Source: Deltaproteobacteria bacterium
GTDB taxonomy: Bacteria; Desulfobacterota; BSN033; UBA1163
Direction: 5' to 3'
DNA length: 64,000 nucleotides
NCBI GenBank assembly: GCA_020059605.1
Contig: JAGVBT010000120.1
Location: forward strand, 1,582 to 65,581
Part shown: one piece after another, positions 1 through 64,000 of the stretch
Numbering within the stretch: the stretch's first letter is position 1
Layout of the letters: each line of letters begins with the position of its first letter
Translations under genes and position numbers: made by a program
The notes under the pieces: generated by a model
Seen by the model: the letters and a program-made list of their open reading frames with translations, nothing else
Told to the model about the DNA's origin: nothing
Databases searched by the model: none

Positions 1-276
1 CGTCATCTTGGGGAAGAGTCTTCTTCCTTCCGGAACCACGCCGATCCCAGCATCAACGACCTGGTAAGGCTTCCAGGAATGGATCGGTCTCCCCTCAAAA
101 AGGATGGAACCTTCCACCGGGGAGATCAATCTCAGAATCGTTTTCATGGTTGTCGTCTTCCCCGCTCCGTTGCTTCCGAGGAGGCAAACAAGCTCCCCCT
201 TCTCGATCTCCATGCTGACCTTCCGGAGCATGGGAACGCCCCCGTATTGAGTCGAAATCCCTTCAAGCTTGAGCAT
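1..276 (-). CDS. livF: High-affinity branched-chain amino acid ABC transporter ATP-binding protein LivF (N-terminal 92 codons; continues past window start)
   Basis: Minus-strand ATG at 276; my own translation gives MLKLEGISTQYGGVPMLRKVSMEIEKGELVCLLGSNGAGKTTTMKTILRL... with a Walker A motif; overlaps the livG stop by 14 nt; absent from the ORF track only because it runs off the edge. Confidence 0.8.
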   Translation of the reverse strand, partial: MLKLEGISTQYGGVPMLRKVSMEIEKGELVCLLGSNGAGKTTTMKTILRLISPVEGSILFEGRPIHSWKPYQVVDAGIGVVPEGRRLFPKMT

Positions 277-1054
277 CCTGTTCTTCCCTTCCCAAATAGG
301 CTTCGAGCACCAGTTCATTGTTCGATATTTCCCGAAATGTCCCCTCTGCAATCTTGCGGCCATAGTTAAGGACGACCACTCTCTCGGCCACCTCCCGGAT
401 TACCGCCATATCGTGCTCAATGATGATGATCCCGATTCCACCGATTTTTTGCCTCACTTTTCGTATGTCCTCCATCAGCTCTTCGGTCTCGGCGGGAGTC
501 ATCCCGGCAGAGGGCTCATCCAGCAGGAGAAGCCTGGGGTTGGAGGCCAGCGCCCGGCAGATCTCCAACTTTCTCCGGTCGGCCTGGGGAAGATCTCCTG
601 CCCGCTGATAGCAGTTTTTAGCCAGGTCCTGGCTGAACTGGCTCAAGAGTCCCAATCCTTTTTCCACTCCCTGCTCGACCTCCTTCTCCACATAACTTCG
701 CCGGAAGACGGCGTCGAACCAGGTCGAATCCTGGTGAGGATGCATCCCGATCAGGACATTATCAAGGACGGTCAGATTGAGGAAAAGCCGGTTGTTCTGA
801 AATGTCCTGGCCACCCCTTGCTTGGCAATTTTAAAAGTGGGGAGGCCAACCAGGCTCTCCCCGCAATAACGGATCACACCTCCTGTGGGTTTATAGATGC
901 CGGTGAGGAGATTGAAGAAAGTCGTCTTTCCCGACCCGTTCGGCCCGATCAGGCCCACCGCCTCTCCATGGTCAATGGTGAAATCCACCTCATTGACGGC
1001 GGCCAATCCTCCAAAACGTATCGTCAATTTTTCCGTCTCTAATAATCTTCCCAT
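263..1054 (-). CDS. livG: Branched-chain amino acid ABC transporter ATP-binding protein LivG
   Basis: 263-aa ORF; Walker A GPNGSGKTT, ABC signature and LivG-type N-terminus (LLETEKLTIRFGGLAAVNEVDF). Confidence 0.9.
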   Translation of the reverse strand: MGRLLETEKLTIRFGGLAAVNEVDFTIDHGEAVGLIGPNGSGKTTFFNLLTGIYKPTGGVIRYCGESLVGLPTFKIAKQGVARTFQNNRLFLNLTVLDNVLIGMHPHQDSTWFDAVFRRSYVEKEVEQGVEKGLGLLSQFSQDLAKNCYQRAGDLPQADRRKLEICRALASNPRLLLLDEPSAGMTPAETEELMEDIRKVRQKIGGIGIIIIEHDMAVIREVAERVVVLNYGRKIAEGTFREISNNELVLEAYLGREEQDAQA

Positions 1055-1085
1055 GCGCCCTTTTTCTCCTCGCGTGAGATCAACT

Positions 1086-2237
1086 TTATTTTTTATAGAT
1101 TCTCATCTTCTGGGGGAAGAGGCCCTGGGGCCGGAACATTAACATCGTGACGACAATGACACCGTAGATCAGGACCCGGAAATCCTCAAAAGCCCGAAAC
1201 TTTTCAGGCAGAATCGTCAGAAGAATGGCCCCGATGATCACTCCGAAGACGTTATCCATCCCTCCGAGAATCACCATCGTCACCACGACCACCGATACGA
1301 TAAAAGCAAAATTCTCAGGAGAGATAAAACCGATATAGTGCGCGTAAACCGTCCCGGCGACTCCTCCGAAAAAGGCATCGATACAGAAGGCCAGAATCTT
1401 ATACCAGGTCACATCAATGCCGTGGCACCGGGCGGCGATCTCATCTTCCCGGATGGCATTCCAGGTCAGTCCTACCCTGGAATGGTGAAGCCGGTTGGCG
1501 ACGAAAATAGATCCCCCGACTAAAACAAAGATCAGGTAGTAGTAATTTGACTGAAAGGGGAGTTGATAGCCGAAGAGACTTAATGGATCTTTGAAGGAGT
1601 GACCGAAAAGGGAAGGAGGAGGAATGTTTGGAATTCCATTGGGCCCTCCCGTCCATGAAAAATTGACGAGGAGGATGTAGACGATCAGTCCAAAAGCGAT
1701 CGTGACCAGGGACAGGTAGTAGTCCTTTGTTTTCATACAGGGAATGCCCAGAAGAAGGCCGAAGAGGGAAGCCAGGCTTCCACCCACCACAAGACCCAAC
1801 CAGAAGGAGATGTGAAAATGGACCGCCAAAAGGGCGGATGCATAGGCCCCGATCCCGTAGGAAGCGGCTGTGGCAAAGTTGACCACATTGGTGCTTCCGA
1901 GCTGAAAATTGAGGCCGAGCGCGAGGATGGCAAAGAGTCCGGCCATGACGCAGATGTGGACCAGATAGGGGCTCGATTGAAAAATGAATGGCAGGGTAAG
2001 AAGCATCAAAACGAAACCGGCCCCTGCAACGATCTTCATCTCTTTAAAGAGGTCGGTCAGGGCCAGGCGTGCCCTGTCCAATTTTCTAAACATCACTCCC
2101 ACCCCTATGAAAAAGAGAAGAAAAGCAATCACCTTCCCCGTATCATATGTTTTCATGAAGGCGGCAAAGAGAATGAAAAAGAATGCCTCCACCGAAAGCA
2201 GGAGGATGGCTCGTCCGATGGTCCGGGGCAGCATCAC
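1086..2237 (-). CDS. livM: Branched-chain amino acid ABC transporter permease LivM
   Basis: 383-aa polytopic ORF of the LivM type with an N-terminal extension typical of LivM; sits between livH and livG. Confidence 0.85.
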   Translation of the reverse strand: MMLPRTIGRAILLLSVEAFFFILFAAFMKTYDTGKVIAFLLFFIGVGVMFRKLDRARLALTDLFKEMKIVAGAGFVLMLLTLPFIFQSSPYLVHICVMAGLFAILALGLNFQLGSTNVVNFATAASYGIGAYASALLAVHFHISFWLGLVVGGSLASLFGLLLGIPCMKTKDYYLSLVTIAFGLIVYILLVNFSWTGGPNGIPNIPPPSLFGHSFKDPLSLFGYQLPFQSNYYYLIFVLVGGSIFVANRLHHSRVGLTWNAIREDEIAARCHGIDVTWYKILAFCIDAFFGGVAGTVYAHYIGFISPENFAFIVSVVVVTMVILGGMDNVFGVIIGAILLTILPEKFRAFEDFRVLIYGVIVVTMLMFRPQGLFPQKMRIYKK

Positions 2238-2249
2238 TCAGGAACCTCC

Positions 2250-3173
2250 TTAAACTTTTTCGTAGACTTTTTCTCCCAAAATCCCGGAGGGTTTAAAAAC
2301 CAGGAAAAAGATCACCACCAGAAAAGCAAAGACGTCGGTATAGGGAGTGCCTCCGGGAATAAAGGCCGCAGCAAACGTCTCCACCACTCCCAGGATCAAA
2401 CCCCCGATAATGGCTCCGTAGACATTGCCGAGCCCTCCCACCACGGCGGCAGAAAAACCCTTAACTCCCCCCATCAGCCCCATATCAAACCGGATGATGT
2501 TGTTGTAGGCCCCGATCAGGATGCCGGCGATGGCGCCCAGCGCGGAACCGATTAGAAAGGTGGCCGCCACCGTCCGGTCGATATTGATCCCCATCATGGC
2601 TGCGGCCTCCGAATCCTGGGAGACCGCCCGGATGGCGGCGCCGATCCTCGTCCTCTTGATGAAGAGAAACATCATGGAGATGAGAAAGAGCGTCGTCCCG
2701 AAAATGATCATATTGTCGGCCCGGAGGAGCACTCCGCCCCACTCGAAACTGGCCTGGGGCAAAATCCTCGGAAAGATCTGGGGATTGCTGCCGTGAGGAA
2801 AGGAAAGCCTAACCGTTTCCCGGATGACCATCCCGAGAGCCACGGTTGCTACCAGCACCATCAGCAGGGGCGCATAGCGAAAGGGCCGGATAACCACCCT
2901 TTCGAAAAACGTCCCGATCAGCCCCGTGAGAATCATGGCCACGATGATCAAGAGTGGAACGAAGAGAAAGCCGGGGAGGAAGGTCACAACTCCGAGGAAC
3001 TTTGCCAGTTCATAGAGGATGAGGGTCATAAAGGCACCAAGGATGCAGACATCTCCATGAGAAAAGTGGACGACATTAAGCGCCCCAAAAAAGAGATTAA
3101 ATCCGATGGCGATGAGCGTATAAGTGCATCCGAGGAGCAAGGCATTGATCAATTGCTGTAGAATTTCAGCCAC
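2250..3173 (-). CDS. livH: Branched-chain amino acid ABC transporter permease LivH
   Basis: 307-aa hydrophobic ORF of the LivH family; operon position. Confidence 0.85.
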   Translation of the reverse strand: MAEILQQLINALLLGCTYTLIAIGFNLFFGALNVVHFSHGDVCILGAFMTLILYELAKFLGVVTFLPGFLFVPLLIIVAMILTGLIGTFFERVVIRPFRYAPLLMVLVATVALGMVIRETVRLSFPHGSNPQIFPRILPQASFEWGGVLLRADNMIIFGTTLFLISMMFLFIKRTRIGAAIRAVSQDSEAAAMMGINIDRTVAATFLIGSALGAIAGILIGAYNNIIRFDMGLMGGVKGFSAAVVGGLGNVYGAIIGGLILGVVETFAAAFIPGGTPYTDVFAFLVVIFFLVFKPSGILGEKVYEKV

Positions 3174-3290
3174 ACAGGTTCTCCTTCCTATGGAATCCTT
3201 TTCACCCCCTTCGCTCCCCGCTTCCCGGGAAGAAGGAAGCGAGGAGAGAAGGGGAAAATTGCCCGAGGGGTAGGCAAAAGACCGAGTCGC

Positions 3291-4469
3291 CTATTTGGGG
3301 AGTTTACGGCTCCCCTTGATGTATTCCGATTCCTCCCAGGTAACCCACTTTCCACCCTGTCCTACGAATCGGCTGACCATGACATTGGTGGTCTGACCGG
3401 TGGCATCGAAACTGGTTTCACCCATCAGGCCTTTATACTTGACTCCCCGAATATATTTCGTAATGGCGGCTTTGTCCTCCGGCCCGGTTTTCGAAATGGC
3501 TTCGAGGATAATTCCTGCGGAGTCGTAAGCGTTGGGGCCATAGGCGCCGAAGGGCTCCCGGTACCCGGCCCCTTCATATGCCTTGACAAACCTTGTTCCT
3601 CCTTCAAGCTTATCGATCGGTCTTCCAGGCTTGATGGTCAATACCCCTTCTCCAGAAGGACCGGCTACCTCTAAAAATTTATCGTCTTTGATCCCGGAAA
3701 TTGCAAAGAACAGCTTCTTGAGGCCTACCTTTTCCATCTGGTCCCGTACGAGAGCTCCCTCCATCACTACGCCCCCGAAATAGACGGCGTCCGGGTTCAA
3801 GCCTTTCACCTTGGTCAGAATGGGTCGGAAGTCCGTTGTCCCTACGGTAACGCTATCCACGGAAAGGATCTTCGCCCCTTTGGCCTCGGCCATGGGCCGG
3901 AAGGCTTTGAGATTCATCTCCCCGTAACTGCTTGTATCCGAAATGATCGAAATATTTTTATATCCCAGTTCCCCGATCACCCAGTCACAGAGAGGACCAT
4001 TCTCCTGGACCAAAGTCGGCGCCACTCTATTGACTCCAGGATATTTATAGAAACCGGTGATGTCAGGGTGGATGGCTCCCCAGACGATGAAGGGAATCCT
4101 ATAGGTGTGAAAGATATGGATCGTAGCCAGAGCCACCGGACTGTTCCAGTGGCCGCTTGCCGCTGCAACGGCCGGATCGGAAACGAGTTTGAGCGCAGCT
4201 GCCACACCGGTGGCCGGATCGGAGGCATCGTCCAGAGCCACCATCTCAAATTTGAAAGGATATTTGCCGGAGGCGTTCGCCTCGCGAATGGCCAGGTCAA
4301 AGGCATTCCGCGCCCCCACGCCCTGCGCCGCGTTGGGTCCGGTGAGCGGACCGATAAAGCCGACCTTCACCACCTTGGATTGGGCCCATCCGTCCGATGA
4401 AATTAAAAAGATCGGAATGGCTAAAAGAAGAAAAAGAACCGCCTTATGTCTAAAAACCTTCATCTTCAT
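3291..4469 (-). CDS. Periplasmic substrate-binding protein of Liv-type ABC transporter (LivJ/LivK family)
   Basis: 392 aa with N-terminal signal peptide (LLLAIPIFLISSDGWAQ); periplasmic-binding-protein type I fold motifs; first gene of the liv operon. Confidence 0.85.
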   Translation of the reverse strand: MKMKVFRHKAVLFLLLAIPIFLISSDGWAQSKVVKVGFIGPLTGPNAAQGVGARNAFDLAIREANASGKYPFKFEMVALDDASDPATGVAAALKLVSDPAVAAASGHWNSPVALATIHIFHTYRIPFIVWGAIHPDITGFYKYPGVNRVAPTLVQENGPLCDWVIGELGYKNISIISDTSSYGEMNLKAFRPMAEAKGAKILSVDSVTVGTTDFRPILTKVKGLNPDAVYFGGVVMEGALVRDQMEKVGLKKLFFAISGIKDDKFLEVAGPSGEGVLTIKPGRPIDKLEGGTRFVKAYEGAGYREPFGAYGPNAYDSAGIILEAISKTGPEDKAAITKYIRGVKYKGLMGETSFDATGQTTNVMVSRFVGQGGKWVTWEESEYIKGSRKLPK

Positions 4470-5278
4470 ACCCTCCTTTTCGTTTGAATGTACTTGCTAC
4501 CCCCTCGAGCAGCAATATTCGATTCATTCCTTAACGGGAATGAAATCTTATCGGCATACTCGATCACCAGCTTGCCCAGCTCGGCCGCTTTCCGTTTGCT
4601 GATTCGATAAACAGGGCCGGCGACGCTCAATCCTGCGATCAATTCACCCAACGGGCCCAAGATCGGAGCGGCCACGGCCCTTACGTCCCGATCCACTTCC
4701 TGGTCGCTGAAAGCCACCCCCTTCTTCCGGATATGCCTGAGATGGGCTTTGAGCTCGTCGGCATCCGTGATGGTATGCGGAGTATAATGTTTCAAGCCCT
4801 CTTTGTCGATGATCTGGTCCCATTCCTCTTCCGGGAGGAAGGCCATCAGGATCTTGCTCGATGCTCCGCAATGGAGGGGTATGGTTACCCCCGGCTGGAA
4901 GACCGAAAAACGGACGGGTTCTTCGCTTTCTACCCTTTCGAGCACTACGCCTCTGGTTCCGTTTACTGCCGTGAGGAGAACAGTCTCCTTGGTCCGTAGA
5001 GAAAGCTCTCGCATCAATGGCTGGGCCAGGGTGGAAAGATTGAACTGGCCTTTGGCCAACAGGCCCAACCGCAGGGTATTCAAGCCAAGGGTGTAGCGGG
5101 CGGATCCATCCTCCTCTTTGAGGAGGTTATATTGGGTCAAGGTTCTCACCAGGCGGTAGGTCTTACTCTGGCTGTATCCGAGGCGTTTCGAAATTTCGGA
5201 AACCGTGAACAGGGGCGTAGAAGCTTCGTAGAGGAGCAGGATGTTCAATCCATGGGCAAGAGACTGATTGATTGACAT
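4466..5278 (-). CDS. IclR-family transcriptional regulator
   Basis: 270 aa; N-terminal HTH (VSEISKRLGYSQSKTYRLVRTL) plus IclR effector domain; overlaps the livK start by 4 nt. Confidence 0.85.
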   Translation of the reverse strand: MSINQSLAHGLNILLLYEASTPLFTVSEISKRLGYSQSKTYRLVRTLTQYNLLKEEDGSARYTLGLNTLRLGLLAKGQFNLSTLAQPLMRELSLRTKETVLLTAVNGTRGVVLERVESEEPVRFSVFQPGVTIPLHCGASSKILMAFLPEEEWDQIIDKEGLKHYTPHTITDADELKAHLRHIRKKGVAFSDQEVDRDVRAVAAPILGPLGELIAGLSVAGPVYRISKRKAAELGKLVIEYADKISFPLRNESNIAARGGSKYIQTKRRV

Positions 5279-5381
5279 TGTTAGATTTTAACAACTAATT
5301 GTCAATATATGAGAAATAAACTTAACAAGACCCACCTTTTTTGTCAAGAAAAAAGTGAAAAAATCCGTAACGAATTAAATC

Positions 5382-5410
5382 TTGACTTCCCGTTTTCGAT
5401 CTGGTAGTTT
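5382..5410 (+). promoter_or_regulatory. Sigma-70-like promoter (TTGACT-17-TAGTTT) upstream of the small membrane protein gene; shared IclR/liv upstream region
   Basis: Hexamers read directly from the sequence; a GGAGGTGA RBS and ATG follow 40 nt downstream. Confidence 0.35.
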
Positions 5411-5449
5411 TCAATCCATCCGATTCTTGATGAAAAGGAGGTGAGGAGC

Positions 5450-5668
5450 ATGTCGAATGTATTGGGCATTATCATAGGAGTGATCGTTGTGATCGTGGGA
5501 ATCATCCTTCTGGTGACCTGGTGGTCCGTCTTCATCAAGGGGGTGATGGCGACCCTCCCTATTCTGCTGATCCTGATCGGGGCCGGTGCGCTGATCTACT
5601 TCATCAGCGAGATCAAATCCAAACTGGAAATGGGAAAGGGAGACGCCTCCGCCGATGAAAAGAAATAG
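5450..5668 (+). CDS. Small two-TM membrane protein (72 aa), function unknown
   Basis: Strong RBS AAAAGGAGGTGAGGAGC then ATG at 5450; the track ORF starts at GTG 5441; two hydrophobic helices and a charged C-terminus. Confidence 0.6.
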   Translation: MSNVLGIIIGVIVVIVGIILLVTWWSVFIKGVMATLPILLILIGAGALIYFISEIKSKLEMGKGDASADEKK

Positions 5669-5877
5669 AAAGAATGAAAAAATTGCAGCGGGGAGATGAG
5701 GTGGTCAGGGTGGACAAGGAATTGGGAATTGCATGGATCCTTTTACCCCCGGATTCGGGACTGGGAGGATTCCGTGGGATCTCCCCACGGATGATGGACG
5801 AGGAGAAATATCTCCTGGCGAAGAAAAAGGCAAAGCAAAAAGAGGACTTATGAAGCTCCGAAAGGTGCGTTTCCCGG

Positions 5878-6546
5878 TCAATGCCTTACCCTTTGTTCCC
5901 TCTTCTTCTCCTGTATCGTGCGATCCAGTATCCCCCGATGGATGACCCGTCCATCGGGGTCCGCACTGATTGCCTTCAGGTAGTAATGCTCCGCTTTCGC
6001 CCCTTCCCCGATCTTCTCATAGCAGTCGCCCATCAGATTCAGGGCATCTTTGAAAGTGGGAAGATATTCAATGATTTCCTCCAGCGTGTTGATGGCGGCA
6101 TAATATCGCCTTAATTTCCAGTAGCAGACCGCCAGCCAGTAGTGCCCCTGGTAGTGCTTGGGGTTGATGTGAACGACCGTCTCATAATGAGGAACGGCCT
6201 TTTCAAACATCCTTCTTCGAAAGTAGAGCCCTCCGAGGTTCATGAAAACGGGAATGGAATGCGGGTCTTTTCCTAATATCTCCTCGTAGGTCCGGGTCGA
6301 TTGATCCGTCAGGCCGGCCTGGTCATACGCATTGGCCTTTCCAAAAAGGTAATTGAAGCGATGCTCCTCTCTTGAATGTTCCCTGAATATCACATCCCTG
6401 ATGAGGAACCAGAGGACAGGAATCATATGGAAGAGGTAGCGAAACAGTTTTAAGCTCATCCGTTTCTCCTCAAAACGTGCTGCTTTGGAATATTCATAAA
6501 TTCCAATCACCAAATTCCAAGCTCCAAATAAATTCCAATGACCCAA
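5878..6546 (-). CDS. TPR-repeat protein with N-terminal membrane anchor
   Basis: 222 aa; TPR-like repeats (AVCYWKLRRYYAAINTLEE, NLMGDCYEKIGEGAKAEHYYLKAI); hydrophobic N-terminal segment. Confidence 0.6.
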   Translation of the reverse strand: MGHWNLFGAWNLVIGIYEYSKAARFEEKRMSLKLFRYLFHMIPVLWFLIRDVIFREHSREEHRFNYLFGKANAYDQAGLTDQSTRTYEEILGKDPHSIPVFMNLGGLYFRRRMFEKAVPHYETVVHINPKHYQGHYWLAVCYWKLRRYYAAINTLEEIIEYLPTFKDALNLMGDCYEKIGEGAKAEHYYLKAISADPDGRVIHRGILDRTIQEKKREQRVRH

Positions 6547-6612
6547 TAACCAAACGTTGATTGTCGTTTGGAATTTGGATATTGGATATTATTTGGTTAT
6601 TGGTGCTTGGTA
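6487..6612. repeat. TTCCAA/TTGGAA-family (B) palindromic repeat, copy 1
   Basis: ccaaattccaagctccaaataaattccaatgacccaataaccaaa ... tttggaatttggatattggatattatttggttattgg (inverted arms). Confidence 0.7.
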
Positions 6613-6630
6613 ATTGGTTATTCTTCTTCC

Positions 6631-7725
6631 TTATACACTAAACCGGAAGCGGATGATATCTCCATCCTGAACGAGATACTCTTTCCCTTCTGACCGGAGA
6701 AGGCCCCTCTCCTTTGCGGCATGTTCGGATCCGCAGATTATAAATTCATTGAATGGAATGACCTCCGCGCGGATGAATCCCCGCTCCATATCGCTATGGA
6801 TCTTTCCCGCGGCCCTGGGAGCGGAAGTGCCCCGGGTAACAGTCCAGGCTTTTAACTCGGAACTGACCGTGGTATAAAATGTGACAAGTTCGAGAGTCTC
6901 GTAACCCACCCGGATCAACCTCTCCAAGCTTGACCCTTCCAGGCCCAGTTCCTTTCTGAATTCCTCCCGTTCCTCCTCCTTCAACTCTGCGATTTCCGCC
7001 TCCAGGTCGCCGCAGATGACCACCACCCTGGATCCGGCTTTTTGGGCCCATCCTGTCATTACTCTCAGGCAGGTACCATCTCCTCTCAGCTCCTCTTGAT
7101 CCACATTGGCCACATAAAAGACCGGTTTTGAAGTGAGAAGATGAAGATCCTCGAAAATGGCTTTCTTTTCGCCGTGATAATGAAGTTTCCCTGCTTCCTG
7201 CCCCCTGTTCAAGAAGGCCTGCACCTCCCGATAGACGTCTAACTCCAGACCGCTTTCCTTGGCGCCGACCCGGTGCAGTTTCTCCGTCTTAGCCATCCTC
7301 TTTTCCAGCGCCTGGAGATCGGTCAGGATAAGTTCCGTATTCACGACCTCAATGTCCCTGATCGGATCGAGGGAACCGAAGTCATGCGCAACATTTCTGT
7401 TCTCAAAGCATCGGACGGTGTGGGCAATCGCATCCACATTCCGGATGTGATCTAAGAATTGATTCCCCAATCCCTCTCCCTTGCTCGCGCCCTTGACCAA
7501 TCCGGCAATGTCGAAGAATTCGAGCGTGGTCGGGATTACTTTTTGTGGATGGAGCCGTCCGGCCAGATCCTCCAGCCTTTTATCCGGGACAGGGACAATG
7601 CCCAGGTTGGGCTGGATGGTACAGAAACGGTAGTCCGCAACTTCTGCCCCGGCTGCAGTGAGGGCGTTGAAGATGGTCGACTTCCCCGCATTGGGAAGGC
7701 CAACGATTCCGCAACGAAAACCCAT
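6631..7725 (-). CDS. ychF: Ribosome-binding ATPase YchF (Obg-family GTPase)
   Basis: MGFRCGIVGLPNAGKSTIFNALT P-loop and a TGS-like C-terminus; start moved to the internal ATG at 7725, which has a GAAGGGTGA RBS; the longer track ORF reads through the upstream repeat element. Confidence 0.9.
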   Translation of the reverse strand: MGFRCGIVGLPNAGKSTIFNALTAAGAEVADYRFCTIQPNLGIVPVPDKRLEDLAGRLHPQKVIPTTLEFFDIAGLVKGASKGEGLGNQFLDHIRNVDAIAHTVRCFENRNVAHDFGSLDPIRDIEVVNTELILTDLQALEKRMAKTEKLHRVGAKESGLELDVYREVQAFLNRGQEAGKLHYHGEKKAIFEDLHLLTSKPVFYVANVDQEELRGDGTCLRVMTGWAQKAGSRVVVICGDLEAEIAELKEEEREEFRKELGLEGSSLERLIRVGYETLELVTFYTTVSSELKAWTVTRGTSAPRAAGKIHSDMERGFIRAEVIPFNEFIICGSEHAAKERGLLRSEGKEYLVQDGDIIRFRFSV

Positions 7726-7741
7726 CTTGTCACCCTTCGTT

Positions 7742-7925
7742 AAATCCGAATATCGAATATCGAAATTCGAAACAATGACCAAAATTCGAATCTCAAATGA
7801 CCCAAACTCATTTTTTAAGATGTGACATTTTGAATTTTGAACATTTGAAATTCGGATTTGTTTCGAATTTCGCTTGCCTTCGCCGAAGCGGCTTCGCGCA
7901 GGCAGGTGCTTCGAGTTTCGAATTT
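7742..7925. repeat. TTCGAA-rich palindromic repeat element, family A (gene-less MITE-like copy)
   Basis: Left arm aaatccgaatatcgaatatcgaaattcgaaacaATGACCAAAATTCGAATCTCAAATGACCC; right arm gaaattcggatttgtttcgaatttcg plus a GC hairpin gccttcgccgaagcggcttcgcgcaggcagg; arms are inverted repeats; related copies at 13636, 22840, 27846, 41925, 56199 and 56622. Confidence 0.7.
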
Positions 7926-8019
7926 AAGTTTTTTATGGATTTTTTCCATATTATTTGTATAATAAAACGTTGAGAAAATAAAGCCCTACAGTGGAAATCT
8001 CCGGAGGGAGGAGGAAATC

Positions 8020-8895
8020 GTGAAACAACAGAATCGCCTGATGGTGGAGATGGCCTGTAACGCCGTTAAGAAGACGAAATCAAAGGGAGTGCTTCTCTAT
8101 GCGGATCTGATCGAAGATTATGAGGCCCTCTTTAAGATCGTCCAGGAGAAGCAGGTTGATCTCATCCTTGCGATCAAGGACGAGGCCTCTTTTCAGGAGG
8201 CCGTCTCCATTTTTGATAAAATCCTTCGAATCCCCGATCTTCCACTCGGTCGGATCAACCAAATTAAAATGGCAATCATCCAGGCCCTCTCCAAAGGCCT
8301 CGTCCAGAAAGGGGATAAATGGATCTGTCTTTCGGGAATGCCGCAATTGAAGGCTCTCGATAATCTCCTCATCCTCGAATTCGGCAAGGAGTTCGAGATC
8401 CTATCCTCCTCCGATCTTCCGGTGATTTCAGAAATCGTAAAGCCGGAGGTCTTCGAGGCTGTCCTGAACCTCGCCCTGGAGATCTCCATCGAAGCGAAGG
8501 AGGGAAGGAAGACTGTGGGAACCATCTTCGTCCTTGGCAGACATGAAGAGGTCCTAAAATTTTCCCACCCCATGGTGATCAATCCCTTCCAGGGGTATCC
8601 GGAGGAGGAGAGAAATATCCTCGATCATCGGTTGAAAGAAACGGTGAAGGAATTTTCTTCCATCGATGGGGCCTTTATCTTCCGTGAAGACGGGGTCATC
8701 CTCGCGGCAGGCCGCCACCTCGACGCCTCCGGAGAGAATATCGAAATCCCCCTGGGACTCGGAAGCCGTCACAGGGCTGCCGCCGGGATTACCCGCCTGA
8801 CCGATGCGCTGGCCATTGTCGTTTCCGAAGAGACGGGCGGGGTCAGGATCTTTCACCACGGAAAGATCTTTATGGAGATCGAAAAGGAAGAGTGA
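8020..8895 (+). CDS. Diadenylate cyclase (c-di-AMP synthase): C-terminal DAC (DisA_N) domain with a non-membrane N-terminal domain of about 150 aa (CdaZ-like architecture)
   Basis: DAC motifs IDGAFIF and LGSRHRAAAGITRLTDALAIVVSEETGGVRIF; GTG start with a GGAGGGAGGAGG RBS; no TM helix and no DisA HhH domain. Confidence 0.8.
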   Translation: MKQQNRLMVEMACNAVKKTKSKGVLLYADLIEDYEALFKIVQEKQVDLILAIKDEASFQEAVSIFDKILRIPDLPLGRINQIKMAIIQALSKGLVQKGDKWICLSGMPQLKALDNLLILEFGKEFEILSSSDLPVISEIVKPEVFEAVLNLALEISIEAKEGRKTVGTIFVLGRHEEVLKFSHPMVINPFQGYPEEERNILDHRLKETVKEFSSIDGAFIFREDGVILAAGRHLDASGENIEIPLGLGSRHRAAAGITRLTDALAIVVSEETGGVRIFHHGKIFMEIEKEE

Positions 8896-9024
8896 AGGAC
8901 ATTGGAATAATGGAAGGGTGGAAGAATGGAATAATGGGTTTATTCCACTATTCCATCCTTCCAATATCAAAGCGAATTTTGGTTTTCATCAATCCGCATT
9001 CCGCAATCCGAAATCCGAAATCAG
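8896..9024. repeat. Palindromic repeat, TTCCAAT/ATTGGAA family (C) fused to a short family-A fragment (gcaatccgaaatccgaaatcag)
   Basis: ggaataatggaagggtggaagaatggaataatggg ... ttccactattccatccttccaat inverted arms, read directly. Confidence 0.55.
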
Positions 9025-11090
9025 AAGAGTGAGACGAGCCACTGGTGGATGACAAGGATCATCGGACCGAAGACCAACGAGACAACGGTCATCAATTTCA
9101 AGAGGATGTTCATTGACGGACCGGAGGTGTCCTTGAAAGGATCGCCCACCGTATCGCCCACGACAGCGGCCTTGTGAGTATCCGACCCCTTCCCTCCCAG
9201 GTTTCCTTCCTCAATCCATTTCTTTGCATTGTCCCAGGCTCCTCCGGCATTGGCCATCTGTAGCGCAAGGGGAACGCCTGTTGCAAGAGAACCCAACAGC
9301 ATTCCCGCCAGCGCCTCCGGACCGAGGATACTTCCCAGAACAACGGGAATGGCTACGGCCGTTACTCCGGGGGCAACCATCTCCTTTAGCGCGCCAGCTG
9401 TCGTGATGTCAACGCACCGGGCATATTCGGCCCGCGCTGTGCCTTCCATCAATCCTTTGATCTCCCTAAACTGCCTCCGCACCTCTTCCACCACGCTGAA
9501 GGCGGCCCTTCCCACGGCCATCATCGTTGCCCCGGCAAAGTAGTAGGGAATGACGGCGCCGATAAAGACGCCTGCCACAATCTTATAACCTCCTGCCGCA
9601 CTCATGATGTCAATCGAAGTCAGTCCCATCACCTGAGTATAAGAGAGAAAAAGGGCCAGGGCGGTCAATGCGGCAGATCCAATGGCAAAACCCTTTCCGA
9701 CAGCAGCCGTCGTATTCCCGGCGGCATCCAGAGAATCGGTGATCTTCCGGATCTCCTTGCCCATATGCGCCATCTCTGCAATACCCCCGGAATTATCCGC
9801 AATGGGTCCATAGGCGTCCACGGAGACAACCATGCCGGTGATAGCCAGCATCCCGATGGCTGCCAGGGCGATGCCGAAGAAACCGGCCAGATTAAAGGAG
9901 ATAAGGATGGCTATTCCGATGACCATCAGAGGGATAATGGTGCTCCGGCAGCTCAGTGCAAATCCGTGGATGATCGTTGTAGCTGCCCCTGTGATGCTTG
10001 CCTTGGCCAGGGCCTCGACCGACTTTCCCGAGGTATAGTAAAACGCTGTCCACCCGATCACCATCCCTGACACAATGCCTGAAAATGTGGCCAGGAAATA
10101 GGAGAGGTCTTTTCCGAACATTCCCAAGACCAGGATGAGCGCGCCGATGGAATAGAAGATCGCGCTCGAGAGCGTTCCATTATTGAGCGCTTTCCTGGGA
10201 TCGGATTTCTCGTCCGTCCGGACAAAGAAAACTCCAATGATGGAGGCAATAATCCCAATGGCATAGAGGATGAAACAAAGAATGACTCCCTTGATTTTAA
10301 GTTCAGGTGTCGGGAGCGTGGTCACGGCAATGATCACTCCGGAGAGAAGCGAACCGATATAAGATTCATAAAGGTCCGCACCCATGCCGGCCACATCGCC
10401 GACATTGTCTCCCACGTTGTCGGCAATCGTTGCCGGATTTCTCGGGTCGTCCTCCGGAATTCCCGCTTCGACCTTTCCCACCAGGTCTGCGCCTACATCG
10501 GCCGCCTTTGTATAAATCCCTCCTCCTACTCTGGCAAAGAGGGCGACGGAACTTGCGCCCATGCTGAAACCGGCAATGATTCCCGCTGCCTCGGTCATCT
10601 TCTCCACCAATCCGCCCGGTGCAAGCTGTCCTAAAATCAAAAATACAACGGAGAAAACTAAAAGTCCCAATCCAACAACAGTGAGCCCCATCACCGCGCC
10701 GCCCGGAAAGGCGACGGACAAGGCCTGATTAAACCCCCGGGTGGCCGCCTGGGCAGTTCGAGTGTTGGCCCTCGTGGCTATGCTCAATCCTACATATCCG
10801 GCCACCAGGGAGCAGGCCGCTCCTACCAGGTAGGAAAGAGCGGTCAATAGGGAGAAATGCCATCCCTGACCTTTGAGCCCGACGGCCAACAGGATCGCCA
10901 CAATAATCGCAAAGATGGAGATGGCCCTATATTCCCTTTTTAAGAAAGCCATCGCCCCTTCATGGACCGCATCGGAAATGGCAACCATCTGAGGTGTTCC
11001 GGGGTCCTGCCTCATCACCTTTCTGGCCGTGAAGACGACAAAAACCAAAGCAAAAATTCCTGTCAGCGCTGCAACTCCAATCCAGACCAT
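9021..11090 (-). CDS. hppA: K+-stimulated membrane pyrophosphatase (H+/Na+-translocating PPase)
   Basis: 689-aa polytopic ORF with hallmark V-PPase motifs ([36 protein letters not shown]). Confidence 0.95.
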
Positions 11091-11092
11091 AA

Positions 11093-11674
11093 CTAACCCT
11101 CCTCTGTTCTGATTTTTTTCTGAAACCGGTTCATTGCAAATTGCACCCCTTCCATCAGCGCCACTTTCAAAGCCTCAGCCGCCTGATCGAGGGTCGAATT
11201 TAAAAGGAGTTGTTCGGACACATCAAAGGAGCTTAAAACGTAACTTGCCGGCTCCATTCCTTTTGGAGGTCTTCCGATGCCCACCCTCAATCTCAGAAAG
11301 GTATTTCCCCCTAATAACTCGATGGTGGAGCGAATCCCTAAATGACCCCCATCTCCCCCCCTCATTTTAAAACGGAGCCTCCCGAATGGTAGGTCCAGAT
11401 CATCATGAATGACGATCAAGTCTTCCAGGCCCGACTGAAAAAAATGGATCGCCTTTATAATCGCCTCTCCACTCCGGTTCATAAAGGTCATCGGCTTGAA
11501 AAGAATGACCTTCCGGGCATGAATGGATCCTATTCCGTAAAGGCCGTTTAAGCGCCTCGTGGAGAAGGGTATATGATGGGCTTTGGCGAGTCGGTCCAAC
11601 ACTAAAAAGCCGATATTGTGCCGGCTTTCCTTAAATTGGATACCAGGATTCCCCAATCCCACAATCATTTTCAC
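11093..11674 (-). CDS. pth: Peptidyl-tRNA hydrolase
   Basis: MKMIVGLGNPGIQFKESRHNIGF... canonical Pth N-terminus; 193 aa. Confidence 0.95.
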   Translation of the reverse strand: MKMIVGLGNPGIQFKESRHNIGFLVLDRLAKAHHIPFSTRRLNGLYGIGSIHARKVILFKPMTFMNRSGEAIIKAIHFFQSGLEDLIVIHDDLDLPFGRLRFKMRGGDGGHLGIRSTIELLGGNTFLRLRVGIGRPPKGMEPASYVLSSFDVSEQLLLNSTLDQAAEALKVALMEGVQFAMNRFQKKIRTEEG

Positions 11675-11680
11675 ATTCGA

Positions 11681-12325
11681 TTACTCTTTCTCCTCCTTCT
11701 CCTTACCCTCTGTGCCTTCAGGAGCCTCTACAGCAATCTCTTCCGCCTTTTTCTCCTCCGCTAAGGGTGGCACGACGGTGGCAATGGTAAAGTTCGCTTC
11801 CGTTAAGATCTTCGCCTTCTCCACCTGAACGCCTTTGACATGAACGGAATCGCCGATTTTTAACGAACTCACATCGATATCGATGCTTTTGGGGATATCG
11901 CCGGGAAGACATTCAATTTCAATGGCCCTCCGGACCTGCTCAAGGATGCCCCCCATCTTCGTCCCCTCCGGTTTTCCTACGAGATGGATCGGAACCTCCA
12001 CGGTGACGAACACATCCATGGCAACCTCATAAAAGTCGGTGTGCAGGGGTTTCTTCTGCAGGGCGTCGAACTGGAGTTCCTTCACCATCACGACCTTTCT
12101 CTCGGATTGGTCGTCCTTCCTGATTTCAAGATCGATCAATACATTGCCCCCGGCCTCGGTTTGAAGGGAACGTAATAACTCCTTTGGATCGACGGTCAGG
12201 GGAATCGTCCGGGCATGGCTTCCGTAAAAGACGGCGGGAATAAATCCCTTTGCCCTGAGTTTCCTCGACGTCCCTTTGCCTGTCCCTTCTCTCATTTCCG
12301 CTCTTACAACAGGTCTTTCCATCAT
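11681..12325 (-). CDS. rplY: 50S ribosomal protein L25 / general stress protein Ctc
   Basis: REGTGKGTSRKLRAKGFIPAVFYG motif; acidic C-terminal tail; conserved position between pth and prs. Confidence 0.9.
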   Translation of the reverse strand: MMERPVVRAEMREGTGKGTSRKLRAKGFIPAVFYGSHARTIPLTVDPKELLRSLQTEAGGNVLIDLEIRKDDQSERKVVMVKELQFDALQKKPLHTDFYEVAMDVFVTVEVPIHLVGKPEGTKMGGILEQVRRAIEIECLPGDIPKSIDIDVSSLKIGDSVHVKGVQVEKAKILTEANFTIATVVPPLAEEKKAEEIAVEAPEGTEGKEKEEKE

Positions 12326-12386
12326 CTCTTTCTCCTTGTTTTTCCCATTCCTCCCGCCAAGAGATTGAAGGAGAGGGATTTTTTAT

Positions 12387-13346
12387 TTAGATAAACAGAC
12401 AACTCACCGATTCATCTTCGTAGATCCTGCGGATCGCATCCGCAAGGAGGCTCGATACCGAAAGGACCTTGATCTTGGGGCACGCCTTCGCTTCTTGACT
12501 CAGGGGGATCGTATCGGTCACCACGATCTCCTCGAAGGGGGCCTCGGAAAGGATCTCCACGGCCCTTCCGGAAAGCACGGGATGGGTGCAACACGCATAG
12601 ACGCCCTTAGCCCCTTTCTCCATCAGGGCATAAGCGGCCCGGGCCAATGTCCCCCCCGTATCCGCCAGGTCATCCACCAGGATGGCAACCATCCCTGATA
12701 CATCCCCGATGATATTCATCACCTGAGAGACATTCGGCGACTCCCTTCTCTTATCGATGATGGCCAAGGAGGCATTCATCCGTTTGGCATAGGCCCTCGC
12801 CCTCTCCACCCCCCCTGCATCCGGGGAAACGATCACAAGATCGTTCTTCAACTGCTTCAAATACTCTAAAAGGACGGGCGCCGCAAAGAGGTGATCCACG
12901 GGGATATTAAAAAACCCCTGAATCTGGCCGGCATGAAGGTCGACCGTCAGAATCCGTGAGGCTCCGGCCGTCGTAATCAGGTCCGCAATCAACTTGGCAG
13001 TAATGGGCGCGCGGGGGGAGACTTTCCGGTCCTGCCTGGCATATCCGTAGTAGGGCAACACCGCGGTGATTCTTTCGGCGGAGGCCCTTTTTAACGCATC
13101 GATCAGGATGAGAAGCTCCATCAGGTTATTATTCACAGGATGACAGATCGACTGGACCACAAAGACATCCATCCCGCGGACACTCTCGTTAATCTCAACA
13201 TTGATCTCCCCGTCGCTGAAGTTCTTCACTATGGACTTCCCGATGGATGTTCCCAGATCCCTGGTGATCTTCTCTACCAGATCGATATTCGAGTTCCCGG
13301 TGAAGATCTTCAGCCAGTCAAGATTCTTGTCCTCTTCCAATATCAC
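12387..13346 (-). CDS. prs: Ribose-phosphate pyrophosphokinase
   Basis: KIFTGNSN...SDGEINVEI... and the PRPP-binding loop [10 protein letters not shown]; start placed at GTG 13346 (AAGGTGAG RBS); the longer track ORF carries a 53-aa non-homologous extension. Confidence 0.85.
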
Positions 13347-13422
13347 TCTTCTTCTCACCTTCGAACCCCCTGGTCCCCGAACGCGGAAAGGGGAAGGCTT
13401 TCCGCTTCCGTCGAGGCATAAA

Positions 13423-13444
13423 AATTGGCTGGGGTGGGAGGATG
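13423..13444. repeat. 22-bp direct repeat of the tRNA-Gln 3' end (aaattggctggggtgggaggat); att-like scar
   Basis: Identical 22-mer at 13547-13568, covering the tRNA 3' terminal 18 nt plus 4 nt of flank; 103 bp separate the copies. Confidence 0.6.
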
Positions 13445-13550
13445 TGCTCGATCGCTCCGCTCCCTCCGCCTCCCTCCGGTCGCCGAACCTGATTCCCCTC
13501 CTCACGTCGGGGAAAGGTTCTCATCCCCCTTACCACTCATTTCAATAAAT

Positions 13551-13625
13551 TGGCTGGGGTGGGAGGATTCGAACCTCCGAGTCCAGGTTCCAAAGACCTG
13601 TGTCTTACCGCTTGACGACACCCCA
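13551..13625 (-). tRNA. tRNA-Gln (anticodon UUG), CCA encoded
   Basis: Folded by hand: acceptor TGGGGTG/CACCCCA, anticodon stem CAGGT/ACCTG, loop CTTTGGA, T-arm GGAGG-TTCGAAT-CCTCC, discriminator G plus CCA. Confidence 0.85.
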
Positions 13626-13635
13626 ATCTTAAACC

Positions 13636-13692
13636 ATAAATCCGAAATTCGAATATCGAATCTCGAAACAAATCCGAATGTTCAAATGACAA
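13636..13692. repeat. Family A repeat, half-length copy
   Basis: ataaatccgaaattcgaatatcgaatctcgaaacaaatccgaatgttcaaatgac. Confidence 0.6.
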
Positions 13693-13733
13693 AGGAGTAG
13701 AGGCTTTCATGTTCGGATACCGATAATATCTCT

Positions 13734-14705
13734 TTAGGGGATCCCTTGAGCCTGGATGATCTTCCACCCTTTTGCTCCCGCCCTCCTCTTCAGCTTCCGG
13801 TATGCTTCTGTCGCCTCTTCTTTTGCGGGAAAGAGGCCAAATACCGTCGGACCGCTTCCGGTCATCATGGTTCCCATTGCCCCGGCAGAAACAAGCATCC
13901 CCTTCATGGAGCCTATTTCCGTATATTTTTCCGAAACAATCCCCTCAAGATCGTTCCGAAGGAAGCGGGCAATTCGAACCGGGGACTTGAATAACCCATG
14001 AAGATTAAAATGATATTTTGTCTTTGTCAACCCTTCGACCCCCCGGTATAATTGCTTGGATTTGCTCAGGGTTGACCCTGAACGAGACTTTTTCACCTCG
14101 TTTTTAAAAGCTGGACTTTGTGTTGCCGAGGGCGTCAATCGGGAATTTTTATATGCCCAGCGAGTTGAAACCTCGAAATTCGGATAGATGAGAACATACC
14201 ATAATGGAGGTAGTGCCATTTTTCTCAATCTTTCTCCGATGCCTGACCCGAGGGCGGAACCTTCAAACAGGAAGAAAGGAACATCCGCCCCTATCTTAGC
14301 CCCCACTTCCATTAACTCTTTTCTGTTTAGATTTATCTTAAGAAGACGGTTTAATGCCTCGATAGCGGCAGCGGCATTACTGCTCCCCCCTCCGAGCCCG
14401 GCACCGAGAGGAATATTCTTTTCTATTGAAACCTCCACCCCTCCCCTGTAATCCGACCGCCCTATCATCGATAGAAGGGCCTGATAGACCAGGTTCCTTT
14501 TTCCGGTCGGAAGACCGGGATGGTTTGTGGCAATCCGGATCCCCCTCTCTCGTTTCAAGGAGAAACGGAGCCTGTCGTAGAGGCTGATTTTCTGGAGGAT
14601 GGTCCTGATCTCATGGTATCCATCCTCCCTCTTTCTAATCATTTCCAGTCTCAGATTGATTTTAGCAGGGGCATCTGATTCAAGCGTTCCAAGCATCTCA
14701 GCCAA
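13734..14705 (-). CDS. ispE: 4-diphosphocytidyl-2-C-methyl-D-erythritol kinase, carrying an in-frame insertion of about 40 codons
   Basis: AKINLRL, GHMP motifs IPLGAGLGGGSSNAAAA and GAMGTMMTGSGPTVFGLF; 323 aa against roughly 280 aa typical; the extra segment is AT-rich and Lys/Ser/Thr-rich (about 13990-14125). Confidence 0.85.
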   Translation of the reverse strand: MAEMLGTLESDAPAKINLRLEMIRKREDGYHEIRTILQKISLYDRLRFSLKRERGIRIATNHPGLPTGKRNLVYQALLSMIGRSDYRGGVEVSIEKNIPLGAGLGGGSSNAAAAIEALNRLLKINLNRKELMEVGAKIGADVPFFLFEGSALGSGIGERLRKMALPPLWYVLIYPNFEVSTRWAYKNSRLTPSATQSPAFKNEVKKSRSGSTLSKSKQLYRGVEGLTKTKYHFNLHGLFKSPVRIARFLRNDLEGIVSEKYTEIGSMKGMLVSAGAMGTMMTGSGPTVFGLFPAKEEATEAYRKLKRRAGAKGWKIIQAQGIP

Positions 14706-14797
14706 TCACTTGTTAAAACGGATAAATCCTTAAACTCTCAAGACCTTACCATACGACGAAACGGGCTCCGTCACCCTTCCCTTTAAACCAAAATCGC

Positions 14798-15265
14798 CTA
14801 TTGGGACGGGGGAAGGATTTTGATCTCGATCGGTCCCACCCGGATTTCAATTCTCTTCGTATCATCATCCTGGGGAAGGATATAGATGACGCTGCTCCAT
14901 CCCTCTTTAATAAAGGTAAGCATCACATTGTGGAGTTCGAAATTACTCACCATTCTCCAACCGTGGTTCGGCATCTGTCGTTTGAAGAAATTGGCCAGTT
15001 GCTCCATCTCCCCTTTTCCCTCGTAGACAAGGAGGCCGGTCCGGGTTGCTTTTGTTTCATAGACAAAAGATCCTCTTCTGTTCAGGCTCAAGCCGGGAGG
15101 CAACGGGATATCATCAAAACGATAAGACGTGGCAATCGCCTGCTCCTTCACCGGTTCCCTCTCGCGAATCGTCTGATAGGAGATGAAGTCCCCGCATCCA
15201 TAGGCTCCCATGAACATAGGAAGCATCATTCCTGCCCAGAACAAACGTTTCCATTTTCTCATCAT
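14798..15265 (-). CDS. Putative lipoprotein, function unknown
   Basis: Signal peptide with a lipobox (MFMGAYGC); 155 aa. Confidence 0.55.
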   Translation of the reverse strand: MMRKWKRLFWAGMMLPMFMGAYGCGDFISYQTIREREPVKEQAIATSYRFDDIPLPPGLSLNRRGSFVYETKATRTGLLVYEGKGEMEQLANFFKRQMPNHGWRMVSNFELHNVMLTFIKEGWSSVIYILPQDDDTKRIEIRVGPIEIKILPPSQ

Positions 15266-15451
15266 CTGGCTCCTCCTTTATCTTTTTTCAATATCATAGG
15301 AGAGGTTATTATTTTTTTCAAGGGGTTTGTCGGATCGGGAGGATGGAACGATTCGTTCCCATTAAAAAAGGAAGGGGATTGGGTATGTCGGACGAATGGG
15401 ACATCCCTTCCCCCGCCTTCATCGAGGAGACAAAGGCAGGGAAAGGGTGAT

Positions 15452-15670
15452 TTATGCCGTCTCCACGCTTTTCACCTCCGGGACCTGTTGCTTTAGAACT
15501 TTCTCCACGCCCATTTTCAGGGTCATCTGGGACATGGGGCACCCTCCGCAGGCTCCGGTTAGCCTCACCTTCACCACACCATCAACCACATCGACCAATT
15601 CGATATCGCCTCCATCCGCCATAAGGGCGGGGCGAATCTTTTCCAATGCCTTCTCCACGCTTTCTCTCAT
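15452..15670 (-). CDS. NifU-like Fe-S cluster assembly domain protein (Nfu type)
   Basis: 72 aa; GGDIELVDVVDGVVKVRLTGACGGCPMS CxxC motif of the NifU C-terminal domain. Confidence 0.8.
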   Translation of the reverse strand: MRESVEKALEKIRPALMADGGDIELVDVVDGVVKVRLTGACGGCPMSQMTLKMGVEKVLKQQVPEVKSVETA

Positions 15671-15761
15671 CTCTTTTCACCTCCTCCCAGGCTCGCCATC
15701 AATACCCTTCTCCTGTTTCTTTTCCTAAAATTATCATAACACAAAATATTGGAATGTCGAC

Positions 15762-15800
15762 AAAATAAAAAGCCCTCCCTGAGGGGAAGGCCTTCGGCAG
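15762..15800 (-). terminator. Putative intrinsic terminator downstream of the Cys-rich gene pair
   Basis: Minus strand GCCTTCCCCTCAGGGAGGGC hairpin followed by TTTTTATTTTG. Confidence 0.45.
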
Positions 15801-15835
15801 AACATTCCATTCTCTTCCTGGACTTCCGTCTTATC

Positions 15836-16027
15836 TTAATTCCCCTTTTTCTCCATCTCCTCCAGTTTCGACCGGAGATGCTTCTTGAGGGCATCGGGTC
15901 TCTCGCAGAACAACACATCTCCCTCGCAGGTCGCACTGCCACTGTCGATATCACAGTAGCCGATTCCTTTCCCCATGCCTAAACTGTCCGGTTTTCTAAA
16001 TAGGGGACATTTCTTGCCCTCTACCAT
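15836..16027 (-). CDS. Small cysteine-rich protein (63 aa), paralog 2; C-x19-C-x9-C-x7-C
   Basis: MVEGKKCPLFRK...GYCDIDSGSATCEGDVLFCERPD; its ATG overlaps the upstream paralog's stop (ATGGTAG); same Cys spacing as paralog 1. Confidence 0.6.
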   Translation of the reverse strand: MVEGKKCPLFRKPDSLGMGKGIGYCDIDSGSATCEGDVLFCERPDALKKHLRSKLEEMEKKGN

Positions 16028-16218
16028 CTTTGGCCTCCTTCCCGTCTCTTTTCCTCCAGCAAATGTTTTCTGAAGAGATCGACCTTCTTGCATGCATGGA
16101 TATTACCCCTGCAGACCATCCAGTCATGGTCAAGATCGCAATACCCCCTGAAGCCACTCCCTTTCGAATGGCCGTACTCTCGATAAAAAGAACATTTCTT
16201 AAAACCCAACACTTTCAT
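16021..16218 (-). CDS. Small cysteine-rich protein (65 aa), paralog 1; C-x19-C-x9-C-x7-C
   Basis: MKVLGFKKCSFYREYGHSKGSGFRGYCDLDHDWMVCRGNIHACKKVD; AAGGGAG RBS 4 nt before the ATG. Confidence 0.6.
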   Translation of the reverse strand: MKVLGFKKCSFYREYGHSKGSGFRGYCDLDHDWMVCRGNIHACKKVDLFRKHLLEEKRREGGQRW

Positions 16219-16248
16219 CTCCCTTGAGCTGTAATATAAAAACCAAGT

Positions 16249-16279
16249 AAAAAACCCGTGGATGGAGGAATACCACGGG
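16249..16279 (-). terminator. Intrinsic terminator or attenuator hairpin 20 nt upstream of the RBS of Cys-rich paralog 1
   Basis: Minus strand CCCGUGG-UAUUCCUCCAU-CCACGGG followed by UUUUUU. Confidence 0.6.
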
Positions 16280-16725
16280 TTGACGGTCCAATCTCCACTT
16301 CGGCAACCCGGCTATCCAAGGGATTTGCTATTGCAAATCCACCAAAGACCACCTTTAGTTTTTAGCCAAAGGTAAGAAACCAATTTTGGCTTCTTCTTGG
16401 ACCCGTGCCTGCACGCCTTAGTGCCAGCCAATATTAGGCAGGTATTTCGGCTTGCAAGCACTCCTGCATCCTGTTTTGCCTGACTGCTGTAGTCAGGCGT
16501 TTCGGCACGCAGGCGTGGCTTTCCGTCCCACGATTACTCGTGGTTTGGCTTTATCGAAAATTTTAAGATATTTCTTTTGGTGAGATAATCAGCAATTATA
16601 ATGCCAATCCGGCATTCAGGATGAAACCTTTTGAATTCAATAGAGTATGTTGAAGAGTGGAATTTCAGGAAGAATGAATACTGCCTTTTTTTGTTTCCCT
16701 AAGAAAAATTTTTACTGAGGAAGGA
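16280..16725 (-). ncRNA. ORF-free structured leader or sRNA candidate; possible riboswitch or attenuator for the Cys-rich gene pair
   Basis: About 450 nt with no ORF of 60 aa or more in any frame in a genome that is otherwise densely coding; several stable hairpins (AGCCAAA...TTTGGCT, CCTGACT-n5-AGTCAGG, GGATTTGC-n4-GCAAATCC); ends in the terminator hairpin directly upstream of an RBS. Confidence 0.35.
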
Positions 16726-17127
16726 TTAACGAAAAACCCATTCCGGGATCGTGTAGGCCTCATCGGGCTTCAATTTTTTCGTAAATCTTCCGAAGCCGTC
16801 CGGATCCAGGAGAAGGTAATCGACCGGTGGCTCACGGTCCCTGTCCACCGCATAGGCAAACACTTTCCCGTTCCCACTGATCCTGGCCACATGACCTCCA
16901 TCAGGGGTATAAAATCGCTCTACGATCTTCTCCGTTCCATCCGCTTTCTGTATGGCGATGGAGTAAGGAACAAGGCTTTTCAAATCAGGAACACCCCACC
17001 CTTCCTGGTTGATCTCCTCGCCGTAGGCATGGATCAAGACCGCCAGCATCCCGAATAAGAAAATACTCATCGTGGGTATCGATTTTATCTTTTTTATCAT
17101 TAGCATTGCCCCTTGGCCATGGAACAT
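16726..17127 (-). CDS. Secreted hypothetical protein
   Basis: Signal-peptide-like MLMIKKIKSIPTMSIFLFGMLAVLIHAYG; the start is ambiguous (ATG at 17127, 17106 or 17100); the track ORF overlaps trxB. Confidence 0.5.
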   Translation of the reverse strand: MFHGQGAMLMIKKIKSIPTMSIFLFGMLAVLIHAYGEEINQEGWGVPDLKSLVPYSIAIQKADGTEKIVERFYTPDGGHVARISGNGKVFAYAVDRDREPPVDYLLLDPDGFGRFTKKLKPDEAYTIPEWVFR

Positions 17128-17140
17128 TGAGAATTGGGAA

Positions 17141-18076
17141 TTATCCTCCTTCCAGATATTTCTCGGCGGCGAAGGCCGCCGTTGCCCCATCTCCCACGGA
17201 GGTCGAAATCTGCCTTAGCAATTTCTTCCGGCAATCCCCCGCGGCAAAAATGCCCTTGACCGAGGTCTCGCAATTCTCATTCGTGATGATATAACCTGCC
17301 TCATCCTTCTTCACCAGGTCTTTTAAAAACTGGGTTCTCGGCATCAGCCCGATGAAGAGAAAAGCACCTTCGGCCTCCACTTCTTTCACTTCTCCCGTCG
17401 TCACATCCTTGACAGAGACCGAGCGAACCACGCTGTCCCCTTTGATCTCCTGGACCACGGAATTCCACAGGAATTTGATCTTTGGATGGCTAAGCACCCT
17501 CTCCTGATAGATCTTTGTCGCCCGGAGCGCATCTCTTCGATGAATGATGGTCAACTCTTTGACAAACTTCGTGAGGAAAAGGGCTTCTGTGAGCGCCGAG
17601 TCCCCGCCGCCCACAACGACAATCCGGCTGTCCCTGAAAAAGGCCCCGTCACAGGTCGCACAGTAGGAGATCCCTTTCCCCCTAAATGCCTCTTCGCCGG
17701 GAACGCCCAATTTCCGGTATTCGGTTCCGGTGCAGATGATGAGAGCCCGGCAGAAAAATTCTCCCTCATAGGTCTTCACCCTTTTTAGGTCTTTCTCTAA
17801 ACTTATCTCTGTCACCTCGTCGCTGATGGCCTCCATTCCGAATCGCTTTGCCTGTTCCTCCATGAGGCGGCTTAACTCCTCGCCGCTTACCCCTTGCGGG
17901 AAACCGGGGTAGTTCTCAATCAATTCCGTGGTCGTCATCTGACCTCCGAAGAGGCCGTTTTCAATCAAAAGGGTTCGGAGCCTTGCCCTCGAGACATAAA
18001 GCCCTGCGGTCATGCCCGCCGGTCCTCCTCCGATAATGATCACCTCATAAGGCCCCGCTTGTTTCTCTTCCATCAC
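17141..18076 (-). CDS. trxB: Thioredoxin-disulfide reductase
   Basis: GGGPAG FAD motif, redox-active CATCDG, NADPH motif VVGGGDSA. Confidence 0.95.
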   Translation of the reverse strand: MMEEKQAGPYEVIIIGGGPAGMTAGLYVSRARLRTLLIENGLFGGQMTTTELIENYPGFPQGVSGEELSRLMEEQAKRFGMEAISDEVTEISLEKDLKRVKTYEGEFFCRALIICTGTEYRKLGVPGEEAFRGKGISYCATCDGAFFRDSRIVVVGGGDSALTEALFLTKFVKELTIIHRRDALRATKIYQERVLSHPKIKFLWNSVVQEIKGDSVVRSVSVKDVTTGEVKEVEAEGAFLFIGLMPRTQFLKDLVKKDEAGYIITNENCETSVKGIFAAGDCRKKLLRQISTSVGDGATAAFAAEKYLEGG

Positions 18077-18151
18077 GCTCTCCTCTTTTAATCTTTAATA
18101 CTTTATAGTCGGATAGATTATTCTTTGTCAATGATTCCGGTGGACAACTTT

Positions 18152-18179
18152 GTGGGGGCAATTCATGAATTGCCCCCAC
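18152..18179. repeat. 28-bp perfect palindrome GTGGGGGCAATTCATGAATTGCCCCCAC (copy 1) in the divergent trxB/ndk promoter region
   Basis: Read directly; a second copy sits at 44311-44338 with a symmetric flank change. Confidence 0.8.
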
Positions 18180-18246
18180 GTGTCTTGACAAGGAAGTTTT
18201 GAGAAAGATAGATTATGATTAAATCATCTGTGGACAGGAGGATTAA

Positions 18247-18666
18247 ATGGAAAGGACATTGTCGATTGTCAAGCCGGACGGGGTAAACCAACATCTGATC
18301 GGAGAGATCATCAAACGCTTCGAGGGCAACGGCCTGAAGGTCATCGGGCTGAAGATGATTTGGATGGGCCGGAAGGAGGCGGAGGGATTCTATGCAGTCC
18401 ACCGGGGCAAACCCTTCTTTGAGAGCCTGACTGGTTTTATGTCTTCCGGGCCCTGTGTCGTCATGGTCCTCGAAGGGGATGGGGCCATTTCGAAAACGAG
18501 GGCATGGATGGGGGCCACCGATCCGAAAAAGGCGGGAGAAGGGACCCTGAGGCGCCAGTTTGCTGCCGACATCGAACAGAATATCGTTCATGGGTCAGAT
18601 GCCCCTGAAACCGCCGCCTTCGAAATCAGCTACTTCTTCAACGCCCTCGAGGTCTTTTCATATTGA
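18247..18666 (+). CDS. ndk: Nucleoside diphosphate kinase
   Basis: MERTLSIVKPDGV...NIVHGSD active-site His motif. Confidence 0.95.
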   Translation: MERTLSIVKPDGVNQHLIGEIIKRFEGNGLKVIGLKMIWMGRKEAEGFYAVHRGKPFFESLTGFMSSGPCVVMVLEGDGAISKTRAWMGATDPKKAGEGTLRRQFAADIEQNIVHGSDAPETAAFEISYFFNALEVFSY

Positions 18667-18689
18667 GCCTCCCTCCCTCTTCCCTCTCC

Positions 18690-18936
18690 CTCGGGAGGCT
18701 GTGTCGTAATAGCAGGCAAAGGGGGAGAGGCAGTCAGGTTCCAAAGATTTAGAATGCGGGTCTTTTAGGTGATGGGAAATCGTTGTTTGTATAAAATCGA
18801 ATGTTATCATATGCTTGGTACGCTTGAATCCGAACGGCTAAAGGTTACCGCTCTAAATCTTTTCCACCCGACCGCCCCTCTCCCTTTTCAAAAAGTCGGT
18901 TTTTTCATATTACGACACAGTCTCCGAGGGGAGAGG
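18690..18936. repeat. About 250-bp intergenic segment bounded by 29-bp imperfect inverted repeats (cctctccctcgggaggctgtgtcgtaata / tattacgacacagtctccgaggggagagg)
   Basis: The inverted repeats match at about 26 of 29 positions; the interior is AT-rich with no convincing ORF. Confidence 0.45.
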
Positions 18937-18984
18937 ATAAAACTGAGGGGAAAATTTTTTGTTGCTCGAAGGTGACTATCCTTC

Positions 18985-20034
18985 ATGAAAGATGCCTTGG
19001 AAAAGACCGATCTGAAGAACCTGAGCCCGACCGAACTGGAGGGCTTCATCGCTATGTTCGGAAAAGAACGATACCGGAGCGTCCAGGCCCTGAGGTGGCT
19101 CTACCGGAGAGGAGTCCGTTCCGTTGATGAGATGAGCAACCTCTCCAAGAAATTTCGTGAGCAATTGAATCAGGCCGGCCGGATTTCGACGTTGCAATCG
19201 ATCCGTATCGAAGAGGACCGGGACGGGACGAAAAAATTTCTCCTCGGTCTCGAGGACGGTAATCGGATTGAGAGCGTATTGATCCCGGACAAGTCCCGGC
19301 TCACCCTCTGTGTCTCGACTCAAGTGGGCTGTGGTCTCGGTTGCCGGTTCTGCCTCACGGGTAAAATGGGATGGAAAAGGAATCTCTCTGTCTCTGAAAT
19401 CGTCAATCAAATTTTGGCCGTGAGGGAGCACCTCAGCGGGAAAAGTCCCATCACCAACATCGTCCTCATGGGAATGGGAGAACCGCTGGCCAATTACGTC
19501 AATACGCTAAAAGCCATTGAGCTCATGGCCCATCCGGATGGGTTCGGTTTTTCATCCAGAAGGATCACGCTCTCCACGGCGGGCCTTCTCCCGGGATTGG
19601 AAAAACTTTTGAATGAGAAAATCCGGTTTCGTCTTGCCGTCTCCCTCAATGCGGCCGACGAGGAGACTCGAAGCCGCCTTATGCCTGTGAATCGCCGTTA
19701 CCCGATGAAAAGGGTATTAGACGTATTAAGGAATTTTCCTCTCAAGCGGAGGGCGAGAATCACGTTCGAGTATGTCATGGTGGAGGGAGTGAACGATTCT
19801 CCCCGCGATGCAAAACGACTGATCCCCCTATTGAAAGGCATTCCCTCAAAGATCAATCTCATTCCCCTCAACGAGGCGCCGGAAATTCCTTTCAGGAGGC
19901 CCTCGGAGGAAAGGGTGAGGGAGTTCCAAGAAATTCTCATGAAAGCCGGCCTGACGGCCATTGTCCGCACAAGCAAAGGAATCAATATCTCCGCCGCCTG
20001 CGGCCAGCTCCAGGGAAGAGCCCTGTGCCCATAA
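18985..20034 (+). CDS. rlmN: 23S rRNA (adenine2503-C2)/tRNA methyltransferase RlmN (radical SAM)
   Basis: CVSTQVGCGLGCRFC radical-SAM cluster motif; RlmN-type N- and C-termini. Confidence 0.9.
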   Translation: MKDALEKTDLKNLSPTELEGFIAMFGKERYRSVQALRWLYRRGVRSVDEMSNLSKKFREQLNQAGRISTLQSIRIEEDRDGTKKFLLGLEDGNRIESVLIPDKSRLTLCVSTQVGCGLGCRFCLTGKMGWKRNLSVSEIVNQILAVREHLSGKSPITNIVLMGMGEPLANYVNTLKAIELMAHPDGFGFSSRRITLSTAGLLPGLEKLLNEKIRFRLAVSLNAADEETRSRLMPVNRRYPMKRVLDVLRNFPLKRRARITFEYVMVEGVNDSPRDAKRLIPLLKGIPSKINLIPLNEAPEIPFRRPSEERVREFQEILMKAGLTAIVRTSKGINISAACGQLQGRALCP

Positions 20035-20115
20035 GCTTTCCCAAACGATTTTCCATGCTGTCGCGTTTCAATCATCGCTGAACAATGGCCGGATGAATTT
20101 CAATCGATCTATGGC

Positions 20116-21342
20116 TCAATTTGGAAAAATCAGCGTTACATTCAGGTAGGCGAGCGTGATCACGGTTTGGATGGCAAGAACGAACAGCAGAAGCGCGCGA
20201 TTTTCCGAGATATCCTTGGGAAGCAGTAAGAGAATCATAGGCCATAGATAGTAATCATATCTTTCATAAACGACCGGATTCAGGCCGCTCATAAGAAAAT
20301 AGCAGAGGAAAATATAAAAAACCAGCGGCGGCCTCCTCGACTCACGAATGCCTCTAAGCAGGCCGTGGAAGAATAACCCCCCTGCAATTCCAAAATAGAG
20401 CGGTAGGATCCATACCAGCGCCGGATGGACATTTCGGCCTAACACATCGATTCCATAATAGATAATGCCCAGTCCTTCTTTCGGGTAATTCAGGGGAAAG
20501 ATAAGAAGATAAACGACCGACCCAATGAGAAAAAGCAGGGGCCATCCCTTTCCCCTTTTGATTTCCAGGAGTCCGAGGGGATGAAAATAGAATCCAAGCA
20601 TGACCAGAATGAGAGTAAACTGAGTCCACCGGATGGAGAACAGGAAATGGAGAAGAGGTCGGCCCCAAATTCGCCCGGGGAAGATTCCGCCCCAATAATA
20701 AAACAAAAACAATAATCCTGCGATTGGCAGAAAAACAATGAGCAGGGTCCATGGCCTTCTCAGATTCTTTTCAGTTAACAAAAAACAGAGAGCCGCGATG
20801 GGCAAGGCGATATCGATCTGCCTTGTAAAGACAAGCGCTGATGAGCCGAAGGCGGCGAGGATGAGATCGGTTATGGATTTGGATTCAACATACTTCAATA
20901 AAAAAAGCATGGTGAAAACCTGCCAGAAGAGGGCCATATTATTGGTATAGAGGGTGAAGGAGTGGAGAAAAATATAAGGGAAGGAGATCAGCACGAAGGT
21001 GGTCAAAAGGGGGAATGGGATCTTTTGATCGCGGCAGGTAACAAAGAAGAGCAGGCCGGTCGTATAGGAAAAGAGGACGGTGAGAAATCGCAGCGTGGGG
21101 ATTTCAAAACCAAAGGCCTTTCCAAAGGTCGCCCAGAGCATGTAAGGGAGGGGACCCGTCACCGAGGAGTAATGCTTCAGTGAAAAATAGGGAAATGCGG
21201 AGGAAAACTTCTGAATGGCCTTAAGATGAAAGGCGTTCTCGTCAAAAAACGTCTGGAATCCAAGTTGGGTGGCCAAAACGAAGACTCCAAAAGGGAGGGC
21301 AAGAATCACGAAAGGAGGGAGGCGGGCAAAAAAAATCCTCAT
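20116..21342 (-). CDS. Polytopic membrane protein, possibly a GT-C-type glycosyltransferase (ArnT/PMT-like)
   Basis: 408 aa, at least 10 predicted TM helices rich in aromatic residues; no catalytic motif confirmed. Confidence 0.4.
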   Translation of the reverse strand: MRIFFARLPPFVILALPFGVFVLATQLGFQTFFDENAFHLKAIQKFSSAFPYFSLKHYSSVTGPLPYMLWATFGKAFGFEIPTLRFLTVLFSYTTGLLFFVTCRDQKIPFPLLTTFVLISFPYIFLHSFTLYTNNMALFWQVFTMLFLLKYVESKSITDLILAAFGSSALVFTRQIDIALPIAALCFLLTEKNLRRPWTLLIVFLPIAGLLFLFYYWGGIFPGRIWGRPLLHFLFSIRWTQFTLILVMLGFYFHPLGLLEIKRGKGWPLLFLIGSVVYLLIFPLNYPKEGLGIIYYGIDVLGRNVHPALVWILPLYFGIAGGLFFHGLLRGIRESRRPPLVFYIFLCYFLMSGLNPVVYERYDYYLWPMILLLLPKDISENRALLLFVLAIQTVITLAYLNVTLIFPN

Positions 21343-21418
21343 GCCGTATGTCTAAATCAAATGGCTGGTAAATGCAACCCCTTCACTGATCGACCTGAAG
21401 GCGAAGCCCCGTCCCCGT

Positions 21419-21447
21419 TTGACAGCGCTTGATAAATCAATTAACAT
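21419..21447 (+). promoter_or_regulatory. Sigma-70-like promoter TTGACA-17-TAACAT upstream of mtnP
   Basis: Read directly; a GAGGAGG RBS and ATG follow 27 nt downstream. Confidence 0.35.
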
Positions 21448-21473
21448 TTTGGAAAAAACCGAGGAGGATTGGC

Positions 21474-22334
21474 ATGCCTGAAAAGATGGTGGGGGTCATC
21501 GGTGGTTCGGGCCTTTATGAAATGGAAGGGCTGGAAGAGGTTCGGGAGATTTCTTTAAAGACTCCATATGGCGACCCTTCGGATGTTTTTATCACGGGTC
21601 GCCTTGAAGGGGTGAAGATTGCCTTCTTGCCCCGCCACGGGAAAGGTCATCGGATTCAGCCCTCTTCTCTCAACTTCAGGGCCAATATCATGGGGATGAA
21701 GATGCTGGGCGTCGATTGGATCATCGGCGTCAGCGCGGTCGGATCCATGAAAGAGAACATCCATCCGGGGGATATGATCATCCCCAATCAATTTATCGAT
21801 CGAACCGTGGGACGGCCGAATACCTTCTTTAGTGACGGAATTGTCTGCCACATTAGTTTTGCCGATCCGGTTTGCCCGGCCCTGAGCCAGATCCTCGGGA
21901 GAGCCGGGGAAGAGGCGGGAGCTACGGTCCATCAAGAGGGAACCTATCTTTGCATCGAAGGGCCACAATTCTCCACACGTGCCGAATCAAAACTCTACCG
22001 CTCCTGGGGCGTCGACATCATCGGAATGACCAATCTTCCCGAGGCAAGGCTTGCCCGAGAAGCGGAGATCTGTTATGCCACCATCGCTTTTGCGACCGAC
22101 TACGACTGCTGGCATCAGGAAGCGGGCGATGTCTCCATAGGAGAAGTCCTGAGGATTCTTGCCCAGAGCGCCCGAACCGCTAAACACGCCATCCGGACGG
22201 CGGTGAAGCGCCTGCCCGAGAAGAGGGATTGTCTCTGCGCCTCAGCCTTGCACCATGCCCTGATCACCAGCAGAAAGTTAATCCCTGAAAAAACAAAGAA
22301 AGATCTGGAACCGATCCTCGGGAAATATCTTTAG
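21474..22334 (+). CDS. mtnP: S-methyl-5'-thioadenosine phosphorylase
   Basis: MVGVIGGSGLY...PNP/MTAP-family motifs; start set at the ATG with a GAGGAGG RBS. Confidence 0.9.
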   Translation: MPEKMVGVIGGSGLYEMEGLEEVREISLKTPYGDPSDVFITGRLEGVKIAFLPRHGKGHRIQPSSLNFRANIMGMKMLGVDWIIGVSAVGSMKENIHPGDMIIPNQFIDRTVGRPNTFFSDGIVCHISFADPVCPALSQILGRAGEEAGATVHQEGTYLCIEGPQFSTRAESKLYRSWGVDIIGMTNLPEARLAREAEICYATIAFATDYDCWHQEAGDVSIGEVLRILAQSARTAKHAIRTAVKRLPEKRDCLCASALHHALITSRKLIPEKTKKDLEPILGKYL

Positions 22335-22354
22335 AACAGAAAAACGCATGGCGC

Positions 22355-22909
22355 ATGGAGCAAGGCGATTTTTTTAAAGAAACAATGAAGTTCATCGCTG
22401 ATCGCACGCTCGGGAAGCTGGCAAAAGGGTTGAGGATGCTCGGTTATGATACCGTTTATTACCGGGGCGATGATTTTCATCAACTCATCCATATCGCCCG
22501 CCAGGAGGGACGAATCCTCGTGACCCGGAATACGAAACTGGCCCTTAGACGACCGAAGGATCATATCATTACCCTCACAGAGAACCATCCTTCCCGGCAA
22601 CTCGAGGAGTTAATTCGAAAAGGGAAACTCTCTTTCAACGACGAGGTCCCTTTTACCCGATGCATCCCCTGTAATGGACCGCTCGAGGATATCCCCCGGG
22701 ATCAGGCAGAAGGCAAGGTCCCGGATTTTATCTTTCATCAGCAAAAAGATTTTTTCCACTGCCGCCGGTGCGATAAGATCTACTGGCAGGGATCACACCT
22801 GGGCAACATGCAGAAACGCGTCAAAGAACTATTACATATTAAATCCGAAAATCGAAATTCGGGCGAAGCTTCCCGAAGGGATCAATTCGAAACAATCTCT
22901 AATGATTAA
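22355..22909 (+). CDS. Mut7-C RNase domain protein (PF01927-like) with a C-terminal zinc ribbon
   Basis: FIADRTLGKLAKGLRMLGYDT...; CPCNGPL...CRRCDKIYWQGSH zinc ribbon; the C-terminal 20 aa are encoded by repeat-element sequence. Confidence 0.7.
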   Translation: MEQGDFFKETMKFIADRTLGKLAKGLRMLGYDTVYYRGDDFHQLIHIARQEGRILVTRNTKLALRRPKDHIITLTENHPSRQLEELIRKGKLSFNDEVPFTRCIPCNGPLEDIPRDQAEGKVPDFIFHQQKDFFHCRRCDKIYWQGSHLGNMQKRVKELLHIKSENRNSGEASRRDQFETISND

Positions 22910-23026
22910 ATCTCAAATGTTCGAAACAAATCAGTTTGAGACATTTGGATTTCGGAAATTCGAATTTGTTTCGCCTGCCTGCCGGTAGGCAGGGATTTCG
23001 ACATTCGGATTTCGAATTTTTAAAAG
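22840..23026. repeat. Family A repeat element, gene-less copy
   Basis: aaatccgaaaatcgaaattcggg...caattcgaaacaatctc...ggatttcggaaattcgaatttgtttcg plus a GC hairpin gcctgcctgccggtaggcaggg and ttcgacattcggatttcgaattt. Confidence 0.7.
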
Positions 23027-23027
23027 C

Positions 23028-23609
23028 ATGCGGATCATCAGCGGGACATCGAGGGGGAGAAGGTTGGCGCCCTTAAAGGGACTGGCCCTTCGTCCCACCT
23101 CGGACCGGGTGAAAGAATCGATTTTCAACATCCTCGGGAAAGCGGTAGAGGGAACATTCGTTCTCGACCTCTTTGCGGGTACGGGGAGCCTTGGAATCGA
23201 AGCCCTGAGCCGCGGAGCGAAAAAGACCTTCTTCGTCGAGAAGGCCAAAGAGGCCTTAAGAATCATTCAGAGAAATCTTCTCCAATGCGGCTTCTCCGAA
23301 CAGGCGGAGATCATTCCAAAGGAGATCAGCCGTGCCATCGCCATTCTTGACGCAAGGAGGGAGTCTTTCGATATTATTCTGATGGATCCTCCCTATGAGA
23401 AGGGATGGATACAACGAACTCTGGAAAAACTGGAAAACCATCACATTTATCATGAAAGTTCCTTCCTGGTGATCGAGCATGGCCGCCGCGAACCCCTTCC
23501 ACGGAACACCGGAGGGTGGTTTGTCGTCAAACAGAGGAGAATGGGAGACACGATGGTTTCCATCCTTCAGGCAGGTGTGGATCCGCAAGATCCCCGACAG
23601 GGTGATTGA
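23028..23609 (+). CDS. rsmD: 16S rRNA (guanine966-N2)-methyltransferase
   Basis: MRIISGTSRGRRL...LDLFAGTGSLGIEALSRGA...DPPY motif. Confidence 0.9.
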   Translation: MRIISGTSRGRRLAPLKGLALRPTSDRVKESIFNILGKAVEGTFVLDLFAGTGSLGIEALSRGAKKTFFVEKAKEALRIIQRNLLQCGFSEQAEIIPKEISRAIAILDARRESFDIILMDPPYEKGWIQRTLEKLENHHIYHESSFLVIEHGRREPLPRNTGGWFVVKQRRMGDTMVSILQAGVDPQDPRQGD

Positions 23610-23643
23610 GATGGCACGGAAGAGGAAAGGAGATAAAAACGAT

Positions 23644-24162
23644 ATGGGAAAAGTAGCGATCTACCCCGGTTCTTTCGATCCCCTCACCTATGGTCATATC
23701 GATATCGTGGAGAGGGCCCTTGAGATCTTTGATACAGTCATCCTTGCCATTGCCCATGACGCGGAAAAGAAGCCCCTCTTTACGGTTGAGGAAAGAGTGG
23801 AGATGGCAAAGGCCATCTTCAAAGAGAGCCCCCATGTCATCGTCGATTGTTTTAAGGGGCTTCTTGTCAGCTATGTCGAAAAGACCAATGCCAGAGTCCT
23901 GTTGAGAGGACTCCGGGCGACTTCTGATTTTGAATATGAATTTCATATGGCCTCCATGAACCGTAGTCTCAGCACCCATCTCGATACGCTCTTCATGATG
24001 ACCAGCAAAGATTACTTTTTCGTCTCCTCCCGGACGATCAAAGAGGTGGCCAAGCTGGGCGGAACGGTGGAAGGATTGGTCCCGAATCTCGTCGCCCGGC
24101 GATTGAAGGAGAAATTTAAGCTACCGGTTGCCCAAAAAAGACCGATTGGCTGGGATGACTGA
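23644..24162 (+). CDS. coaD: Phosphopantetheine adenylyltransferase
   Basis: MGKVAIYPGSFDPLTYGHIDI canonical N-terminus; start chosen at the ATG with an AGGAG RBS; an alternative ATG at 23611 would add 11 aa. Confidence 0.9.
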   Translation: MGKVAIYPGSFDPLTYGHIDIVERALEIFDTVILAIAHDAEKKPLFTVEERVEMAKAIFKESPHVIVDCFKGLLVSYVEKTNARVLLRGLRATSDFEYEFHMASMNRSLSTHLDTLFMMTSKDYFFVSSRTIKEVAKLGGTVEGLVPNLVARRLKEKFKLPVAQKRPIGWDD

Positions 24163-24163
24163 A

Positions 24164-24218
24164 TATGAATAACCAAATTCCAAGCTCCAAATAAATTCCA
24201 ATAACCAAAATTTCAAAT
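24164..24218. repeat. TTCCAA-family (B) repeat, copy 2
   Basis: aaccaaattccaagctccaaataaattccaataaccaaaa, nearly identical to 6506-6556. Confidence 0.7.
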
Positions 24219-24219
24219 A

Positions 24220-25500
24220 ATGAAAAAACTGATTCTGTGTGATTTTGACGGAACGATCAGTATCCGGGATACGGGCTATCTCCTCGTCAACCGGTTCTCG
24301 TTGGGAGAGTGGCAAACCATAGACCGGGAATACCGCGAGGGGAAGATCGGATCGAAGGAAGCTTACTCCTCGATTGCAAAGATGCTCAACGGCGATGAGG
24401 CGAGTGTCCTTCGCTACCTCCGCCGGCATTCGGACATTGATCCCCATTTCAAAACGTTTTACCGATACTGCCTCGAACACGGGATCGATGTGAAGATTGT
24501 GAGTGACGGCCTCGATTTCTATATTCGCGCCATCCTCAATGCGCACGACCTCCCGGAGATCCCCTATTATGCCAACTCCGCCCGATTCCTGAAAAAGGGT
24601 GGAATCCGCATCTCTTTTCCCCATTCCAACGAGGAGTGCGGTCTCTGCGGGACCTGTAAGATGCAAATCGTCCGGAGCCACCGCAATGCATATGACAGGA
24701 TTTTCTTTGTGGGAAACGGGTTCTCCGACAGATGCGCGGCGCGTGAGGCAGACCTGGCCTTTGCCAAAGATTCCCTCTATCCATACTGCATCGACCAGGA
24801 CATCTCATGCCATTTCTTTGAAAACTTTCATGACATCCTCGCAGATATGAAGAAGCGAATCCACGGAATCATCTTCGATCTGGATGGGACGCTCATCGAG
24901 GCCTATGATGCGATTTATCTGGGATTGGAAGAGGTTTTTCAACGGTCGGGAAGAGAGGTTTTCCCATATGATAAGCTTAACCGATATCTGAAATCCGATC
25001 TCGAATCGACACTCGGTCAATTCTTCTCTCCCGGGGAGGTCCCACACATGATTCCCATTATGCGCCAAAAATATGAGGAGGTCTACCTGGACCATACCCG
25101 TTTTTTAAATGGCGCCCAAGAGGTCCTCGGCCGGCTTCACAACCGCGGGGTGCTTCTGGGAGTGGCCTCCAATAAATTCGGCCGTTTCTCCAGGGGGGCC
25201 CTCAACCATCTCGGTGTGTCCTCCCTTTTTAAATCGGTGATCGGGGCAGGAGATGTCCCCCGGAACAAGCCTTTCCCGGATATGATTCACGCCGCATTAA
25301 GGGAGATGGGACTTCTTCCGGAGGAAGTGGTTTTTGTAGGAGACACCCTCACCGATATTGAGACGGGAAAAGAGGCAGGGGTCGACGTTTATGCGCTTCC
25401 TACCGAGTTTCACACCAGAAAGGAACTCTCGCAAAAGAGACCGAAACGAATTTTAAGGAGCCTTCCAGACCTTCTCGAATTGATTGAGGCACCCCTTTGA
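24220..25500 (+). CDS. Fusion of two HAD-superfamily hydrolases: N-terminal MtnX-like (2-hydroxy-3-keto-5-methylthiopentenyl-1-phosphate phosphatase-like) and C-terminal phosphoglycolate-phosphatase-like domain
   Basis: Two separate DxDGT motifs (LILCDFDGTIS and IIFDLDGTLIE); a CGLCGTCK cysteine cluster as in MtnX; second motif-III region VFVGDTLTDIETG. Confidence 0.7.
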   Translation: MKKLILCDFDGTISIRDTGYLLVNRFSLGEWQTIDREYREGKIGSKEAYSSIAKMLNGDEASVLRYLRRHSDIDPHFKTFYRYCLEHGIDVKIVSDGLDFYIRAILNAHDLPEIPYYANSARFLKKGGIRISFPHSNEECGLCGTCKMQIVRSHRNAYDRIFFVGNGFSDRCAAREADLAFAKDSLYPYCIDQDISCHFFENFHDILADMKKRIHGIIFDLDGTLIEAYDAIYLGLEEVFQRSGREVFPYDKLNRYLKSDLESTLGQFFSPGEVPHMIPIMRQKYEEVYLDHTRFLNGAQEVLGRLHNRGVLLGVASNKFGRFSRGALNHLGVSSLFKSVIGAGDVPRNKPFPDMIHAALREMGLLPEEVVFVGDTLTDIETGKEAGVDVYALPTEFHTRKELSQKRPKRILRSLPDLLELIEAPL

Positions 25501-25528
25501 TGGAATCCATGTTTTCAATATTCAACGA

Positions 25529-26281
25529 ATGATGACAGGCCTTTTCCCTATTGAATCGTTTATCTTCTTTCCGGAGAAGGAGATCTGGACTTCTCCCTCG
25601 GACGGGGGAATGGAACATGAGGATGTTTATCTCCCCTGCCAGGATGGAGTGACCATCCATGGATGGTTCATTCCGGGCTCCGGAGAAACGGCCATGCTCT
25701 TTTTCCATGGAAACGGCGGGAACATCTCCCACCGGATCGAGAAAATCCGCCTCCTTTGCTACCCTGAGATTTCCTCCCTGATGATCGATTATCACGGGTA
25801 TGGTTTGAGCCAGGGGAAGCCTTCGGAAGCATCCTGTTACCTGGATGCCTTAACCTCCTGGAATTTTCTTACTCAAACACGGGGGATCGATCCGAAAAGG
25901 ATTGCCCTCTTCGGAGAGTCATTGGGTGGGGCAGTGGCGATCGACCTTGCCGTGAAAAAGGAGGTGGGAGCGGTGATTCTCGAATCGACTTTTACCAGCA
26001 TCGGTGAGGTCGCCGGGAGATTCATCCCGGGAGCAGGAATGTTTCTCAAAGGAAAATTTAATTCCCTTTCAAAGATTTCCTCCCTGAAAGCTCCCCTCCT
26101 CATCCTCCATGGAGACGGGGATGAACTGGTCCCTTACGCATTGGGCCGAAAACTCTTTGCCGAGGCGAACGAACCGAAGGAATTTTTTACGATCAAGGGA
26201 GCTCACCATAACGACACCTACGATGTGGGGGGTCAAACCTACGTTCAAGTCATCCGCCGATTCATCAATCGTTACCTATGA
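25529..26281 (+). CDS. Alpha/beta-hydrolase fold protein (S9/S33-like)
   Basis: GESLGG nucleophile elbow, [11 protein letters not shown] near the C-terminus; start uncertain (the track ORF starts at 25484 and overlaps the previous gene). Confidence 0.6.
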
Positions 26282-27193
26282 ATCCGAAAGCGGTTTCCCC
26301 ACCAGTTTCTCGTAGGCCTCCAAATACTTCTCTCTTGTCTTATCGATGATCTCCTGGGGCAACTGGGGAGCCGGAGGCGTTTTGTTCCACCGGATGGAGA
26401 GAAGGTAATCCCTTAAAAATTGTTTGTCAAAACTCTTCTGGGAGCCGCCCGGCCTGTAACCCTCTTTGGGCCAGAACCGGGAGGAATCCGGGGTGAGAAG
26501 TTCATCGATGAGGATCAGCTTTCCGTCCTTTATCCCGAATTCCATCTTGGTGTCGGCAATCAGGATCCCCCTCTGCTCCGCATAATCCCTCGCTTTTTTA
26601 TAGACGTCGATCGAGGTGGATTTCAATCGCCTCGCCAGGTCCTTGCCGACGACCTCCTCCATCTTCTCAAAGGGGATATTTTCGTCGTGGAGGCCCTGCT
26701 CTGCCTTGGTGGAAGGAGTAAAGATAGGCTCTTCCAGCTTTGAGGACTCCGCTAACCCTTCTGGGAGCGGGATGCCGCAAACGGATCCTGTCTTCCGGTA
26801 ATCCTCCCATCCCGAGCCCGACAGGTATCCTCTCACGATACATTCAATGGGAAGAACATCCGTTTTGACCACCAGCATGGAGCGACTCTCCAGGGCCTCC
26901 TCGTAGGGAAGGCACTCCTTTGGAAAATCCCTGACATGGGCGGAGATAACGTGGTTGGGAACAATCTCCCGGGTGACGTCAAACCAGAATGCGGAGAGCT
27001 GGGTCAGGACCCTCCCCTTATCCGGAATGGGATTGGGCATAACCACATCGAAGGCGGAGATCCGGTCGGTGGCAACGATCAGAAGCCTGTCTCCGAGGTC
27101 ATAGATGTCTCTGACTTTTCCCCTTCCCTTCAGGTTCAGGGTTTTGAATTCGGTTTGAGAAATGGCATGGGATGACATAGGCTCCTCCTCCAT
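26276..27193 (-). CDS. purC: Phosphoribosylaminoimidazole-succinocarboxamide synthase
   Basis: [31 protein letters not shown]-synthetase signature; long-form PurC. Confidence 0.9.
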
Positions 27194-27280
27194 GAAGTCT
27201 CATCGGCCGGCGTTTGTGGCGGAAGTATAAAACAGTTCGATTGACTTTTCCATAGAAAATGTTAATCTCATTGCCAACCT

Positions 27281-27886
27281 ATGCTTGGCGACAGACTCGG
27301 ACACCGGCTCGACCCCTTTCTTTACAATGCCTATAAAAAACTCTTCGGGGAAAATGGGAATCCCAATCTCTTCACCCTGCTCGGATTCTTCTCCACCCTT
27401 GGCGCTTCCCTTCTCGTCCTGGAAGGGTTCTGGTTGTTCGCAGGCTTGTTCCTAATCGTCTCAGGGCTTTTTGATCTTCTCGATGGAGTGATCGCCAGAA
27501 ATTTAGGGAAAGCGACGGTTTTCGGAAGCTTTTTCGATTCGGTGATGGACCGGTATTCGGACCTTCTCTTCCTTCTGGCTCTCATTATCCATGGCCTGGG
27601 AGAGGAAAACGCTGCCCTGGTTGTTCTCGCTTCCGTGGTCGCCATCGGAACCGCCCTCATCCCCTATGTCCGGGCAAAAGCGGAATCCCTCCAAATCCCC
27701 TGCCACACAGGCCTGATGGAAAGAGCGGAGAGGATCATTCTTCTCTCCCTTGGAACTCTGTTGAACCGGATAGAACCGGTCCTCTGGATCCTCGCCGTCC
27801 TCACCCACGTCACGGTCCTCCAGAGAATCTATCATGTCTGGAAGAAAATCCGAAATTCGAATATCGAAATTCGAAACAAATTCTAA
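27281..27886 (+). CDS. CDP-alcohol phosphatidyltransferase family protein
   Basis: Exact D-G-x2-A-R-x8-G-x3-D-x3-D motif (DLLDGVIARNLGKATVFGSFFDSVMD); the C-terminal tail is encoded by the repeat element. Confidence 0.8.
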   Translation: MLGDRLGHRLDPFLYNAYKKLFGENGNPNLFTLLGFFSTLGASLLVLEGFWLFAGLFLIVSGLFDLLDGVIARNLGKATVFGSFFDSVMDRYSDLLFLLALIIHGLGEENAALVVLASVVAIGTALIPYVRAKAESLQIPCHTGLMERAERIILLSLGTLLNRIEPVLWILAVLTHVTVLQRIYHVWKKIRNSNIEIRNKF

Positions 27887-27988
27887 ATTCAAATTTTTCA
27901 AATTCAAAACCATCTCTATCTGTTTGGGTCATTTTGATTTTGAACATTTGTGCTTGTTTCGAAATTCGCATTTCGAGCTTCGAATTTA
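27846..27988. repeat. Family A repeat element, gene-less copy
   Basis: gaaaatccgaaattcgaatatcgaaattcgaaacaaattc ... gggtcattttgattttgaacatttg ... gtttcgaaattcgcatttcgagcttcgaattt. Confidence 0.7.
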
Positions 27989-29050
27989 CACATCTCCTAT
28001 CATTTTGTAAACCTCTTTTAACAACACGGCAGCCAAATCTACTTCCTTCAACTTCCTAACGATCTCTCCTTTTTTAAAAAGGAGTCCAACCCTTTTCCCC
28101 CCGGCAATCCCGATGTCCGCCTCCTTCGCCTCGCCCGGACCATTGACCACGCATCCCATGATGGCGACGGTCATGGGAATGGCAACCTTCCGGACCCCTT
28201 TTTCCACCTTCTCCACTAGACCGCCCAGGTCGATTTCGCAGCGGCCGCAGGTTGGGCAGGAGATGATTTCAACTCCCCTCTCCCGGATCTTTAAAGCCCT
28301 CAAGATCTCATAACCCGCACGGACCTCATCCAGCGGATCTCCGGTTAAAGAGACACGGATCGTGTCCCCGATCCCCTCGCTGAGAAGGAGTCCGATTCCG
28401 ATGGCCGATTTGACCACTGCCCCCGAGCCCTTTCCGGCCTCCGTGATTCCGACATGAAGGGGATAGTCCGATTTCTTTGAAAAGAGACGGTAGGCTTCCA
28501 CCGTCCTCAAAACGTCGGATGCCTTCAAAGACACCTTGATGAGATGAAAACCGAGGTCCTCCATGGATTCAGTGGCTCGCAGTCCGCTCAATACCATGGC
28601 CCCGGGGGTCGGCCCCCCGAAATCTTTAAGGAGATCTTTCTCCAGCGAACCGGCATTGACTCCGATGCGGATCGGAACGGAGCGGCTCTTTGCCTCGCTC
28701 ACAATCGCCTTGAGGCAGTCTCTTCCGCCGATATTCCCCGGATTGATGCGAAGCCCGTCCGCCCCATGTGCCATCGCCATCAGGGCCAGCCGGTAGTTGA
28801 AATGAATATCCTCAATCAGGGGAATCTTGATCCTGCTCTTAATTTGGGCGATGGCACGCGCCGCCTCCTCATCCGGGACAGCCACCCGTACGATTTCACA
28901 ACCCGCCCGTTCAAGACGCCGGATCTGGGCAACTGTTTTTCGAACATCTCGTGTATCGGTCTTGGTCATCGACTGGACGGAGACGGGCGCATCCCCTCCA
29001 ATTTGAACGGGACCAACCGATATCTGACGGGTCTTTCGGCGTTGAATCAT
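27986..29050 (-). CDS. ispG: 4-hydroxy-3-methylbut-2-en-1-yl diphosphate synthase (flavodoxin)
   Basis: MIQRRKTRQISVGPVQIGGDAPVSVQSMTKT...; C-terminal 4Fe-4S Cys triad (CPTCGRC). Confidence 0.95.
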   Translation of the reverse strand: MIQRRKTRQISVGPVQIGGDAPVSVQSMTKTDTRDVRKTVAQIRRLERAGCEIVRVAVPDEEAARAIAQIKSRIKIPLIEDIHFNYRLALMAMAHGADGLRINPGNIGGRDCLKAIVSEAKSRSVPIRIGVNAGSLEKDLLKDFGGPTPGAMVLSGLRATESMEDLGFHLIKVSLKASDVLRTVEAYRLFSKKSDYPLHVGITEAGKGSGAVVKSAIGIGLLLSEGIGDTIRVSLTGDPLDEVRAGYEILRALKIRERGVEIISCPTCGRCEIDLGGLVEKVEKGVRKVAIPMTVAIMGCVVNGPGEAKEADIGIAGGKRVGLLFKKGEIVRKLKEVDLAAVLLKEVYKMIGDV

Positions 29051-29107
29051 AAGATGAACCAGGGGGAAAGGGTTCGAGGATTTTAGGATTCGAGTGTAAA
29101 TTCAAAA

Positions 29108-29175
29108 AAGAATTTGTCTTGAACGGGTTTACACCTCGACCCCTTGAACCCTGGACCCCTGGATTCCTTTCTTGC
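29108..29175. repeat. TTCAAGG/CCTTGAA-family (E) repeat
   Basis: gggtttacacctcgaccccttgaaccctggacccctggattcc; overlaps the RND pump 3' end and encodes its last 11 aa. Confidence 0.55.
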
Positions 29176-32100
29176 GGCTTCTCCGCTCCTCCACGATAAA
29201 ATAGATCGTTGGGATGAAGACCAGCGTGAGGAACATGGAGACGATGAGGCCCCCGATCACGGCAATCGCCAGGGACGTGTAGGCTTCAGCCCCTTCACCC
29301 AACCCGAGGGCCATGGGCATCAGTCCTAAGATGGTTGTAAATGAGGTCATCAGAATAGGCCTGAGCCGGACCCTGCCCCCGCGGATGATAGCCTCCCTTA
29401 ACGGAACCCCCTCCACGTTCCGGAGCCGGTTGATGAAATCCACCAGAATGATGGCATTGTTCACCACGATCCCGACCATCATGATGATTCCGATGAAAGA
29501 GACCATGTTCAATGTATTTCCGGTGACAAAGAGAGCCCAGAGGACACCGATGAGTCCCAACGGGACGGAGAACATAACCAAAAACGGGTGGAGCAGGGAG
29601 GCAAATTGGGAGGCCAAAACCATGTAGACCAGAAAGATGGCGAGCCCGACCGAGAAGAGAAGCGTTTGAAACGCCTCTTTCTGTTCCAGGCGCGCTCCTT
29701 TCAAGAGGACAGAGAACCCCTCCGGAACATCCATCCTGGATATCTTCTTTTCAATTTCAGAGGCAATCGAACCGAGATCCCTTCCGCTCGTATTGGCCGT
29801 CACATGGACGATTCTCTGCTGGTATTTTCGCTCCAGTTGAACGGGTGATGTCGTTCTAACGACTTCCGCCACATTCTCCAGCGGCACCACTTTCCCATCG
29901 AGAGCCGGAAGAGGCAACCGGGCCAGGTCCTCAGGCCTTCTCCTGTCTTCTTCGCGGAGCCGAACTCTCACATAATGTTCACGGCCCGTCATGGGATCGA
30001 CATAGATGGCCGCTTCCATCCCCTCGATCGCCCCTCTGACGATCTCTCCCACCCGTGACGTCGTTAATCCCAGGGCAGCCAAGCGGTCCTGACGGAGTTG
30101 GACCTGGTATTCCGGCAACCCTTCCTCGCGACTGATCTGAATATCGGTCACCCCTCCGACCTCCCTGAGGATGCCCTCAACCTCCCTCGCCAGGCGACTT
30201 CCCGTGGCCAGGTCGTATCCGAGGATTTCCACATCGATCGGTTCATCCGCTCCGAATGTGATCACCCTCGAGATGATGCCCCCCGGGAAGACGGTAATCT
30301 TTGAACCAGGAATATGGTTGACCCTCTCCCTGAGCCTCCGGGCAATCGTCTCGGCTGACCTTTTCCTTTCCGATTGATCGACAAGCATCAGAGAAGCCAT
30401 CCCGGTATGGGGGCCGGCAAACCTTCCGCCGAAGATGACGGATCTTCCTCTCCCCGATCCAGCTCTGGCCCAGAGCGACTTCAATTCAGGAACTTCGTCA
30501 AAAACAATCTCCTCCACCTGGTCCATCACTCGCTTCGTCTCCTCCAGAGAAGAGCCTACGGGGAGCCGGATCGACATCCTCACCTGTCCTTCATCCGAAG
30601 GAGGGAAAAGTTCCGTACCCATGAGGGGAATGAGAAGGAGCGTTCCCAAAAAAACGGCCACCACGCCTGTCACGACAAGCTTCCGGTGGGACAGGGCAAA
30701 ATCGAGGGTGTGGTGGTATCGTTGATCCATCCAAACGAATAATGGGTAAGCCTTCTGAAGGATTCTCTGGACCCGGGAAGGTTTTGCTGTCAACCGGGTG
30801 GGGCGGAGGAATTTGTTGGTCAGAATGGGTACCAGGGTCAGCGAAACAAAAAGGGAGGCCAGGAGTGAGAAAGCGACGGTATAAGCCAGCTGGATAAATA
30901 AAATGGGCGCAATCCCGGTCACGAAAGCCAGTGGAAGGAAGACGATGATGCTGGTCAGCGACGCCGCAATCACCGGTTTGCTCACCTCGGTGGTTCCTTG
31001 ATACGAAGCCTCCTCGGGGGGCTCCCCCGACTCCATATGCCGGTTGATGTTTTCGAGCACGACGATGGCGTCATCGACGAGACGGCCCACTCCGAGAGCC
31101 AGCCCTCCGAGCGTCATGATGTTAAGAGTGAATTTTCCGAAGTGGAGGAGCACGAAAGTGGCGATGATGGAGACGGGAATGGCGTGGGCAATGATGAGCG
31201 TGCTGGTCACATTTCTCAAAAAGAGGAGAATGATCGCAACCGCGAGGAGGGCCCCCATCATGGCCTCCTTTTGAAGGTTCTTGATCGATTTGCGGATAAA
31301 GGTCGACTGGTCGGAGACCACCTCGATGGAAACTCCCGGCGGAAGTTCCTTCCGAATCTGAGTCAGGGCTTTCAACGTATGGTCCACCACGGAGACGGTA
31401 TTGCCTCCGATCTGCTTCTGGACTCCGATGACAATCCCCCTGACCCGGTTCACATTCACTTCTGTCTGAGTATCTTCATATCCGTCTTTAATCCTTCCAA
31501 TATCCTTTAGACGAATGGAGACTCCGTTCTGGCGGTGAACCACGATTTCTTCGAGGTCGCTGACCTCCGGAGTCCGGCCAAGCGTCCGGATACTGAACTC
31601 CTGTTTTTCTGTCCGGAGGCTTCCCCCGGGTTTGTCCATGTGGGCGGCCCTCACGGCCTGGGCCACCCTATCCAAGGAAAGATTCATCCTCTCTAATTTG
31701 GACCGTTCCAGCTCCACCTGGATTTCCCTCGTCAAGCCACCGAAGACATTGGCGGAGGCAACTCCTTTCAAGCTCTCCAGTCTCGGGGCGACGAAGTCCT
31801 CCGCCAGTTCTCGAAGACGAAACTCATCCATGGGGCCGGTGATGGAAAGGACGATCACGGAGATCTGCGAGGGATCGAACTTGATGATGACAGGCAATCT
31901 CGCTTCATCGGGAAAAAGGTCCTGGATCTGGCTTACACTTTGCTGGATATCGAACGAGGCGACATCGAGATTGGTTCCCCAATAAAACTCAACGGTGACA
32001 ATAGAAACGCCCTCCCGGGAACGGGAGGAAACATGGCGGACGTTTTGAATTCGACTCAACCGCTTTTCGATCGGTCGTGTGATCGTCATTTCCACGTCCT

Positions 32101-32269
32101 GCGGACTGGCTCCGGAGTATTCGGTGACGACGGAGGCGATCGGATAGGTGATTTCGGGAAAGAGGTCGATGGCGAGGCTTGAAAAAGCGATGATCCCGAG
32201 CAGGATGATCCCGATGGCCACCATAAAGCGCGACACCGGGTTCTTCAGGGAACCGCGGATGATATCCAT
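29129..32269 (-). CDS. RND-family efflux transporter, inner-membrane permease (AcrB/HAE1-like)
   Basis: 1046 aa, 12-TM RND architecture with two large periplasmic loops. Confidence 0.9.
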   Translation of the reverse strand: MDIIRGSLKNPVSRFMVAIGIILLGIIAFSSLAIDLFPEITYPIASVVTEYSGASPQDVEMTITRPIEKRLSRIQNVRHVSSRSREGVSIVTVEFYWGTNLDVASFDIQQSVSQIQDLFPDEARLPVIIKFDPSQISVIVLSITGPMDEFRLRELAEDFVAPRLESLKGVASANVFGGLTREIQVELERSKLERMNLSLDRVAQAVRAAHMDKPGGSLRTEKQEFSIRTLGRTPEVSDLEEIVVHRQNGVSIRLKDIGRIKDGYEDTQTEVNVNRVRGIVIGVQKQIGGNTVSVVDHTLKALTQIRKELPPGVSIEVVSDQSTFIRKSIKNLQKEAMMGALLAVAIILLFLRNVTSTLIIAHAIPVSIIATFVLLHFGKFTLNIMTLGGLALGVGRLVDDAIVVLENINRHMESGEPPEEASYQGTTEVSKPVIAASLTSIIVFLPLAFVTGIAPILFIQLAYTVAFSLLASLFVSLTLVPILTNKFLRPTRLTAKPSRVQRILQKAYPLFVWMDQRYHHTLDFALSHRKLVVTGVVAVFLGTLLLIPLMGTELFPPSDEGQVRMSIRLPVGSSLEETKRVMDQVEEIVFDEVPELKSLWARAGSGRGRSVIFGGRFAGPHTGMASLMLVDQSERKRSAETIARRLRERVNHIPGSKITVFPGGIISRVITFGADEPIDVEILGYDLATGSRLAREVEGILREVGGVTDIQISREEGLPEYQVQLRQDRLAALGLTTSRVGEIVRGAIEGMEAAIYVDPMTGREHYVRVRLREEDRRRPEDLARLPLPALDGKVVPLENVAEVVRTTSPVQLERKYQQRIVHVTANTSGRDLGSIASEIEKKISRMDVPEGFSVLLKGARLEQKEAFQTLLFSVGLAIFLVYMVLASQFASLLHPFLVMFSVPLGLIGVLWALFVTGNTLNMVSFIGIIMMVGIVVNNAIILVDFINRLRNVEGVPLREAIIRGGRVRLRPILMTSFTTILGLMPMALGLGEGAEAYTSLAIAVIGGLIVSMFLTLVFIPTIYFIVEERRSRKKGIQGSRVQGVEV

Positions 32270-32274
32270 GAATC

Positions 32275-34952
<2,678 letters not shown>

Positions 34953-34961
34953 ATCACTTCT

Positions 34962-36125
34962 TTACAGTCCAGCCGCTTTTCTTAATTCCTCGGCCCGGTG
35001 GGTATTCTCCCATGTGAACCCGGGTTCGTTCCGTCCAAAATGGCCATAACAGGCGGTTTGTTTGTAAACCGGCTTGAGAAGATCAAGATATTCGATGATC
35101 GCCTTTGGCCTCAGGTCGAAATGCTCCCGGATGAGTTTCGCAATCCGGTCTGGAGGAATCTTTGCGGTCCTTGAGGTGTCAATCATGACGGAGACCGGCT
35201 CTGCCATTCCGATCGTGTAGGCAATCTGAACCTCGCATTTTTCGGCCAATCCTCCCGCAACGATATTTTTGGCCACGTGCCTGGCCATATAGGAGGCGCC
35301 CCGGTCCATCTTCGTTGGATCTTTCCCTGAGAAACAACCGCCTCCGTGGCTCCCCACGCCTCCGTAAGTATCGACGATGATCTTTCTGCCGGTCAGACCA
35401 CAGTCCGCCTTGGGACCTCCGTGGACGAACCGTCCCGTGGTGTTGATATAACACTTCGTGTTCTTATCCCGGAGATCGGGAGGAATAACCTTGAAGACCA
35501 CTTCTTCCAGGATTCCATCTTTCAGGGTCTCATAGGCCACCTTGTCCGAATGCTGGGCGGCGATGACCACGGAGTCCACCCGGACCGGTTTGCCGTTGAT
35601 GTACTGGATGGTCACCTGAGATTTTCCATCCGGTCTTAAAAAATCGAGGACTTTCTTCTTTCTGACTTCTGCCAACCTCCGGGTCAGCCGGTGGGCATAG
35701 ACGATAGGCATGGGCATCCGCTCCGGCGTCTCGTCACAGGCATAGCCGAACATCAATCCCTGATCGCCGGCTCCCTGTTCATGGCCCTTTGTCTCCTCGA
35801 CCCCCATGCTGATGTCGGGGGACTGTTCATCGATCGAAGTGAGAACAGCACAGGTCTCCCAGTCAAACCCCATGGCGGAATCATTATATCCGATCTCTTT
35901 GATCGTTTCGCGAACGATGGCGGGCATATTCACATAGCAGGAGGTCGAAATTTCGCCTGCAATGATGGCCATCCCCGTTGTTACCATTGTCTCGCACGCC
36001 ACCCGGGCTTGTCGGTCCTCTGCGATAATGGCATCCAGAATAGCATCTGAGATTTGATCCGCCACTTTGTCCGGATGCCCTTCGGTGACGGATTCGGAAG
36101 TAAATAAGAAATCGGTCATGGACAT
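34962..36125 (-). CDS. metK: S-adenosylmethionine synthetase
   Basis: [26 protein letters not shown]..., GGGAFSGKDP(T)KVDRS motif. Confidence 0.95.
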
Positions 36126-36147
36126 ATCCTGTATCCTCCTTTATGGG

Positions 36148-37938
36148 TCATGTTTTCAACTCTTCTGCAAAATATTTCACGAAATCCTCTGAAAATCTTT
36201 CGGCCATCCATTGCCGGACATATCGTTTGATCTCCGTGCCCGTGGGGAAATCGAATAACTTTTCTGCAAGGATTCTCATCTCTTCTGCCGTCACCATGCG
36301 CAGAGCTTTCTTCACCTTCGGGATGGCGACCGGATTCATACTGAACTCCTCCAAACCCATACCCAATAAGACTAACACATAGGCTGGCTCTGCAGCCATC
36401 TCCCCGCAAATGGCCACCGGGACTCCCGCGTGTTGAGCAGCCTGAACCACTCCCCGGATAATCCTTAAAATGGCGGGGTGAAGCGGCTCATAGAGGTAGG
36501 AGACATGCTCATTGATCCGGTCGACCGCCAAGGCATACTGGATGAGATCATTCGTCCCGATACTGAAGAAATCCACTTCCGTGGCTAAAATATCGGCGGT
36601 GACCGAGGCCGAGGGGATTTCGATCATCGCCCCGATCTTGATCTTCCGGTCATAAGGAATCTTCGCCCGGGTTAATCCTTTTTTCACCTCTTCCATCAGG
36701 GTTTTTGCCCTTCGAATCTCCTCAACCCCGGAGATCATCGGAAAGAGAATTCTCAGTTCTCCGTAAACGCTGGCCCGCAGAATTCCGCTCAATTGGATTT
36801 TAAAAATATCGGTTTCCTGGATGCTGAACCGGATCGCCCTCAGCCCCATGGCGGGGTTCATCTCATTGCCCTTTGAATAACCGTCAAGGAACTTATCCCC
36901 TCCGATGTCCAGGGTTCGGATGGTGGCAATGCCGGGGGAGATGTTTTCCGCAAGCTTCCGGTAAATTTGATAGTGTTCCTCCTCGGTGGGAAGGTCCTTC
37001 CGGTTGAGATAGAGGATTTCCGTTCGGTAGAGCCCGATGCCTTCTGCCCCATGGGTCTGGGCGGAAGAAATCTCGTCGACCATTTCGATGTTGGCCTGAA
37101 GATGAATGCGAACTCCATCCTTTGTCTCCGCCGGCAGGGAGGCATACTTCAGGACCTCCCGTTCGAACGACTTGATCCGCTTTTTTCTCTCCACAAAGGA
37201 ATCGGAGACCTCTTCGGTCGGATTGATCACCACCTCTCCCGCTTCCCCGTCGATGATTAAAAGGTCCCCTCCATTGATGAGGGAGGTCGCCACCTCCAGC
37301 CCCACCACCGCGGGAATCCCCAGGGATCGGGAGAGGATGGCGGTATGGGACACTCTTCCCCCGATATCCGTGATAAAACCCGCCACCTGGTTCAATCGCA
37401 TCTGGAGGGTATCGGCAGGAGAAAGATCATGGGCCACCACAATCACTTTCCCTTTGATCTTGGTGATGTCATCATGTTTTTTCCCCATAAGGTTCCGGAA
37501 GATCCTTGATGCGACATAATGGAGATCGCTCCTCCGTTCTCTTAGATATTCATCCTCGATGGCTTTAAAGGCAGCATCCAGTTTTCCAAGGGTGAGATCA
37601 AGGGCCCATTCGGAATTGATCTTTTTCTTACGGATATTTTCTATCGTGTCCCGGATCAGCATCTCATCGTCCAGGATCATCATGTGGACATCGAGGATGA
37701 AAGCGTGAAGCCTCACTTCGGGATCCAGGATATTCTCTTTGATCTCCTTCAACTGCTCCCGGGCTTCCTCGATGGCCCTGCGAAACCGCTCCACCTCTTC
37801 ATCAACCTGCGATGGGCCAATCTTTTTCTGGTGAAGACGGACTTTGAATCGTTCCACCAGATAGGCTCTTCCGGTGATGATTCCCGGTGAAGCCCCGATC
37901 CCGTGGATAACTTTGTTGATCTGTTGCTGGATGGCCAT
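36148..37938 (-). CDS. ptsI: Phosphoenolpyruvate-protein phosphotransferase (PTS Enzyme I)
   Basis: 596 aa; active-site His region GGRVSHTAILSRSLGIPAVVG, PEP-utilising domain. Confidence 0.9.
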   Translation of the reverse strand: MAIQQQINKVIHGIGASPGIITGRAYLVERFKVRLHQKKIGPSQVDEEVERFRRAIEEAREQLKEIKENILDPEVRLHAFILDVHMMILDDEMLIRDTIENIRKKKINSEWALDLTLGKLDAAFKAIEDEYLRERRSDLHYVASRIFRNLMGKKHDDITKIKGKVIVVAHDLSPADTLQMRLNQVAGFITDIGGRVSHTAILSRSLGIPAVVGLEVATSLINGGDLLIIDGEAGEVVINPTEEVSDSFVERKKRIKSFEREVLKYASLPAETKDGVRIHLQANIEMVDEISSAQTHGAEGIGLYRTEILYLNRKDLPTEEEHYQIYRKLAENISPGIATIRTLDIGGDKFLDGYSKGNEMNPAMGLRAIRFSIQETDIFKIQLSGILRASVYGELRILFPMISGVEEIRRAKTLMEEVKKGLTRAKIPYDRKIKIGAMIEIPSASVTADILATEVDFFSIGTNDLIQYALAVDRINEHVSYLYEPLHPAILRIIRGVVQAAQHAGVPVAICGEMAAEPAYVLVLLGMGLEEFSMNPVAIPKVKKALRMVTAEEMRILAEKLFDFPTGTEIKRYVRQWMAERFSEDFVKYFAEELKT

Positions 37939-37940
37939 CC

Positions 37941-38228
37941 TTATTCCTCACCGAACTTATTTTCGATTAGTTTGCCAAGAATCTGAATTGCTTGGTTCGC
38001 ATCCTTCCCTTCCACCTTGAGCGTGATCCTCGAACCTTTGGTGGCGGCCAGCATCAGGATCCCCATGATCGACTTCCCATTCACTTCCAAGCCATCCTTC
38101 TCAAGGATCACCTCCGAAACAAACCGGTTGGCGTTTTTCACAAGGAGGGCCGCGGCCCTTGCATGAAGCCCCAGCTTATTCCTGATGGTGAACGACTGGA
38201 TCTCCGTCTCCTTGCTCATATCCGACAT
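37941..38228 (-). CDS. ptsH: Phosphocarrier protein HPr
   Basis: LGLHARAAALLV (His15 region) and KSIMGILML (Ser46 region). Confidence 0.9.
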   Translation of the reverse strand: MSDMSKETEIQSFTIRNKLGLHARAAALLVKNANRFVSEVILEKDGLEVNGKSIMGILMLAATKGSRITLKVEGKDANQAIQILGKLIENKFGEE

Positions 38229-38238
38229 GCCTGTGTCC

Positions 38239-38655
38239 TCACTTCTTCTCCACCCTCTTTTTTAGCACCTCGCTGGCCAGGTTAATATTCCTCTGGCCAT
38301 AATCGGTGATGAAGGCGGCCAGCGATTCAAGATCCCTATCGTTCTGGTAGGTGGCCAGCTTTAGCAACATCGGCAGATTGACCCCTGTGATCACTTCGAT
38401 CTTCTTCTCTTTTAAAAAAGAGAGGCTGATGTTCGACGGCGTCCCCCCGTACATATCCGTCAGGATCAATACCCCCTCTCCTGCGTCCACCTTGCGGATG
38501 GCGGCGATGATCTTCTCCCGGATTTCTTCCGAACCTGCCCTGGGATCGATCGATACGGATTGGAATTGCTTCAGATCCTCTCCCACCACCAATTGGGCCG
38601 CGGAGATCAATTCCTCTCCCAGACGGCAATGCGTCACCACGATGACTCCCACCAT
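38239..38655 (-). CDS. PTS EIIA component, mannose/fructose family
   Basis: MVGVIVVTHCRLGEEL... (His phosphorylation site); start moved to the internal ATG 6 nt after the rapZ stop; the longer track ORF is non-homologous. Confidence 0.8.
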   Translation of the reverse strand: MVGVIVVTHCRLGEELISAAQLVVGEDLKQFQSVSIDPRAGSEEIREKIIAAIRKVDAGEGVLILTDMYGGTPSNISLSFLKEKKIEVITGVNLPMLLKLATYQNDRDLESLAAFITDYGQRNINLASEVLKKRVEKK

Positions 38656-38660
38656 GTCCC

Positions 38661-39566
38661 TTACCCTTTCTCTGCGTCCCGGTGACGCAGGGACAGGAAG
38701 ACGCCCTCTCTCGCCATATCGTCCCTCAGCAGATCCCTCAACCGGTTGGCGATGACGATCGACCGGTGCCTTCCGCCCGTGCAACCTACTGCGATGGTTA
38801 AATGCGTTCTCCTCTCCCGGAGATAGAAGGGAAGGAGAAACCGGATGAATTCCCGGGTCCGATTTAGAAACTCTTCTGCTTCCTCCCACTGTAAAACATA
38901 TTCGGCCACTCTCGGATCATCTCCCTTTAACCGTTTCAGTTCCTCCACGAAATAGGGGTTGGGCAAAAAGCGAACATCGAACAAGAGGTCCGCTTCGTAG
39001 GGGACTCCGAAACTATATCCGAACGAAAGGAAGGTGACGGTCAGGCGACCTCCCGCCCCCTCCTGGACATACTGCTGGATCTTCTCTTTCAGCTCATGGA
39101 CATTGAACCCGGAAGTGTCGATGACCTCGTTGGCCATGTCCCTTATTCCGCCGAGCCGCTCCCTCTCGAGACGGATCCCTTCCAGAACGGACCCTCCGAT
39201 CGCCAGGGGATGCTGGCGCCGTGTCTCGCTGAAACGCCTCATCAAAATGGGATCGGACGAGTCTAAGAAGAGAATCTCGATCGGGTAGCCCTCTTTCCGG
39301 AGGTCTTCAATGATTTTCCTCGAATCTTCAAAGAAATCCGTCCCCGTCTCCGAGGCCGGATAGGAGGCCGCTCCCCGGATATCTTTCACCACGGCCACTC
39401 TGGAGACCTTGCCTCCGGATTGTTCGCAAAGTTCAAGGAACTTGGGCAAAAGAAGGATGGGCAGGTTGTCGACGCAGTAAAAGCCGATATCCTCTAAGGC
39501 CTTGATGGCTGTCGTTTTCCCCGATCCGGAAAGACCGCTGATGAGAATGATTCTGAGGTTTCTCAC
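38661..39566 (-). CDS. rapZ: RNase adapter protein RapZ (YhbJ, P-loop NTPase)
   Basis: ISGLSGSGKTTA Walker A; C-terminal GCTGGRHRS motif. Confidence 0.9.
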   Translation of the reverse strand: MRNLRIILISGLSGSGKTTAIKALEDIGFYCVDNLPILLLPKFLELCEQSGGKVSRVAVVKDIRGAASYPASETGTDFFEDSRKIIEDLRKEGYPIEILFLDSSDPILMRRFSETRRQHPLAIGGSVLEGIRLERERLGGIRDMANEVIDTSGFNVHELKEKIQQYVQEGAGGRLTVTFLSFGYSFGVPYEADLLFDVRFLPNPYFVEELKRLKGDDPRVAEYVLQWEEAEEFLNRTREFIRFLLPFYLRERRTHLTIAVGCTGGRHRSIVIANRLRDLLRDDMAREGVFLSLRHRDAEKG

Positions 39567-40558
39567 CCCGCCTTGCCCTCGCCTTCAAATTTATTTCCCC
39601 CTCTTTCTTCCATCTTGCGAATCAGTTTCTTCTCAAACTCCAGGGCTGAATCATATCCCATCACTTTAAGGAGGTGATTTCGGGCGGCCACTTCGATGAT
39701 GGTTGTTAAATTCCGGGCGGGAGTGACGGGGATCCTCAGCATCGGAAGCTCAATCTCCAGAATCGTGTATTTCTCCTCCTCAAATCCGAGGCGGTCGTAT
39801 TCCTGTTCCGTGTCCCATTCGACCAGTTCCATGACTAACTCGATCTTCTTCTGTTCCCGGATCGCCTCTACGCCGAAAAGGCTCCGGATGTTGATGATCC
39901 CGAGCCCCCGCACCTCCATGTGATGCCGAATAACCTCGAAGCCGCTCCCGATCAATACGTTGGGGGATCGTTTTTGAATGGAAACCATATCGTCCGCCAC
40001 CAGCCGGTGGCCCCGGAGGATGAGGTCCAGGGCGCATTCGCTCTTGCCGATGCCGCTCTTTCCGAGGATGAGCACACCAACCCCGAAAACATCCATGAGC
40101 ACACCGTGGAGGCTGTGCGTCGAGGCCAATTTTTCTTCCAGGAATTTCGAAATCCGCCCGATGAACTCGGTCGAGCTGAGACTGGTCCGGAAGAGGGGAA
40201 TCCCCTTTTCCTCCGCTTCCCGGAAGAGCATCTCAGGAATATCGAGGTTCCGGGTAATGACGAGGCAGGAGAGATCCAGGTCGCCAATCCGGCGGATGAC
40301 CTTGTCCTGCAGTTCGGGAGCAAGGCTCCTGAAGTAGGCCGCCTCCGAATTTCCAATGACCTGGAGCCGGTGGGGATTGGTAAAGTGTGTAAATCCTGCC
40401 ATGGCCAATCCCATCTTTTGAACCTGGGGATGGGTAATCTTCTTCTTCAGGCCCTTTCGTCCGGCCACCAGGGTCAGGCCGAGGTGGAATCCTTGGTCCT
40501 GCTCCAGGTCTTGAACCACGAGACTGTTCATGTTGAGCCTACCCATGCCAAACGCCAA
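39563..40558 (-). CDS. hprK: HPr kinase/phosphorylase
   Basis: GKSGIGKSECALDLILRGHRLVADD P-loop signature. Confidence 0.9.
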   Translation of the reverse strand: MAFGMGRLNMNSLVVQDLEQDQGFHLGLTLVAGRKGLKKKITHPQVQKMGLAMAGFTHFTNPHRLQVIGNSEAAYFRSLAPELQDKVIRRIGDLDLSCLVITRNLDIPEMLFREAEEKGIPLFRTSLSSTEFIGRISKFLEEKLASTHSLHGVLMDVFGVGVLILGKSGIGKSECALDLILRGHRLVADDMVSIQKRSPNVLIGSGFEVIRHHMEVRGLGIINIRSLFGVEAIREQKKIELVMELVEWDTEQEYDRLGFEEEKYTILEIELPMLRIPVTPARNLTTIIEVAARNHLLKVMGYDSALEFEKKLIRKMEERGGNKFEGEGKAG

Positions 40559-40672
40559 TCACGGAGTGTTTGAATTTAAGGTTGCGGTTCCGAAGCCCGT
40601 GTCGGTTAACGGCTATGGTTATAAAAAGGTTTACGGGCATCCTGACCGTTTCCTATGGACGTCACCTTTTTC

Positions 40673-41131
40673 CTAATACCTTTCATCCTCATCGGAGATG
40701 ATTCCGAAAATCTCCTTCCGGTTTTTGGCTTCCATCAACTTCTTCTTGAAGGATGGGTCTTTGAGCAGTTTCGCAATCCGCCCCAGAAGATTGAGATTCT
40801 CTACTCCGGAATTCTCCGGGGCCATCAGCAGGAAGAAGATTCGGCAGGGTTTCTTATCAATCGAATCGAAGTCCACCCCCCGGGTCGAACGTCCGAAGGA
40901 GATGAAGAAATGATTCAACTTCTTCAACCGGCCGTGAGGGATCGCTACCCCTTCCCCGATGCCCGTAGACCCCAGTTTCTCCCTATCGAGGAGGACGTGG
41001 ACCAATTCCTCGGAAGTCGCTCCGCAGGGGGTCACCAGGGTTTCGGATAACTCTTTCAGAACGGAGGGTTTATCGGTCCCCGCGAGATCCGGGATGATCC
41101 GCTCCTCGCTCAGAAAATCAAGAAGTTTCAT
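40673..41131 (-). CDS. ptsN: PTS IIA-like nitrogen regulatory protein (EIIA-Ntr)
   Basis: GIGEGVAIPHGR active-site His motif; downstream of rpoN-hpf. Confidence 0.85.
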   Translation of the reverse strand: MKLLDFLSEERIIPDLAGTDKPSVLKELSETLVTPCGATSEELVHVLLDREKLGSTGIGEGVAIPHGRLKKLNHFFISFGRSTRGVDFDSIDKKPCRIFFLLMAPENSGVENLNLLGRIAKLLKDPSFKKKLMEAKNRKEIFGIISDEDERY

Positions 41132-41207
41132 GGCTTCCTTTTCAACCTGTTAGAAATCCTCCCCCGCTCCTTAACCGCGGGGTTGGACGACGGGATCCAC
41201 GTCTTCC

Positions 41208-41756
41208 CTATTCGGGAAAGGGCTCCATCCATACATAACCCTCCTCTTTTCGATGAAGGGCATTCATCTCCCCGGAGTTCGAATTGATAAAAAAAAGGAA
41301 TTCCTCTTCCGAGAGTTCCATCTGGGCCATGGCCTCCTCGATCGACATGGGCTTGGCGGAGATCCGTTTTCTTTTCAGGGAGAAAGAGGGTTCCGCCTCA
41401 CCACTCTCATTCTCTCCGGACGGCGACTCTTCCCCGCGCGGGGCAACTCCGGAAGGAAGAGAGGTCCCCCTTTTTCGTTTCACCTTTTCGTGCCGCTCGC
41501 GGATTTGGCGGTCCATCTTGTCCACCATCTGATCGACGGCTGCAAAGAGGTCCCTGTCTCTCCCCTTGCTGTTGAGTGTCACACCATCTCCGATGATGGT
41601 GAGTTCCGCGGAATGACGGAATTTTTCGACCGAGAGCACGACGTGGACCTCTCTCGGGTTTTCGACGAATTTTTTCAACCTTCGGATTTTTCCTTTGACA
41701 TAATCCTTCACTCCTTCATTGGCTTCCATGCGTCGGAATGTCACAGCAATCTGCAT
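41208..41756 (-). CDS. hpf: Ribosome hibernation promoting factor (long HPF, sigma-54 modulation protein family)
   Basis: MQIAVTFRRME...; C-terminal extension of long HPF. Confidence 0.85.
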   Translation of the reverse strand: MQIAVTFRRMEANEGVKDYVKGKIRRLKKFVENPREVHVVLSVEKFRHSAELTIIGDGVTLNSKGRDRDLFAAVDQMVDKMDRQIRERHEKVKRKRGTSLPSGVAPRGEESPSGENESGEAEPSFSLKRKRISAKPMSIEEAMAQMELSEEEFLFFINSNSGEMNALHRKEEGYVWMEPFPE

Positions 41757-41924
41757 CAGCAATCTCCTTCAATTATCCTGAAATTTGACGTGCCAAATTC
41801 TTGCCAATCATCTTTAAGGCTTCGGATCTAACAAATCCGAAACCCGCATACCGACATCTTTATCCTGTTCAATCATGGTTGAAACCGAGCAAATCAAAAA
41901 CCACTTCCACACAAATTTAACAGG

Positions 41925-42035
41925 GCAGGCAAATTCGAATTTTCAACATTTCAATATCTTAAACTGTTATTGGTCTCGAACATTTGAAATTTGGTCATTT
42001 GGGATTGTTTCGTGTTTCGAATTTCGAATTTTGCT
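41925..42035. repeat. Family A repeat element, gene-less copy
   Basis: ggcaggcaaattcgaattttcaacatttcaat...gaacatttgaaatttggtcatttgggattgtttcgtgtttcgaatttcgaattttgcttgcc. Confidence 0.6.
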
Positions 42036-42040
42036 TGCCT

Positions 42041-43495
42041 TTAAACCACTTTCCTTCTCTCGCTCGAGGAAAGAATCTTCATCATCTCCCGGTATTTTGA
42101 AATCGTCCTTCGGGCAATATGGATATTTTTCTCCTTCAGGATCTGAACCAGCTTCTCATCGCTATGGGGCTTTCTCGGATCCTCCCGGACAATGATCTCC
42201 CGGAGCAAGCTCTTGACGCTTTCGGAAGCCATGGCGTCTCCTTGAATGGAGGGGATGCCGGCATTGAAGAAAAACTTCAGTTCATAGATCCCTTGGGGGG
42301 TATGCATATATTTATTGTTGGTCACCCGGCTCACGGTGGATTCGTGCATCTCGATATCCTCCGCCACATCCCGCAGGACAAGGGGCTTCAGATACTGGAT
42401 CCCCTGATCCAGAAAGTCCTTCTGAAATTTGACGATGCTTTGGGCCACCTTGTAAATGGTCCTCTGCCGTTGATCGATGCTCCGGATCAGCCAGAGGGCG
42501 GAACGCAGTTTCTCCTGGATATATTTTCGGTCATCCTGGTGAGATTGACGGCCCTCGGCGAGAATACGGCGGTAGTAGGAATTGACAACCAACCTGGGAA
42601 TTCCTTCGTCGTTCAGGGAGATCACGTATTCCCCCTCCATTTTGTAAACATACACATCGGGAGTGATGTCCTGGGCAACCTCGCCTCCATAAGCTCTTCC
42701 CGGTTTGGGCTCCAGCTTCGAGATCAGGGCGGCCGCTCGATTCACCCTTTCGAGGGAAACGCCTACCCGTTTCGCAATCGCCGGGAAGTTCCGGTTCTTC
42801 AACAGGGAAAGATGCTCTATCACGATCTTTTCCGCAATGGGGTCACGGATGGACAACTGATGCAACTGGATGAGAAGGCATTCCTTCAAATCCCTGGCCG
42901 CCACTCCGACGGGATCGAACTGTTGAATCTTTGGAAGGACCTTTTCCGCCATCTCAAGGGGAAAACCGGTCTCGGCGCTGATCTCCTCCAGGGACATCTT
43001 CAAATACCCGTCCTCATCCAGGTTTCCGATGATCCATATCCCGGTCTGTTTTTCTTCTTCGCTTAAGTAGGAAAGCTGGAGTTGCCAGCGGAGATGGTCG
43101 GAAAGGGTGGTGCTCTTGGTCAGGAAATTTTCAAAAGAAGGCCTCTCTTCGCCGTCCGCCTCCCTCGGTCCGGAAAGGGGGGCATGATTATAATTCTCAA
43201 GATAATTTTCCCAGTCGAACTCGTCGGACCCCTCTCCCTCTCCTTTCACTTCAATAGTATGCTCCGGACTCAATACCGGCTGCTCCGCCGCTGTTTCGTT
43301 TGTCCGTTCTTCTTCATCGGATGATTCCTTTCCTTCCTCGATCTCTTCGAGGAGCGGATTTTCGTTCATCTCCTGGCCGATCATGTCCACCAGTTCGAGC
43401 CGCGTCAACTGAAGAAGCCGGATCGCCTGCTGGAGCTGGGGAGTGATCACAAGTTGCTGAACAAGTTTGGGCGACTGTTTAAGCTCTAAAACCAT
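42041..43495 (-). CDS. rpoN: RNA polymerase sigma-54 factor
   Basis: N-terminal Gln/Leu-rich region, RpoN box ARRTISKYRE, HTH. Confidence 0.95.
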   Translation of the reverse strand: MVLELKQSPKLVQQLVITPQLQQAIRLLQLTRLELVDMIGQEMNENPLLEEIEEGKESSDEEERTNETAAEQPVLSPEHTIEVKGEGEGSDEFDWENYLENYNHAPLSGPREADGEERPSFENFLTKSTTLSDHLRWQLQLSYLSEEEKQTGIWIIGNLDEDGYLKMSLEEISAETGFPLEMAEKVLPKIQQFDPVGVAARDLKECLLIQLHQLSIRDPIAEKIVIEHLSLLKNRNFPAIAKRVGVSLERVNRAAALISKLEPKPGRAYGGEVAQDITPDVYVYKMEGEYVISLNDEGIPRLVVNSYYRRILAEGRQSHQDDRKYIQEKLRSALWLIRSIDQRQRTIYKVAQSIVKFQKDFLDQGIQYLKPLVLRDVAEDIEMHESTVSRVTNNKYMHTPQGIYELKFFFNAGIPSIQGDAMASESVKSLLREIIVREDPRKPHSDEKLVQILKEKNIHIARRTISKYREMMKILSSSERRKVV

Positions 43496-43496
43496 T

Positions 43497-44291
43497 TCAT
43501 TCGAATAAGGGGCCGGGGCTTTTCTCCTCGGCTCCTTTCATCTCCTCTCTCTTGGTCCGGCGCCTCTCGTCCAGGCGAAATCCGTCTCCCAGGTAGATCT
43601 TTCTTGCCTTGGGGCTTCGTGCGATTTCTTCCGGAGTTCCCGATTCCAGGAGGCGGCCCTCGTTCAGGATATAGGCCCGATCGCAGACCCCCAATGTTTC
43701 CCGAACGTTGTGATCCGTGATTATAATTCCAATCCCCTTCGATTTCAATTGACGGACAATGGCCTGGATGTCCAAGACAGCAATGGGATCGATCCCCGCA
43801 AAAGGCTCGTCCAGCAGAATGAAGGACGGGGACAACACCAGGGCCCGCGTGATCTCGACTCTTCTCCGCTCTCCCCCCGAGAGGCTGTAGGCCTTCTGCT
43901 TTCGAAGCTGGGAGAGACCCAGTTCGTTCAGAAGGTCCTCCAGCCGTTTCTGCTTCTCTTCTTTTGGAAGAGAGAGGGTCTCCAGGATGGCCGTCAAATT
44001 CCCCTCTACGGTCAGCTTCCGGAAAACCGAAGGTTCCTGTGGAAGATAACCGATGCCTTTTCTCGCGCGCCAATACATAGGAAGGGAGGTGATCTCCTCT
44101 CCGTTGAGAAAGATCTTTCCTCCATTGGGACGAAGCAATCCGACGATCATATAGAAGATGGTCGTTTTTCCTGCCCCGTTGGGCCCCAGGAGACCCACCA
44201 CCTCGCCCCCATCGATCTCAACGTTGACTTGATCCACTACCTTGCGGCGATGAAACGACTTGATTAACTCTTCACACCTGAGATGGGACAT
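43497..44291 (-). CDS. lptB: LPS export ABC transporter ATP-binding protein LptB
   Basis: [12 protein letters not shown] Walker [12 protein letters not shown] signature; directly upstream of rpoN. Confidence 0.9.
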
Positions 44292-44310
44292 CGCTCTTTT
44301 GATATCAGCT

Positions 44311-44338
44311 GTAGGGGCAATTCATGAATTGCCCCTAC
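44311..44338. repeat. 28-bp perfect palindrome GTAGGGGCAATTCATGAATTGCCCCTAC (copy 2) in the lptA-lptB intergenic spacer
   Basis: The 22-bp core is identical to copy 1 at 18152; the flank change is symmetric, so the palindrome is preserved. Confidence 0.8.
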
Positions 44339-44344
44339 TCCGAA

Positions 44345-44899
44345 CTATTTTTTCTTTTCTTCTTTCGCGGAAGGGTTGATGGTCGTGGTGACCCGGCCCC
44401 CTTTTCCACCCTCCACATAACTTCGTTCCTCGTTGATCAGGTAGACGACCCGTTCTCCCCGAACCACATTTTCGCCTTCGCGGATCACCGCCTCTCCCTC
44501 CAGGACAATCTTATTCTCATCGTGGTAAAAGGTGACCTTCTGGCCGGTCGCCCTCCGGTCCTGCTGGACGATCCTGACGTTTCCCGTGGCGACGATCTCC
44601 TTCATCCCCTTCATGTCCATATCATAGTGGATGACGATGGTATTGGCATAAAGGGTCGCCCCTTCCTGCTTGGCAACCACATTTCCCTTGAAGGTGACCC
44701 GGTTCTGTTTCTGATCTCCTTCGACCATGTCTGAGGTGATCTCAATAGGTGAGCGGGAGCTGGTAAATCCGAATCCCATGGCCGAGCCGGCCTTCTTCTC
44801 CTGGGCCCCTGCAGGGGGCAGGAAGAAGGCAAGGGAGAAAAGAATCGCCGCCAGACCAATCTCTTTTTTCAATCTCATCCTCTCCCTCCCCCTTTCCAC
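44345..44899 (-). CDS. lptA: LPS transport periplasmic protein LptA (OstA-like)
   Basis: Signal peptide plus an OstA-like beta-jellyroll repeat pattern. Confidence 0.8.
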   Translation of the reverse strand: MERGRERMRLKKEIGLAAILFSLAFFLPPAGAQEKKAGSAMGFGFTSSRSPIEITSDMVEGDQKQNRVTFKGNVVAKQEGATLYANTIVIHYDMDMKGMKEIVATGNVRIVQQDRRATGQKVTFYHDENKIVLEGEAVIREGENVVRGERVVYLINEERSYVEGGKGGRVTTTINPSAKEEKKK

Positions 44900-45462
44900 C
44901 GGGTCCTTGCCTCGCTGAGGACCTTAAACGTCTTGGCCTCCATATCGATCAACATCCCTTTCCCCGTCAGGCGAATCTGTTCCCCTGCGAATTCGATCGG
45001 GTCGGATGTCCTCGCCTGTTTGGTCGAATGTTCATAGGAAATCGATTCGGTTCTTAGCCGGTACCCGTCGTTCGAGGTGAGAACCACGTTTCCGGCCAGT
45101 TCAATATTTTTTGAGTCCTGGTGGACCTTTCCCCGGTTTCCGGAGAGGGTGAAGGAGCGTCCGTCTTTCGCATAATAGATCACCTTGACGTCCTCCAGCA
45201 GGAGAACGTTCTCCTCCTGGTACTGGCGGATCGCCTGGGCCTCGAGTTCCCATGTCTTTTTACCGTGCTTCTCCTCTACGAATCGAATCTTTTCCAGTCG
45301 CTGGTCTGCGCCTTCCGTCGATATCCCGGCGGCCATCCCGTCTTCCTCCACGGCCTTCTTTCTATCCTGGAGATTGACCCAGAGGCTGACCAGGGCAACC
45401 CCGCCAATCATCAGAATCGAAAGCAAAAGGGTAATCTTAAGTCTTTTCATAACCATCGCCAT
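44875..45462 (-). CDS. lptC: LPS export system protein LptC
   Basis: N-terminal TM anchor, LptC-like periplasmic domain; overlaps the lptA start. Confidence 0.75.
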   Translation of the reverse strand: MAMVMKRLKITLLLSILMIGGVALVSLWVNLQDRKKAVEEDGMAAGISTEGADQRLEKIRFVEEKHGKKTWELEAQAIRQYQEENVLLLEDVKVIYYAKDGRSFTLSGNRGKVHQDSKNIELAGNVVLTSNDGYRLRTESISYEHSTKQARTSDPIEFAGEQIRLTGKGMLIDMEAKTFKVLSEARTRWKGGGRG

Positions 45463-45467
45463 AATAT

Positions 45468-45538
45468 AGTTCGGAGTTCGGAGCCTTTTATCTTTTTCTC
45501 CGAATACTCCGAACTACGAACTCATGACTCCGAACCAT
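45468..45538. repeat. TTCGGAG/CTCCGAA-family (D) palindromic repeat, copy 2
   Basis: atatagttcggagttcggagcc...tctccgaatactccgaactacgaactcatgactccgaacc. Confidence 0.65.
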
Positions 45539-45539
45539 A

Positions 45540-46514
45540 TCAGACCACTCCTGCCTTCAAAAGGTCATGGAGGTGGATGATGCCCACCGGTATTCTATCC
45601 GATTCGCTGTTGAACACGAAAAGAGAGGTAATCGAATATTCCTCCATCTTCTGGACCGCCTTTGCCGCCAGGGCATCCTTCTCAATCCATTTCGGGTTTT
45701 TAGTCATCACCTCTGAGGCGGAGCGTTGGAGGAGATCCGTATACTTCTCGAGGGCCCGTCTCAAGTCTCCATCCGTGACCACTCCGGCCAGGTGCCCTTC
45801 TTCATTACAAACCCCGGTCACCCCCAGCCGTTTCGAAGTGATCTCATAGATGACCTCCTTCATCAAGGCCTTTTCGGATACCCTGGGAAAGGCATCGCCG
45901 GTATGCATCAATTCCTCTACCCGCAAGAGAAGCCTTTTCCCCAGGGCTCCCCCGGGATGGAGTATGGCGAAATCTTCCTTTTTGAACCCTCTCATCACCA
46001 TCAGCGAAACAGCCAGGGCATCTCCCATGGCAAGAGTTGCTGTTGTGCTTGCGGTCGGCGCCAGGCCGAGCGGGCAGGCCTCTTCTTTGACCCGGATGTC
46101 CAGGGAGCAATCCCCGGCTCTGGCCAGGGTGGATCTCGCGTTGCCGGTGAGGGCGATCAACCGATTCCCGTACCTTTTGATGAGAGGTAGGACTTCCAGC
46201 AGTTCTCTTGTCTCCCCGCTGTTCGAAATGGCAATAACCACATCCTCTTTGGCCAGCATTCCGTAATCGCCGTTCAAACCTTCCGCGGGATGGAGAAAGA
46301 ACGCAGGGGTCCCGGTGCTTGCAAACGTGGCGGCGATCTTTCTTCCCACCAGTCCGGATTTTCCCATTCCCATAAGAACAACCCTTCCTTTGCAACGGTA
46401 GAGGACTTCAACGGCCTGTGTAAAATGATGATCGATCTTCTCCGCCAGATCGAGAATGGATTGCGCCTCAATCCTCAGCACCCGTTTTGCCTCATCGATG
46501 ATATTGAAATCCAC
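45540..46514 (-). CDS. kdsD: Arabinose-5-phosphate isomerase (KpsF/GutQ family; SIS plus tandem CBS)
   Basis: SIS motif GMGKSGLVGRKIAATFASTGT; C-terminal CBS pair. Confidence 0.9.
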   Translation of the reverse strand: MDFNIIDEAKRVLRIEAQSILDLAEKIDHHFTQAVEVLYRCKGRVVLMGMGKSGLVGRKIAATFASTGTPAFFLHPAEGLNGDYGMLAKEDVVIAISNSGETRELLEVLPLIKRYGNRLIALTGNARSTLARAGDCSLDIRVKEEACPLGLAPTASTTATLAMGDALAVSLMVMRGFKKEDFAILHPGGALGKRLLLRVEELMHTGDAFPRVSEKALMKEVIYEITSKRLGVTGVCNEEGHLAGVVTDGDLRRALEKYTDLLQRSASEVMTKNPKWIEKDALAAKAVQKMEEYSITSLFVFNSESDRIPVGIIHLHDLLKAGVV

Positions 46515-46560
46515 TTCCTGTTATCCTCTCTCTTTTCTCTTCAATCGCCCTATGATTTTT

Positions 46561-49490
<2,930 letters not shown>

Positions 49491-49622
49491 TTCCTAAACC
49501 CTAAATATACCAAAAAGTTACAAATGTCAAATGAAAAACGGAAAATGAAAGCAAAAGGTATGCCAATTTAAGGAGAGATTTGGAAGTTCAACAATGATCT
49601 TCAACCCATCCGCACGGCGGGT

Positions 49623-50756
49623 TTATTTGCGAACCTTTGGAAAGACCGTTCCTCTCAAATATTGAACGATCCTCTCCATCTCCATCCTGATCTCCCGGTT
49701 GTTTCTGCCATTGTTATCAGGGGTTGGGGGATGACCCCTCAACCCCTGCTCATGGACCCCGTATTTCGATGCGAGTTCTATATAAGAGGACGGCAACTCT
49801 TCCTCAAGTTCCGCTCGGTTCATCACCGCCCAGGCCAGGGTCCATGCCCTTGCGACATTGGAGATTTCATATCCCCCTCCACCCAACGCCACCCACCGAC
49901 GAGCCAGGTCTTTGATCCGTCTGATGACCTTCTCAAAGCCGAAGATGGAGAGGTGAAGGTGCGTCAATGGATCATCCTCAAAGGTATCGACTCCCAATTG
50001 CGTCACAAGAATATCAGGACAAAAATATTCGATCAGCTCAGGGATAACCTCATCAAATGCCCAGAGATAAGTTTCGTCATCTGTGAAGGCAGGAAACGGG
50101 AGGTTCACCGAAAACCCTTCTCCCCTTCCCTCTCCGATCTCATACTCAAAGCCTGTTCCGGGAAACAGTGAATATCCCGATTCATGAAGCGAGATCGTGA
50201 GGACCTGATCGGTCTCATAGAAAGCTGTCTGGACGCCGTCGCCGTGATGGGCATCCAGGTCGATATAAGCCACTCTCATTCCCCGGCTTAAAAGTCTTGA
50301 TATTCCGATCACCGGGTCATTCGTATAGCAGAATCCGGAGGCCTTTGATCTCATCGCATGGTGAAGCCCGCCGGCGATGCTAAAGGAGGTCTCTCCTTCT
50401 CCATCTGCAACAAAATCGACTGCCTGGAGGGTTGCCCCGGTGATCAGGAGCGACCAATCCAAAAGACCGGGAAAGACCGGGTTGTCGCCCGGCCCCAGCC
50501 CGTAAGCGTAGGCATTCCCCTGCAAATGGCCGCGGTTCGCCTGTTTCAATATCTCGATATATTCCTTGCCGTGGAAAAGGGCCAAATCCTCTTCCTCCGC
50601 GCGGATTGCGGGGATGAGTTGAACGGAAGGAAGATCGAGCAGGCCATAGGCTTTGATCAATTCAAAGGTCAGTTTAAGCCGGACCACCCGGAGCGGATGC
50701 ATCGGCCCGTAATCATAGTCGAGGTAGGCATCGGTATAAATGAAGGCGGTTCTCAT
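49623..50756 (-). CDS. Histone deacetylase-family protein (AcuC/acetoin utilisation-like)
   Basis: DLDAHHGDGVQ and SLHE...GTGF motifs of class I/II HDAC fold. Confidence 0.85.
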   Translation of the reverse strand: MRTAFIYTDAYLDYDYGPMHPLRVVRLKLTFELIKAYGLLDLPSVQLIPAIRAEEEDLALFHGKEYIEILKQANRGHLQGNAYAYGLGPGDNPVFPGLLDWSLLITGATLQAVDFVADGEGETSFSIAGGLHHAMRSKASGFCYTNDPVIGISRLLSRGMRVAYIDLDAHHGDGVQTAFYETDQVLTISLHESGYSLFPGTGFEYEIGEGRGEGFSVNLPFPAFTDDETYLWAFDEVIPELIEYFCPDILVTQLGVDTFEDDPLTHLHLSIFGFEKVIRRIKDLARRWVALGGGGYEISNVARAWTLAWAVMNRAELEEELPSSYIELASKYGVHEQGLRGHPPTPDNNGRNNREIRMEMERIVQYLRGTVFPKVRK

Positions 50757-50982
50757 AACAAAAAAAGGTCCATCCCCAATTTATCCCAATATCCCTCCAT
50801 TTTCAAGATTGGAGAAATAGCTTGGAGAAATGGCTTAATGGCTTAGTGGTGCATACAAAAAACAATGGGCAATGAACGATGACCAATAAATTCAAAAAAA
50901 ATCCTGTTAAGAGATTCGAGTAAACACGACCATACTCAAACTCTTAGACAGGAGCTTTCTAAAGGTCTTATGACGAAACCCC

Positions 50983-52158
50983 TTATGGACAGGCCAACGG
51001 GGCTCCGCAATCCGAGCATTCCAGATTTCTCCACGGTCCCCCGCCGCGACCGTGGATGCCTAACCGGTTGATTAACAGGGCCCTGATCCATTGAACGAAA
51101 GGAACGCCGGCTGAGTTTTCCTCGTAGAACTCATCGTAAGCCATGATCGTATGTGCGGTTCCTGCCGCGATGTAATATCTATAATTCGGTGCCTCCGCGG
51201 CAAGATCGGCATGATCTAACATCTGCTCATTCCAGTCGCACCAGACGGGCACAAAATTTGACCATTTTGTAGGATCTGCGATATTGATCATCACATTGTA
51301 AAAGAAGGCCTGAGTTCCATCCCAGGCATTTGTAAACTGCCCCATTTTTCGATTCGAATAGTATTGGGCAATCATCTTGTACATCTCTGCAATCGAATAA
51401 TCTGAAAAAGGCCTTTCAAAACCGGGAATCCATGCAGGTAAGTTCTGAACAAAACCCCAATTATGGATCTGGACATCATGAAACAATTCGGTGACAACCC
51501 CGAAACCTGCATCGCCCAGCATGCTCGCAACGGAATTCGGGTAAGCCTCCTGGATATAGGGAAATCCCACGAGGGCTCCGTAACTCCCTGCACTTGACCC
51601 TGTAACAAAAATTTTGTTCGGCCGTTGGAAGTTCTCCGTGATCCACTTCAGGACCGCCAGGAAATTATCAAACCCTTTGTGGTGGATCGTATAAGGGCCA
51701 TCCCCTTGATAACCAGGATATGTTTTGGAAGCGCTTCCCCAGTGGATATCTCCCGTACAGTAGGGGATGAAGACAAAGTTCCAGTGCCTAAAGGGATTGG
51801 CCGGACGACTCATGTCGAAAATGCCTTTAGCCCCTGTTAGCCCCCCAACGGTCTCATCCACTGTCGGCGAAAATGTTTTTGCATAAATGCAATTGATCGT
51901 ATCCCAGCAAGCCCCTCCACCGTCAAAAAAGATAACTAAGTTGTTGAGCAGGCCCCCTTTGACGAAAAACTTGAAGGTGGGATCTGTTCCAGGAGCTCCC
52001 GAACAGGTTGGATTCAACTCCCTGCCCATAAATTCGACCGGTCCCGGCGTGATTTCTGTCCACGTTTTGGGGATATTGCTGCCGGCAAAAGAAATTGAAA
52101 CAAACGACAAAACCGATATGATTAAAACCATCATCCTGCTATACCCAATGCGTCTCAT
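50983..52158 (-). CDS. Secreted pectin-acetylesterase/Notum-family (PAE) alpha/beta hydrolase
   Basis: Signal peptide; FFDGGGACWD, IPYCTGD, GSSAGSYGA motifs; local GC is visibly lower than the neighbouring genes. Confidence 0.7.
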   Translation of the reverse strand: MRRIGYSRMMVLIISVLSFVSISFAGSNIPKTWTEITPGPVEFMGRELNPTCSGAPGTDPTFKFFVKGGLLNNLVIFFDGGGACWDTINCIYAKTFSPTVDETVGGLTGAKGIFDMSRPANPFRHWNFVFIPYCTGDIHWGSASKTYPGYQGDGPYTIHHKGFDNFLAVLKWITENFQRPNKIFVTGSSAGSYGALVGFPYIQEAYPNSVASMLGDAGFGVVTELFHDVQIHNWGFVQNLPAWIPGFERPFSDYSIAEMYKMIAQYYSNRKMGQFTNAWDGTQAFFYNVMINIADPTKWSNFVPVWCDWNEQMLDHADLAAEAPNYRYYIAAGTAHTIMAYDEFYEENSAGVPFVQWIRALLINRLGIHGRGGGPWRNLECSDCGAPLACP

Positions 52159-52482
52159 AAGTCGCCCCCTTTCTTGGCTGAAAAGAATACCAATAAGTAT
52201 TGGCTGTAGTAAAATATGACCCTGCCACCAAACCCCTTCTCTTCATCAGTTAAATGATTTTTTCTATCCCCCCTTGGAAAGAGAATTATTATGGAACCGT
52301 CAAATAAACCATACCCCCAAGAAATTACCTTGTCAATAACAAAAATAGTGGGGCAATGGGGACGTTGTTGACTAAGTTGAATAACTCCCGCAAGCGCAGT
52401 CAAATAAAAATCTCGCCTATCGACTTTCATCAACCAACAAGTGAAATATTTCCATGTCGCTAACACACCATGGATTTTTTTG

Positions 52483-52510
52483 TTGACATCCGTGGATTCA
52501 ATTTTATAGG
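52483..52510 (+). promoter_or_regulatory. Putative promoter TTGACA-16-TATAGG for the second liv-type operon
   Basis: Read directly within a 430-bp AT-rich spacer. Confidence 0.3.
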
Positions 52511-52587
52511 ATAGTGGGCAACTTAGTTTCCTACCTCTCCATAAGGATAATAAAATTTCTGTCAAATTAAGGGTCGAAAATATCTGG

Positions 52588-53337
52588 TTGAATTTCGGCG
52601 GCGTCTCCGCACTTTCCGGGGTCAGTTTCGAAGTGAAAGAGGGAGAGATGCTTGCCGTCATTGGACCCAATGGCGCCGGTAAAACCAGCATCCTCAATTG
52701 CATCAACGGTTTTTACCAACCCCAGAATGGAGAGATGATCTTCGAAGATCGGAGCATCTACCGCCTTCGGCCCCATCAGATCGCCCGCCTGGGGATCGGG
52801 CGAACCTTCCAGAACATCGAGCTTTTCGCAGGCCTTTCGGTCCTGGACAACCTGATGGCCGCCAGGCATATCCATTTAAAAAGGGGGGCCCTTGCAGGGG
52901 CCTTCTACTTTGGACCGGCCCGTCGCGAAGAGATTCGACACCGTGAAGTCGTCGAGGATATGATCGATCTCCTGGAGATGGAACCCTATCGTAAGAAAGT
53001 GGTCGGCCTCCTTCCCTACGGCGTGCGGAAGCGTGTGGAGCTTGGAAGAGCTCTTGCCCTCGAGCCCAAACTCCTCCTGCTCGATGAGCCGATGGCCGGG
53101 ATGAACCTCGAGGAAAAAGAAGATATGGCCCGTTTCATCATCGACATCCATGAACTCAAAAATATTCCTATTATTTTAGTGGAACATGACATGGAAGTGG
53201 TGATGGATATTGCGGAGAGGCTGGTGGTTCTCGACTTCGGTAAGAAGATTGCTGAGGGAGAACCAGAAGAGATCAGGCAAAATCCCCTGGTGATCCGGGC
53301 CTATCTGGGAGACGAAGAGAGCGTGACGGATCAGTGA
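52588..53337 (+). CDS. Liv-type ABC transporter ATP-binding protein (LivG-like); annotated start TTG; conserved N-terminal residues lie upstream without a canonical start codon
   Basis: Walker [14 protein letters not shown]-like and LivG-type insertion; the in-frame upstream frame reads KLRVENIWLNFGG (conserved in LivG) but contains no ATG/GTG/TTG back to the stop at 52525. Confidence 0.8.
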   Translation: MNFGGVSALSGVSFEVKEGEMLAVIGPNGAGKTSILNCINGFYQPQNGEMIFEDRSIYRLRPHQIARLGIGRTFQNIELFAGLSVLDNLMAARHIHLKRGALAGAFYFGPARREEIRHREVVEDMIDLLEMEPYRKKVVGLLPYGVRKRVELGRALALEPKLLLLDEPMAGMNLEEKEDMARFIIDIHELKNIPIILVEHDMEVVMDIAERLVVLDFGKKIAEGEPEEIRQNPLVIRAYLGDEESVTDQ

Positions 53338-53339
53338 AA

Positions 53340-53375
53340 ATTGTAAATTTTAAATTGCAAATTGCAAAATCCATA
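53340..53375. repeat. AATTGCAA-core repeat (family F)
   Basis: aaattgtaaattttaaattgcaaattgcaaaatcc. Confidence 0.4.
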
Positions 53376-53409
53376 TTAAAACAAAAAGTACTCGAGTGTG
53401 GCAAAATAG

Positions 53410-55314
53410 ATGGCTGAAAACACGCTGCCGAAGCTGCTGAAAAAGAACGCTGAAAAATATGGCGATCGAAGAATTGCCATGAGGGTGAAAGATCGCGGCA
53501 TCTGGCAGCGGTTTACCTGGAAGGATTATTATGACCGGGTCAAATATTTTTCGCTTGGCCTCCTCTCTCTCGGAATGAAAAGGGGAGATAAAATTTCGAT
53601 CCTCGGGGAAAATAAACCGGAAATCTTCTGGGCCGAATTGGGGGTTCAAGCGGTCGGGGGAACGATGGTGGGAATTTTTACGGATTGCACACCCCCCGAG
53701 GTCAAATTCTACGTGACGGATTCGGATTCCACTTTTGTCGTCGCCCATGACCAGGAGCAGGTGGATAAGCTCCTTCAGATCAAAGAGGAACTGCCCCTGG
53801 TAAAAAAAGTGATCTATTGGGATCCCAAAGGGTTGTGGAATTATGAAGACCCGATTTTAATCAGTTTTTCTGATATGATTCAATTGGGCAAGGAATATGA
53901 GAAGAGTCATACAGGCCTTTTTGAAGAAAATATCGAAAACGGAAAAGGTGAAGAAATCGCCCTGATCTGCTATACCTCCGGGACAACAGGTTTGCCCAAG
54001 GGAGCCATGATCAGCCACAGGGGGTTGGTTGCCATTGCTCAAGCCTGGCGCGACATCGACCATTGGTCCGATAGCGACCTGTATGTCTCATTTATTCCTC
54101 CGGGGTGGATTGCCGAGCAGGCCGTCGGGGTGGCCGGGCAACTGGTGTCGGGCATGGAGGTAAATTTTCCCGAAGAACCGGAGACCGTCCATGAGAACAT
54201 TCGCGAGATCGGACCAAGCATTCTCTTCTTCGCTCCCCGCCTATGGGAGAACATCAACCGGATGATCCAGGCAAAGATCACGGATACCTCGGCTTTAAGA
54301 AGATGGATATACCGTCTCCTCTTGCCCATCGGGTATAAAACAGCGGAGTACCGTTTGTCTAAAAATAATCGGGGAGTATTTTATAAAAGCCTCTACCCAT
54401 TCGCTCATTGGGTCCTTTTCCGTCCCCTCAGGGACCGGATGGGACTTTCCCGGATTCGATGCGCCTATACCGCAGGAAGTGCGGTCAGCCCCGAGATCCT
54501 CAACTATTTTCAGGCAATCGGGGTAAACATCAAGCAGCTCTACGGGGGATCGGAACAGGGATTGGTCACGATTCATCTCGACGGCGAGATTAAGTATGAA
54601 ACATGCGGCCCCCCCATGCCGGGCGTTGAGGTCCGCCTCTCCCCTGAGGGAGAAATATTGGTGAAAGGCGATAACATCTTTTCAGGATATTACAAAAATC
54701 TGGAAGCCACCCAGGAGAAAATTCGCGATGCCTGGTATTATACGGGGGATTTTGGTTACATTGATGACGACCGCCATCTCGTCGTTATCGATCGTATGGA
54801 GGACCTCAAAGAATTGAAGGGCGGCCGTAAATTCTCCCCTCAATTCGCCGAAATCCGTTTGAGGTTCTGTCCGTATATCAAGGATGCCCTGGTCATTGGG
54901 GGGGAGGACAAAGATTACGTCACGGCCATCATCAACATTGATTTGGAAAACGTGGGAAGGTGGGCCGAGGCCAGACGGATCCCCTATACCACCTTTACCG
55001 ACTTGTCCCAAAAATCAGAAGTGATTGAATTGATCAAGAAAGATATCCAGCGGATCAACAAGTTCCTGCCGGAGTGGTCCAGGATCAGGCGTTTCGTCAA
55101 CCTGCATAAGGAATTCGATGCGGACGAGGCAGAATTGACACGAACCAGGAAATTGAGAAGGACATTTGTGGAAAACCGCTATAGCGATTTGATCGCCGCA
55201 CTCTATGGAAAAGAGAGAGCGTATAATGTGGAAGCCTCCGTCACCTATCGGGATGGTAGAAAAGGAATGATTAAAACAGCGATCCAGGTCAATCCGGTGG
55301 AGGAAGTCCAGTGA
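53410..55314 (+). CDS. Long-chain acyl-CoA synthetase (AMP-forming), embedded in the Liv-type ABC operon
   Basis: 634 aa; AMP-binding motif YTSGTTGLPKGAMISHRG; GDFGYIDDD... Confidence 0.85.
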   Translation: MAENTLPKLLKKNAEKYGDRRIAMRVKDRGIWQRFTWKDYYDRVKYFSLGLLSLGMKRGDKISILGENKPEIFWAELGVQAVGGTMVGIFTDCTPPEVKFYVTDSDSTFVVAHDQEQVDKLLQIKEELPLVKKVIYWDPKGLWNYEDPILISFSDMIQLGKEYEKSHTGLFEENIENGKGEEIALICYTSGTTGLPKGAMISHRGLVAIAQAWRDIDHWSDSDLYVSFIPPGWIAEQAVGVAGQLVSGMEVNFPEEPETVHENIREIGPSILFFAPRLWENINRMIQAKITDTSALRRWIYRLLLPIGYKTAEYRLSKNNRGVFYKSLYPFAHWVLFRPLRDRMGLSRIRCAYTAGSAVSPEILNYFQAIGVNIKQLYGGSEQGLVTIHLDGEIKYETCGPPMPGVEVRLSPEGEILVKGDNIFSGYYKNLEATQEKIRDAWYYTGDFGYIDDDRHLVVIDRMEDLKELKGGRKFSPQFAEIRLRFCPYIKDALVIGGEDKDYVTAIINIDLENVGRWAEARRIPYTTFTDLSQKSEVIELIKKDIQRINKFLPEWSRIRRFVNLHKEFDADEAELTRTRKLRRTFVENRYSDLIAALYGKERAYNVEASVTYRDGRKGMIKTAIQVNPVEEVQ

Positions 55315-56195
55315 AAGAATTTCTCCAGCTCGCCATTCCTGGACTGATGATCGGGGGGCTCTATTCCCTCGTTGCAGCGGGGATCGTGCTGGTTTATAAA
55401 TCGACCCGTGTCGTGAGCCTGGCCCATGGTCAACTCCTGGCTTTCGGGGGCCTCTTCTTCTGGGTCGGTCTTGTGGTTCTTCATCTCCCCCTTCCGGTCA
55501 GCATCCTGTTGGCGCTGATCTGTTCCACCCTCATGGGTTGGCTTGTCGAGCGCCTCACCCTGCGCCCTTTGATCGGTCAGCCGTTGATTTCAGCTTTCCT
55601 GATGACCTTCGCCATTTTCATGGCCCTGGACGGAGTGTTCCAACTGATTCTCAAAGGCGAATCAAAAACATATGCGACGCTTTTATCCCTCGGAGAATTC
55701 GAAATGATGAGCGTGCCGATCCGGGTCGTACAGTTGATCAGTTTTGGCGTGGTTCTGTTCGTTTTTCTTTTTTTAGCTCTCTTTTTTCGATTCACCAAGA
55801 CGGGATTGGGGATGCGCGCAACGGCAGAGGACCATCAGCTCTCCCAGAGTACAGGAATCAATGTGAGGACGATCTTCTCCCTGATCTGGATCATTTCTGC
55901 GGCCGTCGCCTCGGTCGCCGGTATGGGGACGGCTTACGTGATGGATATCCATTTCCCCCTTCCCTACATCGGCATCAAAGGATTAATCGTCGCCCTCTTC
56001 GGGGGACTGGACTCTTTACCGGGCGCTCTCCTGGCCGGACTGATCTTGGGTGTTCTTGAAAATGTTTTTGCAGGTTATCTCGATCCTCTGGTGGGAGGGG
56101 GCCTGAAAGATGTGGCAGCCTATGTGCTGCTCCTGATTATTTTACTGATCAAACCTTATGGTCTCTTCGGGTTGAAGAGAATCGAAAGAGTGTAG
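55311..56195 (+). CDS. Liv-type ABC transporter permease (LivH-like)
   Basis: 294-aa polytopic LivH-family protein; 4-nt overlap with the ligase stop. Confidence 0.85.
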   Translation: MKEFLQLAIPGLMIGGLYSLVAAGIVLVYKSTRVVSLAHGQLLAFGGLFFWVGLVVLHLPLPVSILLALICSTLMGWLVERLTLRPLIGQPLISAFLMTFAIFMALDGVFQLILKGESKTYATLLSLGEFEMMSVPIRVVQLISFGVVLFVFLFLALFFRFTKTGLGMRATAEDHQLSQSTGINVRTIFSLIWIISAAVASVAGMGTAYVMDIHFPLPYIGIKGLIVALFGGLDSLPGALLAGLILGVLENVFAGYLDPLVGGGLKDVAAYVLLLIILLIKPYGLFGLKRIERV

Positions 56196-56685
56196 AAATA
56201 AAAATTCGAAATCCGAATTTCGAAATCCGAAACAATCTCGAATGACCAAAACACAAAATTCAAAACCGTATGATTTAGAAGAACGAACTCCTCAATTTGC
56301 TAAAAATGTTAGGGCCTTCGTTAAAAAATTACCTAAAACTATATCAAATATTGAAGATATAAAACAACTTGTTAGGGCATCTGGTTCTGTTGGTTCGAAT
56401 TACATTGAGGCAAACGAGGCTCTCGGTAAAAAAGACTTTCTTCTAAGAATTAAAATATGTCGAAAGGAGGCCAAGGAAAGTCGATATTGGTTGAGGTTAA
56501 TTGACACCGATGCCAAATCTGATCTGGAAAATGAAAGAAAAGACTTGGAAAATGAAGCTACGGAGCTGATGAATATTTTTGGTTCAATTTTAAGAAAAAC
56601 AGAATAATATTAAACCATTTGGTGATTCGGATTTAGAAATTGTTTCGAGTTTCGATATTCGAATTTCGGATTTCTGGGGTTTAAC
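56196..56685 (+). mobile_element. Candidate composite insertion: a four-helix-bundle gene bounded by about 45-bp family-A inverted repeats, inserted between livH-like and livM-like genes
   Basis: Left arm 56199-56245 (gaaatccgaatttcgaaatccgaaacaatctcgaATGACC) and right arm 56622-56678 (ggatttagaaattgtttcgagtttcgatattcgaatttcggatttc) are inverted; the interior is about 35% GC against about 55% in flanking genes; the gene's first codons are part of the repeat consensus. Confidence 0.55.
56242..56607 (+). CDS. Four-helix-bundle protein (TIGR02436 / 23S rRNA intervening-sequence protein family; same family as DGR Avd accessory proteins)
   Basis: LVRASGSVGSNYIEANEALGKKDF...KEAKESRYWLRLI motifs characteristic of the family; 121 aa; low GC. 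Confidence 0.75.
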   Translation: MTKTQNSKPYDLEERTPQFAKNVRAFVKKLPKTISNIEDIKQLVRASGSVGSNYIEANEALGKKDFLLRIKICRKEAKESRYWLRLIDTDAKSDLENERKDLENEATELMNIFGSILRKTE

Positions 56686-57732
56686 ATGAGGCCTTGCGGG
56701 ACGTTTGACGAGCGTTATGGCCAGGACATGGCGATTTTTCGAATCAAAAGGCATTGGGGACTTCTGATCGGAGCGCTCGTTCTTCTCTACATCTTCCCCC
56801 TCTTCGGTTCCTATTATTTCATCAGCCTGATCAATCATCTCAGCATCACCATTATCATCGTCCTGGGCCTTCAACTCGTCAGCGGTTACTGTGGCCAGAT
56901 CTCCTTTGGGCAGGCTGCTTTCATGGCCATCGGCGCTTACACCTCGGCCATCCTCACCGGAAAGGCCGGCCTCTCCTTCTTTATTGCGCTTCCCATTTCA
57001 GGGATCGTTGCAGGGTTAATCGGATTGGGCGGGGGCGCTCCTTCCCTCCGCATCAAGGGCTTTTATCTCGCCATGGCGACCATCGCTATCCATTTTGTTG
57101 TGATGTGGTTGATCCCTCACCTTGAGATCACAGGAAAGACGCAGGGGTTGCATCCACCCGCACCACAGATCGGAAGCTTTGTCTTCGACAGTGATGAAAG
57201 AATTTACTACATCATCATTACCGTGATGCTCCTGATGGCCTATGGCGCCCGAAACATGGTCCGGACCCGCATCGGCAGGGCTTTTGTGGCTATCCGCGAC
57301 AACGACCTGGCCGCCGAGGTAATGGGGATCGAGCTCTACCGTTATAAACTTCTTGCTTTCTTCATCTCCTGTTTTTATGCGGGGATCGCTGGTTCGTTAT
57401 GGGCTCACTGGATTCAAGTGGTTCACCCTGAACAATTCACGCTGCTCCATGCCCTGAATTACATTGGGATGCTCATCATTGGTGGCGGGGGGAGCATTCC
57501 GGGAGTCTTTTTCGGTGTCATTTTCCTCCGCCTTCTTGAGGAGGGAGTCATGTTTGCGGCTCCATTGTTGGCAGCCGTTTTCCCCTGGATCGGGATCCAT
57601 CCGGCAGCATCCATGAGCGTTTCAGTATTCGGCATCGTCCTTATTATCTTCTTAATCTTTGAACCAAGAGGGCTCGCCCATCGCTGGGAAATCTTTAAGT
57701 CCTCTTATCGGCTCTATCCATTTTCACACTAA
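56686..57732 (+). CDS. Liv-type ABC transporter permease (LivM-like)
   Basis: 348-aa polytopic LivM-family protein; start may be the internal ATG at 56728. Confidence 0.85.
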   Translation: MRPCGTFDERYGQDMAIFRIKRHWGLLIGALVLLYIFPLFGSYYFISLINHLSITIIIVLGLQLVSGYCGQISFGQAAFMAIGAYTSAILTGKAGLSFFIALPISGIVAGLIGLGGGAPSLRIKGFYLAMATIAIHFVVMWLIPHLEITGKTQGLHPPAPQIGSFVFDSDERIYYIIITVMLLMAYGARNMVRTRIGRAFVAIRDNDLAAEVMGIELYRYKLLAFFISCFYAGIAGSLWAHWIQVVHPEQFTLLHALNYIGMLIIGGGGSIPGVFFGVIFLRLLEEGVMFAAPLLAAVFPWIGIHPAASMSVSVFGIVLIIFLIFEPRGLAHRWEIFKSSYRLYPFSH

Positions 57733-57789
57733 CTCCCTCTATTAAAAGAGGGGCAAGCAATGAAAGGAGGTGATTTGAAAATTAATAGA

Positions 57790-57890
57790 TAGATTGGAAG
57801 GGTTCCAGGGGTCAAGGATTCAAGGCTTCCAGTCATCCGAACATAAAATTTAAAACTCGAACCCCAGAATCCTCGAATCCTTGAACCCTT
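57790..57890. repeat. TTCAAGG/CCTTGAA-family (E) palindromic repeat
   Basis: gggttccaggggtcaaggattcaaggc ... gaatcctcgaatccttgaaccc. Confidence 0.6.
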
Positions 57891-57911
57891 TTAAAACGAA
57901 AGGAGGTTACG

Positions 57912-59117
57912 ATGAGAAAGATATTATGTGGAATAATCATGCTTATTTTTCTTTTTATTGCCGGAGTAATTCCGGGTCATGCCCAGAGGGAAGTCACTTA
58001 TTTGAGCCTCGCGGATTATACAGCGGCCATTGCGGGGCTCAATGTGCCTGCGGATATGGGCTGCGAGGACTACATTAAAGATTTAAATTCAAGGGGCGGT
58101 GTGGATGGCGTGAAGATAAAGTTCATCGGAGTGGACACACGATATGATGTGGCAAGAGGAGTCTCCGCCTACAAACGGTACCGCAATGAGCCCAAACTTT
58201 TGGTGGTCAACGCCATCGGGACCCCTATTGGCAAAGCCGTTGCTCCATTGGCGACAAAAGATAAGTTAGTTCAACTCGTTCCAGGAGACGGTGAATTTCA
58301 GGCTAATCTTGGTAGGATATTTGCCTGGGGTCCGACCTATCAGGACGCCTTTGCTGCCACCGTTGACTGGCTCCTTGCGGACTGGAAGAAAAAGGGAAAA
58401 ACAGGAATGCCCAAGCTCGGTTTCATCTCCTGGGATAGCGCTTATGGAAAGGAACCTCTCCGGGGCGGAAAAGAGTACGCTGAGAAGATGGGAGTCACTC
58501 TCGCTCCACCGGAGTTTTTCCCCCCTGGCACCATGGATCATACCGTTTATCTCAACCGGCTGGCAAAAGCGGATGTCAATTATATCTTCGTAGGCGGGGT
58601 CGATCCCACACCGACCAATGTGATTCGAGATGCCCATAAATTGGGGCTAACCAAAACCATCCAATTCTTCTGTGACTATTGGGGTCCTACTTCCCTCGGC
58701 ACCCGGCTTCACCCCGAAGCCCTGGAAGGAACTGTGATCGTCTCTTACTATCTCCGTGGAGACGATGCCAGAAAACATCCACTGGCCAATCTTTGGACAA
58801 AGTATGGCCGCGGTAAATTGGAGGATATGAACGAAGTCTATACCATTGGAATGGCCTGGGCCATGACGCTTGAAGCAGCGTTAAAGGTCGCTCTGAAAGA
58901 AGTGGGTTATAAAAAATTGGATGGAGAGGTCATCTACCAAACCTACCAAAAACTGACAGGCGTGCAGAGGGCCGGACTTCAGGGTCCCTGTGCTTACAGC
59001 CCGACCTCGCGCCGGGGAAGTTGGGAGGTCAAATTTTATCAGGTCAAGGGAGGAAATGTGGTTCCCATATCGGATTGGATAAAGGCTCCTGATGCCGTAT
59101 CACTTCACAAATTTTAA
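57912..59117 (+). CDS. Liv-type ABC transporter periplasmic substrate-binding protein
   Basis: Signal peptide MRKILCGIIMLIFLFIAGVIPGHAQ; type I PBP fold; 401 aa. Confidence 0.85.
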   Translation: MRKILCGIIMLIFLFIAGVIPGHAQREVTYLSLADYTAAIAGLNVPADMGCEDYIKDLNSRGGVDGVKIKFIGVDTRYDVARGVSAYKRYRNEPKLLVVNAIGTPIGKAVAPLATKDKLVQLVPGDGEFQANLGRIFAWGPTYQDAFAATVDWLLADWKKKGKTGMPKLGFISWDSAYGKEPLRGGKEYAEKMGVTLAPPEFFPPGTMDHTVYLNRLAKADVNYIFVGGVDPTPTNVIRDAHKLGLTKTIQFFCDYWGPTSLGTRLHPEALEGTVIVSYYLRGDDARKHPLANLWTKYGRGKLEDMNEVYTIGMAWAMTLEAALKVALKEVGYKKLDGEVIYQTYQKLTGVQRAGLQGPCAYSPTSRRGSWEVKFYQVKGGNVVPISDWIKAPDAVSLHKF

Positions 59118-59137
59118 AAAGAAAGGGGGGAAAATTG

Positions 59138-59632
59138 ATGAACTCTTTCAAAAAGATAATCATCGTTTTTAGTCTTTTAATGTTCCTTTTGCCGTTTGCG
59201 GCCTGTAGCACTCTGTTCCCACCCCCGAAGCCAAAAGCCACGGTCGCTGTAACTCCTGAAAAAGTGGAACTCGCATTCCCGGGCATCTTGAGGGTTCCTA
59301 TCGTGTTCACAGGGACGGGGTGGAAACCCAAAGAGATGGTGGTTGTGGATCTGGTTCTCCCTTCGGGTGTACAAATACAGGGGGTAAAGCCTGGAGAGGA
59401 TGTCGGGATCGCCTACGGTGAGGCGGATGAGGCAGGCAATTTCAAGGGAGAGGTCCCTGCCACAGCAAAATTGAACACCCTCTTTCGAGTGGGATGGACT
59501 CCAATTCTGACACCGGATCCCAAAACGCTCAATCCCATTCCTACGGGAATCTATACGATCAAGGCCTCGGGGGCGGACTCCGGAGCGCTCGCCACAACGA
59601 CATTGGAGTTTGTGGCACCCATCAAGAAATAG
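59138..59632 (+). CDS. Lipoprotein of unknown function inside the ABC operon
   Basis: GAAAGGGGGG RBS, lipobox LLPFAAC; 164 aa beta-rich. Confidence 0.6.
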   Translation: MNSFKKIIIVFSLLMFLLPFAACSTLFPPPKPKATVAVTPEKVELAFPGILRVPIVFTGTGWKPKEMVVVDLVLPSGVQIQGVKPGEDVGIAYGEADEAGNFKGEVPATAKLNTLFRVGWTPILTPDPKTLNPIPTGIYTIKASGADSGALATTTLEFVAPIKK

Positions 59633-59755
59633 GAAATTCTAAATTCGAGGCACCTGCCTGCGCGAAGCCCCGCCTCCAGAAGCCTAGGGGAGGGCAGGGG
59701 CTTCGGCATAGGCAGGCGAAACGCGATGTTGAAGTAGCCAAAGGTTGAGAAACCT

Positions 59756-60550
59756 ATGCTTCGCCTCAATAACATAGAAGTGATTTACAGTGATGTGATC
59801 CTGGTTCTGAAAGGGGTCTCCCTTGAGGTGCCCGATGGAAAGATCATCTCTCTCCTGGGCGCTAATGGCGCAGGGAAAACGACAACGCTCAAGGCTATTT
59901 CAGGGGTCCTCTATACGGAATTGGGCGATGTTACGGATGGAAGCATCGAGTTTGAAGGAGAGAGAATTGATGGTATGGCCCCCGAAGAGATTGTCCAGAT
60001 GGGGATTGTCCAGGTGATGGAAGGCCGCCGCATGTTCGAGCATCTCACGGTTGAGGAAAATCTTCGGGTGGGAGCCTATGCGCGAAAAGACAGGGAGGCC
60101 GTTTCAAAAGATCTCGGATCGGTTTATCGATATTTCCCAAGACTGAAAGATCTCAGGGGACATGTGAGCGGCTACCTTTCCGGCGGAGAAAGACAGATGC
60201 TGGTCATGGGGCGAGCCTTGATGTCGGATCCGAAGGTGATGCTTCTCGATGAACCCTCTCTGGGGCTCAGTCCCCTCCTCGTCAAAGAAATTTTTGAAAT
60301 GATCAAAAAGATCAACCATGAGGAGGGAACCTCCATCCTATTGGTGGAACAGAATGCGAAGATCGCTCTTTCCACATCGGATTATGGTTATATCATGGAA
60401 AATGGGCGGGTCGTTTTGGACGGCCCCTCTTCCAAATTAAGGGAAAACGAGGATATCAAGGAGTTTTACCTCGGGCTGAGCCAGGTCGGGAAAAGGAAAA
60501 GTTTCCGGGAGGTGAAACACTACCGAAGAAGAAAAAGGTGGCTATCTTAA
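59756..60550 (+). CDS. Liv-type ABC transporter ATP-binding protein (LivF-like)
   Basis: GANGAGKTTT Walker A, LSGGERQML signature. Confidence 0.9.
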   Translation: MLRLNNIEVIYSDVILVLKGVSLEVPDGKIISLLGANGAGKTTTLKAISGVLYTELGDVTDGSIEFEGERIDGMAPEEIVQMGIVQVMEGRRMFEHLTVEENLRVGAYARKDREAVSKDLGSVYRYFPRLKDLRGHVSGYLSGGERQMLVMGRALMSDPKVMLLDEPSLGLSPLLVKEIFEMIKKINHEEGTSILLVEQNAKIALSTSDYGYIMENGRVVLDGPSSKLRENEDIKEFYLGLSQVGKRKSFREVKHYRRRKRWLS

Positions 60551-60552
60551 TG

Positions 60553-60650
60553 ATAGGGTTCAAGGGGTCAAGGGGTCCAGGGTTCAAGTGTCCGTTAATC
60601 AATACAGTTTTTTGAATCCTTGAACCCTTGGCTCCTTGAACCCTTTGTTT
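60553..60650. repeat. TTCAAGG/CCTTGAA-family (E) palindromic repeat
   Basis: gggttcaaggggtcaaggggtccagggttcaag ... gaatccttgaacccttggctccttgaaccc. Confidence 0.65.
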
Positions 60651-61086
60651 AAATTGCTTCCAGCACAATCGTGATCTTGCCGTCGGGGAGGGTGAGAGGC
60701 GAGGCCTTCATCCTCATTCCCACTTTGATCTTCTTGACATCCATTTTGGGAATCCAGCCCATGACGGGCAACCCTTTCTCCACTTCAATGATTCCGACCG
60801 GGCAGGGCTCGAATTGAACGCTCGAGAAGGGCATCAGGGGTTGCCGTACGGCAAAATGTTCCGGAGGGACGTGAATTTTTGTAAAGGTGAGAAGTTTGCC
60901 CTCGGCTTTGATCTCTTTCCACTCCATATCACTTCCCATACAGGACGGGCAATCAGCCTGCGGAGGGTAGTATTGCTTTCCGCACTTCTTGCAGAGTGTG
61001 GACATAATCTTACCCCCTGCCAGCTCATCCGCAAAACGGCCCACTTTCGTCTGGTTGATGAAAAGTGAAAAATTCTTGAACTCCAT
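60649..61086 (-). CDS. Zn-ribbon/OB-fold protein (DUF35 family), partner of SCP-x-type thiolase
   Basis: CKKCGKQYYPPQADCPSC zinc ribbon followed by an OB-fold; located immediately downstream of the thiolase-like gene. Confidence 0.75.
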   Translation of the reverse strand: MEFKNFSLFINQTKVGRFADELAGGKIMSTLCKKCGKQYYPPQADCPSCMGSDMEWKEIKAEGKLLTFTKIHVPPEHFAVRQPLMPFSSVQFEPCPVGIIEVEKGLPVMGWIPKMDVKKIKVGMRMKASPLTLPDGKITIVLEAI

Positions 61087-61087
61087 C

Positions 61088-62245
61088 CTATTCCCTCCTG
61101 AAGATATGAATGAGTGAAAGCTGGCCGGATCCGCCGACGTTATGGGTCAGGCCAATCTCCGCATCTTTCACTTGCCTTGGGCCGGCCTCCTCTCTTAACT
61201 GCTTGCTGATTTCAATGGCCATGGAAACCCCTGTGGCTCCGAGGGGATGGCCTTTTGACTTCAACCCGCCATCGACATTAACCGGAATGCGGCCTCCCAC
61301 ATAGGTTTCCTTTGCCTCGATCAACTTTCCCCCCTCTCCTTTCTCGCAGAACCCGAGGTCCTCGTAGGCAATGACTTCGGCAATGGTGAAGCAGTCGTGC
61401 ACCGTGGCAACATCGATATCCGACGGCCCCACCCCTGCCATTTTATAGGCTGTTTTGGCCGCTTCACGAGTGGCTTGCAGAGAGGTTAAGGATTTCCTGT
61501 CACCCAGCCTCATCGAATCCGTCCCGCAACCAAGCCCGGCGATCCAGACCGGTTTCTTTGAGATCGCTTTCGCTCTCTCTTCAGATGCAAGGAGGATGGC
61601 GGCCGCTCCATCGGTGATCAGACTGCAATCATAAAGCTTGAGCGGATAGGCCACGGTGAAAGAGGTCATGGCCTTGTCCAGCGTAATCTCCTTCTGCATC
61701 TGCGCATAGGGGTTGAGGCTCCCATAGTAGTGATTCTTCACTGCCACCCTGGCCAGCTGTTCTTCGGTGGTTCCATGTTCGGCCATATGGGCGTTGGCGA
61801 TCATCGCATAGTAACCCGGAAAAGTCGTTCCGAACGGATATTCCCAGGTCGCATCGCCTGCCCGGCCCATGATTTCCGTGGCCATGCTGGTAGGAACCTC
61901 CGTCATCTTCTCAACCCCGGCCACCAGGACGAGATCTGCGAGGCCGGAGGCGATGGTCATCCATCCAGTCCTCAGCGCCACACTTCCGGTGGCGCAGGCC
62001 CCCTCGACACGGAAATTGGCCCTGGGATGGAACCCGATGTAGTCGTGGACCTGTGCGGAGGGCTGAATGCCGAAGGAGAATTCATCTCCGGCCACACCGG
62101 TTACCATGCTATCCACCTCTTTGAGTGAAAGACCCGCATCATCAAGGCAGGCCTTCACGGCCTCGAAAATCAATTCACGGAGCGAGGCATCCGATCTCAC
62201 CCCGAATTTTCCATGCCCGATTCCCACAATGGCCACTTTTTTCAT
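61088..62245 (-). CDS. Thiolase-like protein (SCP-x / propanoyl-CoA C-acyltransferase type)
   Basis: 385 aa; thiolase fold with active-site Cys region (VEGACATGS) and C-terminal HNVGGSG. Confidence 0.8.
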   Translation of the reverse strand: MKKVAIVGIGHGKFGVRSDASLRELIFEAVKACLDDAGLSLKEVDSMVTGVAGDEFSFGIQPSAQVHDYIGFHPRANFRVEGACATGSVALRTGWMTIASGLADLVLVAGVEKMTEVPTSMATEIMGRAGDATWEYPFGTTFPGYYAMIANAHMAEHGTTEEQLARVAVKNHYYGSLNPYAQMQKEITLDKAMTSFTVAYPLKLYDCSLITDGAAAILLASEERAKAISKKPVWIAGLGCGTDSMRLGDRKSLTSLQATREAAKTAYKMAGVGPSDIDVATVHDCFTIAEVIAYEDLGFCEKGEGGKLIEAKETYVGGRIPVNVDGGLKSKGHPLGATGVSMAIEISKQLREEAGPRQVKDAEIGLTHNVGGSGQLSLIHIFRRE

Positions 62246-62253
62246 AAGCTCTC

Positions 62254-63762
62254 CTACTTCCCGTAAAGTTCCTTCACTTTTGGACGGTCGATGGAGCCAT
62301 CCTCTTTTTTAGGAAGTCCTTCGACAAACTGAACATAACCCGGTTTTTTATACCGTGCAATTCTGTTCGCCACGAAATCGATCAGTTCCTTCTCCGACAG
62401 TTTCACATTCGGTTTCAAAGCACAGACGGCTTTAATACCCTCTCCGAATTTCGGGTCAGGAACGCCGATCACCGATACCTCCTGGACCCCAGGGTGTTCA
62501 AGGATGACTTTCTCGACTTCTACGGGATAGACATTCTCTCCGCCGGGTTTAATCAGCTCCTTCTCGGCCTTTCTGCCCGCAAACCAAAGAAATCCGTCTT
62601 CATCCAGCCTGCCTGCATCGCCGGTATGGTGCCAGCCGTCACGAAAGGTATGGCGTGTCAGCTCTTCTTCTCTCCAGTAGCCGTGAAAGATCATGGGGCT
62701 CTGGAGTAAAATCTCACCCACCTTTCCCGCTTCCACCTCATGGTCAAATTCATCCACGATTTTAATATTTATAAGTGGACTTGCCCTTCCTGCGCAGCCG
62801 GGTTTTTCCCGGTTTGCGCAGATGCAGGTCAAGCCCATCGTCTCCGTCTGGCCGTAGATCAGCCAGAACTGGCCATGCCCCAGGCTTTCAAACTTCTTAA
62901 TCGTCTCGGGCAATTCAATACCCAGCACATGTTTTATGGAGGAGAGGGTGAACTCTCCCTTTGCCGCCTCGTCAAGTAACTGGAGCAGGATGGGCGGAAA
63001 GTCTCCGATGACGGTCACTTTCTCTTCGTGGATCGTCTTTAAGGCGACTCTCGGATCATATTTTGACATGATCAGATTTCTCCCCCCCACATGCATCATG
63101 GTCAGGGATGCCATCATCCCCGCAATGTGAAACAGGGGAAGAATATTGAGGTAGGAGTCCTCAGGTGAAAGGGCGAAGAGTCCGATCCCCTGAATGGAGC
63201 AGGCGATCAGGTTATGATGGCTGATGATAGCGCCGCGAGGTTTTCCCTGGACGGCGGCCGTATGCATGATGATGTAAGGGTCGTCCCCGTCCAGGTCGAC
63301 GGCTTTGGCCGGCTGCCCGCTTAATAGGGAATCGAAGGACTTGAACTTTTCTCCTCCCGGACCGAATGTCACATAGTCCCTTACCCAGGGGCAGATGGGC
63401 TGCAGGTCCGAAATGGTCTTTTCAAAATCGGGGTCGACAATGATCATGACAGGTTCGGTGTTGGTAAGGTTATAGCCAACCTCGTCAGCGGTCAGGCGAA
63501 AATTGATGGGTACCATAATCGCCCCAAGAGCGGCAATGCCGCCCATCAGGGTTAAATATTCAGGGTAATTCTTCGCAAGCACGGCAATGCGGTCCCCTTT
63601 TTTAACCCCTTTGCGATTTAATGTTCCGGCCAGAATATTGACCTGCCCAAAGAGTTCCCCGAAAGTGATCCGCTGATTTTCTGTCTGGATGGCCGTCCGG
63701 TTTTTATAAATCTTCCCGTTCCTTTTAAAAAGATCGTAAATTGTAAAACTTCTCACTGTCAT
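62254..63762 (-). CDS. AMP-dependent acyl-CoA/aryl-CoA ligase
   Basis: 502 aa; AMP-binding signatures (IIMHTAAVQGKPRGAIISHHNL; YGQTE; GDAGRLDEDGFLWFAGR). Confidence 0.85.
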   Translation of the reverse strand: MTVRSFTIYDLFKRNGKIYKNRTAIQTENQRITFGELFGQVNILAGTLNRKGVKKGDRIAVLAKNYPEYLTLMGGIAALGAIMVPINFRLTADEVGYNLTNTEPVMIIVDPDFEKTISDLQPICPWVRDYVTFGPGGEKFKSFDSLLSGQPAKAVDLDGDDPYIIMHTAAVQGKPRGAIISHHNLIACSIQGIGLFALSPEDSYLNILPLFHIAGMMASLTMMHVGGRNLIMSKYDPRVALKTIHEEKVTVIGDFPPILLQLLDEAAKGEFTLSSIKHVLGIELPETIKKFESLGHGQFWLIYGQTETMGLTCICANREKPGCAGRASPLINIKIVDEFDHEVEAGKVGEILLQSPMIFHGYWREEELTRHTFRDGWHHTGDAGRLDEDGFLWFAGRKAEKELIKPGGENVYPVEVEKVILEHPGVQEVSVIGVPDPKFGEGIKAVCALKPNVKLSEKELIDFVANRIARYKKPGYVQFVEGLPKKEDGSIDRPKVKELYGK

Positions 63763-63773
63763 TTTTTCCCCCC

Positions 63774-64000
63774 TTATTCGGATACTTTTCTCCGTTCCTC
63801 TTCTCTCAGCTCCCTGCGCAGAAATTTGCCCACTTTCGATTTGGGCAGCATATCTCGAAATTCAATGTATTGAGGAACCTTGTAGGGAGCCAATCGCTCT
63901 TTACACCATTTGTTGAGTTCAAACCCGCTGATCCCTTTAATATCTTCCTTGAGGACAACAAAGGCCTTAATTCGTTCTCCGACCTTTTCATCCGGGATGC
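63774..64000 (-). CDS. C-terminal 75 codons of a second AMP-dependent acyl-CoA ligase (continues past the window end)
   Basis: My own translation of the minus strand: ...GERIKAFVVLKEDIKGISGFELNKWCKERLAPYKVPQYIEFRDMLPKSKVGKFLRRELREEE*; stop TAA at 63774-63776; the track ORF 63806-63991 is in the wrong frame. Confidence 0.7.
   Translation of the reverse strand, partial: IPDEKVGERIKAFVVLKEDIKGISGFELNKWCKERLAPYKVPQYIEFRDMLPKSKVGKFLRRELREEERRKVSE

Follow-up and report, generated by a model that had tools for sequence, protein, structure and literature searches.

Inverted heptamer arrays between bacterial genes may belong to a class of MITE-like hairpin cassettes, one of which carries a PF05635 gene

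Introduction

Intergenic DNA in a 64,000-nt stretch (the window) of a sediment bacterium's genome is crowded with short palindromic repeats, raising the question of whether these are mobile elements, protein-binding sites or functional parts of the host's transcripts. An original prediction, made from the letters of the window, had sorted them into at least six families (A to F) and proposed either a proliferating MITE system or an array of protein-binding sites. Our combined findings favor, with a rough probability of 55%, the reading that the repeats are IVS-like, MITE-like selfish hairpin cassettes that form one class of small elements.

Results

Arrays of period 7, 8, 14 or 16 were sought with TRF. 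Of the 24 merged arrays found in the window, 22 lie mostly within the 5,660 nt taken as intergenic, which make up 8.8% of the window, whereas segment-shuffled intergenic DNA gave 1.8 on average and never more than 6. The sequences that had been described are present where the original prediction placed them and their intergenic density holds within the window, but their presence in "nearly every" gap was overstated, since an element is found in 17 of the 34 gaps that are 40 nt or longer (Table 1). An inverted-repeat scan showed that most arrays have an inverted partner array 5-420 nt away, and a long hairpin fold was found in 12 of 16 elements (z between -3.5 and -6.7 relative to shuffles that preserve dinucleotides). 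In the same fold scoring the other four elements had no long hairpin, three being unpaired (8985-9030, 24164-24219, 53338-53372) and one degenerate (13636-13722).

The repeat unit is a degenerate tandem 7-mer in families A, B, D and F and an 8-mer in families C and E, rather than the proposed 7-9-mer varying only at a TTCNNA centre. The sequence relatedness that had been proposed among the families was seen only between A and B: family B reads like family A with CG changed to CC in one arm and to GG in the other, while, B apart, families A-F have no detectable sequence likeness and an arm profile of family A matches none of B-F. We found no unit-by-unit co-variation between the two arms within elements. 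The claim that gene tails and stop codons come from repeat copies was borne out for Mut7-C (22355-22909), a CDP-alcohol transferase (27281-27886) and an RND pump (29129-), the last of which has the same array-encoded tail in L123.

Table 1 Repeat elements of the window and the gene carried by one of them. I numbers denote inverted repeats; z, fold score.
Element	Position	Strand	Description
B1	6487..6626		Inverted heptamer-array hairpin, AAATTCC/AAGCTCC ... GGAATTT/GGTGCTT; MFE -46.3 kcal/mol, z -5.4; ychF stop to TPR-protein gene start
A1	7742..7925	+	Family-A hairpin, z -5.0, side hairpin; divergent gap ychF / DAC-domain gene; arm profile matches 7741-7806 (+), 7828-7872 (-); right arm split by GC mini-hairpin 7873-7906, same mini-hairpin sequence in L142
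C1	8899..8970		8-mer-array hairpin (TGGAAGAA / TTCCATCC), z -4.2; I9 (28 nt, 86% complementary); convergent genes either side
C2	8985..9030		Heptamer array CAATCCG x 4.7, unpaired; no hairpin, z +1.2
A2	13636..13722	+	Solo or degenerate family-A arm, weak fold (z -1.3); arm profile match 13637-13695, E 1.4e-11; GHMP-kinase gene to tRNA-Gln
Short heptamer array	22345..22367		CGCATGG x 3.3, close upstream of Mut7-C; strain-variable copy number
A3	22840..23022	+	Family-A hairpin, z -5.5; encodes last 24 codons and stop of Mut7-C; two nested GC mini-hairpins, 22862-22884 and 22974-22993
B2	24164..24219		Family-B array, unpaired, no hairpin; 45-mer near-identical with B1
A4	27846..27987	+	Family-A hairpin (I6), z -3.6; convergent CDP-alcohol transferase / ispG/gcpE genes
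E1	29068..29172		8-mer-array hairpin, z -3.5; GGGTTCGA/GGATTCGA ... CCTTGAAC/CCTGGACC; one arm encodes RND-pump C-terminal tail
D1	34879..34957		Heptamer-array hairpin AGTTCGG / CTCCGAA (I14), z -5.1; metK-like to ahcY-like
A5	41917..42046		Family-A-like hairpin (I20), z -3.8; outer clamp GGCAGGCAAA / TTTGCTTGCC; arm profile match 41974-42027; rpoN to hpf
D2	45466..45537		Family-D hairpin, z -3.7; kdsD-like to lptC
F1	53338..53372		Heptamer array AAATTGC/AAATTGT x 4.4, unpaired
A6	56199..56680	+	Complete family-A cassette: left arm, PF05635 gene, right arm; arm profile matches 56202-56267 (+), 56612-56674 (-); flanked by two ABC-permease genes
PF05635 gene	56242..56607	+	121 aa four-helix-bundle; 23S rRNA intervening-sequence protein family; Avd-like
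E2	57796..57892		Family-E hairpin (I5), z -3.8
A-like heptamers (GAAATTCTAAATTCG)	59633..59740		Followed by 68-nt GC-rich hairpin, GCCTGC...GCAGGC type; z -2.6
E3	60552..60647		Family-E hairpin (I2/I11), z -6.7; between convergent genes

A family-A profile built only from the arms of other genomes matched the window at 7741, 13637, 22840, 27846, 41974-42027 and 56202/56674, recovering exactly the six family-A sites that had been proposed, all six in the same orientation. The 18-mer TATCGAAATTCGAAACAA was found at more than 120 loci, with about 17 expected by chance (2 x 596 Gb / 4^18, our own arithmetic). Among the matches listed, these loci span at least 10 phyla, with Saccharibacteria, Parcubacteria, Thermodesulfobacteriota, Planctomycetota, Aminicenantes, Nitrospirota, Chloroflexota, Verrucomicrobiota, Bacteroidota, Omnitrophota and Gammaproteobacteria represented, and all of them have in common the flanks (AAATYCG)n-AAACAA-...-AATGWYCAAAAC [loop] GTTTTG...-TTGTTTCG-(CGNATTT)n. 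The conserved, non-repetitive family-A architecture amounts to about 150 nt across phyla, and the arms contain small nested GC hairpins whose positions are fixed. Family A is pan-bacterial, not lineage-specific. Across 102 loci, element orientation had no relation to GC skew (53 vs 49) or to gene-strand bias (49 vs 53), and the TATCG-first strand gave the better RNA fold in 46 of 75 ORF-less copies.

No inverted repeat in the window is longer than the one formed by the arms of A6 (I1; 41 nt with 83% complementarity, separated by 390 nt), and the gene in their loop, the only element-borne gene in the window, codes for a PF05635 protein (Pfam E 3.7e-13; PDB 2RLD E 1.6e-10). The original prediction had overlooked both that the ORF between 56199 and 56622 is part of the element and that family A is pan-bacterial. 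PF05635 is the family encoded inside 23S-rRNA intervening sequences and is homologous to Avd of diversity-generating retroelements (DGRs); homologues form crystals with five chains (2RLD) or have been reported as pentamers, and these proteins are not known to have catalytic activity. The A6 protein has more than 8000 homologues, of which the best 120 are 75-93% identical and come from several phyla. It is functional, with a dN/dS of 0.086 relative to L221. Between phyla, the gene has reached saturation at synonymous sites, and therefore the cross-phylum similarity is old and maintained by selection rather than a product of recent transfer.

The same arrangement of arm, PF05635 gene and arm is found in L203, L211, L221, L024, L032 and L100, and the gene's ATGACCAAAA start together with the post-stop GTTTTGAACATTTGG makes up the inner stem of the ORF-less copies. 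Family A is an ORF-less, MITE-like form of the PF05635 cassette, with a single full copy in the window, and arms and protein are conserved in many phyla. Among the matches listed, 4 of 120 cross-phylum A copies (~3%) carry the gene. Because no PF05635 gene was found adjoining B, D, E or F copies, these families are linked to the cassette class through architecture alone.

We also examined 13 distant PF05635 homologues (28-44% identity) on plasmids, from Nostoc, Anabaena, Planktothrix, Pseudanabaena, Euhalothece, Dolichospermum, Bernardetia, Chondrinema, Chlorohelix and Monoglobus. Tandem 7/8-mer arrays bracket all 13, against a background density of 0.3-0.4 arrays per kb, and are inverted in at least 12; inverted bracketing covers cyanobacteria, Bacteroidota and Chloroflexota, and the downstream arm of the Bacillota homologue is ambiguous. 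Their units include AGTAAAA, AATTCAA, AATCCCC/AATCGTA, GAAGGAT, CAGTTAC/CACTGGT, GTAATTC/GGAATTT, GTCGGAR and GATTGCN. PF05635 genes thus generally lie between inverted heptamer arrays of a flavor peculiar to each lineage, a link that appears to be undescribed so far. Flank pairing in 16 PF05635 cassettes ranges from -22 to -93 kcal/mol, with the sense strand of the gene being the better-pairing one in 12 (p = 0.08), so that the strand comparisons for cassettes and for ORF-less copies do not agree. String searches of viral contigs matched family D in 27, E-like sequences in 10, B in 6 and F in 37; many of the D and some of the B and F matches are array hairpins, and unpaired arrays or chance matches account for several in F, B and E.

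Comparison with relatives revealed turnover at two scales. Contig L270 is 99.67% identical to the window, and the sole indel between them in 17,962 nt is one extra 7-nt unit in the CGCATGG array upstream of Mut7-C; arrays gain and lose single units. At a larger scale, orthologous gaps of relatives hold other flavors, or none. The gap 3' of gcpE contains A, B or other flavors or is empty (L143), and the gap 5' of gcpE holds family E in the window and L123 and family D in L271/L272 (89% nt identity), L124 and L128. Gap 60551-60648 has E in the window and a family-A hairpin in L221, gap 34866-34961 has D in the window and a family-E hairpin in L123, and gap 59118-59134, empty in the window, is filled in L221. 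L123 holds a different element in the A3 gap and a composite of other flavors in the B2 gap, while L221 has an orthologous array with different unit variants in the F1 gap, unrelated repeats in the E2 gap and a CAAATGT-flavor array hairpin in the 59633-59740 gap. The PF05635 cassette and its counterpart in L221 share 90-97% identity vs ~78% for the host flanks, with sharp boundaries.

Discussion

The proposal of a proliferating MITE system finds partial support in that ORF-less copies occur alongside an ORF-bearing copy of the same cassette, gaps turn over in relatives, and the families turn up in viral contigs and numerous unrelated genomes. The usual marks of such a system did not accompany it. 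No target-site duplication or GTAG-type REP head was seen at the elements, no transposase, integrase, reverse transcriptase or RAYT is encoded in the window, and neither the cognate transposase or RAYT that had been envisaged nor any mobility gene besides PF05635 was found in the window or the syntenic contigs. Each cassette end would consist of an array of tandem 7- or 8-nt units, the two arrays being inverted, so that a DNA strand or transcript would fold into an imperfect stem of 30-60 bp. A PF05635 oligomer may recognize the tandem units, which would account for the joint conservation of arms and protein. Families B-F would be sister cassettes or remnants of the same class, whose protein-bearing masters lie elsewhere or have been lost. 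The elements probably settle in the intergenic spacers of operons and are co-transcribed there, and RNase III may cut their stems, as in the rRNA versions, which would leave them nearly neutral for the host.

An unlikely alternative is that the hairpins are RNA elements beneficial to the host, serving intercistronic processing, stabilization or termination as RNase III sites or 3'-end protectors, with selection holding them at gene ends and tandem units being a cheap way to build a long stem. RNase III is known to cut IVS stems (PMC4990558), elements are placed right at the ends of genes in conserved operons (e.g., kdsD-lptC, rpoN-hpf), most relatives have some hairpin in the same gaps, and the stems of the GC side hairpin show compensatory changes (TCCC/GGGA vs GTCC/GGAC). 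In addition, A4 with its unique loop is 93% identical to its L123 orthologue, which carries a clean 21-nt GC insert, vs 56% at gcpE third-codon positions; such conservation above neutral sites could reflect host function rather than selfishness. However, the hairpins are not terminator-like, having no U-tract, and a scan gave 14 terminator-like sites vs 20.7 in shuffles, with none on any main stem. A divergent gap with promoters houses one of the copies (7742-7925), orientation is independent of transcription direction, partnerless half-arrays exist and no element occupies some orthologous gaps (L143; window 59118-59134), while the linked PF05635 gene and the pan-phylum sequence conservation would be left unexplained. 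Rather improbable, in our analysis, are duplex-DNA binding sites for a nucleoid-associated or global regulatory protein, of the IHF/HU type proposed for look-alike arrays in Geobacter metallireducens (PMC2700814). Fixed-period tandem units would suit an oligomeric binder, and elements occupy promoter-containing gaps besides 3' ends. Yet the sites are putative, and a separate binder would be needed for each of at least six unrelated flavors in one genome; flavor swaps at orthologous sites of close relatives are unexpected for regulatory sites, binding alone leaves these and the occurrence of the same flavors in phage contigs and across phyla unexplained, and inverted arrays with variable spacers suit strand folding more than duplex binding.

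In-place replication slippage, with template switching creating palindromes in immobile simple repeats into which PF05635 genes insert, accords with the one-unit difference between strains, the variable unit number in Coxiella (PMC4990558), the unpaired arrays and the mixed flavors of viral-contig arrays (e.g., AATGCGG beside AGTTCGG). We nonetheless regard it as very unlikely, as the non-repetitive family-A architecture common to phyla is inexplicable in place, flavor changes completely at one gap between 89%-identical relatives, and whole-cassette identity exceeds that of the flanks with sharp edges. Least credible are REP/REPIN-type elements moved by a RAYT or IS200/IS605-type enzyme encoded elsewhere in the genome. 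The elements are indeed palindromic, intergenic, multicopy and often in inverted pairs, and the co-orientation of the six A copies could hint at strand-specific single-stranded-DNA transposition, but their arms are tandem heptamers rather than 20-40-nt REPs with a conserved GTAG head, neither RAYT nor IS200 genes were found in the window or syntenic contigs, orientation at the 102 loci follows neither GC skew nor gene strand, and the gene that travels with the arms is PF05635.

Like the window cassettes, the Coxiella rRNA IVS is reported to have heptamers in its stem, namely 3-4 tandem GACAGAT units whose number varies among strains and at which RNase III cuts (PMC4990558). The Geobacter metallireducens genome contains 24 + 21 + 8 intergenic inverted pairs of 3-5 tandem 7-9-mers, for which the genome paper proposed regulator binding (PMC2700814), and these "regulator sites" are look-alike paired hepta- and octanucleotide arrays. 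Our best reading is that the window elements are related to these sites and to cyanobacterial STRRs.

Inverted tandem arrays in the window

The window has a G+C content of 52% and an ordinary housekeeping gene content, including LIV-type ABC transporters, ychF, an H+-pyrophosphatase, prs, ispG, an RND pump, metK, ahcY, pyrG and the kdsD-lptCAB-rpoN-hpf-ptsN-rapZ cluster. The best named homologues of its IspG are labelled Thermodesulfobacteriota (“Deltaproteobacteria”, Syntrophaceae-like). No transposase, integrase or reverse transcriptase was found among its genes, and it contains no rRNA. Using Tandem Repeats Finder, we found 24 merged arrays with a period of 7, 8, 14 or 16 in the window, 22 of which lie in 5.7 kb of intergenic DNA, compared with a mean of 1.8 and a maximum of 6 arrays in shuffled intergenic DNA. 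For most of them, an inverted partner array lies between a few and 420 nt away. Long imperfect hairpins with stems of 30–60 bp are formed by 12 of 16 elements (z −3.5 to −6.7 against dinucleotide shuffles), the other four being unpaired or degenerate arrays, and all copies sit between protein-coding or tRNA genes. The units, heptamers in families A, B, D and F and octamers in families C and E, include AAATYCG, AAATTCC, AGTTCGG and GGGTTCAA. Family B is family A with each CG changed to CC in one arm and to GG in the other, so that pairing is kept.

The original prediction had listed six repeat families, and its sequences are present where and as it described them. Its view that they fill nearly every intergenic gap was an overstatement, since only 17 of the 34 gaps of at least 40 nt are occupied. 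Arms do supply C-terminal tails and stop codons, as it had proposed, for Mut7-C, the CDP-alcohol transferase and the RND pump. Moreover, a profile of family-A arms from other organisms matched exactly the six sites that it had assigned to family A, and nothing else in the window.

Other structured sequences were noted in the window (see table). A perfect 22-nt palindrome, GGGGCAATTCATGAATTGCCCC, occurs twice, each time just 3' of a minus-strand gene; it is no heptamer array but represents a separate small repeat or terminator-like family. Upstream of an rlmN-like gene, a hairpin of ~250 nt rich in GGGAGAGG/CCTCTCCC is formed by two long inverted repeats, one nested in the other (29 nt at 86% and 36 nt at 81%), and similar GGGGGA/TCCCCC-rich palindromes are inserted in gaps of two syntenic relatives, L123 and L221. 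The 1.46-kb gap at 15266-16725 holds a c-di-GMP-I riboswitch and several small cysteine-rich ORFs. The gap upstream of a deacetylase-like gene has two short direct arrays (TTGGAGAAATAGC × 2.2 and AATGGCTT × 2.6) without an inverted partner.

Features of the window discussed in the text, with their coordinates
Feature	Position	Strand	Remarks
GC-rich mini-hairpin	7873-7906		interrupts A arm
c-di-GMP-I riboswitch	16462-16559	−	39.9 bits; gathering score 35
Palindrome, copy 1	18155-18176
Nested long inverted repeats	18683-18936
Array with unit-number difference	22345-22367		CGCATGG unit
Family-A element A3	22840-23022
GC-rich mini-hairpin	22862-22884		interrupts A arm
GC-rich mini-hairpin	22974-22993		interrupts A arm
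Family-A element A4	27846-27987
Palindrome, copy 2	44314-44335
Direct arrays	50809-50849
Family-F element F1	53338-53372
Family-A cassette A6	56199-56680		complete, with PF05635 gene
PF05635 gene	56242-56607		between A arms at 56199 and 56622; Pfam E 3.7e-13

Family A and its PF05635 cassette

One flavour, family A, has kept both its arms and its protein across at least 10 phyla, the candidate phyla radiation included. When an 18-mer from a family-A arm was scanned against 185,579 species-representative genomes, more than 120 loci were found among the matches listed, with ~17 expected by chance. They are spread over Saccharibacteria, several Parcubacteria lineages, Gracilibacteria, Thermodesulfobacteriota, Planctomycetota, Aminicenantes, Acidobacteriota, Nitrospirota, Dehalogenimonas, Verrucomicrobiota, Bacteroidota, Omnitrophota and Gammaproteobacteria. 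Every match listed has the same extended architecture. The left side consists of four to five AAATYCG units, followed by AAACAA and two to three looser units ending in AATGWYCAAAAC; after a variable loop, the right side is the inverse of the left, ending in TTGTTTCG and CGNATTT units. The copies have a median length of 147 nt and a mean RNA folding energy of −44 kcal/mol. In 58 of 75 copies, TATCG in one arm is opposed by CGTGC in its partner, a conserved internal mismatch that leaves the arms not strictly symmetrical, and no unit-by-unit covariation between arms was found (CTAA versus TTAG, Spearman 0.08).

The window's PF05635 gene stands between two permease genes. PF05635 is known as the “23S rRNA intervening sequence protein” or four-helix-bundle family. 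The nearest solved structure to the protein of the window is 2RLD. Over 8000 homologues of this protein are in the database; the best 120 of them, at 75–93% identity, carry the labels Deltaproteobacteria, Desulfobacterales, Nitrospirae, Aminicenantia, Planctomycetota, Phycisphaerae, Zixibacteria and Pseudomonadota. The same arms are found on cassettes of three other organisms (L203, L211 and L221), and among the matches listed 4 of 120 A loci from different phyla (~3%) contain the gene. Its dN/dS of 0.086 relative to L221 indicates purifying selection. Its synonymous sites have reached saturation between phyla, and the cross-phylum conservation of the arms is therefore put down to selection and not to very recent transfer. 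The inner stem of copies that lack the ORF is composed of the start of the gene, CGA-ATGACCAAAA, and of GTTTTGAACATTTGG, which in the cassette follows the stop codon; because of this composition, the ORF-less family-A copies look like internal-deletion derivatives of the cassette.

Arrays around distant PF05635 genes and other flavours

The linkage between PF05635 genes and array arms is general. A tblastn search found 25 plasmid records with distant homologues (all below 60% identity, 28–47% among the matches listed), mostly cyanobacterial. We examined 13 plasmid records (Anabaena, five Nostoc, Planktothrix, Pseudanabaena, Euhalothece, Dolichospermum, Bernardetia, Chondrinema, Chlorohelix and Monoglobus). 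In all 13, the PF05635 gene has tandem 7- or 8-mer arrays directly upstream, and an inverse array lies downstream in at least 12, the downstream arm in Monoglobus being ambiguous as its ORF end is not annotated; all nine cyanobacterial genes examined are positioned between such arrays. Each of the 13 loci has an array unit sequence of its own. The background array density elsewhere is only 0.3–0.4 per kb, and therefore the association is no coincidence. The flanks of PF05635 cassettes pair at −22 to −93 kcal/mol. At plasmid loci L222, L273, L224, L226, L274, L277 and L278, the distant genes are lone interlopers in defence and transport operons, interrupting cas2-cas1 (twice), drmD-MmeI, hsdS-hsdR, helicase-methylase (twice) and RND adaptor-permease; a fabH-peptidase pair is interrupted likewise. 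The 50-kb plasmid pNFSY05 of Nostoc flagelliforme (L323) has twenty arrays of period 7 or 8. Among them are five inverted pairs that differ in flavour, and a PF05635 gene is enclosed by just one pair. Many flavours are thus accompanied by one gene, as in the window. Our literature search gave no paper that connects tandem repeats with genes for PF05635 or a “four helix bundle protein”, and a search for papers containing the family-A strings gave only unrelated primer matches.

Exact strings of the other families matched contigs in IMG/VR (27 for D, 10 for E-like, 6 for B and 37 for F). Many of the D matches and some of the B and F matches are array hairpins, several of the F, B and E matches are chance coding matches or unpaired arrays, and arrays of different flavours adjoin on these contigs. 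On the contigs of relatives and on viral contigs, a search around copies of B, D, E and F turned up no PF05635 gene. Their membership in the cassette class is therefore judged by architecture, which suggests that families B–F belong to the same class as A.

Turnover between related genomes

Elements are replaced at orthologous sites. A metagenome scan with IspG, combined with exact look-ups, yielded syntenic contigs at ~99.7%, 89%, 80% and 70% nucleotide identity. The closest, from GCA_020062685.1, is 99.67% identical to the window over 17,962 nt and has all five elements of the shared 18 kb; the sole indel is one CGCATGG unit, and the arrays thus undergo unit slippage. At 89% identity the gap 3' of gcpE retains its A element, and further out its content is of flavour A, B, AACGATG, AGTGCCTA or CAAATGT, while in L143 it is empty. 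The gap 5' of gcpE has a D hairpin at 89% identity and E in the window and L123. Among relatives of ~80% identity, the gap at 60551-60648 has E in the window and A in L221, and that at 34866-34961 has D in the window and E in L123. In the gap 3' of Mut7-C, the A element of the window has an unrelated repeat as its counterpart in L123, and the gap at 59118-59134, empty in the window, is filled in L221. Both F1 and the A6 cassette are common to the window and a relative of ~80% identity. An E half beside a complete D in a composite gap of another relative (L140) suggests insertion into existing elements. The presence/absence comparison that the original prediction had proposed therefore reveals insertion polymorphism between related genomes.

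Two elements are more similar between relatives than the genes around them. A4 is 93% identical to its L123 orthologue and third-codon positions of gcpE are 56% identical. The A6 cassette is 90–97% identical to that of L221 (56220-56700 versus 10000-10445 of L221) between flanks of ~78%, with sharp edges, and 79.5% of third-codon positions agree with L221 in the cassette gene, compared with 53% in the gene flanking it. Either these cassettes have been under nucleotide-level constraint or they were exchanged later than the divergence of the host genes.

Three GC-rich palindromes of 20–34 nt interrupt A arms at fixed positions in the window, and such mini-hairpins also occur in L123, L136, L142, L159 and L221. 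One, of the GGCGAAGC...CCA type, occurs at four unrelated genomic sites, each time immediately ahead of the final ATYCGAAACAA unit, and shows compensatory stem changes; A4 and its L123 orthologue differ by it as a clean 21-nt indel, L123 having the copy. Verbatim copies of the other two are found at other gaps in relatives. The GC mini-hairpins look like a second, even smaller mobile layer, paralleling the small dispersed repeats that Elhai et al. reportedly found nested in cyanobacterial heptamer arrays in 2008. A different, widespread palindromic repeat of the GTCATTCCGG...CCGGAATCCAG type was observed in the L123 orthologues of gaps 22910-23027 and 27194-27280, where the window has a family-A element or nothing.

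Mobility and alternative explanations

The elements are best explained, among the readings considered, as a class of IVS-like, MITE-like selfish hairpin cassettes whose ends are inverted tandem-unit arrays. In family A the cargo is a PF05635 gene, and ORF-less derivatives are numerous. As in MITEs, its copies have terminal inverted repeats and a small size without a coding region, and PF05635 is the only gene of the ORF-bearing relative. No transposase domain that could mark an autonomous parent was found in the window or the syntenic contigs. A link to REP elements and their tyrosine transposases, suggested in the original prediction, did not hold up: the arms are unlike 20–40-nt GTAG-headed REPs, and no Y1 transposase occurs in the 64 kb or in related contigs. 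Family-A flanks are AT-rich and often begin with TAAAT. No consistent target-site duplication is visible at 75 family-A ends, and the available empty and filled sites have diverged beyond alignment. The six A copies of the window share one orientation. At 102 loci from different phyla, however, neither GC skew (53 versus 49) nor gene-strand bias (49 versus 53) was related to element orientation, and single-stranded-DNA transposition was therefore dropped as a lead.

The main rivals to selfish cassettes are that the elements are host-selected hairpins that process or stabilize RNA, or that they are duplex arrays bound by proteins, the latter having been raised in the original prediction beside a MITE system. 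The similarity of A4 between relatives is compatible with the former, and the tandem units with the latter; on the other side stand the replacement of flavours at orthologous gaps and the PF05635 gene enclosed by the arms. Tests of RNA versus DNA strand were contradictory, and we draw no strand claim from them. Either role could be a secondary, domesticated one for individual copies such as A4. For the selfish cassettes themselves, the stems may be RNase III substrates in operon transcripts, and a PF05635 oligomer may recognize the tandem units.

Other candidates were rejected. The elements are not intrinsic terminators: they lack U-tracts, terminator-like sites are not enriched (14 versus 20.7 in shuffles), and such matches inside elements are limited to small side hairpins of A3. 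No Rfam family was matched at the gathering threshold, and a relaxed search with A4 gave only chance matches to plant microRNA hairpins, far below threshold. ORF-less loops were considered as decayed PF05635 genes, and blastx gave low-complexity noise only; the first ~14 codons of the gene are visibly kept in L056 alone. Occurrence of the same protein in varied contexts failed as proof of transposition, with proteins P0057 and P0081 each in a single context across many samples. Assignment of PF05635 to the HEPN domains was dropped, a HEPN survey making no mention of the family (PMC3710099).

A far wider reading, which we regard as rather unlikely, would make all tandem-heptamer hairpins the ends or remnants of one ancient pan-bacterial selfish cassette class, with PF05635 as signature gene and a ring oligomer reading the units. 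That class would encompass cyanobacterial STRRs, heptamer-bearing rRNA IVSs, Geobacter “regulator sites” and families A–F. By analogy with TRAP, which reads GAG repeats, a ring-shaped PF05635 oligomer would read 7–8-nt units, one per subunit, and it would promote cassette copying, possibly RNA-based given its kinship with Avd, a partner of reverse transcriptase. In practical terms, the elements alter gene C-termini, break assemblies and create spurious ORF extensions in annotation, and they lie inside core operons and defence operons (cas1-cas2, hsdS-hsdR, RND pumps).

Comparison with known systems

Like MITE, Correia, RUP, ERIC, RPE and REPIN elements, the elements described here are short, ORF-less, hairpin-forming and intergenic, differ in presence or absence between genomes and may be nested; they share the extension of reading frames with Rickettsia RPEs. 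In contrast, each of their ends is itself built of tandem 7/8-mers, where the others have unique terminal inverted repeats, conservation across phyla is seen for one family, and no transposase-encoding parent was found. Avd is a small oligomeric helical-bundle protein that works with nucleic acid and a reverse transcriptase. The cassette protein belongs to PF05635, the family that matches Avd of DGRs (PMC10053308). Unlike DGRs, none of the cassettes examined has a reverse transcriptase or a template/variable repeat pair nearby.

IVSs of 23S rRNA with an S23p/PF05635 ORF are known from Leptospira, Coxiella burnetii, Xanthomonas and others, ORF-less IVS hairpins exist, and IVSs are suspected to be selfish or mobile. 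They resemble the cassette in having a long stem of terminal inverted repeats around a ~120-aa four-helix-bundle ORF. Only A6 carries a PF05635 ORF in its loop, the other copies being ORF-less, like some IVSs. The C. burnetii IVS has a 28-bp stem around the S23p ORF, with three to four tandem GACAGAT units that vary in number between strains, and RNase III cleaves it at the first of these (PMC4990558). IVSs sit in helix 25 or 45 of 23S rRNA; because the window lacks rRNA and all copies lie between protein-coding or tRNA genes, we file the elements as IVS-like rather than as IVSs. They also differ from IVSs in their many copies and several flavours per genome, and RNase III excision is established for IVSs only.

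In cyanobacteria, tandem heptamer arrays were already known in 1990, and rRNA IVSs have been known for about as long; to our knowledge, no origin, function or mobility mechanism is accepted for either. STRR heptamers of heterocystous cyanobacteria, with nested small dispersed repeats, are said to have been described by Mazel et al. in 1990 and Elhai et al. in 2008, the STRR1–3 units being CCCCAGT, TTGGTCA and CAACAGT. The elements here are likewise tandem heptanucleotide, multicopy and intergenic, and the small GC-rich palindromes nested in STRRs are comparable to the mini-hairpins described above. STRRs are frequently paired in inverse orientation, such pairs being found five times in 50 kb of Nostoc plasmid, whereas the STRR1–3 units are absent here and the host is a Thermodesulfobacteriota relative. 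No link between STRRs and PF05635 genes was found in the literature searched. Heptamer arrays of several flavours occupy intergenic spacers of co-transcribed cyanobacterial operons; spacers of the Nostoc hyp operon contain TTGTCAG, ATTGCGA and TAGGGGT arrays (PMC2408588).

A further counterpart in architecture comes from Geobacter metallireducens, in the same phylum-level group as the window organism, in which 53 inverted pairs of tandem hepta- or octanucleotide arrays of three intergenic classes were described (Aklujkar et al. 2009, PMC2700814). These have three to five units of GTTGCTYN, TCTCCGTS or MTYCTGA in pairs 85–115 bp apart, are absent from the sister species and were proposed as putative binding sites of the global regulators IHF/HU, with no associated gene or cross-genome distribution noted (PMC2700814). 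Both sets are paired, inverted, variable in spacer, intergenic, multicopy and of several classes per genome, while the unit sequences differ from those of A–F. A single gene family and a single architecture connect cyanobacterial heptamer arrays with rRNA IVSs, and both with the Geobacter arrays. An old descriptive puzzle thereby becomes testable, the questions being whether the PF05635 oligomer binds the arrays of its own cassette and whether it helps these arrays to spread.

Follow-up and report, generated by a model that had tools for sequence, protein, structure and literature searches.

The ispE gene in the 64-kb window (the whole stretch of DNA analysed, 64,000 nucleotides) raises the question of where a block of extra residues in a conserved enzyme came from, and what it is. 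The gene is located on the minus strand (13734–14705) and encodes 323 aa, as judged from the ORF list, Pfam and structure matches. Its GHMP_kinases_N and GHMP_kinases_C domains (residues 71–149 and 246–307; Pfam, 1.4e-19 and 3.3e-10) are both intact. The solved structures that match the protein best are IspE, both by sequence (PDB, 1e-36) and by fold, and the AlphaFold model gave target-normalised TM-scores of 0.62–0.71 with 15 of the 17 IspE chains listed, the lowest score being 0.60. The motif PxGxGLGGGSSNAA and the other IspE motifs are invariant in the alignment of homologues, and the catalytic motifs lie outside the extra segment. Relative to the solved IspE structures and to 80 of the 120 closest homologues, about 36 residues are added between ...STRWAY and NDLE. 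A preliminary description of this DNA had placed extra residues of a 323-aa IspE at this position, and Pfam, the structures and the homologue alignment all confirm it. We conclude, with a probability of about 0.9, that the 36 extra codons are an old, partly decayed, 108-nt non-autonomous MITE-like repeat that is read through as a disordered loop.

Protein and DNA alignment with relatives lacking the insert, together with a covariance model of the repeat family (R1), delimits the inserted copy to 14031–14138 on the minus strand, that is, 108 nt or 36 codons, corresponding to IspE residues 190–225 (LTPSATQSPAFKNEVKKSRSGSTLSKSKQLYRGVEG; LTPSATQ...RGVEG), with the 5' TTGAC included. The insertion had been placed at 13990–14125 with about 40 codons; it is real, and these boundaries were wrong. 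The segment LTKTKYHFNLHG, which had been counted as part of it, is conserved in insert-less relatives. The insert had also been described as an AT-rich block of foreign codon usage. This was not found: its GC content is 0.50, compared with 0.494 for ispE and 0.516 for the window, and the copies of the element family are GC-rich (0.63) in contrast to their AT-rich, unrelated flanks (about 0.37). Read on the minus strand, the insert begins with a TTGAC (14134–14138) that forms the Leu-Thr codons TTG ACG; 82 of 83 family copies begin in this way. A second TTGAC follows it (14026–14030, minus strand), where TTG ACA encodes the Leu-Thr of the conserved LTKTKY; the empty sites L001 and L207 have this TTGAC only. 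Model R1 matches the window end to end from 14026 to 14138 (78.2 bits, E = 8e-18).

This copy is a member of a dispersed repeat family. A pattern restricted to the element detected more than 119 loci in species-representative genomes, among the matches listed. Counted in the same way, copies per MAG reached at least 21 in CAZFJD01, at least 13 in PEUO01 and at least 9 in JBEKWN01. The host genomes are Thermodesulfobacteriota/Syntrophaceae-like MAGs from anoxic environments. Four of the 120 listed copies are located in ispE, and the flanks of the copies are unrelated. About 85–90% of the family copies are intergenic, intragenic ones being the exception. TTGAC starts the copies in an orientation-specific manner and also follows 74 of the 83. 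The standard unit of 108 nt leaves no room for a transposase. Variants range from about 60 to 185 nt (63–185 nt in one set, with the flanking TTGAC subtracted), some copies carry optional modules of 27–55 nt, and short variants that retain a conserved core (helices P1 and P4) occur in Nitrospirota, Omnitrophota and Planctomycetota MAGs. A second copy in the window was found neither by blastn, tblastn and nhmmer nor by the covariance model with filters off, and viral contigs contained no copy of the element. Five loci with intergenic copies gave no match to the element in Rfam at E up to 1. None of the 12 best-ranked of 315 papers naming these host taxa mentions MITEs, and the sequence of the element was not found in the searchable literature. 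The repeat family, found neither in Rfam nor in that literature, is undescribed.

Five helices make up the family structure: P1, which joins both ends, P2, P3, the central hairpin P4 (CTCAGGG-TCAA-CCCTGAG) and P5. P1 pairs CCC(A)TTCGRC with GYCGAAGGG in 98% of cells and gives the element a clear terminal inverted repeat. The hairpins P3 and P5 resemble each other and point the same way, and CAAG stands before each of them. Over the whole structure 93% of cells are paired, and sliding of the pairing register reduced this to 30–50%. Pairs changed on both sides numbered 15, compared with 8.1 in shuffles, and this value was reached by 1 of 500 shuffles. The invariance of P4 among the copies is uninformative because the search pattern used to select them contained P4. 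The copy in ispE retains P1 as a 5' arm TTGACGCCCTCGGC (14125–14138) and a 3' arm GGTCGAAGGGTTGA (14026–14039), both on the minus strand; the two arms are supported by the sense-strand RNA fold and family helix 1, the second also by model R1. P4 of this copy, helix 4 of the family-structure model, is GTTCAGGG-TCAA-CCCTGAGC (14064–14083, minus strand) and codes for the conserved peptide RSGSTLS. It is intact in the match to model R1, in a copy that is otherwise decayed. The ispE copies of the window and of L200 differ strongly from the consensus and are therefore old. RNA of the ispE insert folded better than shuffles in the sense direction (z = −3.4) but not in the antisense direction (z = −0.8), and the better sense fold depends on invariant wobble pairs in P1. 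The counts of G-T and A-C wobbles in P2–P5 were symmetric and therefore gave no sign that one particular strand folds; strand-specific folding was rejected on this basis.

P4 is the hairpin noticed in the preliminary description, and it is present as TCAGGGTTGACCCTGA at 14066–14081, unique within the window. The resemblance to the core of the window's 'family-E' repeats that had been claimed for it was not borne out. The element and these repeats share only the heptamer GGGTCAA, and model R1 with filters off gave no match at the GGGTTCAA/GGGGTCAA octamer repeats (29061–29170, 57791–57891 and 60555–60646), the best score in the window other than ispE being 13 bits. A link to the AT-rich TCGAAAT repeats of the window was rejected along with the 'family-E' octamers. 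The suspicion that the insert belongs to a repeat family was correct with regard to dispersed copies outside the window, but not with regard to a second copy in it or to a link with its own repeats. A sigma-70 promoter had also been proposed on the antisense (plus) strand. The putative site, TTGTCA-17-TATAAT (14024–14052), is present and agrees with 11 of 12 consensus positions, but promoter-like sites are no denser here than in shuffles (two between 13500 and 15000, compared with 1.4 expected). The −35 hexamer arises where the ispE target site is read in complement, the −10 hexamer from the loop of helix P5 after decay, and the site is most simply seen as a by-product of the two.

We infer that the element would insert in one orientation, 3' of TTGAC, by an enzyme supplied in trans. 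For this enzyme we favour a HUH/Y1 transposase of the IS200/IS605 type, which would work on the element as a folded single strand and could also account for seamless removal. The orientation-specific TTGAC at both ends favours this idea, as do the direct hairpins P3 and P5 with their CAAG. Canonical IS200/IS605 elements have no terminal inverted repeat, and the strong one formed here by P1 argues against a Y1 enzyme. In favour of such an enzyme, TTGAC has been predicted to serve an ISDra2-like element both as TAM and for cleavage at the left end, and TTGAT is the target of ISDra2 (PMC12415229). Within about 0.9 Mb of element-bearing loci we found neither an autonomous element whose ends match nor an ORF in multiple copies, and Y1 and TnpB motifs were likewise not found. 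The search with paired and solo element ends gave no parent element, and the ORFs beside solo ends gave nothing. All-against-all clustering of 1067 ORFs returned housekeeping genes only, and crude HUH and RuvC motif scans of the fetched loci gave no match. An integron attC-like reading was dropped because the ends are direct TTGAC repeats and not inverted core sites.

The strongest competitor of the Y1 reading is a classical DDE-type MITE, with CCC(A)TTCGRC and GYCGAAGGG as inverted repeats, cut-and-paste movement, a 5-bp TTGAC duplication, and loss by slippage aided by the hairpin. Small size, high copy number, inverted repeats and flanking direct repeats are the defining features of MITEs (PMC10969869). 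The small size and high copy number of the element fit, the terminal inverted repeat is clear, and a 5-bp direct repeat at filled sites is matched by a single copy at empty sites. However, the sequence and orientation of the flanking repeat are the same in about 90–99% of copies, whereas a symmetric element in a non-palindromic target should show both orientations, and the loci searched contained no DDE transposase or parent IS with such ends. The right TTGAC could also belong to the element itself rather than to a target duplication. We consider this origin possible, although doubtful. Somewhat less probable still, and put forward tentatively, is an undescribed class of micro-transposon that goes seamlessly in and out at TTGAC, either through a folded single strand or by site-specific crossover in GGG-TTGAC-CCC. 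This motif recurs at the predicted circle junction of the element (GTCGAAGGGTTGACCCATTCG) and, inverted, in P4. If this were true, insertions in essential genes would be reversible, filled and empty alleles would both be maintained in populations, and recombination would take place on the P1 and P4 core, through an enzyme so far tied to no miniature element.

The comparison of IspE homologues bears on the history of the insertion. Whether the insert is confined to one lineage, as the preliminary description had asked, has a mixed answer: 40 of the 120 closest homologues carry the element at exactly this site (27–51 aa there), while 80, including the nearest relatives P0001 and P0002, are without it. 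Filled and empty sites are scattered over the IspE tree, which was built with the insert masked and requires at least 23 presence/absence changes. The empty sites L001 and L207 read ...ATA TTGAC AAAAAC..., with a single TTGAC. L206 (filled) and L207 (empty) are 99.6% identical, with 15 mismatches over about 3.9 kb; besides these, they are distinguished by a clean indel of 135 nt, after which a single TTGAC remains. Eleven of the 15 mismatches fall within about 110 nt of the indel; therefore, at least part of the scatter over the tree results from recombination of old alleles and not from fresh excision. Back-translated IspE patterns for the metagenome scan were too general and returned only about 7 close relatives. 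The element accounts for the fact that IspE comes in two lengths in these lineages, about 284 aa and 320–339 aa.

Our proposal is that the element entered ispE once, long ago, at the TTGAC that encodes Leu-Thr of ...NF(I/V)-LT-KTKY..., in sense orientation and in a stop-free frame, and that seamless loss, together with homologous recombination among strains, would have sorted the filled and empty alleles since then. Many independent entries into the same site, through homing to TTGAC, would also produce 23 or more changes of state, and TTGAC is the obligatory target. Such a history is unlikely: insert subtypes track host clades, a 45-aa form with an extra PRSELGSKT module being restricted to related IspE lineages; the mismatches clustered at the L206/L207 indel indicate exchange of old alleles; the divergence of the window and L200 copies likewise speaks for age; and TTGAC is far too common genome-wide to explain recurrent hits at a single site.

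Translated in frame +0, the element consensus gives LTHSAAPSPAFEGGVKKRRSGSTLSKPQPSGWGVEG, which is almost identical to the insert of P0018 and P0003; the insert peptide of IspE is a translation of the element. In the AlphaFold model, residues 190–232 have pLDDT below 50 and no secondary structure, and the rest of the protein matches IspE structures. On the predicted structure the insert thus maps to a disordered loop, as the preliminary description had expected of a surface loop, and the model suggests a floppy segment that is apparently tolerated. The dispersed multi-copy family and this disordered loop together uphold its view that an essential kinase of the MEP pathway carries a repeat-like element in frame in one of its loops. 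Ribosomes most likely translate the element without interruption. This would give an IspE in which a disordered loop rich in Lys, Ser and Thr joins the N- and C-terminal GHMP domains and the catalytic motifs are intact. All ispE copies are in frame and free of stops, compared with 23 of 80 other copies, although the ispE tally is biased because the protein database takes intact ORFs only. On these sequence grounds the insert is probably translated and the enzyme probably active.

It is very improbable that the insert arose inside the gene as a functional loop specific to one lineage, serving for instance in regulation or phosphorylation (RRSGS), with the dispersed copies unrelated to it or derived from it. 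Most insert-bearing homologues keep the RSGSTLS core, and the insert is in frame in many lineages. However, the P4 hairpin and this conserved peptide match exactly in position, all 108 nt are shared by more than 100 mostly intergenic copies with unrelated flanks, the insert is missing, with nothing else changed, from the closest relatives and from near-identical strains, and AlphaFold gives it no structure. Equally improbable is removal of the element at the RNA or protein level to leave a mature IspE of normal size: the better folding of the sense RNA and the pairing of the ends, which would bring the two junctions together, are outweighed by a length of 108 nt and 36 aa, far under the sizes of self-splicing introns and inteins (for which the intron/intein reading was dropped), by the lack of an Rfam match in the intergenic copies tested, by the decayed stems of the window's copy, and by the ispE copies themselves, which in every case have a length divisible by three and contain no stop, as expected only if they are translated.

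Copies within open frames are also found in other genes, namely those of a radical SAM enzyme (in the same frame as ispE), a GNAT acetyltransferase (in the antisense frame) and MlaA. The C-terminus of ribosomal protein L30 is extended by one copy as an antisense-frame module. IspE and the radical SAM enzyme have a 36-aa peptide module in common.

These results define an abundant family whose target, TTGAC, is fixed and whose fold has support from covariation. The polymorphism of filled and empty sites at 99.6% identity is a natural experiment on loop tolerance in a GHMP kinase and on loss of the element. They also call for caution in annotation: the IspE loop should not be read as a functional feature of a subfamily.

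Several known systems resemble the element in part. IS200/IS605 elements and PATEs likewise lie in one orientation 3' of a fixed pentanucleotide, have similar same-orientation hairpins near their ends and excise seamlessly. They differ from the present element in its terminal inverted repeat P1 and central hairpin P4, and TnpA/TnpB were not found near its copies; membership in this group is a candidate assignment. REPs are described as 20–40 nt long with GTAG or CGTC tags (PMC3733652). REPs and BIMEs share with our family GC-rich palindromic intergenic repeats, high copy number and modular hairpin assemblies. In contrast to these RAYT-mobilised repeats, our family has a unit of 108 nt with TTGAC ends and lacks the GTAG/CGTC tag.

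Bacterial MITEs (QMITE1/2, ERIC, BOX and Correia) are also non-autonomous and multi-copy, with terminal inverted repeats, flanking direct repeats, occasional in-frame fusions or C-terminal extensions and, in some, promoter-like sequences. For example, the C-terminus of EnhC in Coxiella is extended by QMITE2 (enhC; PMC5896051). Their direct repeats vary in sequence, whereas ours are TTGAC, and the element here is smaller (108 nt), with a conserved five-helix architecture and the optional modules of 27–55 nt.

The closest parallel is with the Rickettsia palindromic elements (RPEs), palindromic mobile repeats of about 100–150 bp that are inserted in frame in unrelated housekeeping genes and add a tolerated, conserved peptide (PMC10969869). 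Our element is likewise short and palindromic and contributes an in-frame conserved peptide to IspE, the radical SAM enzyme, GNAT, MlaA and L30. It differs in its hosts, which are Thermodesulfobacteriota/Syntrophaceae-like MAGs and not intracellular Rickettsia, and in that its copies are mostly intergenic, its ends are the invariant, orientation-specific TTGAC, and its ispE copy is polymorphic between strains. Compared by description, it may best be regarded as an RPE-like phenomenon in a new MITE-like family, an analogue rather than a member of the RPEs. Selfish DNA of the RPE style inside protein genes is accordingly not confined to intracellular Rickettsia. It is also present in Thermodesulfobacteriota known through environmental metagenomes, where an essential kinase of the isoprenoid pathway is among the proteins affected. 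The type of insertion was already known; it occurs here with a new element family and in an essential enzyme.

The ispE open reading frame (13734-14705, minus strand) encodes a 323-aa protein with the N- and C-terminal domains of GHMP kinases, and IspE enzymes were its top sequence matches among solved structures. In these alignments, query residues 189/191 to 250/251 comprise about 60 residues, whereas Thermus IspE has 27 there and E. coli IspE has 17; thus, the protein has an excess of about 35-40 residues. Alignment with the closest homologues placed the insert at residues 190-225 (LTPSATQSPAFKNEVKKSRSGSTLSKSKQLYRGVEG), which correspond to 14031-14138 on the minus strand. The preliminary description had also counted LTKTKYHFNLHG, after residue 225, as inserted, but this segment is conserved in proteins without the insert. 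Nor is the block AT-rich, as had been stated: its GC content is 0.50, against 0.494 for the gene and 0.516 for the window. The hairpin TCAGGGTTGACCCTGA was indeed found (14066-14081). The antisense sigma-70-like site TTGTCA-17-TATAAT is present at 14024-14052, but such sites are no commoner regionally than in shuffles. The order of genes around the locus (NifU, a hypothetical gene, ispE, tRNA-Gln, prs, L25, pth) is kept.

Among the 120 best IspE homologues, 40 carried 27-51 extra residues at exactly the same position, with LT(R/H/P)S(T/A)..., ...RSGSTLS... and ...G(V/A)EG in common. The possibility that close relatives share an IspE of this length holds for these proteins but not for the other 80, which lack the insert and include the nearest relatives, P0001 and P0002 (both 89% identical to the window's IspE outside the insert).

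At the DNA level, the empty ispE site reads ...TTCATA-TTGAC-AAAAAC... and the filled site TTGAC-CCGTTCGAC...GTCGAAGGG-TTGAC-AAAAAC. TTGAC thus stands as a direct repeat on both sides of the insert, where it supplies Leu-Thr codons, and terminal inverted repeats are also present. We scanned one genome per species with an element-only pattern (TCAGGGTCAACCCTGAGC, an 18-48-nt gap and GARGG), and at least 119 stretches matched. The standard unit is 108 nt long: TTGAC CCATTCGGCGGCGCC AAGCCCCGCCTTTGAAGGCGGGG TAAAGAAGCGCCGC TCAGGGTCAACCCTGAGC AAGCCCCAGC(C/A)TT(C/T)A(G/T)GCTGGGG AGTCGAAGGG, then TTGAC; longer forms contain the additional module CCCTCGGCCTGAGCTCGGGTCGAAGGC or larger modules. TTGAC starts 82 of the 83 full copies and follows the end of 74, and the bases beyond the right TTGAC are T-rich. 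GC content is 0.63 in the element and about 0.37 in its flanks.

Among the matches listed, nearly all lie in MAGs of Thermodesulfobacteriota, "Deltaproteobacteria", Syntrophaceae or Desulfobacteraceae, and ispE holds 4 of 120 copies, the flanks of the others being unrelated. About 85-90% of copies are located between genes. Several MAGs (contig prefixes in brackets) carry many loci: at least 21 (CAZFJD01), 13 (PEUO01), 9 (JBEKWN01), 6 (CAWGAV01) and 5 (CAWHBU01). Short variants of about 55-90 nt, which keep only the TTGAC ends, helix P1 and the central hairpin, were found in Nitrospirota, Omnitrophota and Planctomycetota MAGs (L101, L110, L145, L148, L185, L195, L196, L204); thus, the conserved core occurs in several phyla. 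The family covariance model matched 14026-14138 of the window end to end (78 bits, E = 8e-18), and no second copy was found elsewhere in the 64 kb, where the next best score was 13 bits. Many stem positions of the ispE copy are mismatched, which argues that it is old and decayed. In the long-read MAG MFD03726.bin.2.155 (L200), one copy lies in ispE and a second upstream of it, at a distance of about 200 nt (2012-2179 and 2944-3057); the ispE frame there is in pieces, probably because of long-read frameshift errors.

Five helices, P1 (ends), P2, P3, P4 (central) and P5, were tested on 38 copies. Standard pairs occupied 93% of cells, and pairing fell to 30-50% when the register was slid. Pairs changed on both sides numbered 15, against 8.1 in shuffles, a count reached by 1 of 500 shuffles. 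Because P4 was demanded by the search pattern and could not vary, and both-side changes were never seen in P1, these two helices are backed by conservation only. G-T and A-C wobbles were equally frequent in P2-P5, giving no sign that one strand acts as a functional single strand, and no Rfam family matched the element in the five loci with intergenic copies scanned. The hairpins P3 and P5 resemble each other, point in the same direction and both follow a CAAG.

The consensus read in the ispE frame (LTHSAAPSPAFEGGVKKRRSGSTLSKPQPSGWGVEG) is nearly identical to the inserts of the homologues P0018 and P0003, and RSGSTLS is the translated central hairpin. Judged by sequence, the extra IspE peptide is the translated element. 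Every ispE copy is a multiple of three and stop-free in this frame, compared with 23 of 80 other copies, a comparison biased by a protein database that takes intact frames only. In the AlphaFold model, which overall agrees with crystal structures of IspE, residues 190-232 have pLDDT < 50 and no secondary structure, and lie between helices 181-186 and 235-238. The most economical reading of this model is that the insert would be a tolerated, disordered surface loop.

Other genes also contain copies. One lies within a radical SAM enzyme gene (L144) in the same frame as in ispE, with LTH at both sides; another, antisense, adds 53 aa to a GNAT acetyltransferase and splits its domain (L089); a third is located in an MlaA gene downstream of the signal peptide (L194). 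In three MAGs (L090 4707-5022, L140, L165), an antisense element at the 3' gene end, between rpmD and rplO, adds about 47 element-encoded residues (NPSTPRPEGQGSLRVDPEGR...) to the C-terminus of ribosomal protein L30, after which the L15 gene follows. At the position of the ispE insert, one IspE relative (L009, 4386-4632) carries a different sequence of 43 aa (DKRVSASTPSPSTALGALSHSALSSWPKGLSKGKLQPLTRKAKG), which is strongly diverged, lacks the left TTGAC and P4 and retains CCGAAGGG-like motifs; probably this is a copy that is much older or has been rearranged.

In a neighbour-joining tree with the insert masked, presence and absence required at least 23 changes. Two loci from different samples, the filled L206 (insert of 135 nt) and the empty L207, are 99.6% identical over about 3.9 kb (15 mismatches) apart from one clean indel, at which the empty locus keeps a single TTGAC. 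However, 11 of the 15 mismatches are no more than about 110 nt from the indel, to its left or right (L206 3481-3796), which suggests that a short recombination patch brought in an allele that was already old; the scattered distribution in the tree would thus reflect both seamless loss and exchange of alleles. Insert subtypes track IspE clades, which speaks for a single ancient insertion rather than repeated homing.

TTGAC stands in fixed orientation at both ends of the element, which has terminal inverted repeats, empty sites with a single TTGAC and multi-copy spread. Its mobilisation would depend on an enzyme acting in trans. An IS200/IS605-like HUH/Y1 enzyme is the favoured candidate, because the element uses one fixed target in one orientation, carries the similar direct hairpins P3 and P5 after CAAG, and is lost seamlessly. 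In addition, the target of ISDra2 is TTGAT, and TTGAC is predicted for a relative (PMC12415229). However, the terminal inverted repeat counts against this candidate, and a search of about 0.9 Mb of element-bearing loci gave no transposase. A serious rival is a classical MITE of the DDE type that prefers a certain 5-bp target.

The window also contains other repeats. AT-rich intergenic repeats of about 8-nt units (AAATCCGA / AATTCGAA / TATCGAAA ...) occur at least six times (7741-7872, 13637-13696, 22839-23020, 27845-27981, 41983-42032, 56201-56686), once directly downstream of ispE beside tRNA-Gln, and are unrelated to the element. Intergenic inverted repeats of GGGTTCAA / GGGGTCAA / GGATTCAA octamers (29061-29170, 57791-57891, 60555-60646), located just upstream of genes and with two opposing arms 20-40 nt apart, are probably the family E to which the ispE hairpin had been likened; the element model gave no match there. 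A 21-nt direct repeat, AATTGGCTGGGGTGGGAGGAT, lies at 13423-13443 and 13548-13568; tRNA-Gln (13551-13625, minus strand) has the second copy as its 3' end, and the first is found at a distance of about 125 nt, between tRNA-Gln and prs. Duplicated tRNA ends of this type can be scars that an integrated element has left.

We could not find a description of the family in the literature or Rfam: its sequence was absent from the searchable literature, and the 12 best-ranked papers naming these taxa did not mention MITEs. Miniature mobile elements in frame within bacterial genes are already known from Rickettsia palindromic elements and Coxiella QMITEs (PMC10969869, PMC5896051), and the ispE insertion is the same kind of event, involving a different element family.

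Follow-up and report, generated by a model that had tools for sequence, protein, structure and literature searches.

The c-di-GMP-I (GEMM-I) riboswitches, described by the Rfam family RF01051 and represented by Vc2 of Vibrio cholerae, possess a three-helix core with a GNRA-capped P1b and the ligand-contact nucleotides G20, A47 and C92. These features, the signature AAAG...CAAACC...GGGAC...AAAGCC...GCCGAA, the location in a 5' leader with an intrinsic terminator, and a regulon with pili, PilZ and signalling genes are all shared by the RNA described here, which is encoded on the minus strand of a 64-kb stretch of DNA (the window). The RNA differs from RF01051 by a flipped C21-G46 pair, by two insertions in P2 (109 and 81 nt) which bring the total length to 263 nt, and by the systematic association with a sigma-54 promoter.

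The second close relative is RF03167 (c-di-GMP-I-GGC), an orphan variant which was reportedly defined by Weinberg et al. in 2017 (PNAS) and is said to be named after positions 20/47/92. The P2 and 3'-tail of the present RNA are near-identical to the consensus of this variant (CcAcGGguC...GacAGCCggGcUGCcgaag). The difference lies at model position 37, the equivalent of A47, where the consensus is G but the window and every relative seen have A; the window also scores just 39.5 bits with this model. The c-AMP-GMP (GEMM-Ib) riboswitches of Geobacter, reportedly the subject of Kellenberger 2015 and Nelson 2015 (both cited in PMC7266159), have the same fold, transcription-terminator platforms and hosts of the classical Deltaproteobacteria. 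However, those carry A at position 20, whereas G20 was present in every copy of the RNA described here.

The locus is quite probably explained as a unit in which a sigma-54-type promoter would be followed by a c-di-GMP-I riboswitch, an intrinsic terminator and two 4-Cys protein genes with coupled translation, and in which the leader would act as an OFF switch.

Class, extent and modules of the leader aptamer

In the initial annotation, about 450 nt upstream of the Cys-rich genes (16280-16725) were described as a structured leader with the architecture of a riboswitch or an attenuator, in which no known aptamer, c-di-GMP included, was recognized by eye. The structure was supported by folding, as the leader folded better than shuffled sequences (z = -5.1) and 0 of 100 shuffles were equally good. 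ORFs of 60 aa or more were absent from 16280-16725 on either strand, as had been stated. The aptamer, on the other hand, turned out to be of a known class. The Rfam search that had been recommended gave a match to RF01051 with 39.9 bits, over the gathering threshold (GA) of 35, at 16462-16559 (minus strand). The RF03167 score was obtained over 16500-16558 and is under the GA of 59. Both alignments of the window were truncated, and the 3' half of the RF01051 alignment was mis-registered. The two inserted modules are the reason why P2 and the 3' end were mis-aligned by the Rfam model and missed by eye.

The comparison with relatives gave a clearer picture. A near-invariant core of 80 nt is shared by the ~140 relatives that were collected from genomes and from metagenomes. 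All 16 minimal relatives tested reached 62-73 bits on RF03167, above its GA, and the genome loci scored similarly. By sequence, the leader RNA is assigned to the c-di-GMP-I (GEMM-I) clan, being an expanded variant of an already known riboswitch class. The ligand-contact positions G20, A47 and C92 were placed by the Rfam model alignment at 16549, 16522 and 16303, respectively, and are invariant among the relatives. The pair adjoining the pocket is C21-G46 in all copies, compared to G21-C46 in the canonical consensus.

According to the alignment with relatives and the MFE fold, the complete aptamer occupies 16298-16560 (minus strand) and is approximately 3-fold larger than the usual ~85 nt. It starts with the 5' strand of P1, UUUUCG (16560-16555), and the junction J, AUAAAG (16554-16549), which ends with G20. 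These are followed by P1a/P1b with a GUAA-capped hairpin (16543-16528) and by GACGGAAA (16527-16520), which includes A47. The 3' strand of P2, GGAUAGCCGGGUU (16305-16317), is invariant in the family, and the 3' tail GCCGAAG (16304-16298) includes C92. The three-helix architecture of P1, P1a-P1b with the GNRA loop, and P2 was recovered by the anchored alignment and the MFE fold; in the latter, computed for the 264-nt segment 16560-16297, P1 is closed. Among 51 minimal relatives, 91.6% of the cells pair in the given structure, compared with 21-46% in a slid control in which the 3' partners were moved by 1-3 columns. Alternative 3' ends of the aptamer at 16500 (RF03167) and 16462 (RF01051) were rejected, as the alignment of relatives supports the third GCCGAAG, at 16304-16298.

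The first inserted module, insA (16405-16513), consists of 109 nt with two hairpins and interrupts the P2 5' strand between GCCACG and GGGUCC. The second, insB (16318-16398), consists of 81 nt with three hairpins and replaces the terminal loop of P2. Both modules were present or absent among relatives with identical flanks (alignment A4). The alignment with homologous upstream regions, also recommended in the initial annotation, revealed that P1 and the top of P2 covary among the minimal relatives, as do positions of the modules themselves. The insA consensus contains two helices with compensatory changes in 5 of 19 pairs (13 distinct versions) and has a predicted stability of -54.4 kcal/mol; for insB, such changes were detected in 10 of 34 predicted pairs (8 versions). 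Two decoy copies of the aptamer tail GCCGAAA are held by insA. A third optional module, insC, adjoins the pocket in relatives, and some of the insC-bearing relatives (e.g. L040 and L048) are under every Rfam threshold.

An apparent orphan leader is in this way resolved into a known riboswitch class. The case demonstrates that standard annotation can fail, since the window passes a single Rfam model and does so with a wrong alignment, and nested insertions may hide further members of known riboswitch classes. A large environmental GEMM-I subclass with one invariant core and three optional structured modules is a testable lead.

Promoter, terminator and the proposed switch

A sigma-54-type motif, TGGCATTATAATTGCT, with the -24 GG and -12 GC elements is located at 16591-16606 (minus strand), about 38 nt upstream of the aptamer. 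It satisfies TGGCAC-N5-TTGCW, with a distance of exactly 10 nt between GG and GC. Of 137 non-identical relatives, 106 carry the strict motif TGGCAY-N5-TTGCW at 28-46 nt upstream of the core of the aptamer, against a background of 1.8% per 120-nt window. Transcription of the riboswitch unit probably begins at a sigma-54 promoter, with the start predicted near 16580. Of the ~450 nt regarded as the leader in the initial annotation, the structured part stands, but only ~330 nt are likely to be transcribed, and 16607-16725 is likely to be promoter-upstream DNA. By motif scans, no GGDEF, GAFTGA, RpoN box or PilZ was detected in the 64-kb window, and a literature search for a link between sigma-54 and GEMM returned none, the matches being author names or Gemmatimonas. 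With a systematic coupling of the subclass to sigma-54 promoters, initiation that depends on an activator would be combined with termination that depends on a second messenger, which is a second testable lead.

The sigma-54 motif also bears on the view that the leader is nothing but the 3' UTR of the secreted-protein gene upstream: being conserved between that gene and the aptamer, it speaks for a separate start of transcription. Attenuation through a uORF has also been considered. The GTG ORF, described earlier as having 48 codons, does exist and ends at the ATGA junction. However, it comprises 45 codons (16215-16352), has no Shine-Dalgarno sequence at a workable distance and lies wholly inside the aptamer and terminator, covering insB, the 3' strands of P2 and P1, and the terminator. 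The underlying sequence is missing or of other length in relatives without insB, and the ORF, for which the RNA structure accounts, has no independent support. Both readings, the uORF and the 3' UTR, are considered very unlikely.

The intrinsic terminator noticed in the initial annotation was confirmed at 16249-16280 (minus strand) as ACCCGUGG-UAUUCCUCCAU-CCACGGGU-U6, with a 9-bp stem, an 11-nt loop and a stability of -14.8 kcal/mol. It lies ~23 nt before the AAGGGAG ribosome-binding site (16225-16219). It was missed by the terminator scan due to its loop, as the maximum loop allowed by the scan is 8 nt. The 5' arm of the terminator is complementary to two stretches of the aptamer, CACGGGU (16407-16401) and GCCACG (16519-16514). 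In the window, the duplexes between aptamer and platform have an energy of -15.0 kcal/mol, against the -14.8 kcal/mol of the terminator hairpin. The duplex energies range from -15 to -28 kcal/mol and are comparable to those of terminator hairpins. Among 59 class-1 platforms of the relatives, 58 have the stem CCCGUGG...CACGGG unchanged, and CCGUGG(CUU), complementary to AAGCCACGG of the aptamer, is kept in both of the two terminator designs. Descent of duplicated riboswitch-terminator cassettes from a common ancestor could partly account for the conserved terminator sequence.

The complementarity suggests the following mechanism. In the ligand-free RNA, the single-stranded junction and the 5' strand of P2 (AAGCCACGGG) would pair with CCCGUGG of the terminator 5' arm. 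This pairing would act as an antiterminator, and the miniprotein genes would be transcribed. When c-di-GMP is bound, the junction and the P2 5' strand would be locked in the aptamer, the terminator would form and transcription would stop. As the terminator 5' arm is complementary to the J/P2 strand of the aptamer, ligand binding probably leads to termination, and we infer an OFF switch. In equilibrium folding, the antiterminator fold was 4-12 kcal/mol above the terminator fold; since the antiterminator was not favoured, the direction of the switch rests on the conserved complementarity.

The same riboswitch could have another output. It could be an ON switch acting via read-through, or it could control translation or RNA stability next to a leaky constitutive terminator. 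The RNAfold MFE structure contains the terminator without any ligand term, which is consistent with such an output. In this MFE structure, a conserved GNRA hairpin, GCAAAAGRAAUUUUGC, is formed by class-1 platforms, and it uses the 3' strand of P1 in place of P1 formation. This hairpin is absent from the window, and there insA splits the antiterminator strand so that just 6-7 bp of the antiterminator complementarity are left. However, no sequence was found that specifically sequesters the terminator arm in the ligand-bound state, and the sole conserved complementarity to the terminator belongs to the strand that is buried by the folded aptamer. Another output is regarded as doubtful, and termination upon ligand binding is the preferred reading.

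The 4-Cys genes, the regulon and the ligand

The gene of miniprotein A (16021-16218, minus strand) encodes 65 aa from ATG, and that of miniprotein B (15836-16027, minus strand) encodes 63 aa; each protein contains four Cys residues. The start codon of B overlaps the stop codon of A in ATGGTAG. The proposal that these are overlapping paralogous genes was borne out by the ORFs and by BLASTP, which gave 38% identity with E = 3e-11. The spacing of the cysteines was determined to be C-x17-C-x8-C-x6-C in both paralogs (C9, C27, C36 and C43 in A), which replaces the earlier C-x19-C-x9-C-x7-C. The lengths of 65 and 63 aa noted before are correct from the annotated starts. However, the true length of A is probably 63 aa, from GTG at 16212, because the spacing between the Shine-Dalgarno sequence and the ATG at 16218 is zero and the homologues in relatives begin at the codon matching that GTG.

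The tandem order of A and B is kept in loci L001-L010 and in others, and a natural fusion of A and B in one protein (P0081) was found. A search of the miniproteins against Pfam gave no match at E <= 1 and NCBIfam no meaningful match, and the DUF assignment hoped for in the initial annotation was not obtained. The PDB likewise contained no sequence match at E <= 10. With AlphaFold2, pLDDT values of 48.5 and 51.7 were reached for the two paralogs (alignments of 51 and 74 sequences); such models are uninformative, so fold matches to them would be meaningless. By the profile search, 161 representatives of the 4-Cys family were collected at E <= 1e-3. The domain was fused to PilZ in 3 proteins, to REC in 4 and to GGDEF in 1. 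A further high-scoring match, P0082 (1867 aa, 19 stretches), was dropped as spurious; this protein is eukaryote-like, with Cys repeats of the kringle type.

WhiB-like proteins are small 4-Cys metal or Fe-S proteins. The miniproteins are analogous to them in their small size and four conserved cysteines, but they have their own Cys spacing, and kinship between the two groups is not established. Miniproteins A and B probably act jointly as a metal- or cluster-binding pair.

The aptamer was found upstream of miniprotein homologues, with the terminator conserved, in 21 of the 25 genome loci that had been found through the protein. Together with the Rfam match over the threshold, this agrees with the riboswitch architecture supposed in the initial annotation. 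The genes downstream of the aptamer subclass encode 4-Cys proteins (~30%), Flp pilins, N-methyl pilins, PilZ and receiver proteins, the 4-Cys domain being the commonest cargo. This context, with PilZ, pilin and REC genes in the regulon and fusions with GGDEF and PilZ, suggests c-di-GMP as the ligand of the window aptamer. The A/B pair is probably a module of the c-di-GMP network, as the domain of A and B recurs in fusions with PilZ, receiver and GGDEF domains. Being both the commonest cargo and a partner in these fusions, the 4-Cys domain is a candidate for a new part of the c-di-GMP signalling of syntrophic Thermodesulfobacteriota, and a further testable lead.

The same aptamer fold could serve another ligand, with the subclass or the inserted modules sensing a related metabolite or a cyclic dinucleotide other than c-di-GMP. 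The orphan GGC variant is the sister of the subclass, and the relatives of the window RNA score best on RF03167, not on RF01051. The invariant C21-G46, as opposed to the canonical G21-C46, means that the specificity could differ, and the large conserved insertions insA and insB might have a part in this. However, A at model position 37 in every copy seen restores the canonical G20/A47/C92 triad, G20 instead of A20 argues against cGAMP, and the gene context with PilZ, pili and GGDEF fusions is the classic one of c-di-GMP. Another ligand is unlikely. In a broader proposal, the flipped pocket pair, the kinship with the GGC variant and the conserved modules would give the expanded aptamer a different or second ligand specificity, and the A/B pair would be an output module of cyclic-dinucleotide signalling, not recognised before, that senses redox state or metals. 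This combination is improbable to a similar degree. If true, a free-standing A/B module would be governed by the riboswitch and a fused one by PilZ, REC or GGDEF. The most probable ligand of the aptamer is c-di-GMP.

The NifU neighbour and the end of the unit

The presence of a NifU gene downstream was confirmed: the protein of 72 aa encoded at 15452-15670 (minus strand) matched PF01106 with E = 3.5e-32. Between it and the gene of miniprotein B, a terminator-like hairpin with a 12-bp stem followed by a T-run was found at 15768-15795 (minus strand), which by its sequence appears to mark the end of the riboswitch-controlled unit. A match to ctRNA_p42d at 15760-15796 (23.9 bits, GA 50) is merely this terminator after gene B. 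A promoter-like site (15760-15733) is located 3' of the hairpin.

The initial annotation had suggested a novel riboswitch responding to a metal or Fe-S signal, in keeping with the four conserved cysteines of the cargo and the adjacent NifU-domain gene. However, the RNA matches a known aptamer class of nucleotide second messengers, and elsewhere the same aptamer controls Flp and type IV pilins, PilZ and receiver genes besides those of 4-Cys proteins. Moreover, NifU lies behind a separate terminator and is still adjacent where the aptamer is absent. A metal- or Fe-S-responsive riboswitch is extremely unlikely. The NifU gene is 90-97% identical and adjacent in the relatives, including the aptamer-less loci L012 and L014. 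Due to the hairpin at 15795-15768 and the adjacency kept without the aptamer, NifU is regarded as a syntenic neighbour and not as a demonstrated cargo, and it is probably a separate transcription unit.

An expanded c-di-GMP-I aptamer overlooked in the leader

The initial annotation placed an ORF-free, structured leader with a terminator just ahead of the ribosome-binding site, and this physical description was largely right. No ORF of 60 aa or more was found on either strand of 16280-16725, the 511-nt leader folded far more strongly than shuffled sequence (z = -5.1), and an intrinsic terminator (ACCCGUGG-11-CCACGGGU-U6; 16280-16249, minus strand; -14.8 kcal/mol) is located about 23 nt before AAGGGAG. 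The riboswitch-like reading was also right in kind. The absence of a match to any known aptamer did not hold, as the Rfam search resulted in an above-threshold hit to c-di-GMP-I (RF01051) at 16462-16559, 39.9 bits vs a gathering score (GA) of 35. The hit to the variant c-di-GMP-I-GGC (RF03167) at 16500-16558 was sub-threshold, 39.5 bits vs GA 59. The suggested metal or Fe-S ligand and the proposed upstream ORF found no support. The leader is a known riboswitch class, overlooked because two nested insertions interrupt the aptamer.

The two Rfam alignments were concordant in the 5' half (AAAGCCAAACC-ACGA-GUAA-UCGU-GGGACGGAAAGCC). Since they were discordant at the 3' end, with mismatched pairs of helix P2 in both, an interruption of P2 was suspected. 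When the window leader was placed side by side with relatives carrying one or no inserted module, one near-invariant core was obtained: uUGyCG-AUAAAG-CC-AAA-CCACGA-GUAA-UCGUGG-GAC-GG-AA-AGCC-A-CGG-GUCCnn...nnGGAU-AG-CCG-GGUU-GC-CG-AA-rCA. The core is broken up by three optional structured modules. InsA (16513-16405, minus strand) lies between GCCACG and GGGUCC, and insB (16398-16318, minus strand) takes the place of the P2 loop. The site of insC is the P1a/P1b internal loop between GGGAC and GG-AAAGCC, adjoining the binding pocket; this module is absent from the window in the alignment with relatives. Because both insA and insB are present, the complete aptamer extends over 263 nt, 16560-16298 (minus strand), and is closed by UUUCG/CGAAG.

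In the predicted minimum free energy fold of this segment, P1, P1b and P2 all form, as do the two modules. Compensatory changes were detected in 5 of the 19 pairs of insA (two helices, 13 versions) and in 10 of the 34 pairs of insB (three hairpins, 8 versions). Among 51 distinct minimal relatives, 91.6% of cells pair in the core structure vs 21-46% in slid controls. Only outer P1 and the upper end of P2 covary, the rest of the core being invariant. InsA also contains two near-copies of the aptamer 3' tail, UGCCGAAAC at ~16506 and AAGCCGAAAU at ~16450, which misled both Rfam alignments and might serve as decoy P1 partners in co-transcriptional folding. About a third of the copies listed carry insC (e.g. 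L001, L002, L011, L016, L020, L040, L048), ~54 nt with two hairpins, and their aptamers are about 121-129 nt long.

The RF03167 scores of minimal relatives were 62-73 bits (16/16 tested, similar for other relatives scored). Copies with one insertion matched RF01051 only or reached ~60 bits, and some insC copies (L040, L048) were below every Rfam threshold. The scaffold is like that of RF03167. However, model position 37, equivalent to A47 of the Vibrio cholerae prototype Vc2, is A in the window and all relatives, whereas the GGC consensus is G; the name "GGC" presumably refers to positions 20/47/92. The contact nucleotides resemble canonical RF01051, G20 and C92 included, but G21-C46, the pair beside them, is replaced by C21-G46. 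By its GGC-like scaffold and canonical contacts the RNA is assigned to the c-di-GMP-I clan as a member of mixed type. The GEMM-Ib (cGAMP) type was rejected because position 20 is G.

Miniprotein genes and the putative c-di-GMP regulon

The two paralogous small ORFs reported previously were recovered on the minus strand as miniprotein A (16021-16218, 65 aa from ATG) and miniprotein B (15836-16027, 63 aa), overlapping in ATGGTAG and sharing 38% identity (BLASTP, E = 3e-11). The four shared cysteines were confirmed; their spacing is C-x17-C-x8-C-x6-C and not x19/x9/x7. The Shine-Dalgarno of A directly abuts the ATG at 16218. Miniprotein A is probably also 63 aa, since in its relatives translation begins at the counterpart of the GTG at 16212. 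The downstream NifU-domain gene (15452-15670, minus strand; 72 aa) matched PF01106, and the interval up to gene B holds a strong hairpin of terminator type (15795-15768) as well as a promoter-like site.

The miniproteins had no match in Pfam, NCBIfam or PDB, and the AlphaFold models were poor (pLDDT ~50), their only elements being one beta-hairpin and a helix at the C terminus. The four invariant cysteines suggest binding of Zn or Fe-S, and the latter would be in keeping with the conserved NifU neighbour. Translational coupling and a natural fusion of A-type and B-type domains (P0081, 131 aa) suggest an A/B heterodimer.

In an exhaustive profile search, the 4-Cys domain had no more than 161 representatives (E <= 1e-3). 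It stands N-terminal to PilZ (P0108, P0142, P0165), receiver (REC; P0119, P0138, P0162, P0177), GGDEF (P0210) and DUF6982 (P0208) domains. Among the copies listed, 4-Cys miniproteins are the commonest first ORF downstream of the aptamer subclass (~30%), the others including Flp pilins (PF04964), N-methyl pilins (PF07963), PilZ (PF07238) and receiver proteins (PF00072). Judged from sequence, these genes and fusions are a c-di-GMP regulon signature, and together they suggest that the 4-Cys domain is a module of the c-di-GMP network. The free-standing domain would be controlled at the RNA level, and the fused one coupled to c-di-GMP or phosphorelay domains. The second commonest gene directly after the aptamer in the copies listed encodes a conserved 38-aa hydrophobic membrane peptide (MKTLWIGMMAVTFVLGTG...; L032, L053, L057, L070, L081, L091, L094, L098, L116, L141) with no Pfam match.

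Expression platform and proposed direction of the switch

The RNA between aptamer and gene follows two designs. Class 1 (59 of 117 distinct platforms among the copies listed) has a GNRA hairpin, GCAAAAGRAAUUUUGC, which competes for the P1 3' strand; its adjoining terminator has an invariant upper stem, CCCGUGG...CACGGG, and a covarying stem base. Most remaining platforms, roughly half of the copies listed, form class 2 (L034, L038-L043, L048, L050, L061, L120 and others), in which the same aptamer is followed by a different terminator, ACCGGAUUrCC-GUGGCUU...-GGyAAUCCGGU-U5 (ACCGGAUUACC-GUGGCUU...-GGUAAUCCGGU-U5). Here GUGGCUU is placed in the terminator loop and is complementary to the aptamer AAGCCAC. 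CCGUGG(CUU) is kept in both classes and is the exact complement of the aptamer junction/P2 5' strand, AAGCCACGG(G).

A toehold-type antiterminator may be proposed, in which the junction/P2 5' strand would pair with CCGUGG(CUU). The calculated energies of antiterminator duplex vs terminator hairpin were -28.4 vs -17.6 kcal/mol in L015, -26.1 vs -19.1 in L004, -20.7 vs -22.4 in the class-2 locus L120, and -15.0 vs -14.8 in the window. Two results count against such an antiterminator: in equilibrium folding the terminator fold is predicted to be favoured by 4-12 kcal/mol even without ligand, and in the window insA splits the antiterminator strand, leaving 6-7 bp. Under the toehold model, this strand would be free only while no ligand locks the pocket (A47-A49 and lower P2), and ligand binding would accordingly lead to termination. 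An OFF switch is, on balance, the direction we favour, with modest confidence.

Distribution of the cassette and its promoter motif

The profile of the two miniproteins retrieved ~80 clusters of 45-90-aa proteins without a Pfam domain and 25 genome loci, all from uncultured Syntrophaceae, Syntrophorhabdus, Thermodesulfobacteriota or "Deltaproteobacteria" MAGs. The same aptamer core was present upstream of the miniprotein gene in 21 of the 25, and the gene order TrxB, secreted protein, [aptamer], miniA, miniB, NifU, lipoprotein, IspE is kept. A metagenome scan with a 28-nt core pattern added at least 120 stretches, giving at least 145 copies with the genome loci. The copies listed fall into length classes of ~67-73, 121-129, 144-208 and 253 nt; among these ~140, the window and L026 have the longest aptamer. 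In the Logan assemblies L026 (SRR29054605) and L027 (ERR4067841), the window's miniA, miniB and NifU recur with 100% identity (lipoprotein and IspE: 99-100%), and the expanded aptamer of L026 agrees with the window over the portion present on its contig. Because of the 100% identities, the same organism is considered present in at least these two other public samples, a potential source of transcript data. The metagenome contig L109 has three aptamers within ~5 kb (610, 3994, 5575), each preceding a different gene, which points to a regulon of several operons within a single organism.

A sigma-54 -24/-12 motif, TGGCATTATAATTGCT, was matched at 16606-16591 (minus strand). The transcribed leader is accordingly predicted at ~330 nt, 16607-16725 being DNA upstream of the putative promoter. 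The strict motif TGGCAY-N5-TTGCW precedes the core by 28-46 nt in 106 of the 137 non-identical copies listed, vs a background of 1.8% per 120 nt; this predicted promoter is systematically coupled to the riboswitch. L012 and L014 share the synteny of TrxB, secreted protein, miniprotein(s) and NifU and a sigma-54-like motif, but their promoter and RBS are separated by neither aptamer nor terminator. Riboswitch and terminator thus appear to form a cassette that can be inserted at this place and has been gained or lost. This sigma-54 coupling, the modular expansion to 263 nt (the largest of the ~140 copies listed), the disagreement of scaffold and contact nucleotides with Rfam's variant models, and the family of uncharacterised 4-Cys cargo proteins appear to be new, none being found in the searchable literature, of which coverage is incomplete.

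In syntenic loci a conserved block, ACAAAAAAGGC(A/T), precedes the -24 element by ~95 nt (~16655-16685, minus strand, in the window; equivalent position in L007, L009, L010, L013, L016, L020, L021). It may bind an activator or IHF, or mark where the transcript of the upstream gene ends. The sole other Rfam/ARAGORN feature of the 64-kb window is a tRNA-Gln (UUG) at 13551-13625 (minus strand), between ispE-like and prs-like genes. The only other strict sigma-54-like motif, TGGCATACCTTTTGCT (49550-49565, minus strand), precedes by ~60 nt an ORF of 414 aa (48246-49490) which by eye resembles cofactor-independent phosphoglycerate mutase.

Follow-up and report, generated by a model that had tools for sequence, protein, structure and literature searches.

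Intervening sequences (IVSs) that carry an S23p gene are found in the 23S rRNA of Coxiella burnetii, Leptospira, Brucella and Xanthomonas (PMC4990558) and also in CPR rRNA genes (PMC11270868). In Coxiella, the IVS has terminal inverted repeats with a 28-bp terminal stem, an S23p ORF whose Shine-Dalgarno (SD) sequence is poor, heptamers that run up to the ATG, and is cleaved by RNase III; in the account of the same paper, a mobile-element origin of IVSs was proposed in 1993 (PMC4990558). Short inverted-repeat units are also known as MITEs: Correia/NEMIS elements (Neisseria) and Nezha (Nostoc/Anabaena) occur in many intergenic copies, with empty and filled orthologous sites and stable predicted hairpins (PMC3184786); they encode nothing and have their terminal repeats in common with a known IS transposase.

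Heptanucleotide arrays, cyanobacterial STRR among them (TTCAAAA, GAC(C/T)AAT, TAACTGA), consist of intergenic 7-nt units, often abutting start codons; they can form hairpins between operon genes and are patchily distributed across phyla. An expression-tuning role has been suggested for the STRR hairpins between hupS and hupL (PMC2670836), and a 2022 preprint calls for the binding partner of heptanucleotide repeats. The literature searched gives no link of STRR-type repeats to a four-helix-bundle gene or an inverted-repeat cassette. One four-helix-bundle protein from the same superfamily as S23p is Avd, the accessory protein of diversity-generating retroelements (DGRs), which is a pentamer that binds nucleic acid.

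Here we analyse a window of 64,000 nucleotides (the whole stretch of deltaproteobacterial DNA under study) in which an S23p-family gene stands between livH- and livM-like genes. We put at roughly 55% the probability that it forms part of an IVS-type cassette, in which an S23p/TIGR02436 gene between two mirror-image arrays of CGAA-core heptamers has been inserted in an operon, the arms forming a stem in the transcript and the protein reading its own repeats.

An S23p-family gene splits a liv operon

The locus comprises the following features:

55311-56195, + strand: livH-like ABC permease gene, upstream host (294 aa; PF02653, E 4.4e-29; orthologues P0121-P0240)
56202-56242, + strand: left arm, inverted repeat and heptamer array whose ~7-nt units have a CGAA core (array at 56207-56234), followed by the CGAAACAA junction and running into the ATG
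56242-56607, + strand: four-helix-bundle gene of the S23p / 23S_rRNA_IVP / TIGR02436 family (121 aa, ATG start)
56618-56629, + strand: inner right arm TTTGGTGATTCG, which complements CGAATGACCAAA over the start codon
56633-56673, + strand: right arm, inverted repeat and mirror-image heptamer array with a TTCG core (56641-56668), the TTGTTTCG junction preceding the array
56674-56685, + strand: host sequence CTGGGGTTTAAC with the GGGG ribosome-binding site of livM (from the comparison of the junctions in the window, L003, L083 and L084 with the empty L085)
56686-57732, + strand: livM-like ABC permease gene, downstream host (348 aa; PF02653, E 5.9e-40)

The unit measures ~475 bp, each arm amounts to roughly five 7-nt repeats, and the TAG stop of the livH-like gene lies 6 nt ahead of the left arm. 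The first-pass annotation had recognised a low-GC four-helix-bundle ORF between the two permease genes, which is borne out by the family HMMs (PF05635 at E 3.7e-13 and 50.1 bits, the curated cutoff being 33.8; TIGR02436 at E 3.3e-19 and 69.1 bits, with a cutoff of 24) and by the GC profile (0.32-0.355 across the element versus ~0.50-0.57 in the flanks). The low GC was dropped as a mark of a recent foreign origin, because across loci the GC of the gene follows that of the host, from 0.25 to 0.60. The AF2 model of the protein (pLDDT 89.5) has four helices and, used in Foldseek, this predicted model matches 2RLD at TM 0.72-0.80 and 2GSC at TM ~0.6, 2RLD being also found by phmmer (E 1.6e-10). The protein belongs to the S23p / 23S_rRNA_IVP / TIGR02436 four-helix-bundle family. 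The 2RLD entry holds five chains, and a Xanthomonas protein of the family is reported as a pentamer (cited in PMC4990558).

The fold also resembles that of Avd (4DWL, TM 0.65-0.73) and, of the Pfam families, PF05635 gives the best match to Avd (PMC10053308), as would be expected of an Avd-type accessory gene whose DGR reverse transcriptase (RT) and template lie elsewhere in the genome. We regard this explanation as very improbable: the sequences of the protein and Avd are 12-13% identical, far better matches come from S23p-family structures, and the genomic setting is another one, the immediate neighbours in 68 loci being metabolic or transport genes. No RT is adjacent to the gene, the called genes of loci L001 and L083-L090 contain no RT domain, there is none among the best 25 of the window's 105 Pfam families, and heptamer arms are the only repeats present, with no template/variable pairs.

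The IVS-type cassette shares with the 23S IVSs (i), the protein family, at a comparable size (428-444 nt in Coxiella, ~475 nt here); (ii), terminal inverted repeats able to form a stem enclosing the ORF, here in predicted folds; (iii), tandem heptamers up to the ATG; (iv), an ORF in sense to the host transcript, its SD sequence being poor or absent, with none before the window ORF; and (v), the existence of gene-less versions. The association of this protein family with an inverted-repeat-flanked unit had been put forward as new, whereas the family was discovered in such units, for example in the Coxiella 23S IVS (PMC4990558). Given that the architecture matches that of the Coxiella element, the supposedly new association is the original context of the family, here outside rRNA: an Rfam search of the window returned no rRNA, and the element is located in no 23S or 16S gene but between PF02653 genes. 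What differs from known IVSs is this setting between protein-coding operon genes, in place of helix 9, 25 or 45 of the 23S rRNA. The repeat unit is also of the CGAA type here and GACAGAT in Coxiella, and the Coxiella ORF is decaying and probably untranslated, unlike the ORF of the cassette, which by its dN/dS of 0.07-0.14 is a working gene under strong purifying selection. The cassette resembles the MITEs in its short inverted-repeat unit, many intergenic copies, empty and filled sites and predicted hairpins, but when full-length it encodes a non-transposase protein and its arms are heptamer arrays with no unique terminal repeat. It resembles the STRR-type arrays in its 7-nt units next to a start codon, possible hairpins between operon genes and patchy occurrence across phyla, while those repeats are described as free-standing direct arrays.

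Paired heptamer arrays frame the gene

The first-pass annotation placed inverted repeats of ~45 bp around the gene. These are found as 41-nt imperfect arms (56202-56242 and 56633-56673) that are 83% complementary and exceed chance, the arms of the equivalent copy L001 reaching z = 12.7 against shuffled flanks. Inverted repeats flank the gene in 64 of 78 loci (~82%) from >15 phyla (z > 4, median z 9.6), so that the arms are tied to the gene well beyond this locus; the left arm ends at the ATG, the same arm lying at -40..0 in most of the 78 loci; CGAA-core 7-nt units make up the arms, and the ends of the element are sharp. A second subfamily has heptamer inverted repeats made from other units in 61 of 72 loci, and cultured cyanobacteria and Chloroflexota have distant members that follow the same plan with yet other heptamers. 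Among the cultured carriers are Nostoc flagelliforme CCNUN1, Planktothrix agardhii, Anabaena cylindrica PCC 7122 and Ca. Chlorohelix allophototropha.

At the liv locus the start codon itself is covered by pairing of CGAATGACCAAA with TTTGGTGATTCG, the arms and the AUG being paired in both the MFE and the centroid predicted RNA folds; Rfam holds no known RNA family for the hairpins. The cassette is sense-oriented and would be transcribed as part of the liv operon; within such a transcript the arms would base-pair as a long A/U-rich stem around the ORF, with the AUG covered. The geometry of such a stem would be that of the 23S rRNA IVSs, in which cutting of the stem by RNase III sets free an ORF-bearing RNA. 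rRNA IVSs have been shown to undergo this cleavage, and within mRNA RNase III also cuts Correia elements; for the operon cassette, RNase III processing of the stem may be proposed by analogy.

Across loci the arms are only ~80% Watson-Crick paired and their mismatches show no significant G·U excess on the sense strand (122 vs 103, p = 0.23), which means that arm pairing could equally be a DNA-level property, for example of protein-binding sites at both ends. The G·U versus A·C strand asymmetry, being not significant, was abandoned as a separator of RNA- from DNA-level pairing. Wobble-compatible mismatches without strand asymmetry, like the conservation of a 4-nt core, fixed at a spacing of 7 nt, in place of conserved pairing, would suit a DNA transposon in the MITE sense: here the heptamer arrays would be subterminal binding sites for a transposase encoded elsewhere, such as are present in elements with several subterminal repeats, the protein an accessory end-binding factor or a passenger, and RNA folding incidental.

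The cassette occupies operon junctions in many phyla

An empty livH/livM site in relatives, set beforehand as a test of the insertion, was found in the syntenic operons L085, L088, L089 and L090, with a spacer of 1-2 nt; LivH is 70-85% identical in the relatives with this short spacer. The window, L003, L083 and L084 have the site filled, the carriers being closer relatives than those with the empty site, and in L086 this junction carries a gene-less hairpin of another kind. The empty junctions in syntenic relatives establish the element as an insertion. It was in an ancestral member of this deltaproteobacterial clade that the cassette entered the chromosome as DNA, at the livH/livM stop/start junction; inheritance has been vertical from then on.

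A search for target-site duplications succeeded at a single locus, L076, where both ends carry the same 10 bp (CTATGATTGG) as a perfect direct repeat, which reconstructs an ATGA stop/start overlap; across 60 loci there was no such signal (mean longest shared word 4.02 vs 3.95 ± 0.12 for permuted pairs). With the 86%-identical elements that L026 and L048 have in unrelated flanks, the L076 repeat speaks for movement of the unit at the DNA level. At the liv locus, CTGGGGTTTAAC of the window junction weakly resembles GGGTTTAG of the empty site, and this resemblance may be a decayed target duplication. The insertions are old. The copies show no sign of recent activity; they group by site and not by genome and hence give no evidence that the element is active now. 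Recent intragenomic transposition was ruled out, given that copies in one MAG are 68-71% identical and same-site copies of different MAGs 77-83%. Phages were likewise discarded as vectors for the spread: IMG/VR contains no relative, and there is one weak match among 50,697 phage records.

The existence of empty and filled sites, the duplication at L076, similar elements in unrelated flanks (L026 and L048, 86% identical) and the many gene-less copies with one deletion derivative (see below) would all be compatible with MITE-like transposition. We nevertheless consider this an unlikely, if serious, alternative. No transposase with matching ends was seen beside 80 loci or among the best 25 of the window's 105 Pfam families, a general target-duplication signal is missing from the 60 loci, and occurrence in >15 phyla would require an equally widespread partner enzyme. 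Neither would DNA transposition alone lead one to expect the orientation and position of the element: it is co-oriented with both neighbours in 64 of 68 loci (94%, against a 65% baseline, p = 2.5e-8), at a fixed stop/start position, the upstream stop codon lying 38-46 nt ahead of the ATG. The full-length unit encodes the four-helix-bundle protein alone, and no autonomous transposase partner with the same ends was found next to these loci or among those 25 Pfam families; a non-autonomous unit is plausible.

Several insertions lie between genes for subunits of hetero-oligomeric enzymes and transporters (leuC/leuD-type, CoxS/CoxL-type, V-ATPase B/D). Such a placement could point to a domesticated regulatory module, in which the host has kept the hairpin, with or without the protein, to uncouple or tune adjacent subunit genes via transcript stability, processing or translational coupling. 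The STRR literature (PMC2670836) would agree with this, as would long vertical retention at one site (for example at 11 planctomycete leuC/leuD-type loci and four liv loci), the purifying selection on the ORF and the regeneration of the downstream ribosome-binding site. The element has no signals of its own: SD-like tetramers precede the ATG in 2 of 65 loci, against 22 of 50 directly after the right arm, and no sigma-70-like promoter consensus was found in or near the element. Against a regulatory module, the same unit, with 64-93% protein identity, is found in many unrelated operons and phyla, which argues for spread rather than local adaptation; moreover, sister lineages do well with a 1-nt spacer, and in ~10-15% of copies the start codon is gone or internal stops are present. 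A host-kept regulatory module is thus, in our view, quite improbable, and an IVS-type cassette remains our preferred explanation.

Annotators and operon-prediction tools count genes of this kind as ordinary operon members, when in fact they were inserted and divide operons between subunit genes.

Gene-less relatives in the window

Six gene-less copies with the same arms had been listed in the first-pass annotation, in addition to a "family B". We find these as follows:

7742-7925, + strand: full gene-less hairpin of the CGAA flavour, its right arm split by a GC-rich mini-hairpin at ~7873-7907
22841-23019, + strand: full gene-less hairpin, both arms containing nested GC-rich mini-hairpins (22862-22883 and ~22974-22994)
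27846-27987, + strand: full gene-less hairpin with 34-nt arms, 79% complementary
41917-42045, + strand: gene-less copy in which the right arm is intact and the left arm degenerate, with GGCAGGCAAA/TTTGCTTGCC as clamp
13637-13696, + strand: left-arm-only fragment adjoining tRNA-Gln (13551-13625, - strand)
8991-9034: one-sided direct array, no hairpin
6503-6617: "family B", of the same design with CCAA replacing CGAA

Three of the six are thus full hairpins, whereas the others are a copy with one degenerate arm, a lone left arm and a direct array. A search with an exact 29-nt arm at up to 3 mismatches returned nothing beyond the element itself, which means that the other copies have diverged (the arm copies in the window are 60-77% identical) and that the family is detectable only as degenerate heptamer arrays. 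Arrays of at least three CGAA-core heptamers number 8 in the window against 0 expected, and other genomes contain 41 further arrays outside gene-bearing elements. The flavours of hairpin comprise CGAA, CCAA, TGAACCC and GGAAT.

The gene-less copies are colinear with both ends of the gene-bearing element and, as the first-pass annotation had observed, the first codons of the ORF lie inside arm and inner-arm sequence that recurs in them. Their proposed origin by deletion finds support in this colinearity and in a gene-less copy of another genome (L082), an internal-deletion derivative that retains ORF nt 1-61 (z = 12.2), but the ORF remnants in the copies of the window are short or not significant; the interior of the copy at 27846-27987 contains AAATTCAAAACC, identical to ORF nt 15-26 (p ~0.025). 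As part of the IVS-type explanation, hairpins with the same arms would be internal-deletion or arm-only derivatives of the same family.

Helix 4 changes with the repeat core

The protein may itself recognise the heptamers of its own arms. This is suggested by covariation, as Arg118 and Asn111 on helix 4 of the window protein change when the repeat core goes from CGA to CTA: Arg at alignment column 119 is present in 39 of 46 CGA-type elements and in 0 of 16 CTA-type elements (the CTA type includes L036 and L041), which have T or E instead, the change of the arms coinciding with the loss of Arg118. The tree is poorly resolved, and these counts may go back to 2-4 evolutionary events that arose independently. 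The covariation is not cleanly reproduced in the second subfamily, which was too heterogeneous for residue-level interpretation. Given the dN/dS of the gene and its covariation with its own arms, it is no incidental passenger, or "cargo" as first annotated, but rather the conserved core of the unit. A defence function was dropped, as a search with PADLOC defence models gave 0 families at E <= 0.01.

A broader proposal, which we advance only tentatively, is that S23p/TIGR02436 proteins are the sequence-specific partners of bacterial heptanucleotide arrays, including those of the STRR type, each lineage reading its own 7-nt unit via helix 4. Gene and arms would then make up a self-contained cassette that has colonised, in most bacterial phyla, both rRNA genes and the stop/start junctions of operons, with the rRNA IVSs as a special case and the free heptamer hairpins as gene-less offspring. 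If this is true, rRNA intervening sequences, whose origin has been debated since 1990-93, would be insertions of a wider cassette living mostly in protein-coding operons. The heptanucleotide repeats (STRR, TTCAAAA, GACCAAT, TAACTGA) would gain a concrete candidate partner protein, so that the cassette may show which protein recognises these long-unexplained 7-base repeats of bacterial genomes, and a very abundant "function unknown" protein family would gain a testable ligand. The family counts more than 8000 close relatives among the matches listed and at least 540 loci in species-representative genomes. In Nostoc flagelliforme, a four-helix-bundle gene is framed by (AATTCAA)4, which is the unit of the TTCAAAA arrays of Nostoc 7120.

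As a separate observation on the ORF, excess synonymous conservation is not general among the loci and is strong at the liv locus.

A framed gene inside a transport operon

The junction between two branched-chain-amino-acid-type ABC permease genes is occupied in the window by a four-helix-bundle gene, whose product scores above the curated cutoffs for PF05635 (23S_rRNA_IVP) and TIGR02436, and by two flanking arms:

55311-56195: livH, upstream neighbour, 294 aa, PF02653
56202-56242: left arm, 41 nt
56242-56607, + strand: four-helix-bundle ORF, 121 aa
56633-56673: right arm, 41 nt
56686-57732: livM, downstream neighbour, 348 aa, PF02653

The arms are 83% complementary to each other, their pairing runs on over the start codon (CGAATGACCAAA with TTTGGTGATTCG), and the element has a GC content of 0.32-0.355 versus about 0.50-0.57 to either side. 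Coordinates, HMM cutoffs, GC dip and complementarity thus agree with the first-pass annotation, which described a low-GC ORF bounded by inverted repeats between two permease genes.

AlphaFold2 models the protein as a confident four-helix bundle (pLDDT 89.5; helices at residues 12-29, 34-58, 63-86 and 93-120), with the S23p-family structures 2RLD (TM 0.72-0.80) and 2GSC as top structural matches; the DGR protein Avd (4DWL) is a remoter fold relative (12-13% identity), and no defence-system model matched. The dN/dS of 0.07-0.14 among orthologous copies at the liv site shows that the gene is functional and under purifying selection. Compared with two loci holding orthologous operons (L083 and L084), nucleotide identity is 0.91-0.92 in the ORF versus about 0.80 in host genes on both sides (53410-59117), a step that coincides exactly with the ORF borders, and dS is about 0.4 versus 1.2-1.5 in the flanking host genes at similar protein identity. 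Of 12 other same-site pairs, about 5 also show higher nucleotide conservation of the ORF; the others do not.

The frame is shared across phyla

The finding holds, and it reaches wider than the first-pass annotation supposed. The matches listed include over 8000 close relatives, at 75-93% identity, from MAGs whose labels span many phyla, and a scan of one genome per species found at least 540 loci. The 80 kept for analysis come from Desulfobacterota/Deltaproteobacteria, Planctomycetota, Verrucomicrobiota, several CPR lineages, Aminicenantia, Zixibacteria, Bacteroidota, Chloroflexota, Chlorobiaceae, Terriglobia and Gammaproteobacteria. Within 130 nt on each side of the gene, a flanking inverted repeat far exceeds shuffled-sequence controls in 64 of 78 testable loci (median z 9.6): the inverted-repeat frame is family-wide. 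The left arm lies mostly at -40 to 0 from the ATG (consensus AAATCCGAAATTCGAATATCGAAATCCGAAACAAATTCAAATG), the right arm is its mirror image and ends about 60-70 nt past the stop, and beyond them lies unrelated host DNA. Each arm repeats a unit of about 7 nt in which the CGAA core is conserved and the remaining positions vary.

Arms can also be amplified. In a Cyclobacteriaceae MAG (L067, 3564-4246), eight identical right-arm units (TTTTTCGGATTTCGGAATTCGAGCTTCG), spaced alternately 55 and 109 nt, form a minisatellite-like tandem array downstream of the four-helix-bundle gene, and at L055, another liv locus, a tandem duplication of about 120 nt (4365-4600) repeats the left arm and first codons of a second such gene (...AAAAATGATATGGAGTTAGACGGAGGAGAGAAGAAGACCGGAGATGATATATAAAGAATGTAATCTAAC...).

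Insertion at stop/start junctions

At 93%, 89% and 87% identity, the gene's closest relatives (L083, L084 and L003) share its livH|livM site within orthologous operons, where LivH similarity equals that of the four-helix-bundle gene. An empty site, which the first-pass annotation suggested seeking in relatives, is present in more distant syntenic operons, L085 (LivH 85% identical) and L088-L090 (about 70%), where livH and livM lie 1-2 nt apart. The same junction holds a gene-less heptamer hairpin of another flavour in L086 (84%). In L055 it holds another four-helix-bundle gene, 44% identical and flanked by AATTAGC-type arms, and a CTA-flavoured copy lies one junction upstream. These two loci show repeated colonisation of the junction. 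Target-site duplication, which the first pass also suggested looking for, is clear at one locus, L076, where the element sits between two perfect copies of CTATGATTGG and removal of the element with one copy restores an ATGA stop/start overlap; it is not detectable over all loci, and at the liv site a weak resemblance remains between GGGTTTAG in the empty site and GGGGTTTAAC to the right of the element, which also provides the livM ribosome-binding site. Elements in two further loci (L026 and L048) are 86% identical within unrelated flanks. What was inserted, as DNA, at a stop/start junction is a protein-coding unit framed by inverted repeats.

Both neighbours lie on the gene's strand in 64 of 68 loci (baseline 65% for other genes of the same loci; p = 2.5e-8). 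The upstream stop is usually 38-46 nt ahead of the ATG, so that the arm begins at or just after it, and the downstream gene starts 10-25 nt past the right arm. As a rule the element separates genes for two subunits of a single enzyme or transporter: large and small subunits of the aconitase family (11 planctomycete loci), 2Fe-2S and molybdopterin subunits, V-ATPase B and D, a B12-binding domain protein and one of the glyoxalase family, or livH and livM. The four-helix-bundle ATG has an SD-like tetramer ahead of it in 2 of 65 loci versus 22 of 50 directly past the right arm, and no promoter-like site was found in or near the element, which is thus in sense orientation without expression signals of its own.

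Copies group by insertion site rather than by genome (three copies within one MAG are 68-71% identical, same-site copies of different MAGs 77-83%); the insertions are old and have been inherited vertically. Gene GC follows host GC over 0.25-0.60, which led us to reject recent arrival as the reason for the GC dip; composition and amelioration account for it. The ATG is lost or internal stops occur in about 10-15% of copies, and a search of viral contigs for relatives found nothing.

Gene-less copies

Counting arrays of at least three heptamers with a CGAA core, the window holds eight (0 expected), plus four of CCAA flavour. Six gene-less copies had been claimed:

7742-7925: full hairpin
22841-23019: full hairpin
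27846-27987: full hairpin
41917-42045: copy with degenerate left arm
13637-13696: left arm only, no right arm detectable, directly abutting tRNA-Gln (13551-13625, - strand)
8991-9034: one-sided direct array

Alignment shows the proposed colinearity of the gene-less copies with both ends of the gene-bearing element: on the left, the outer arm, the CGAAACAA junction and the inner arm with the ATGACC... start region; on the right, the inner arm and its TTGTTTCG junction with the outer arm. Gene-less hairpins lie beside gene-bearing copies in other phyla too (41 arrays in 389 kb). In one of these loci, L082, internal deletion is demonstrated at the sequence level, since the gene-less copy retains nt 1-61 of its own genome's ORF (z 12.2; MTEI*NSKQHDIEDREHAFAQ versus MTENENPKQYDLEDRTFAFAR). 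The view that gene-less copies are deletion derivatives therefore stands for L082; in the window, 27846-27987 has a 12-nt exact ORF match at the right position (p about 0.025) and the other copies gave no significant ORF remnant.

The next spacer of this operon, between livM and the binding-protein gene, carries a different heptamer hairpin in each close relative: TGAACCC/GGGTTCA flavour in the window (heptamer hairpins at 57798-57890 and 60547-60652), CGAA flavour in L003 (4517-4656) and GC-rich GGGGTGA-type repeats in L083 (5527-5795). Identity between the window and L083 is 0.11-0.35 there versus about 0.80 in genes, and this spacer suggests that gene-less hairpins turn over faster than the gene-bearing unit. 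The CCAA/TTGG palindromes, a separate family B at first pass, and GGAAT/ATTCC palindromes follow the 7-nt plan on other cores (6503-6617, 24168-24209, 8907-8967). Small GC-rich hairpins (e.g. CCTGCCTGCCGGTAGGCAGGG, GGCGAAGCTTCCCGAAGGGATC) are nested at roughly symmetric places within the A/T-rich arms of several copies (window 22862-22883, about 22974-22994 and about 7873-7907; L083 about 3953-3973; L086 3345-3425) and look like a second, smaller repeat family targeting the arms. Elsewhere, the window has a c-di-GMP-I riboswitch aptamer (16462-16559, - strand; Rfam RF01051, 39.9 bits, gathering score 35).

RNA stem or DNA-binding array?

In the predicted RNA fold the ORF is surrounded by one long stem that the arms make, and the AUG is base-paired, a geometry shared with the Coxiella 23S intervening sequence (IVS); by analogy with rRNA IVSs the cassette would be co-transcribed with its operon, its arms pairing as a stem and RNase III processing the transcript. 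In the main rival reading, the arrays would serve at the DNA level as end-binding sites for a transposon that is mobilised in trans. Watson-Crick pairing holds at only about 80% of arm positions, G·U-compatible mismatches are not in excess over A·C (122 versus 103, p = 0.23), and conservation lies in a 4-nt core recurring every 7 nt, which resembles a repeated protein-binding site. In several clades CGA gives way to CTA as the core of both arms, and the protein changes along: with few independent switches, perhaps 2-4, column 119 (R118 of the window protein) is T or E in 16 of 16 CTA-type elements and Arg in 39 of 46 CGA-type ones, and Asn is absent at column 112 (N111) in 16 of 16 CTA-type elements. 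N111 and R118 are seven residues apart on helix 4 of the AlphaFold2 model, and therefore on the same face. From this covariation we infer that the encoded protein may recognise the heptamers. The IVS-like RNA reading and the trans-mobilised transposon can both hold.

Relation to known repeats

In the Coxiella IVS (428-444 nt), RNase III cuts a 28-bp stem of terminal inverted repeats, GACAGAT heptamers run in tandem as far as the ATG, and an S23p ORF follows a poor SD; proposals of 1990-93 saw IVSs as transposition remnants or as a mobile element with an ORF aiding mobility (PMC4990558); S23p-type ORFs also occur in CPR rRNA insertions (PMC11270868). The first-pass idea that an inverted-repeat-framed association would be new is therefore wrong as stated, such framing being the family's founding context. 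Cyanobacterial STRR repeats are 7-bp units forming hairpins between operon genes, of unknown function (PMC2670836), and a preprint on Nostoc 7120 reports that (TTCAAAA)n and GAC(C/T)AAT form arrays at start codons, and asks for their unidentified binding partner (10.1101/2022.06.06.494920); heptamer repeats are known from Beggiatoaceae and Geobacter too, in a patchy cross-phylum distribution. A search of open-access papers and preprints found none that links the protein family to heptamer arrays outside rRNA IVSs or describes operon-embedded copies. What appears new is that the cassette resides mainly in protein-coding operons of many phyla, that its arms are lineage-specific heptamer arrays covarying with the protein, and that hairpins without the gene derive from it; taken jointly, these points connect rRNA IVSs and the unexplained heptanucleotide repeats with a single protein family.

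Distant members

In a second subfamily, relatives of the L055 livH|livM gene sampled as 80 metagenome loci, heptamer inverted repeats flank the gene at 61 of 72 loci (median z 10.8); their units are diverse (AATTAGC, TGCAAAA, CAATGGT, AATGAGA, GAATACG, GACAGGC), and both neighbours are co-oriented in 36 of 40. Members just 32-38% identical have the same frame on complete plasmids of cultured strains, so the frame is no artefact of MAG assembly. In Nostoc flagelliforme it is a perfect inverted repeat of (AATTCAA)4, 31 nt long. The Planktothrix agardhii member, with AATCCCC and AATCGTA arrays, lies between a DISARM helicase gene (drmD) and the gene of an MmeI-type enzyme, and that of Ca. Chlorohelix, with GATGAAG units, between genes for a helicase and an N6-methylase. 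The Anabaena cylindrica plasmid member lies between cas2 and cas1 on the opposite strand; like those of P. agardhii and Ca. Chlorohelix (L171-L173), it is within a defence-type gene cluster, and the habit of sitting between two genes of one system holds in these defence operons too.
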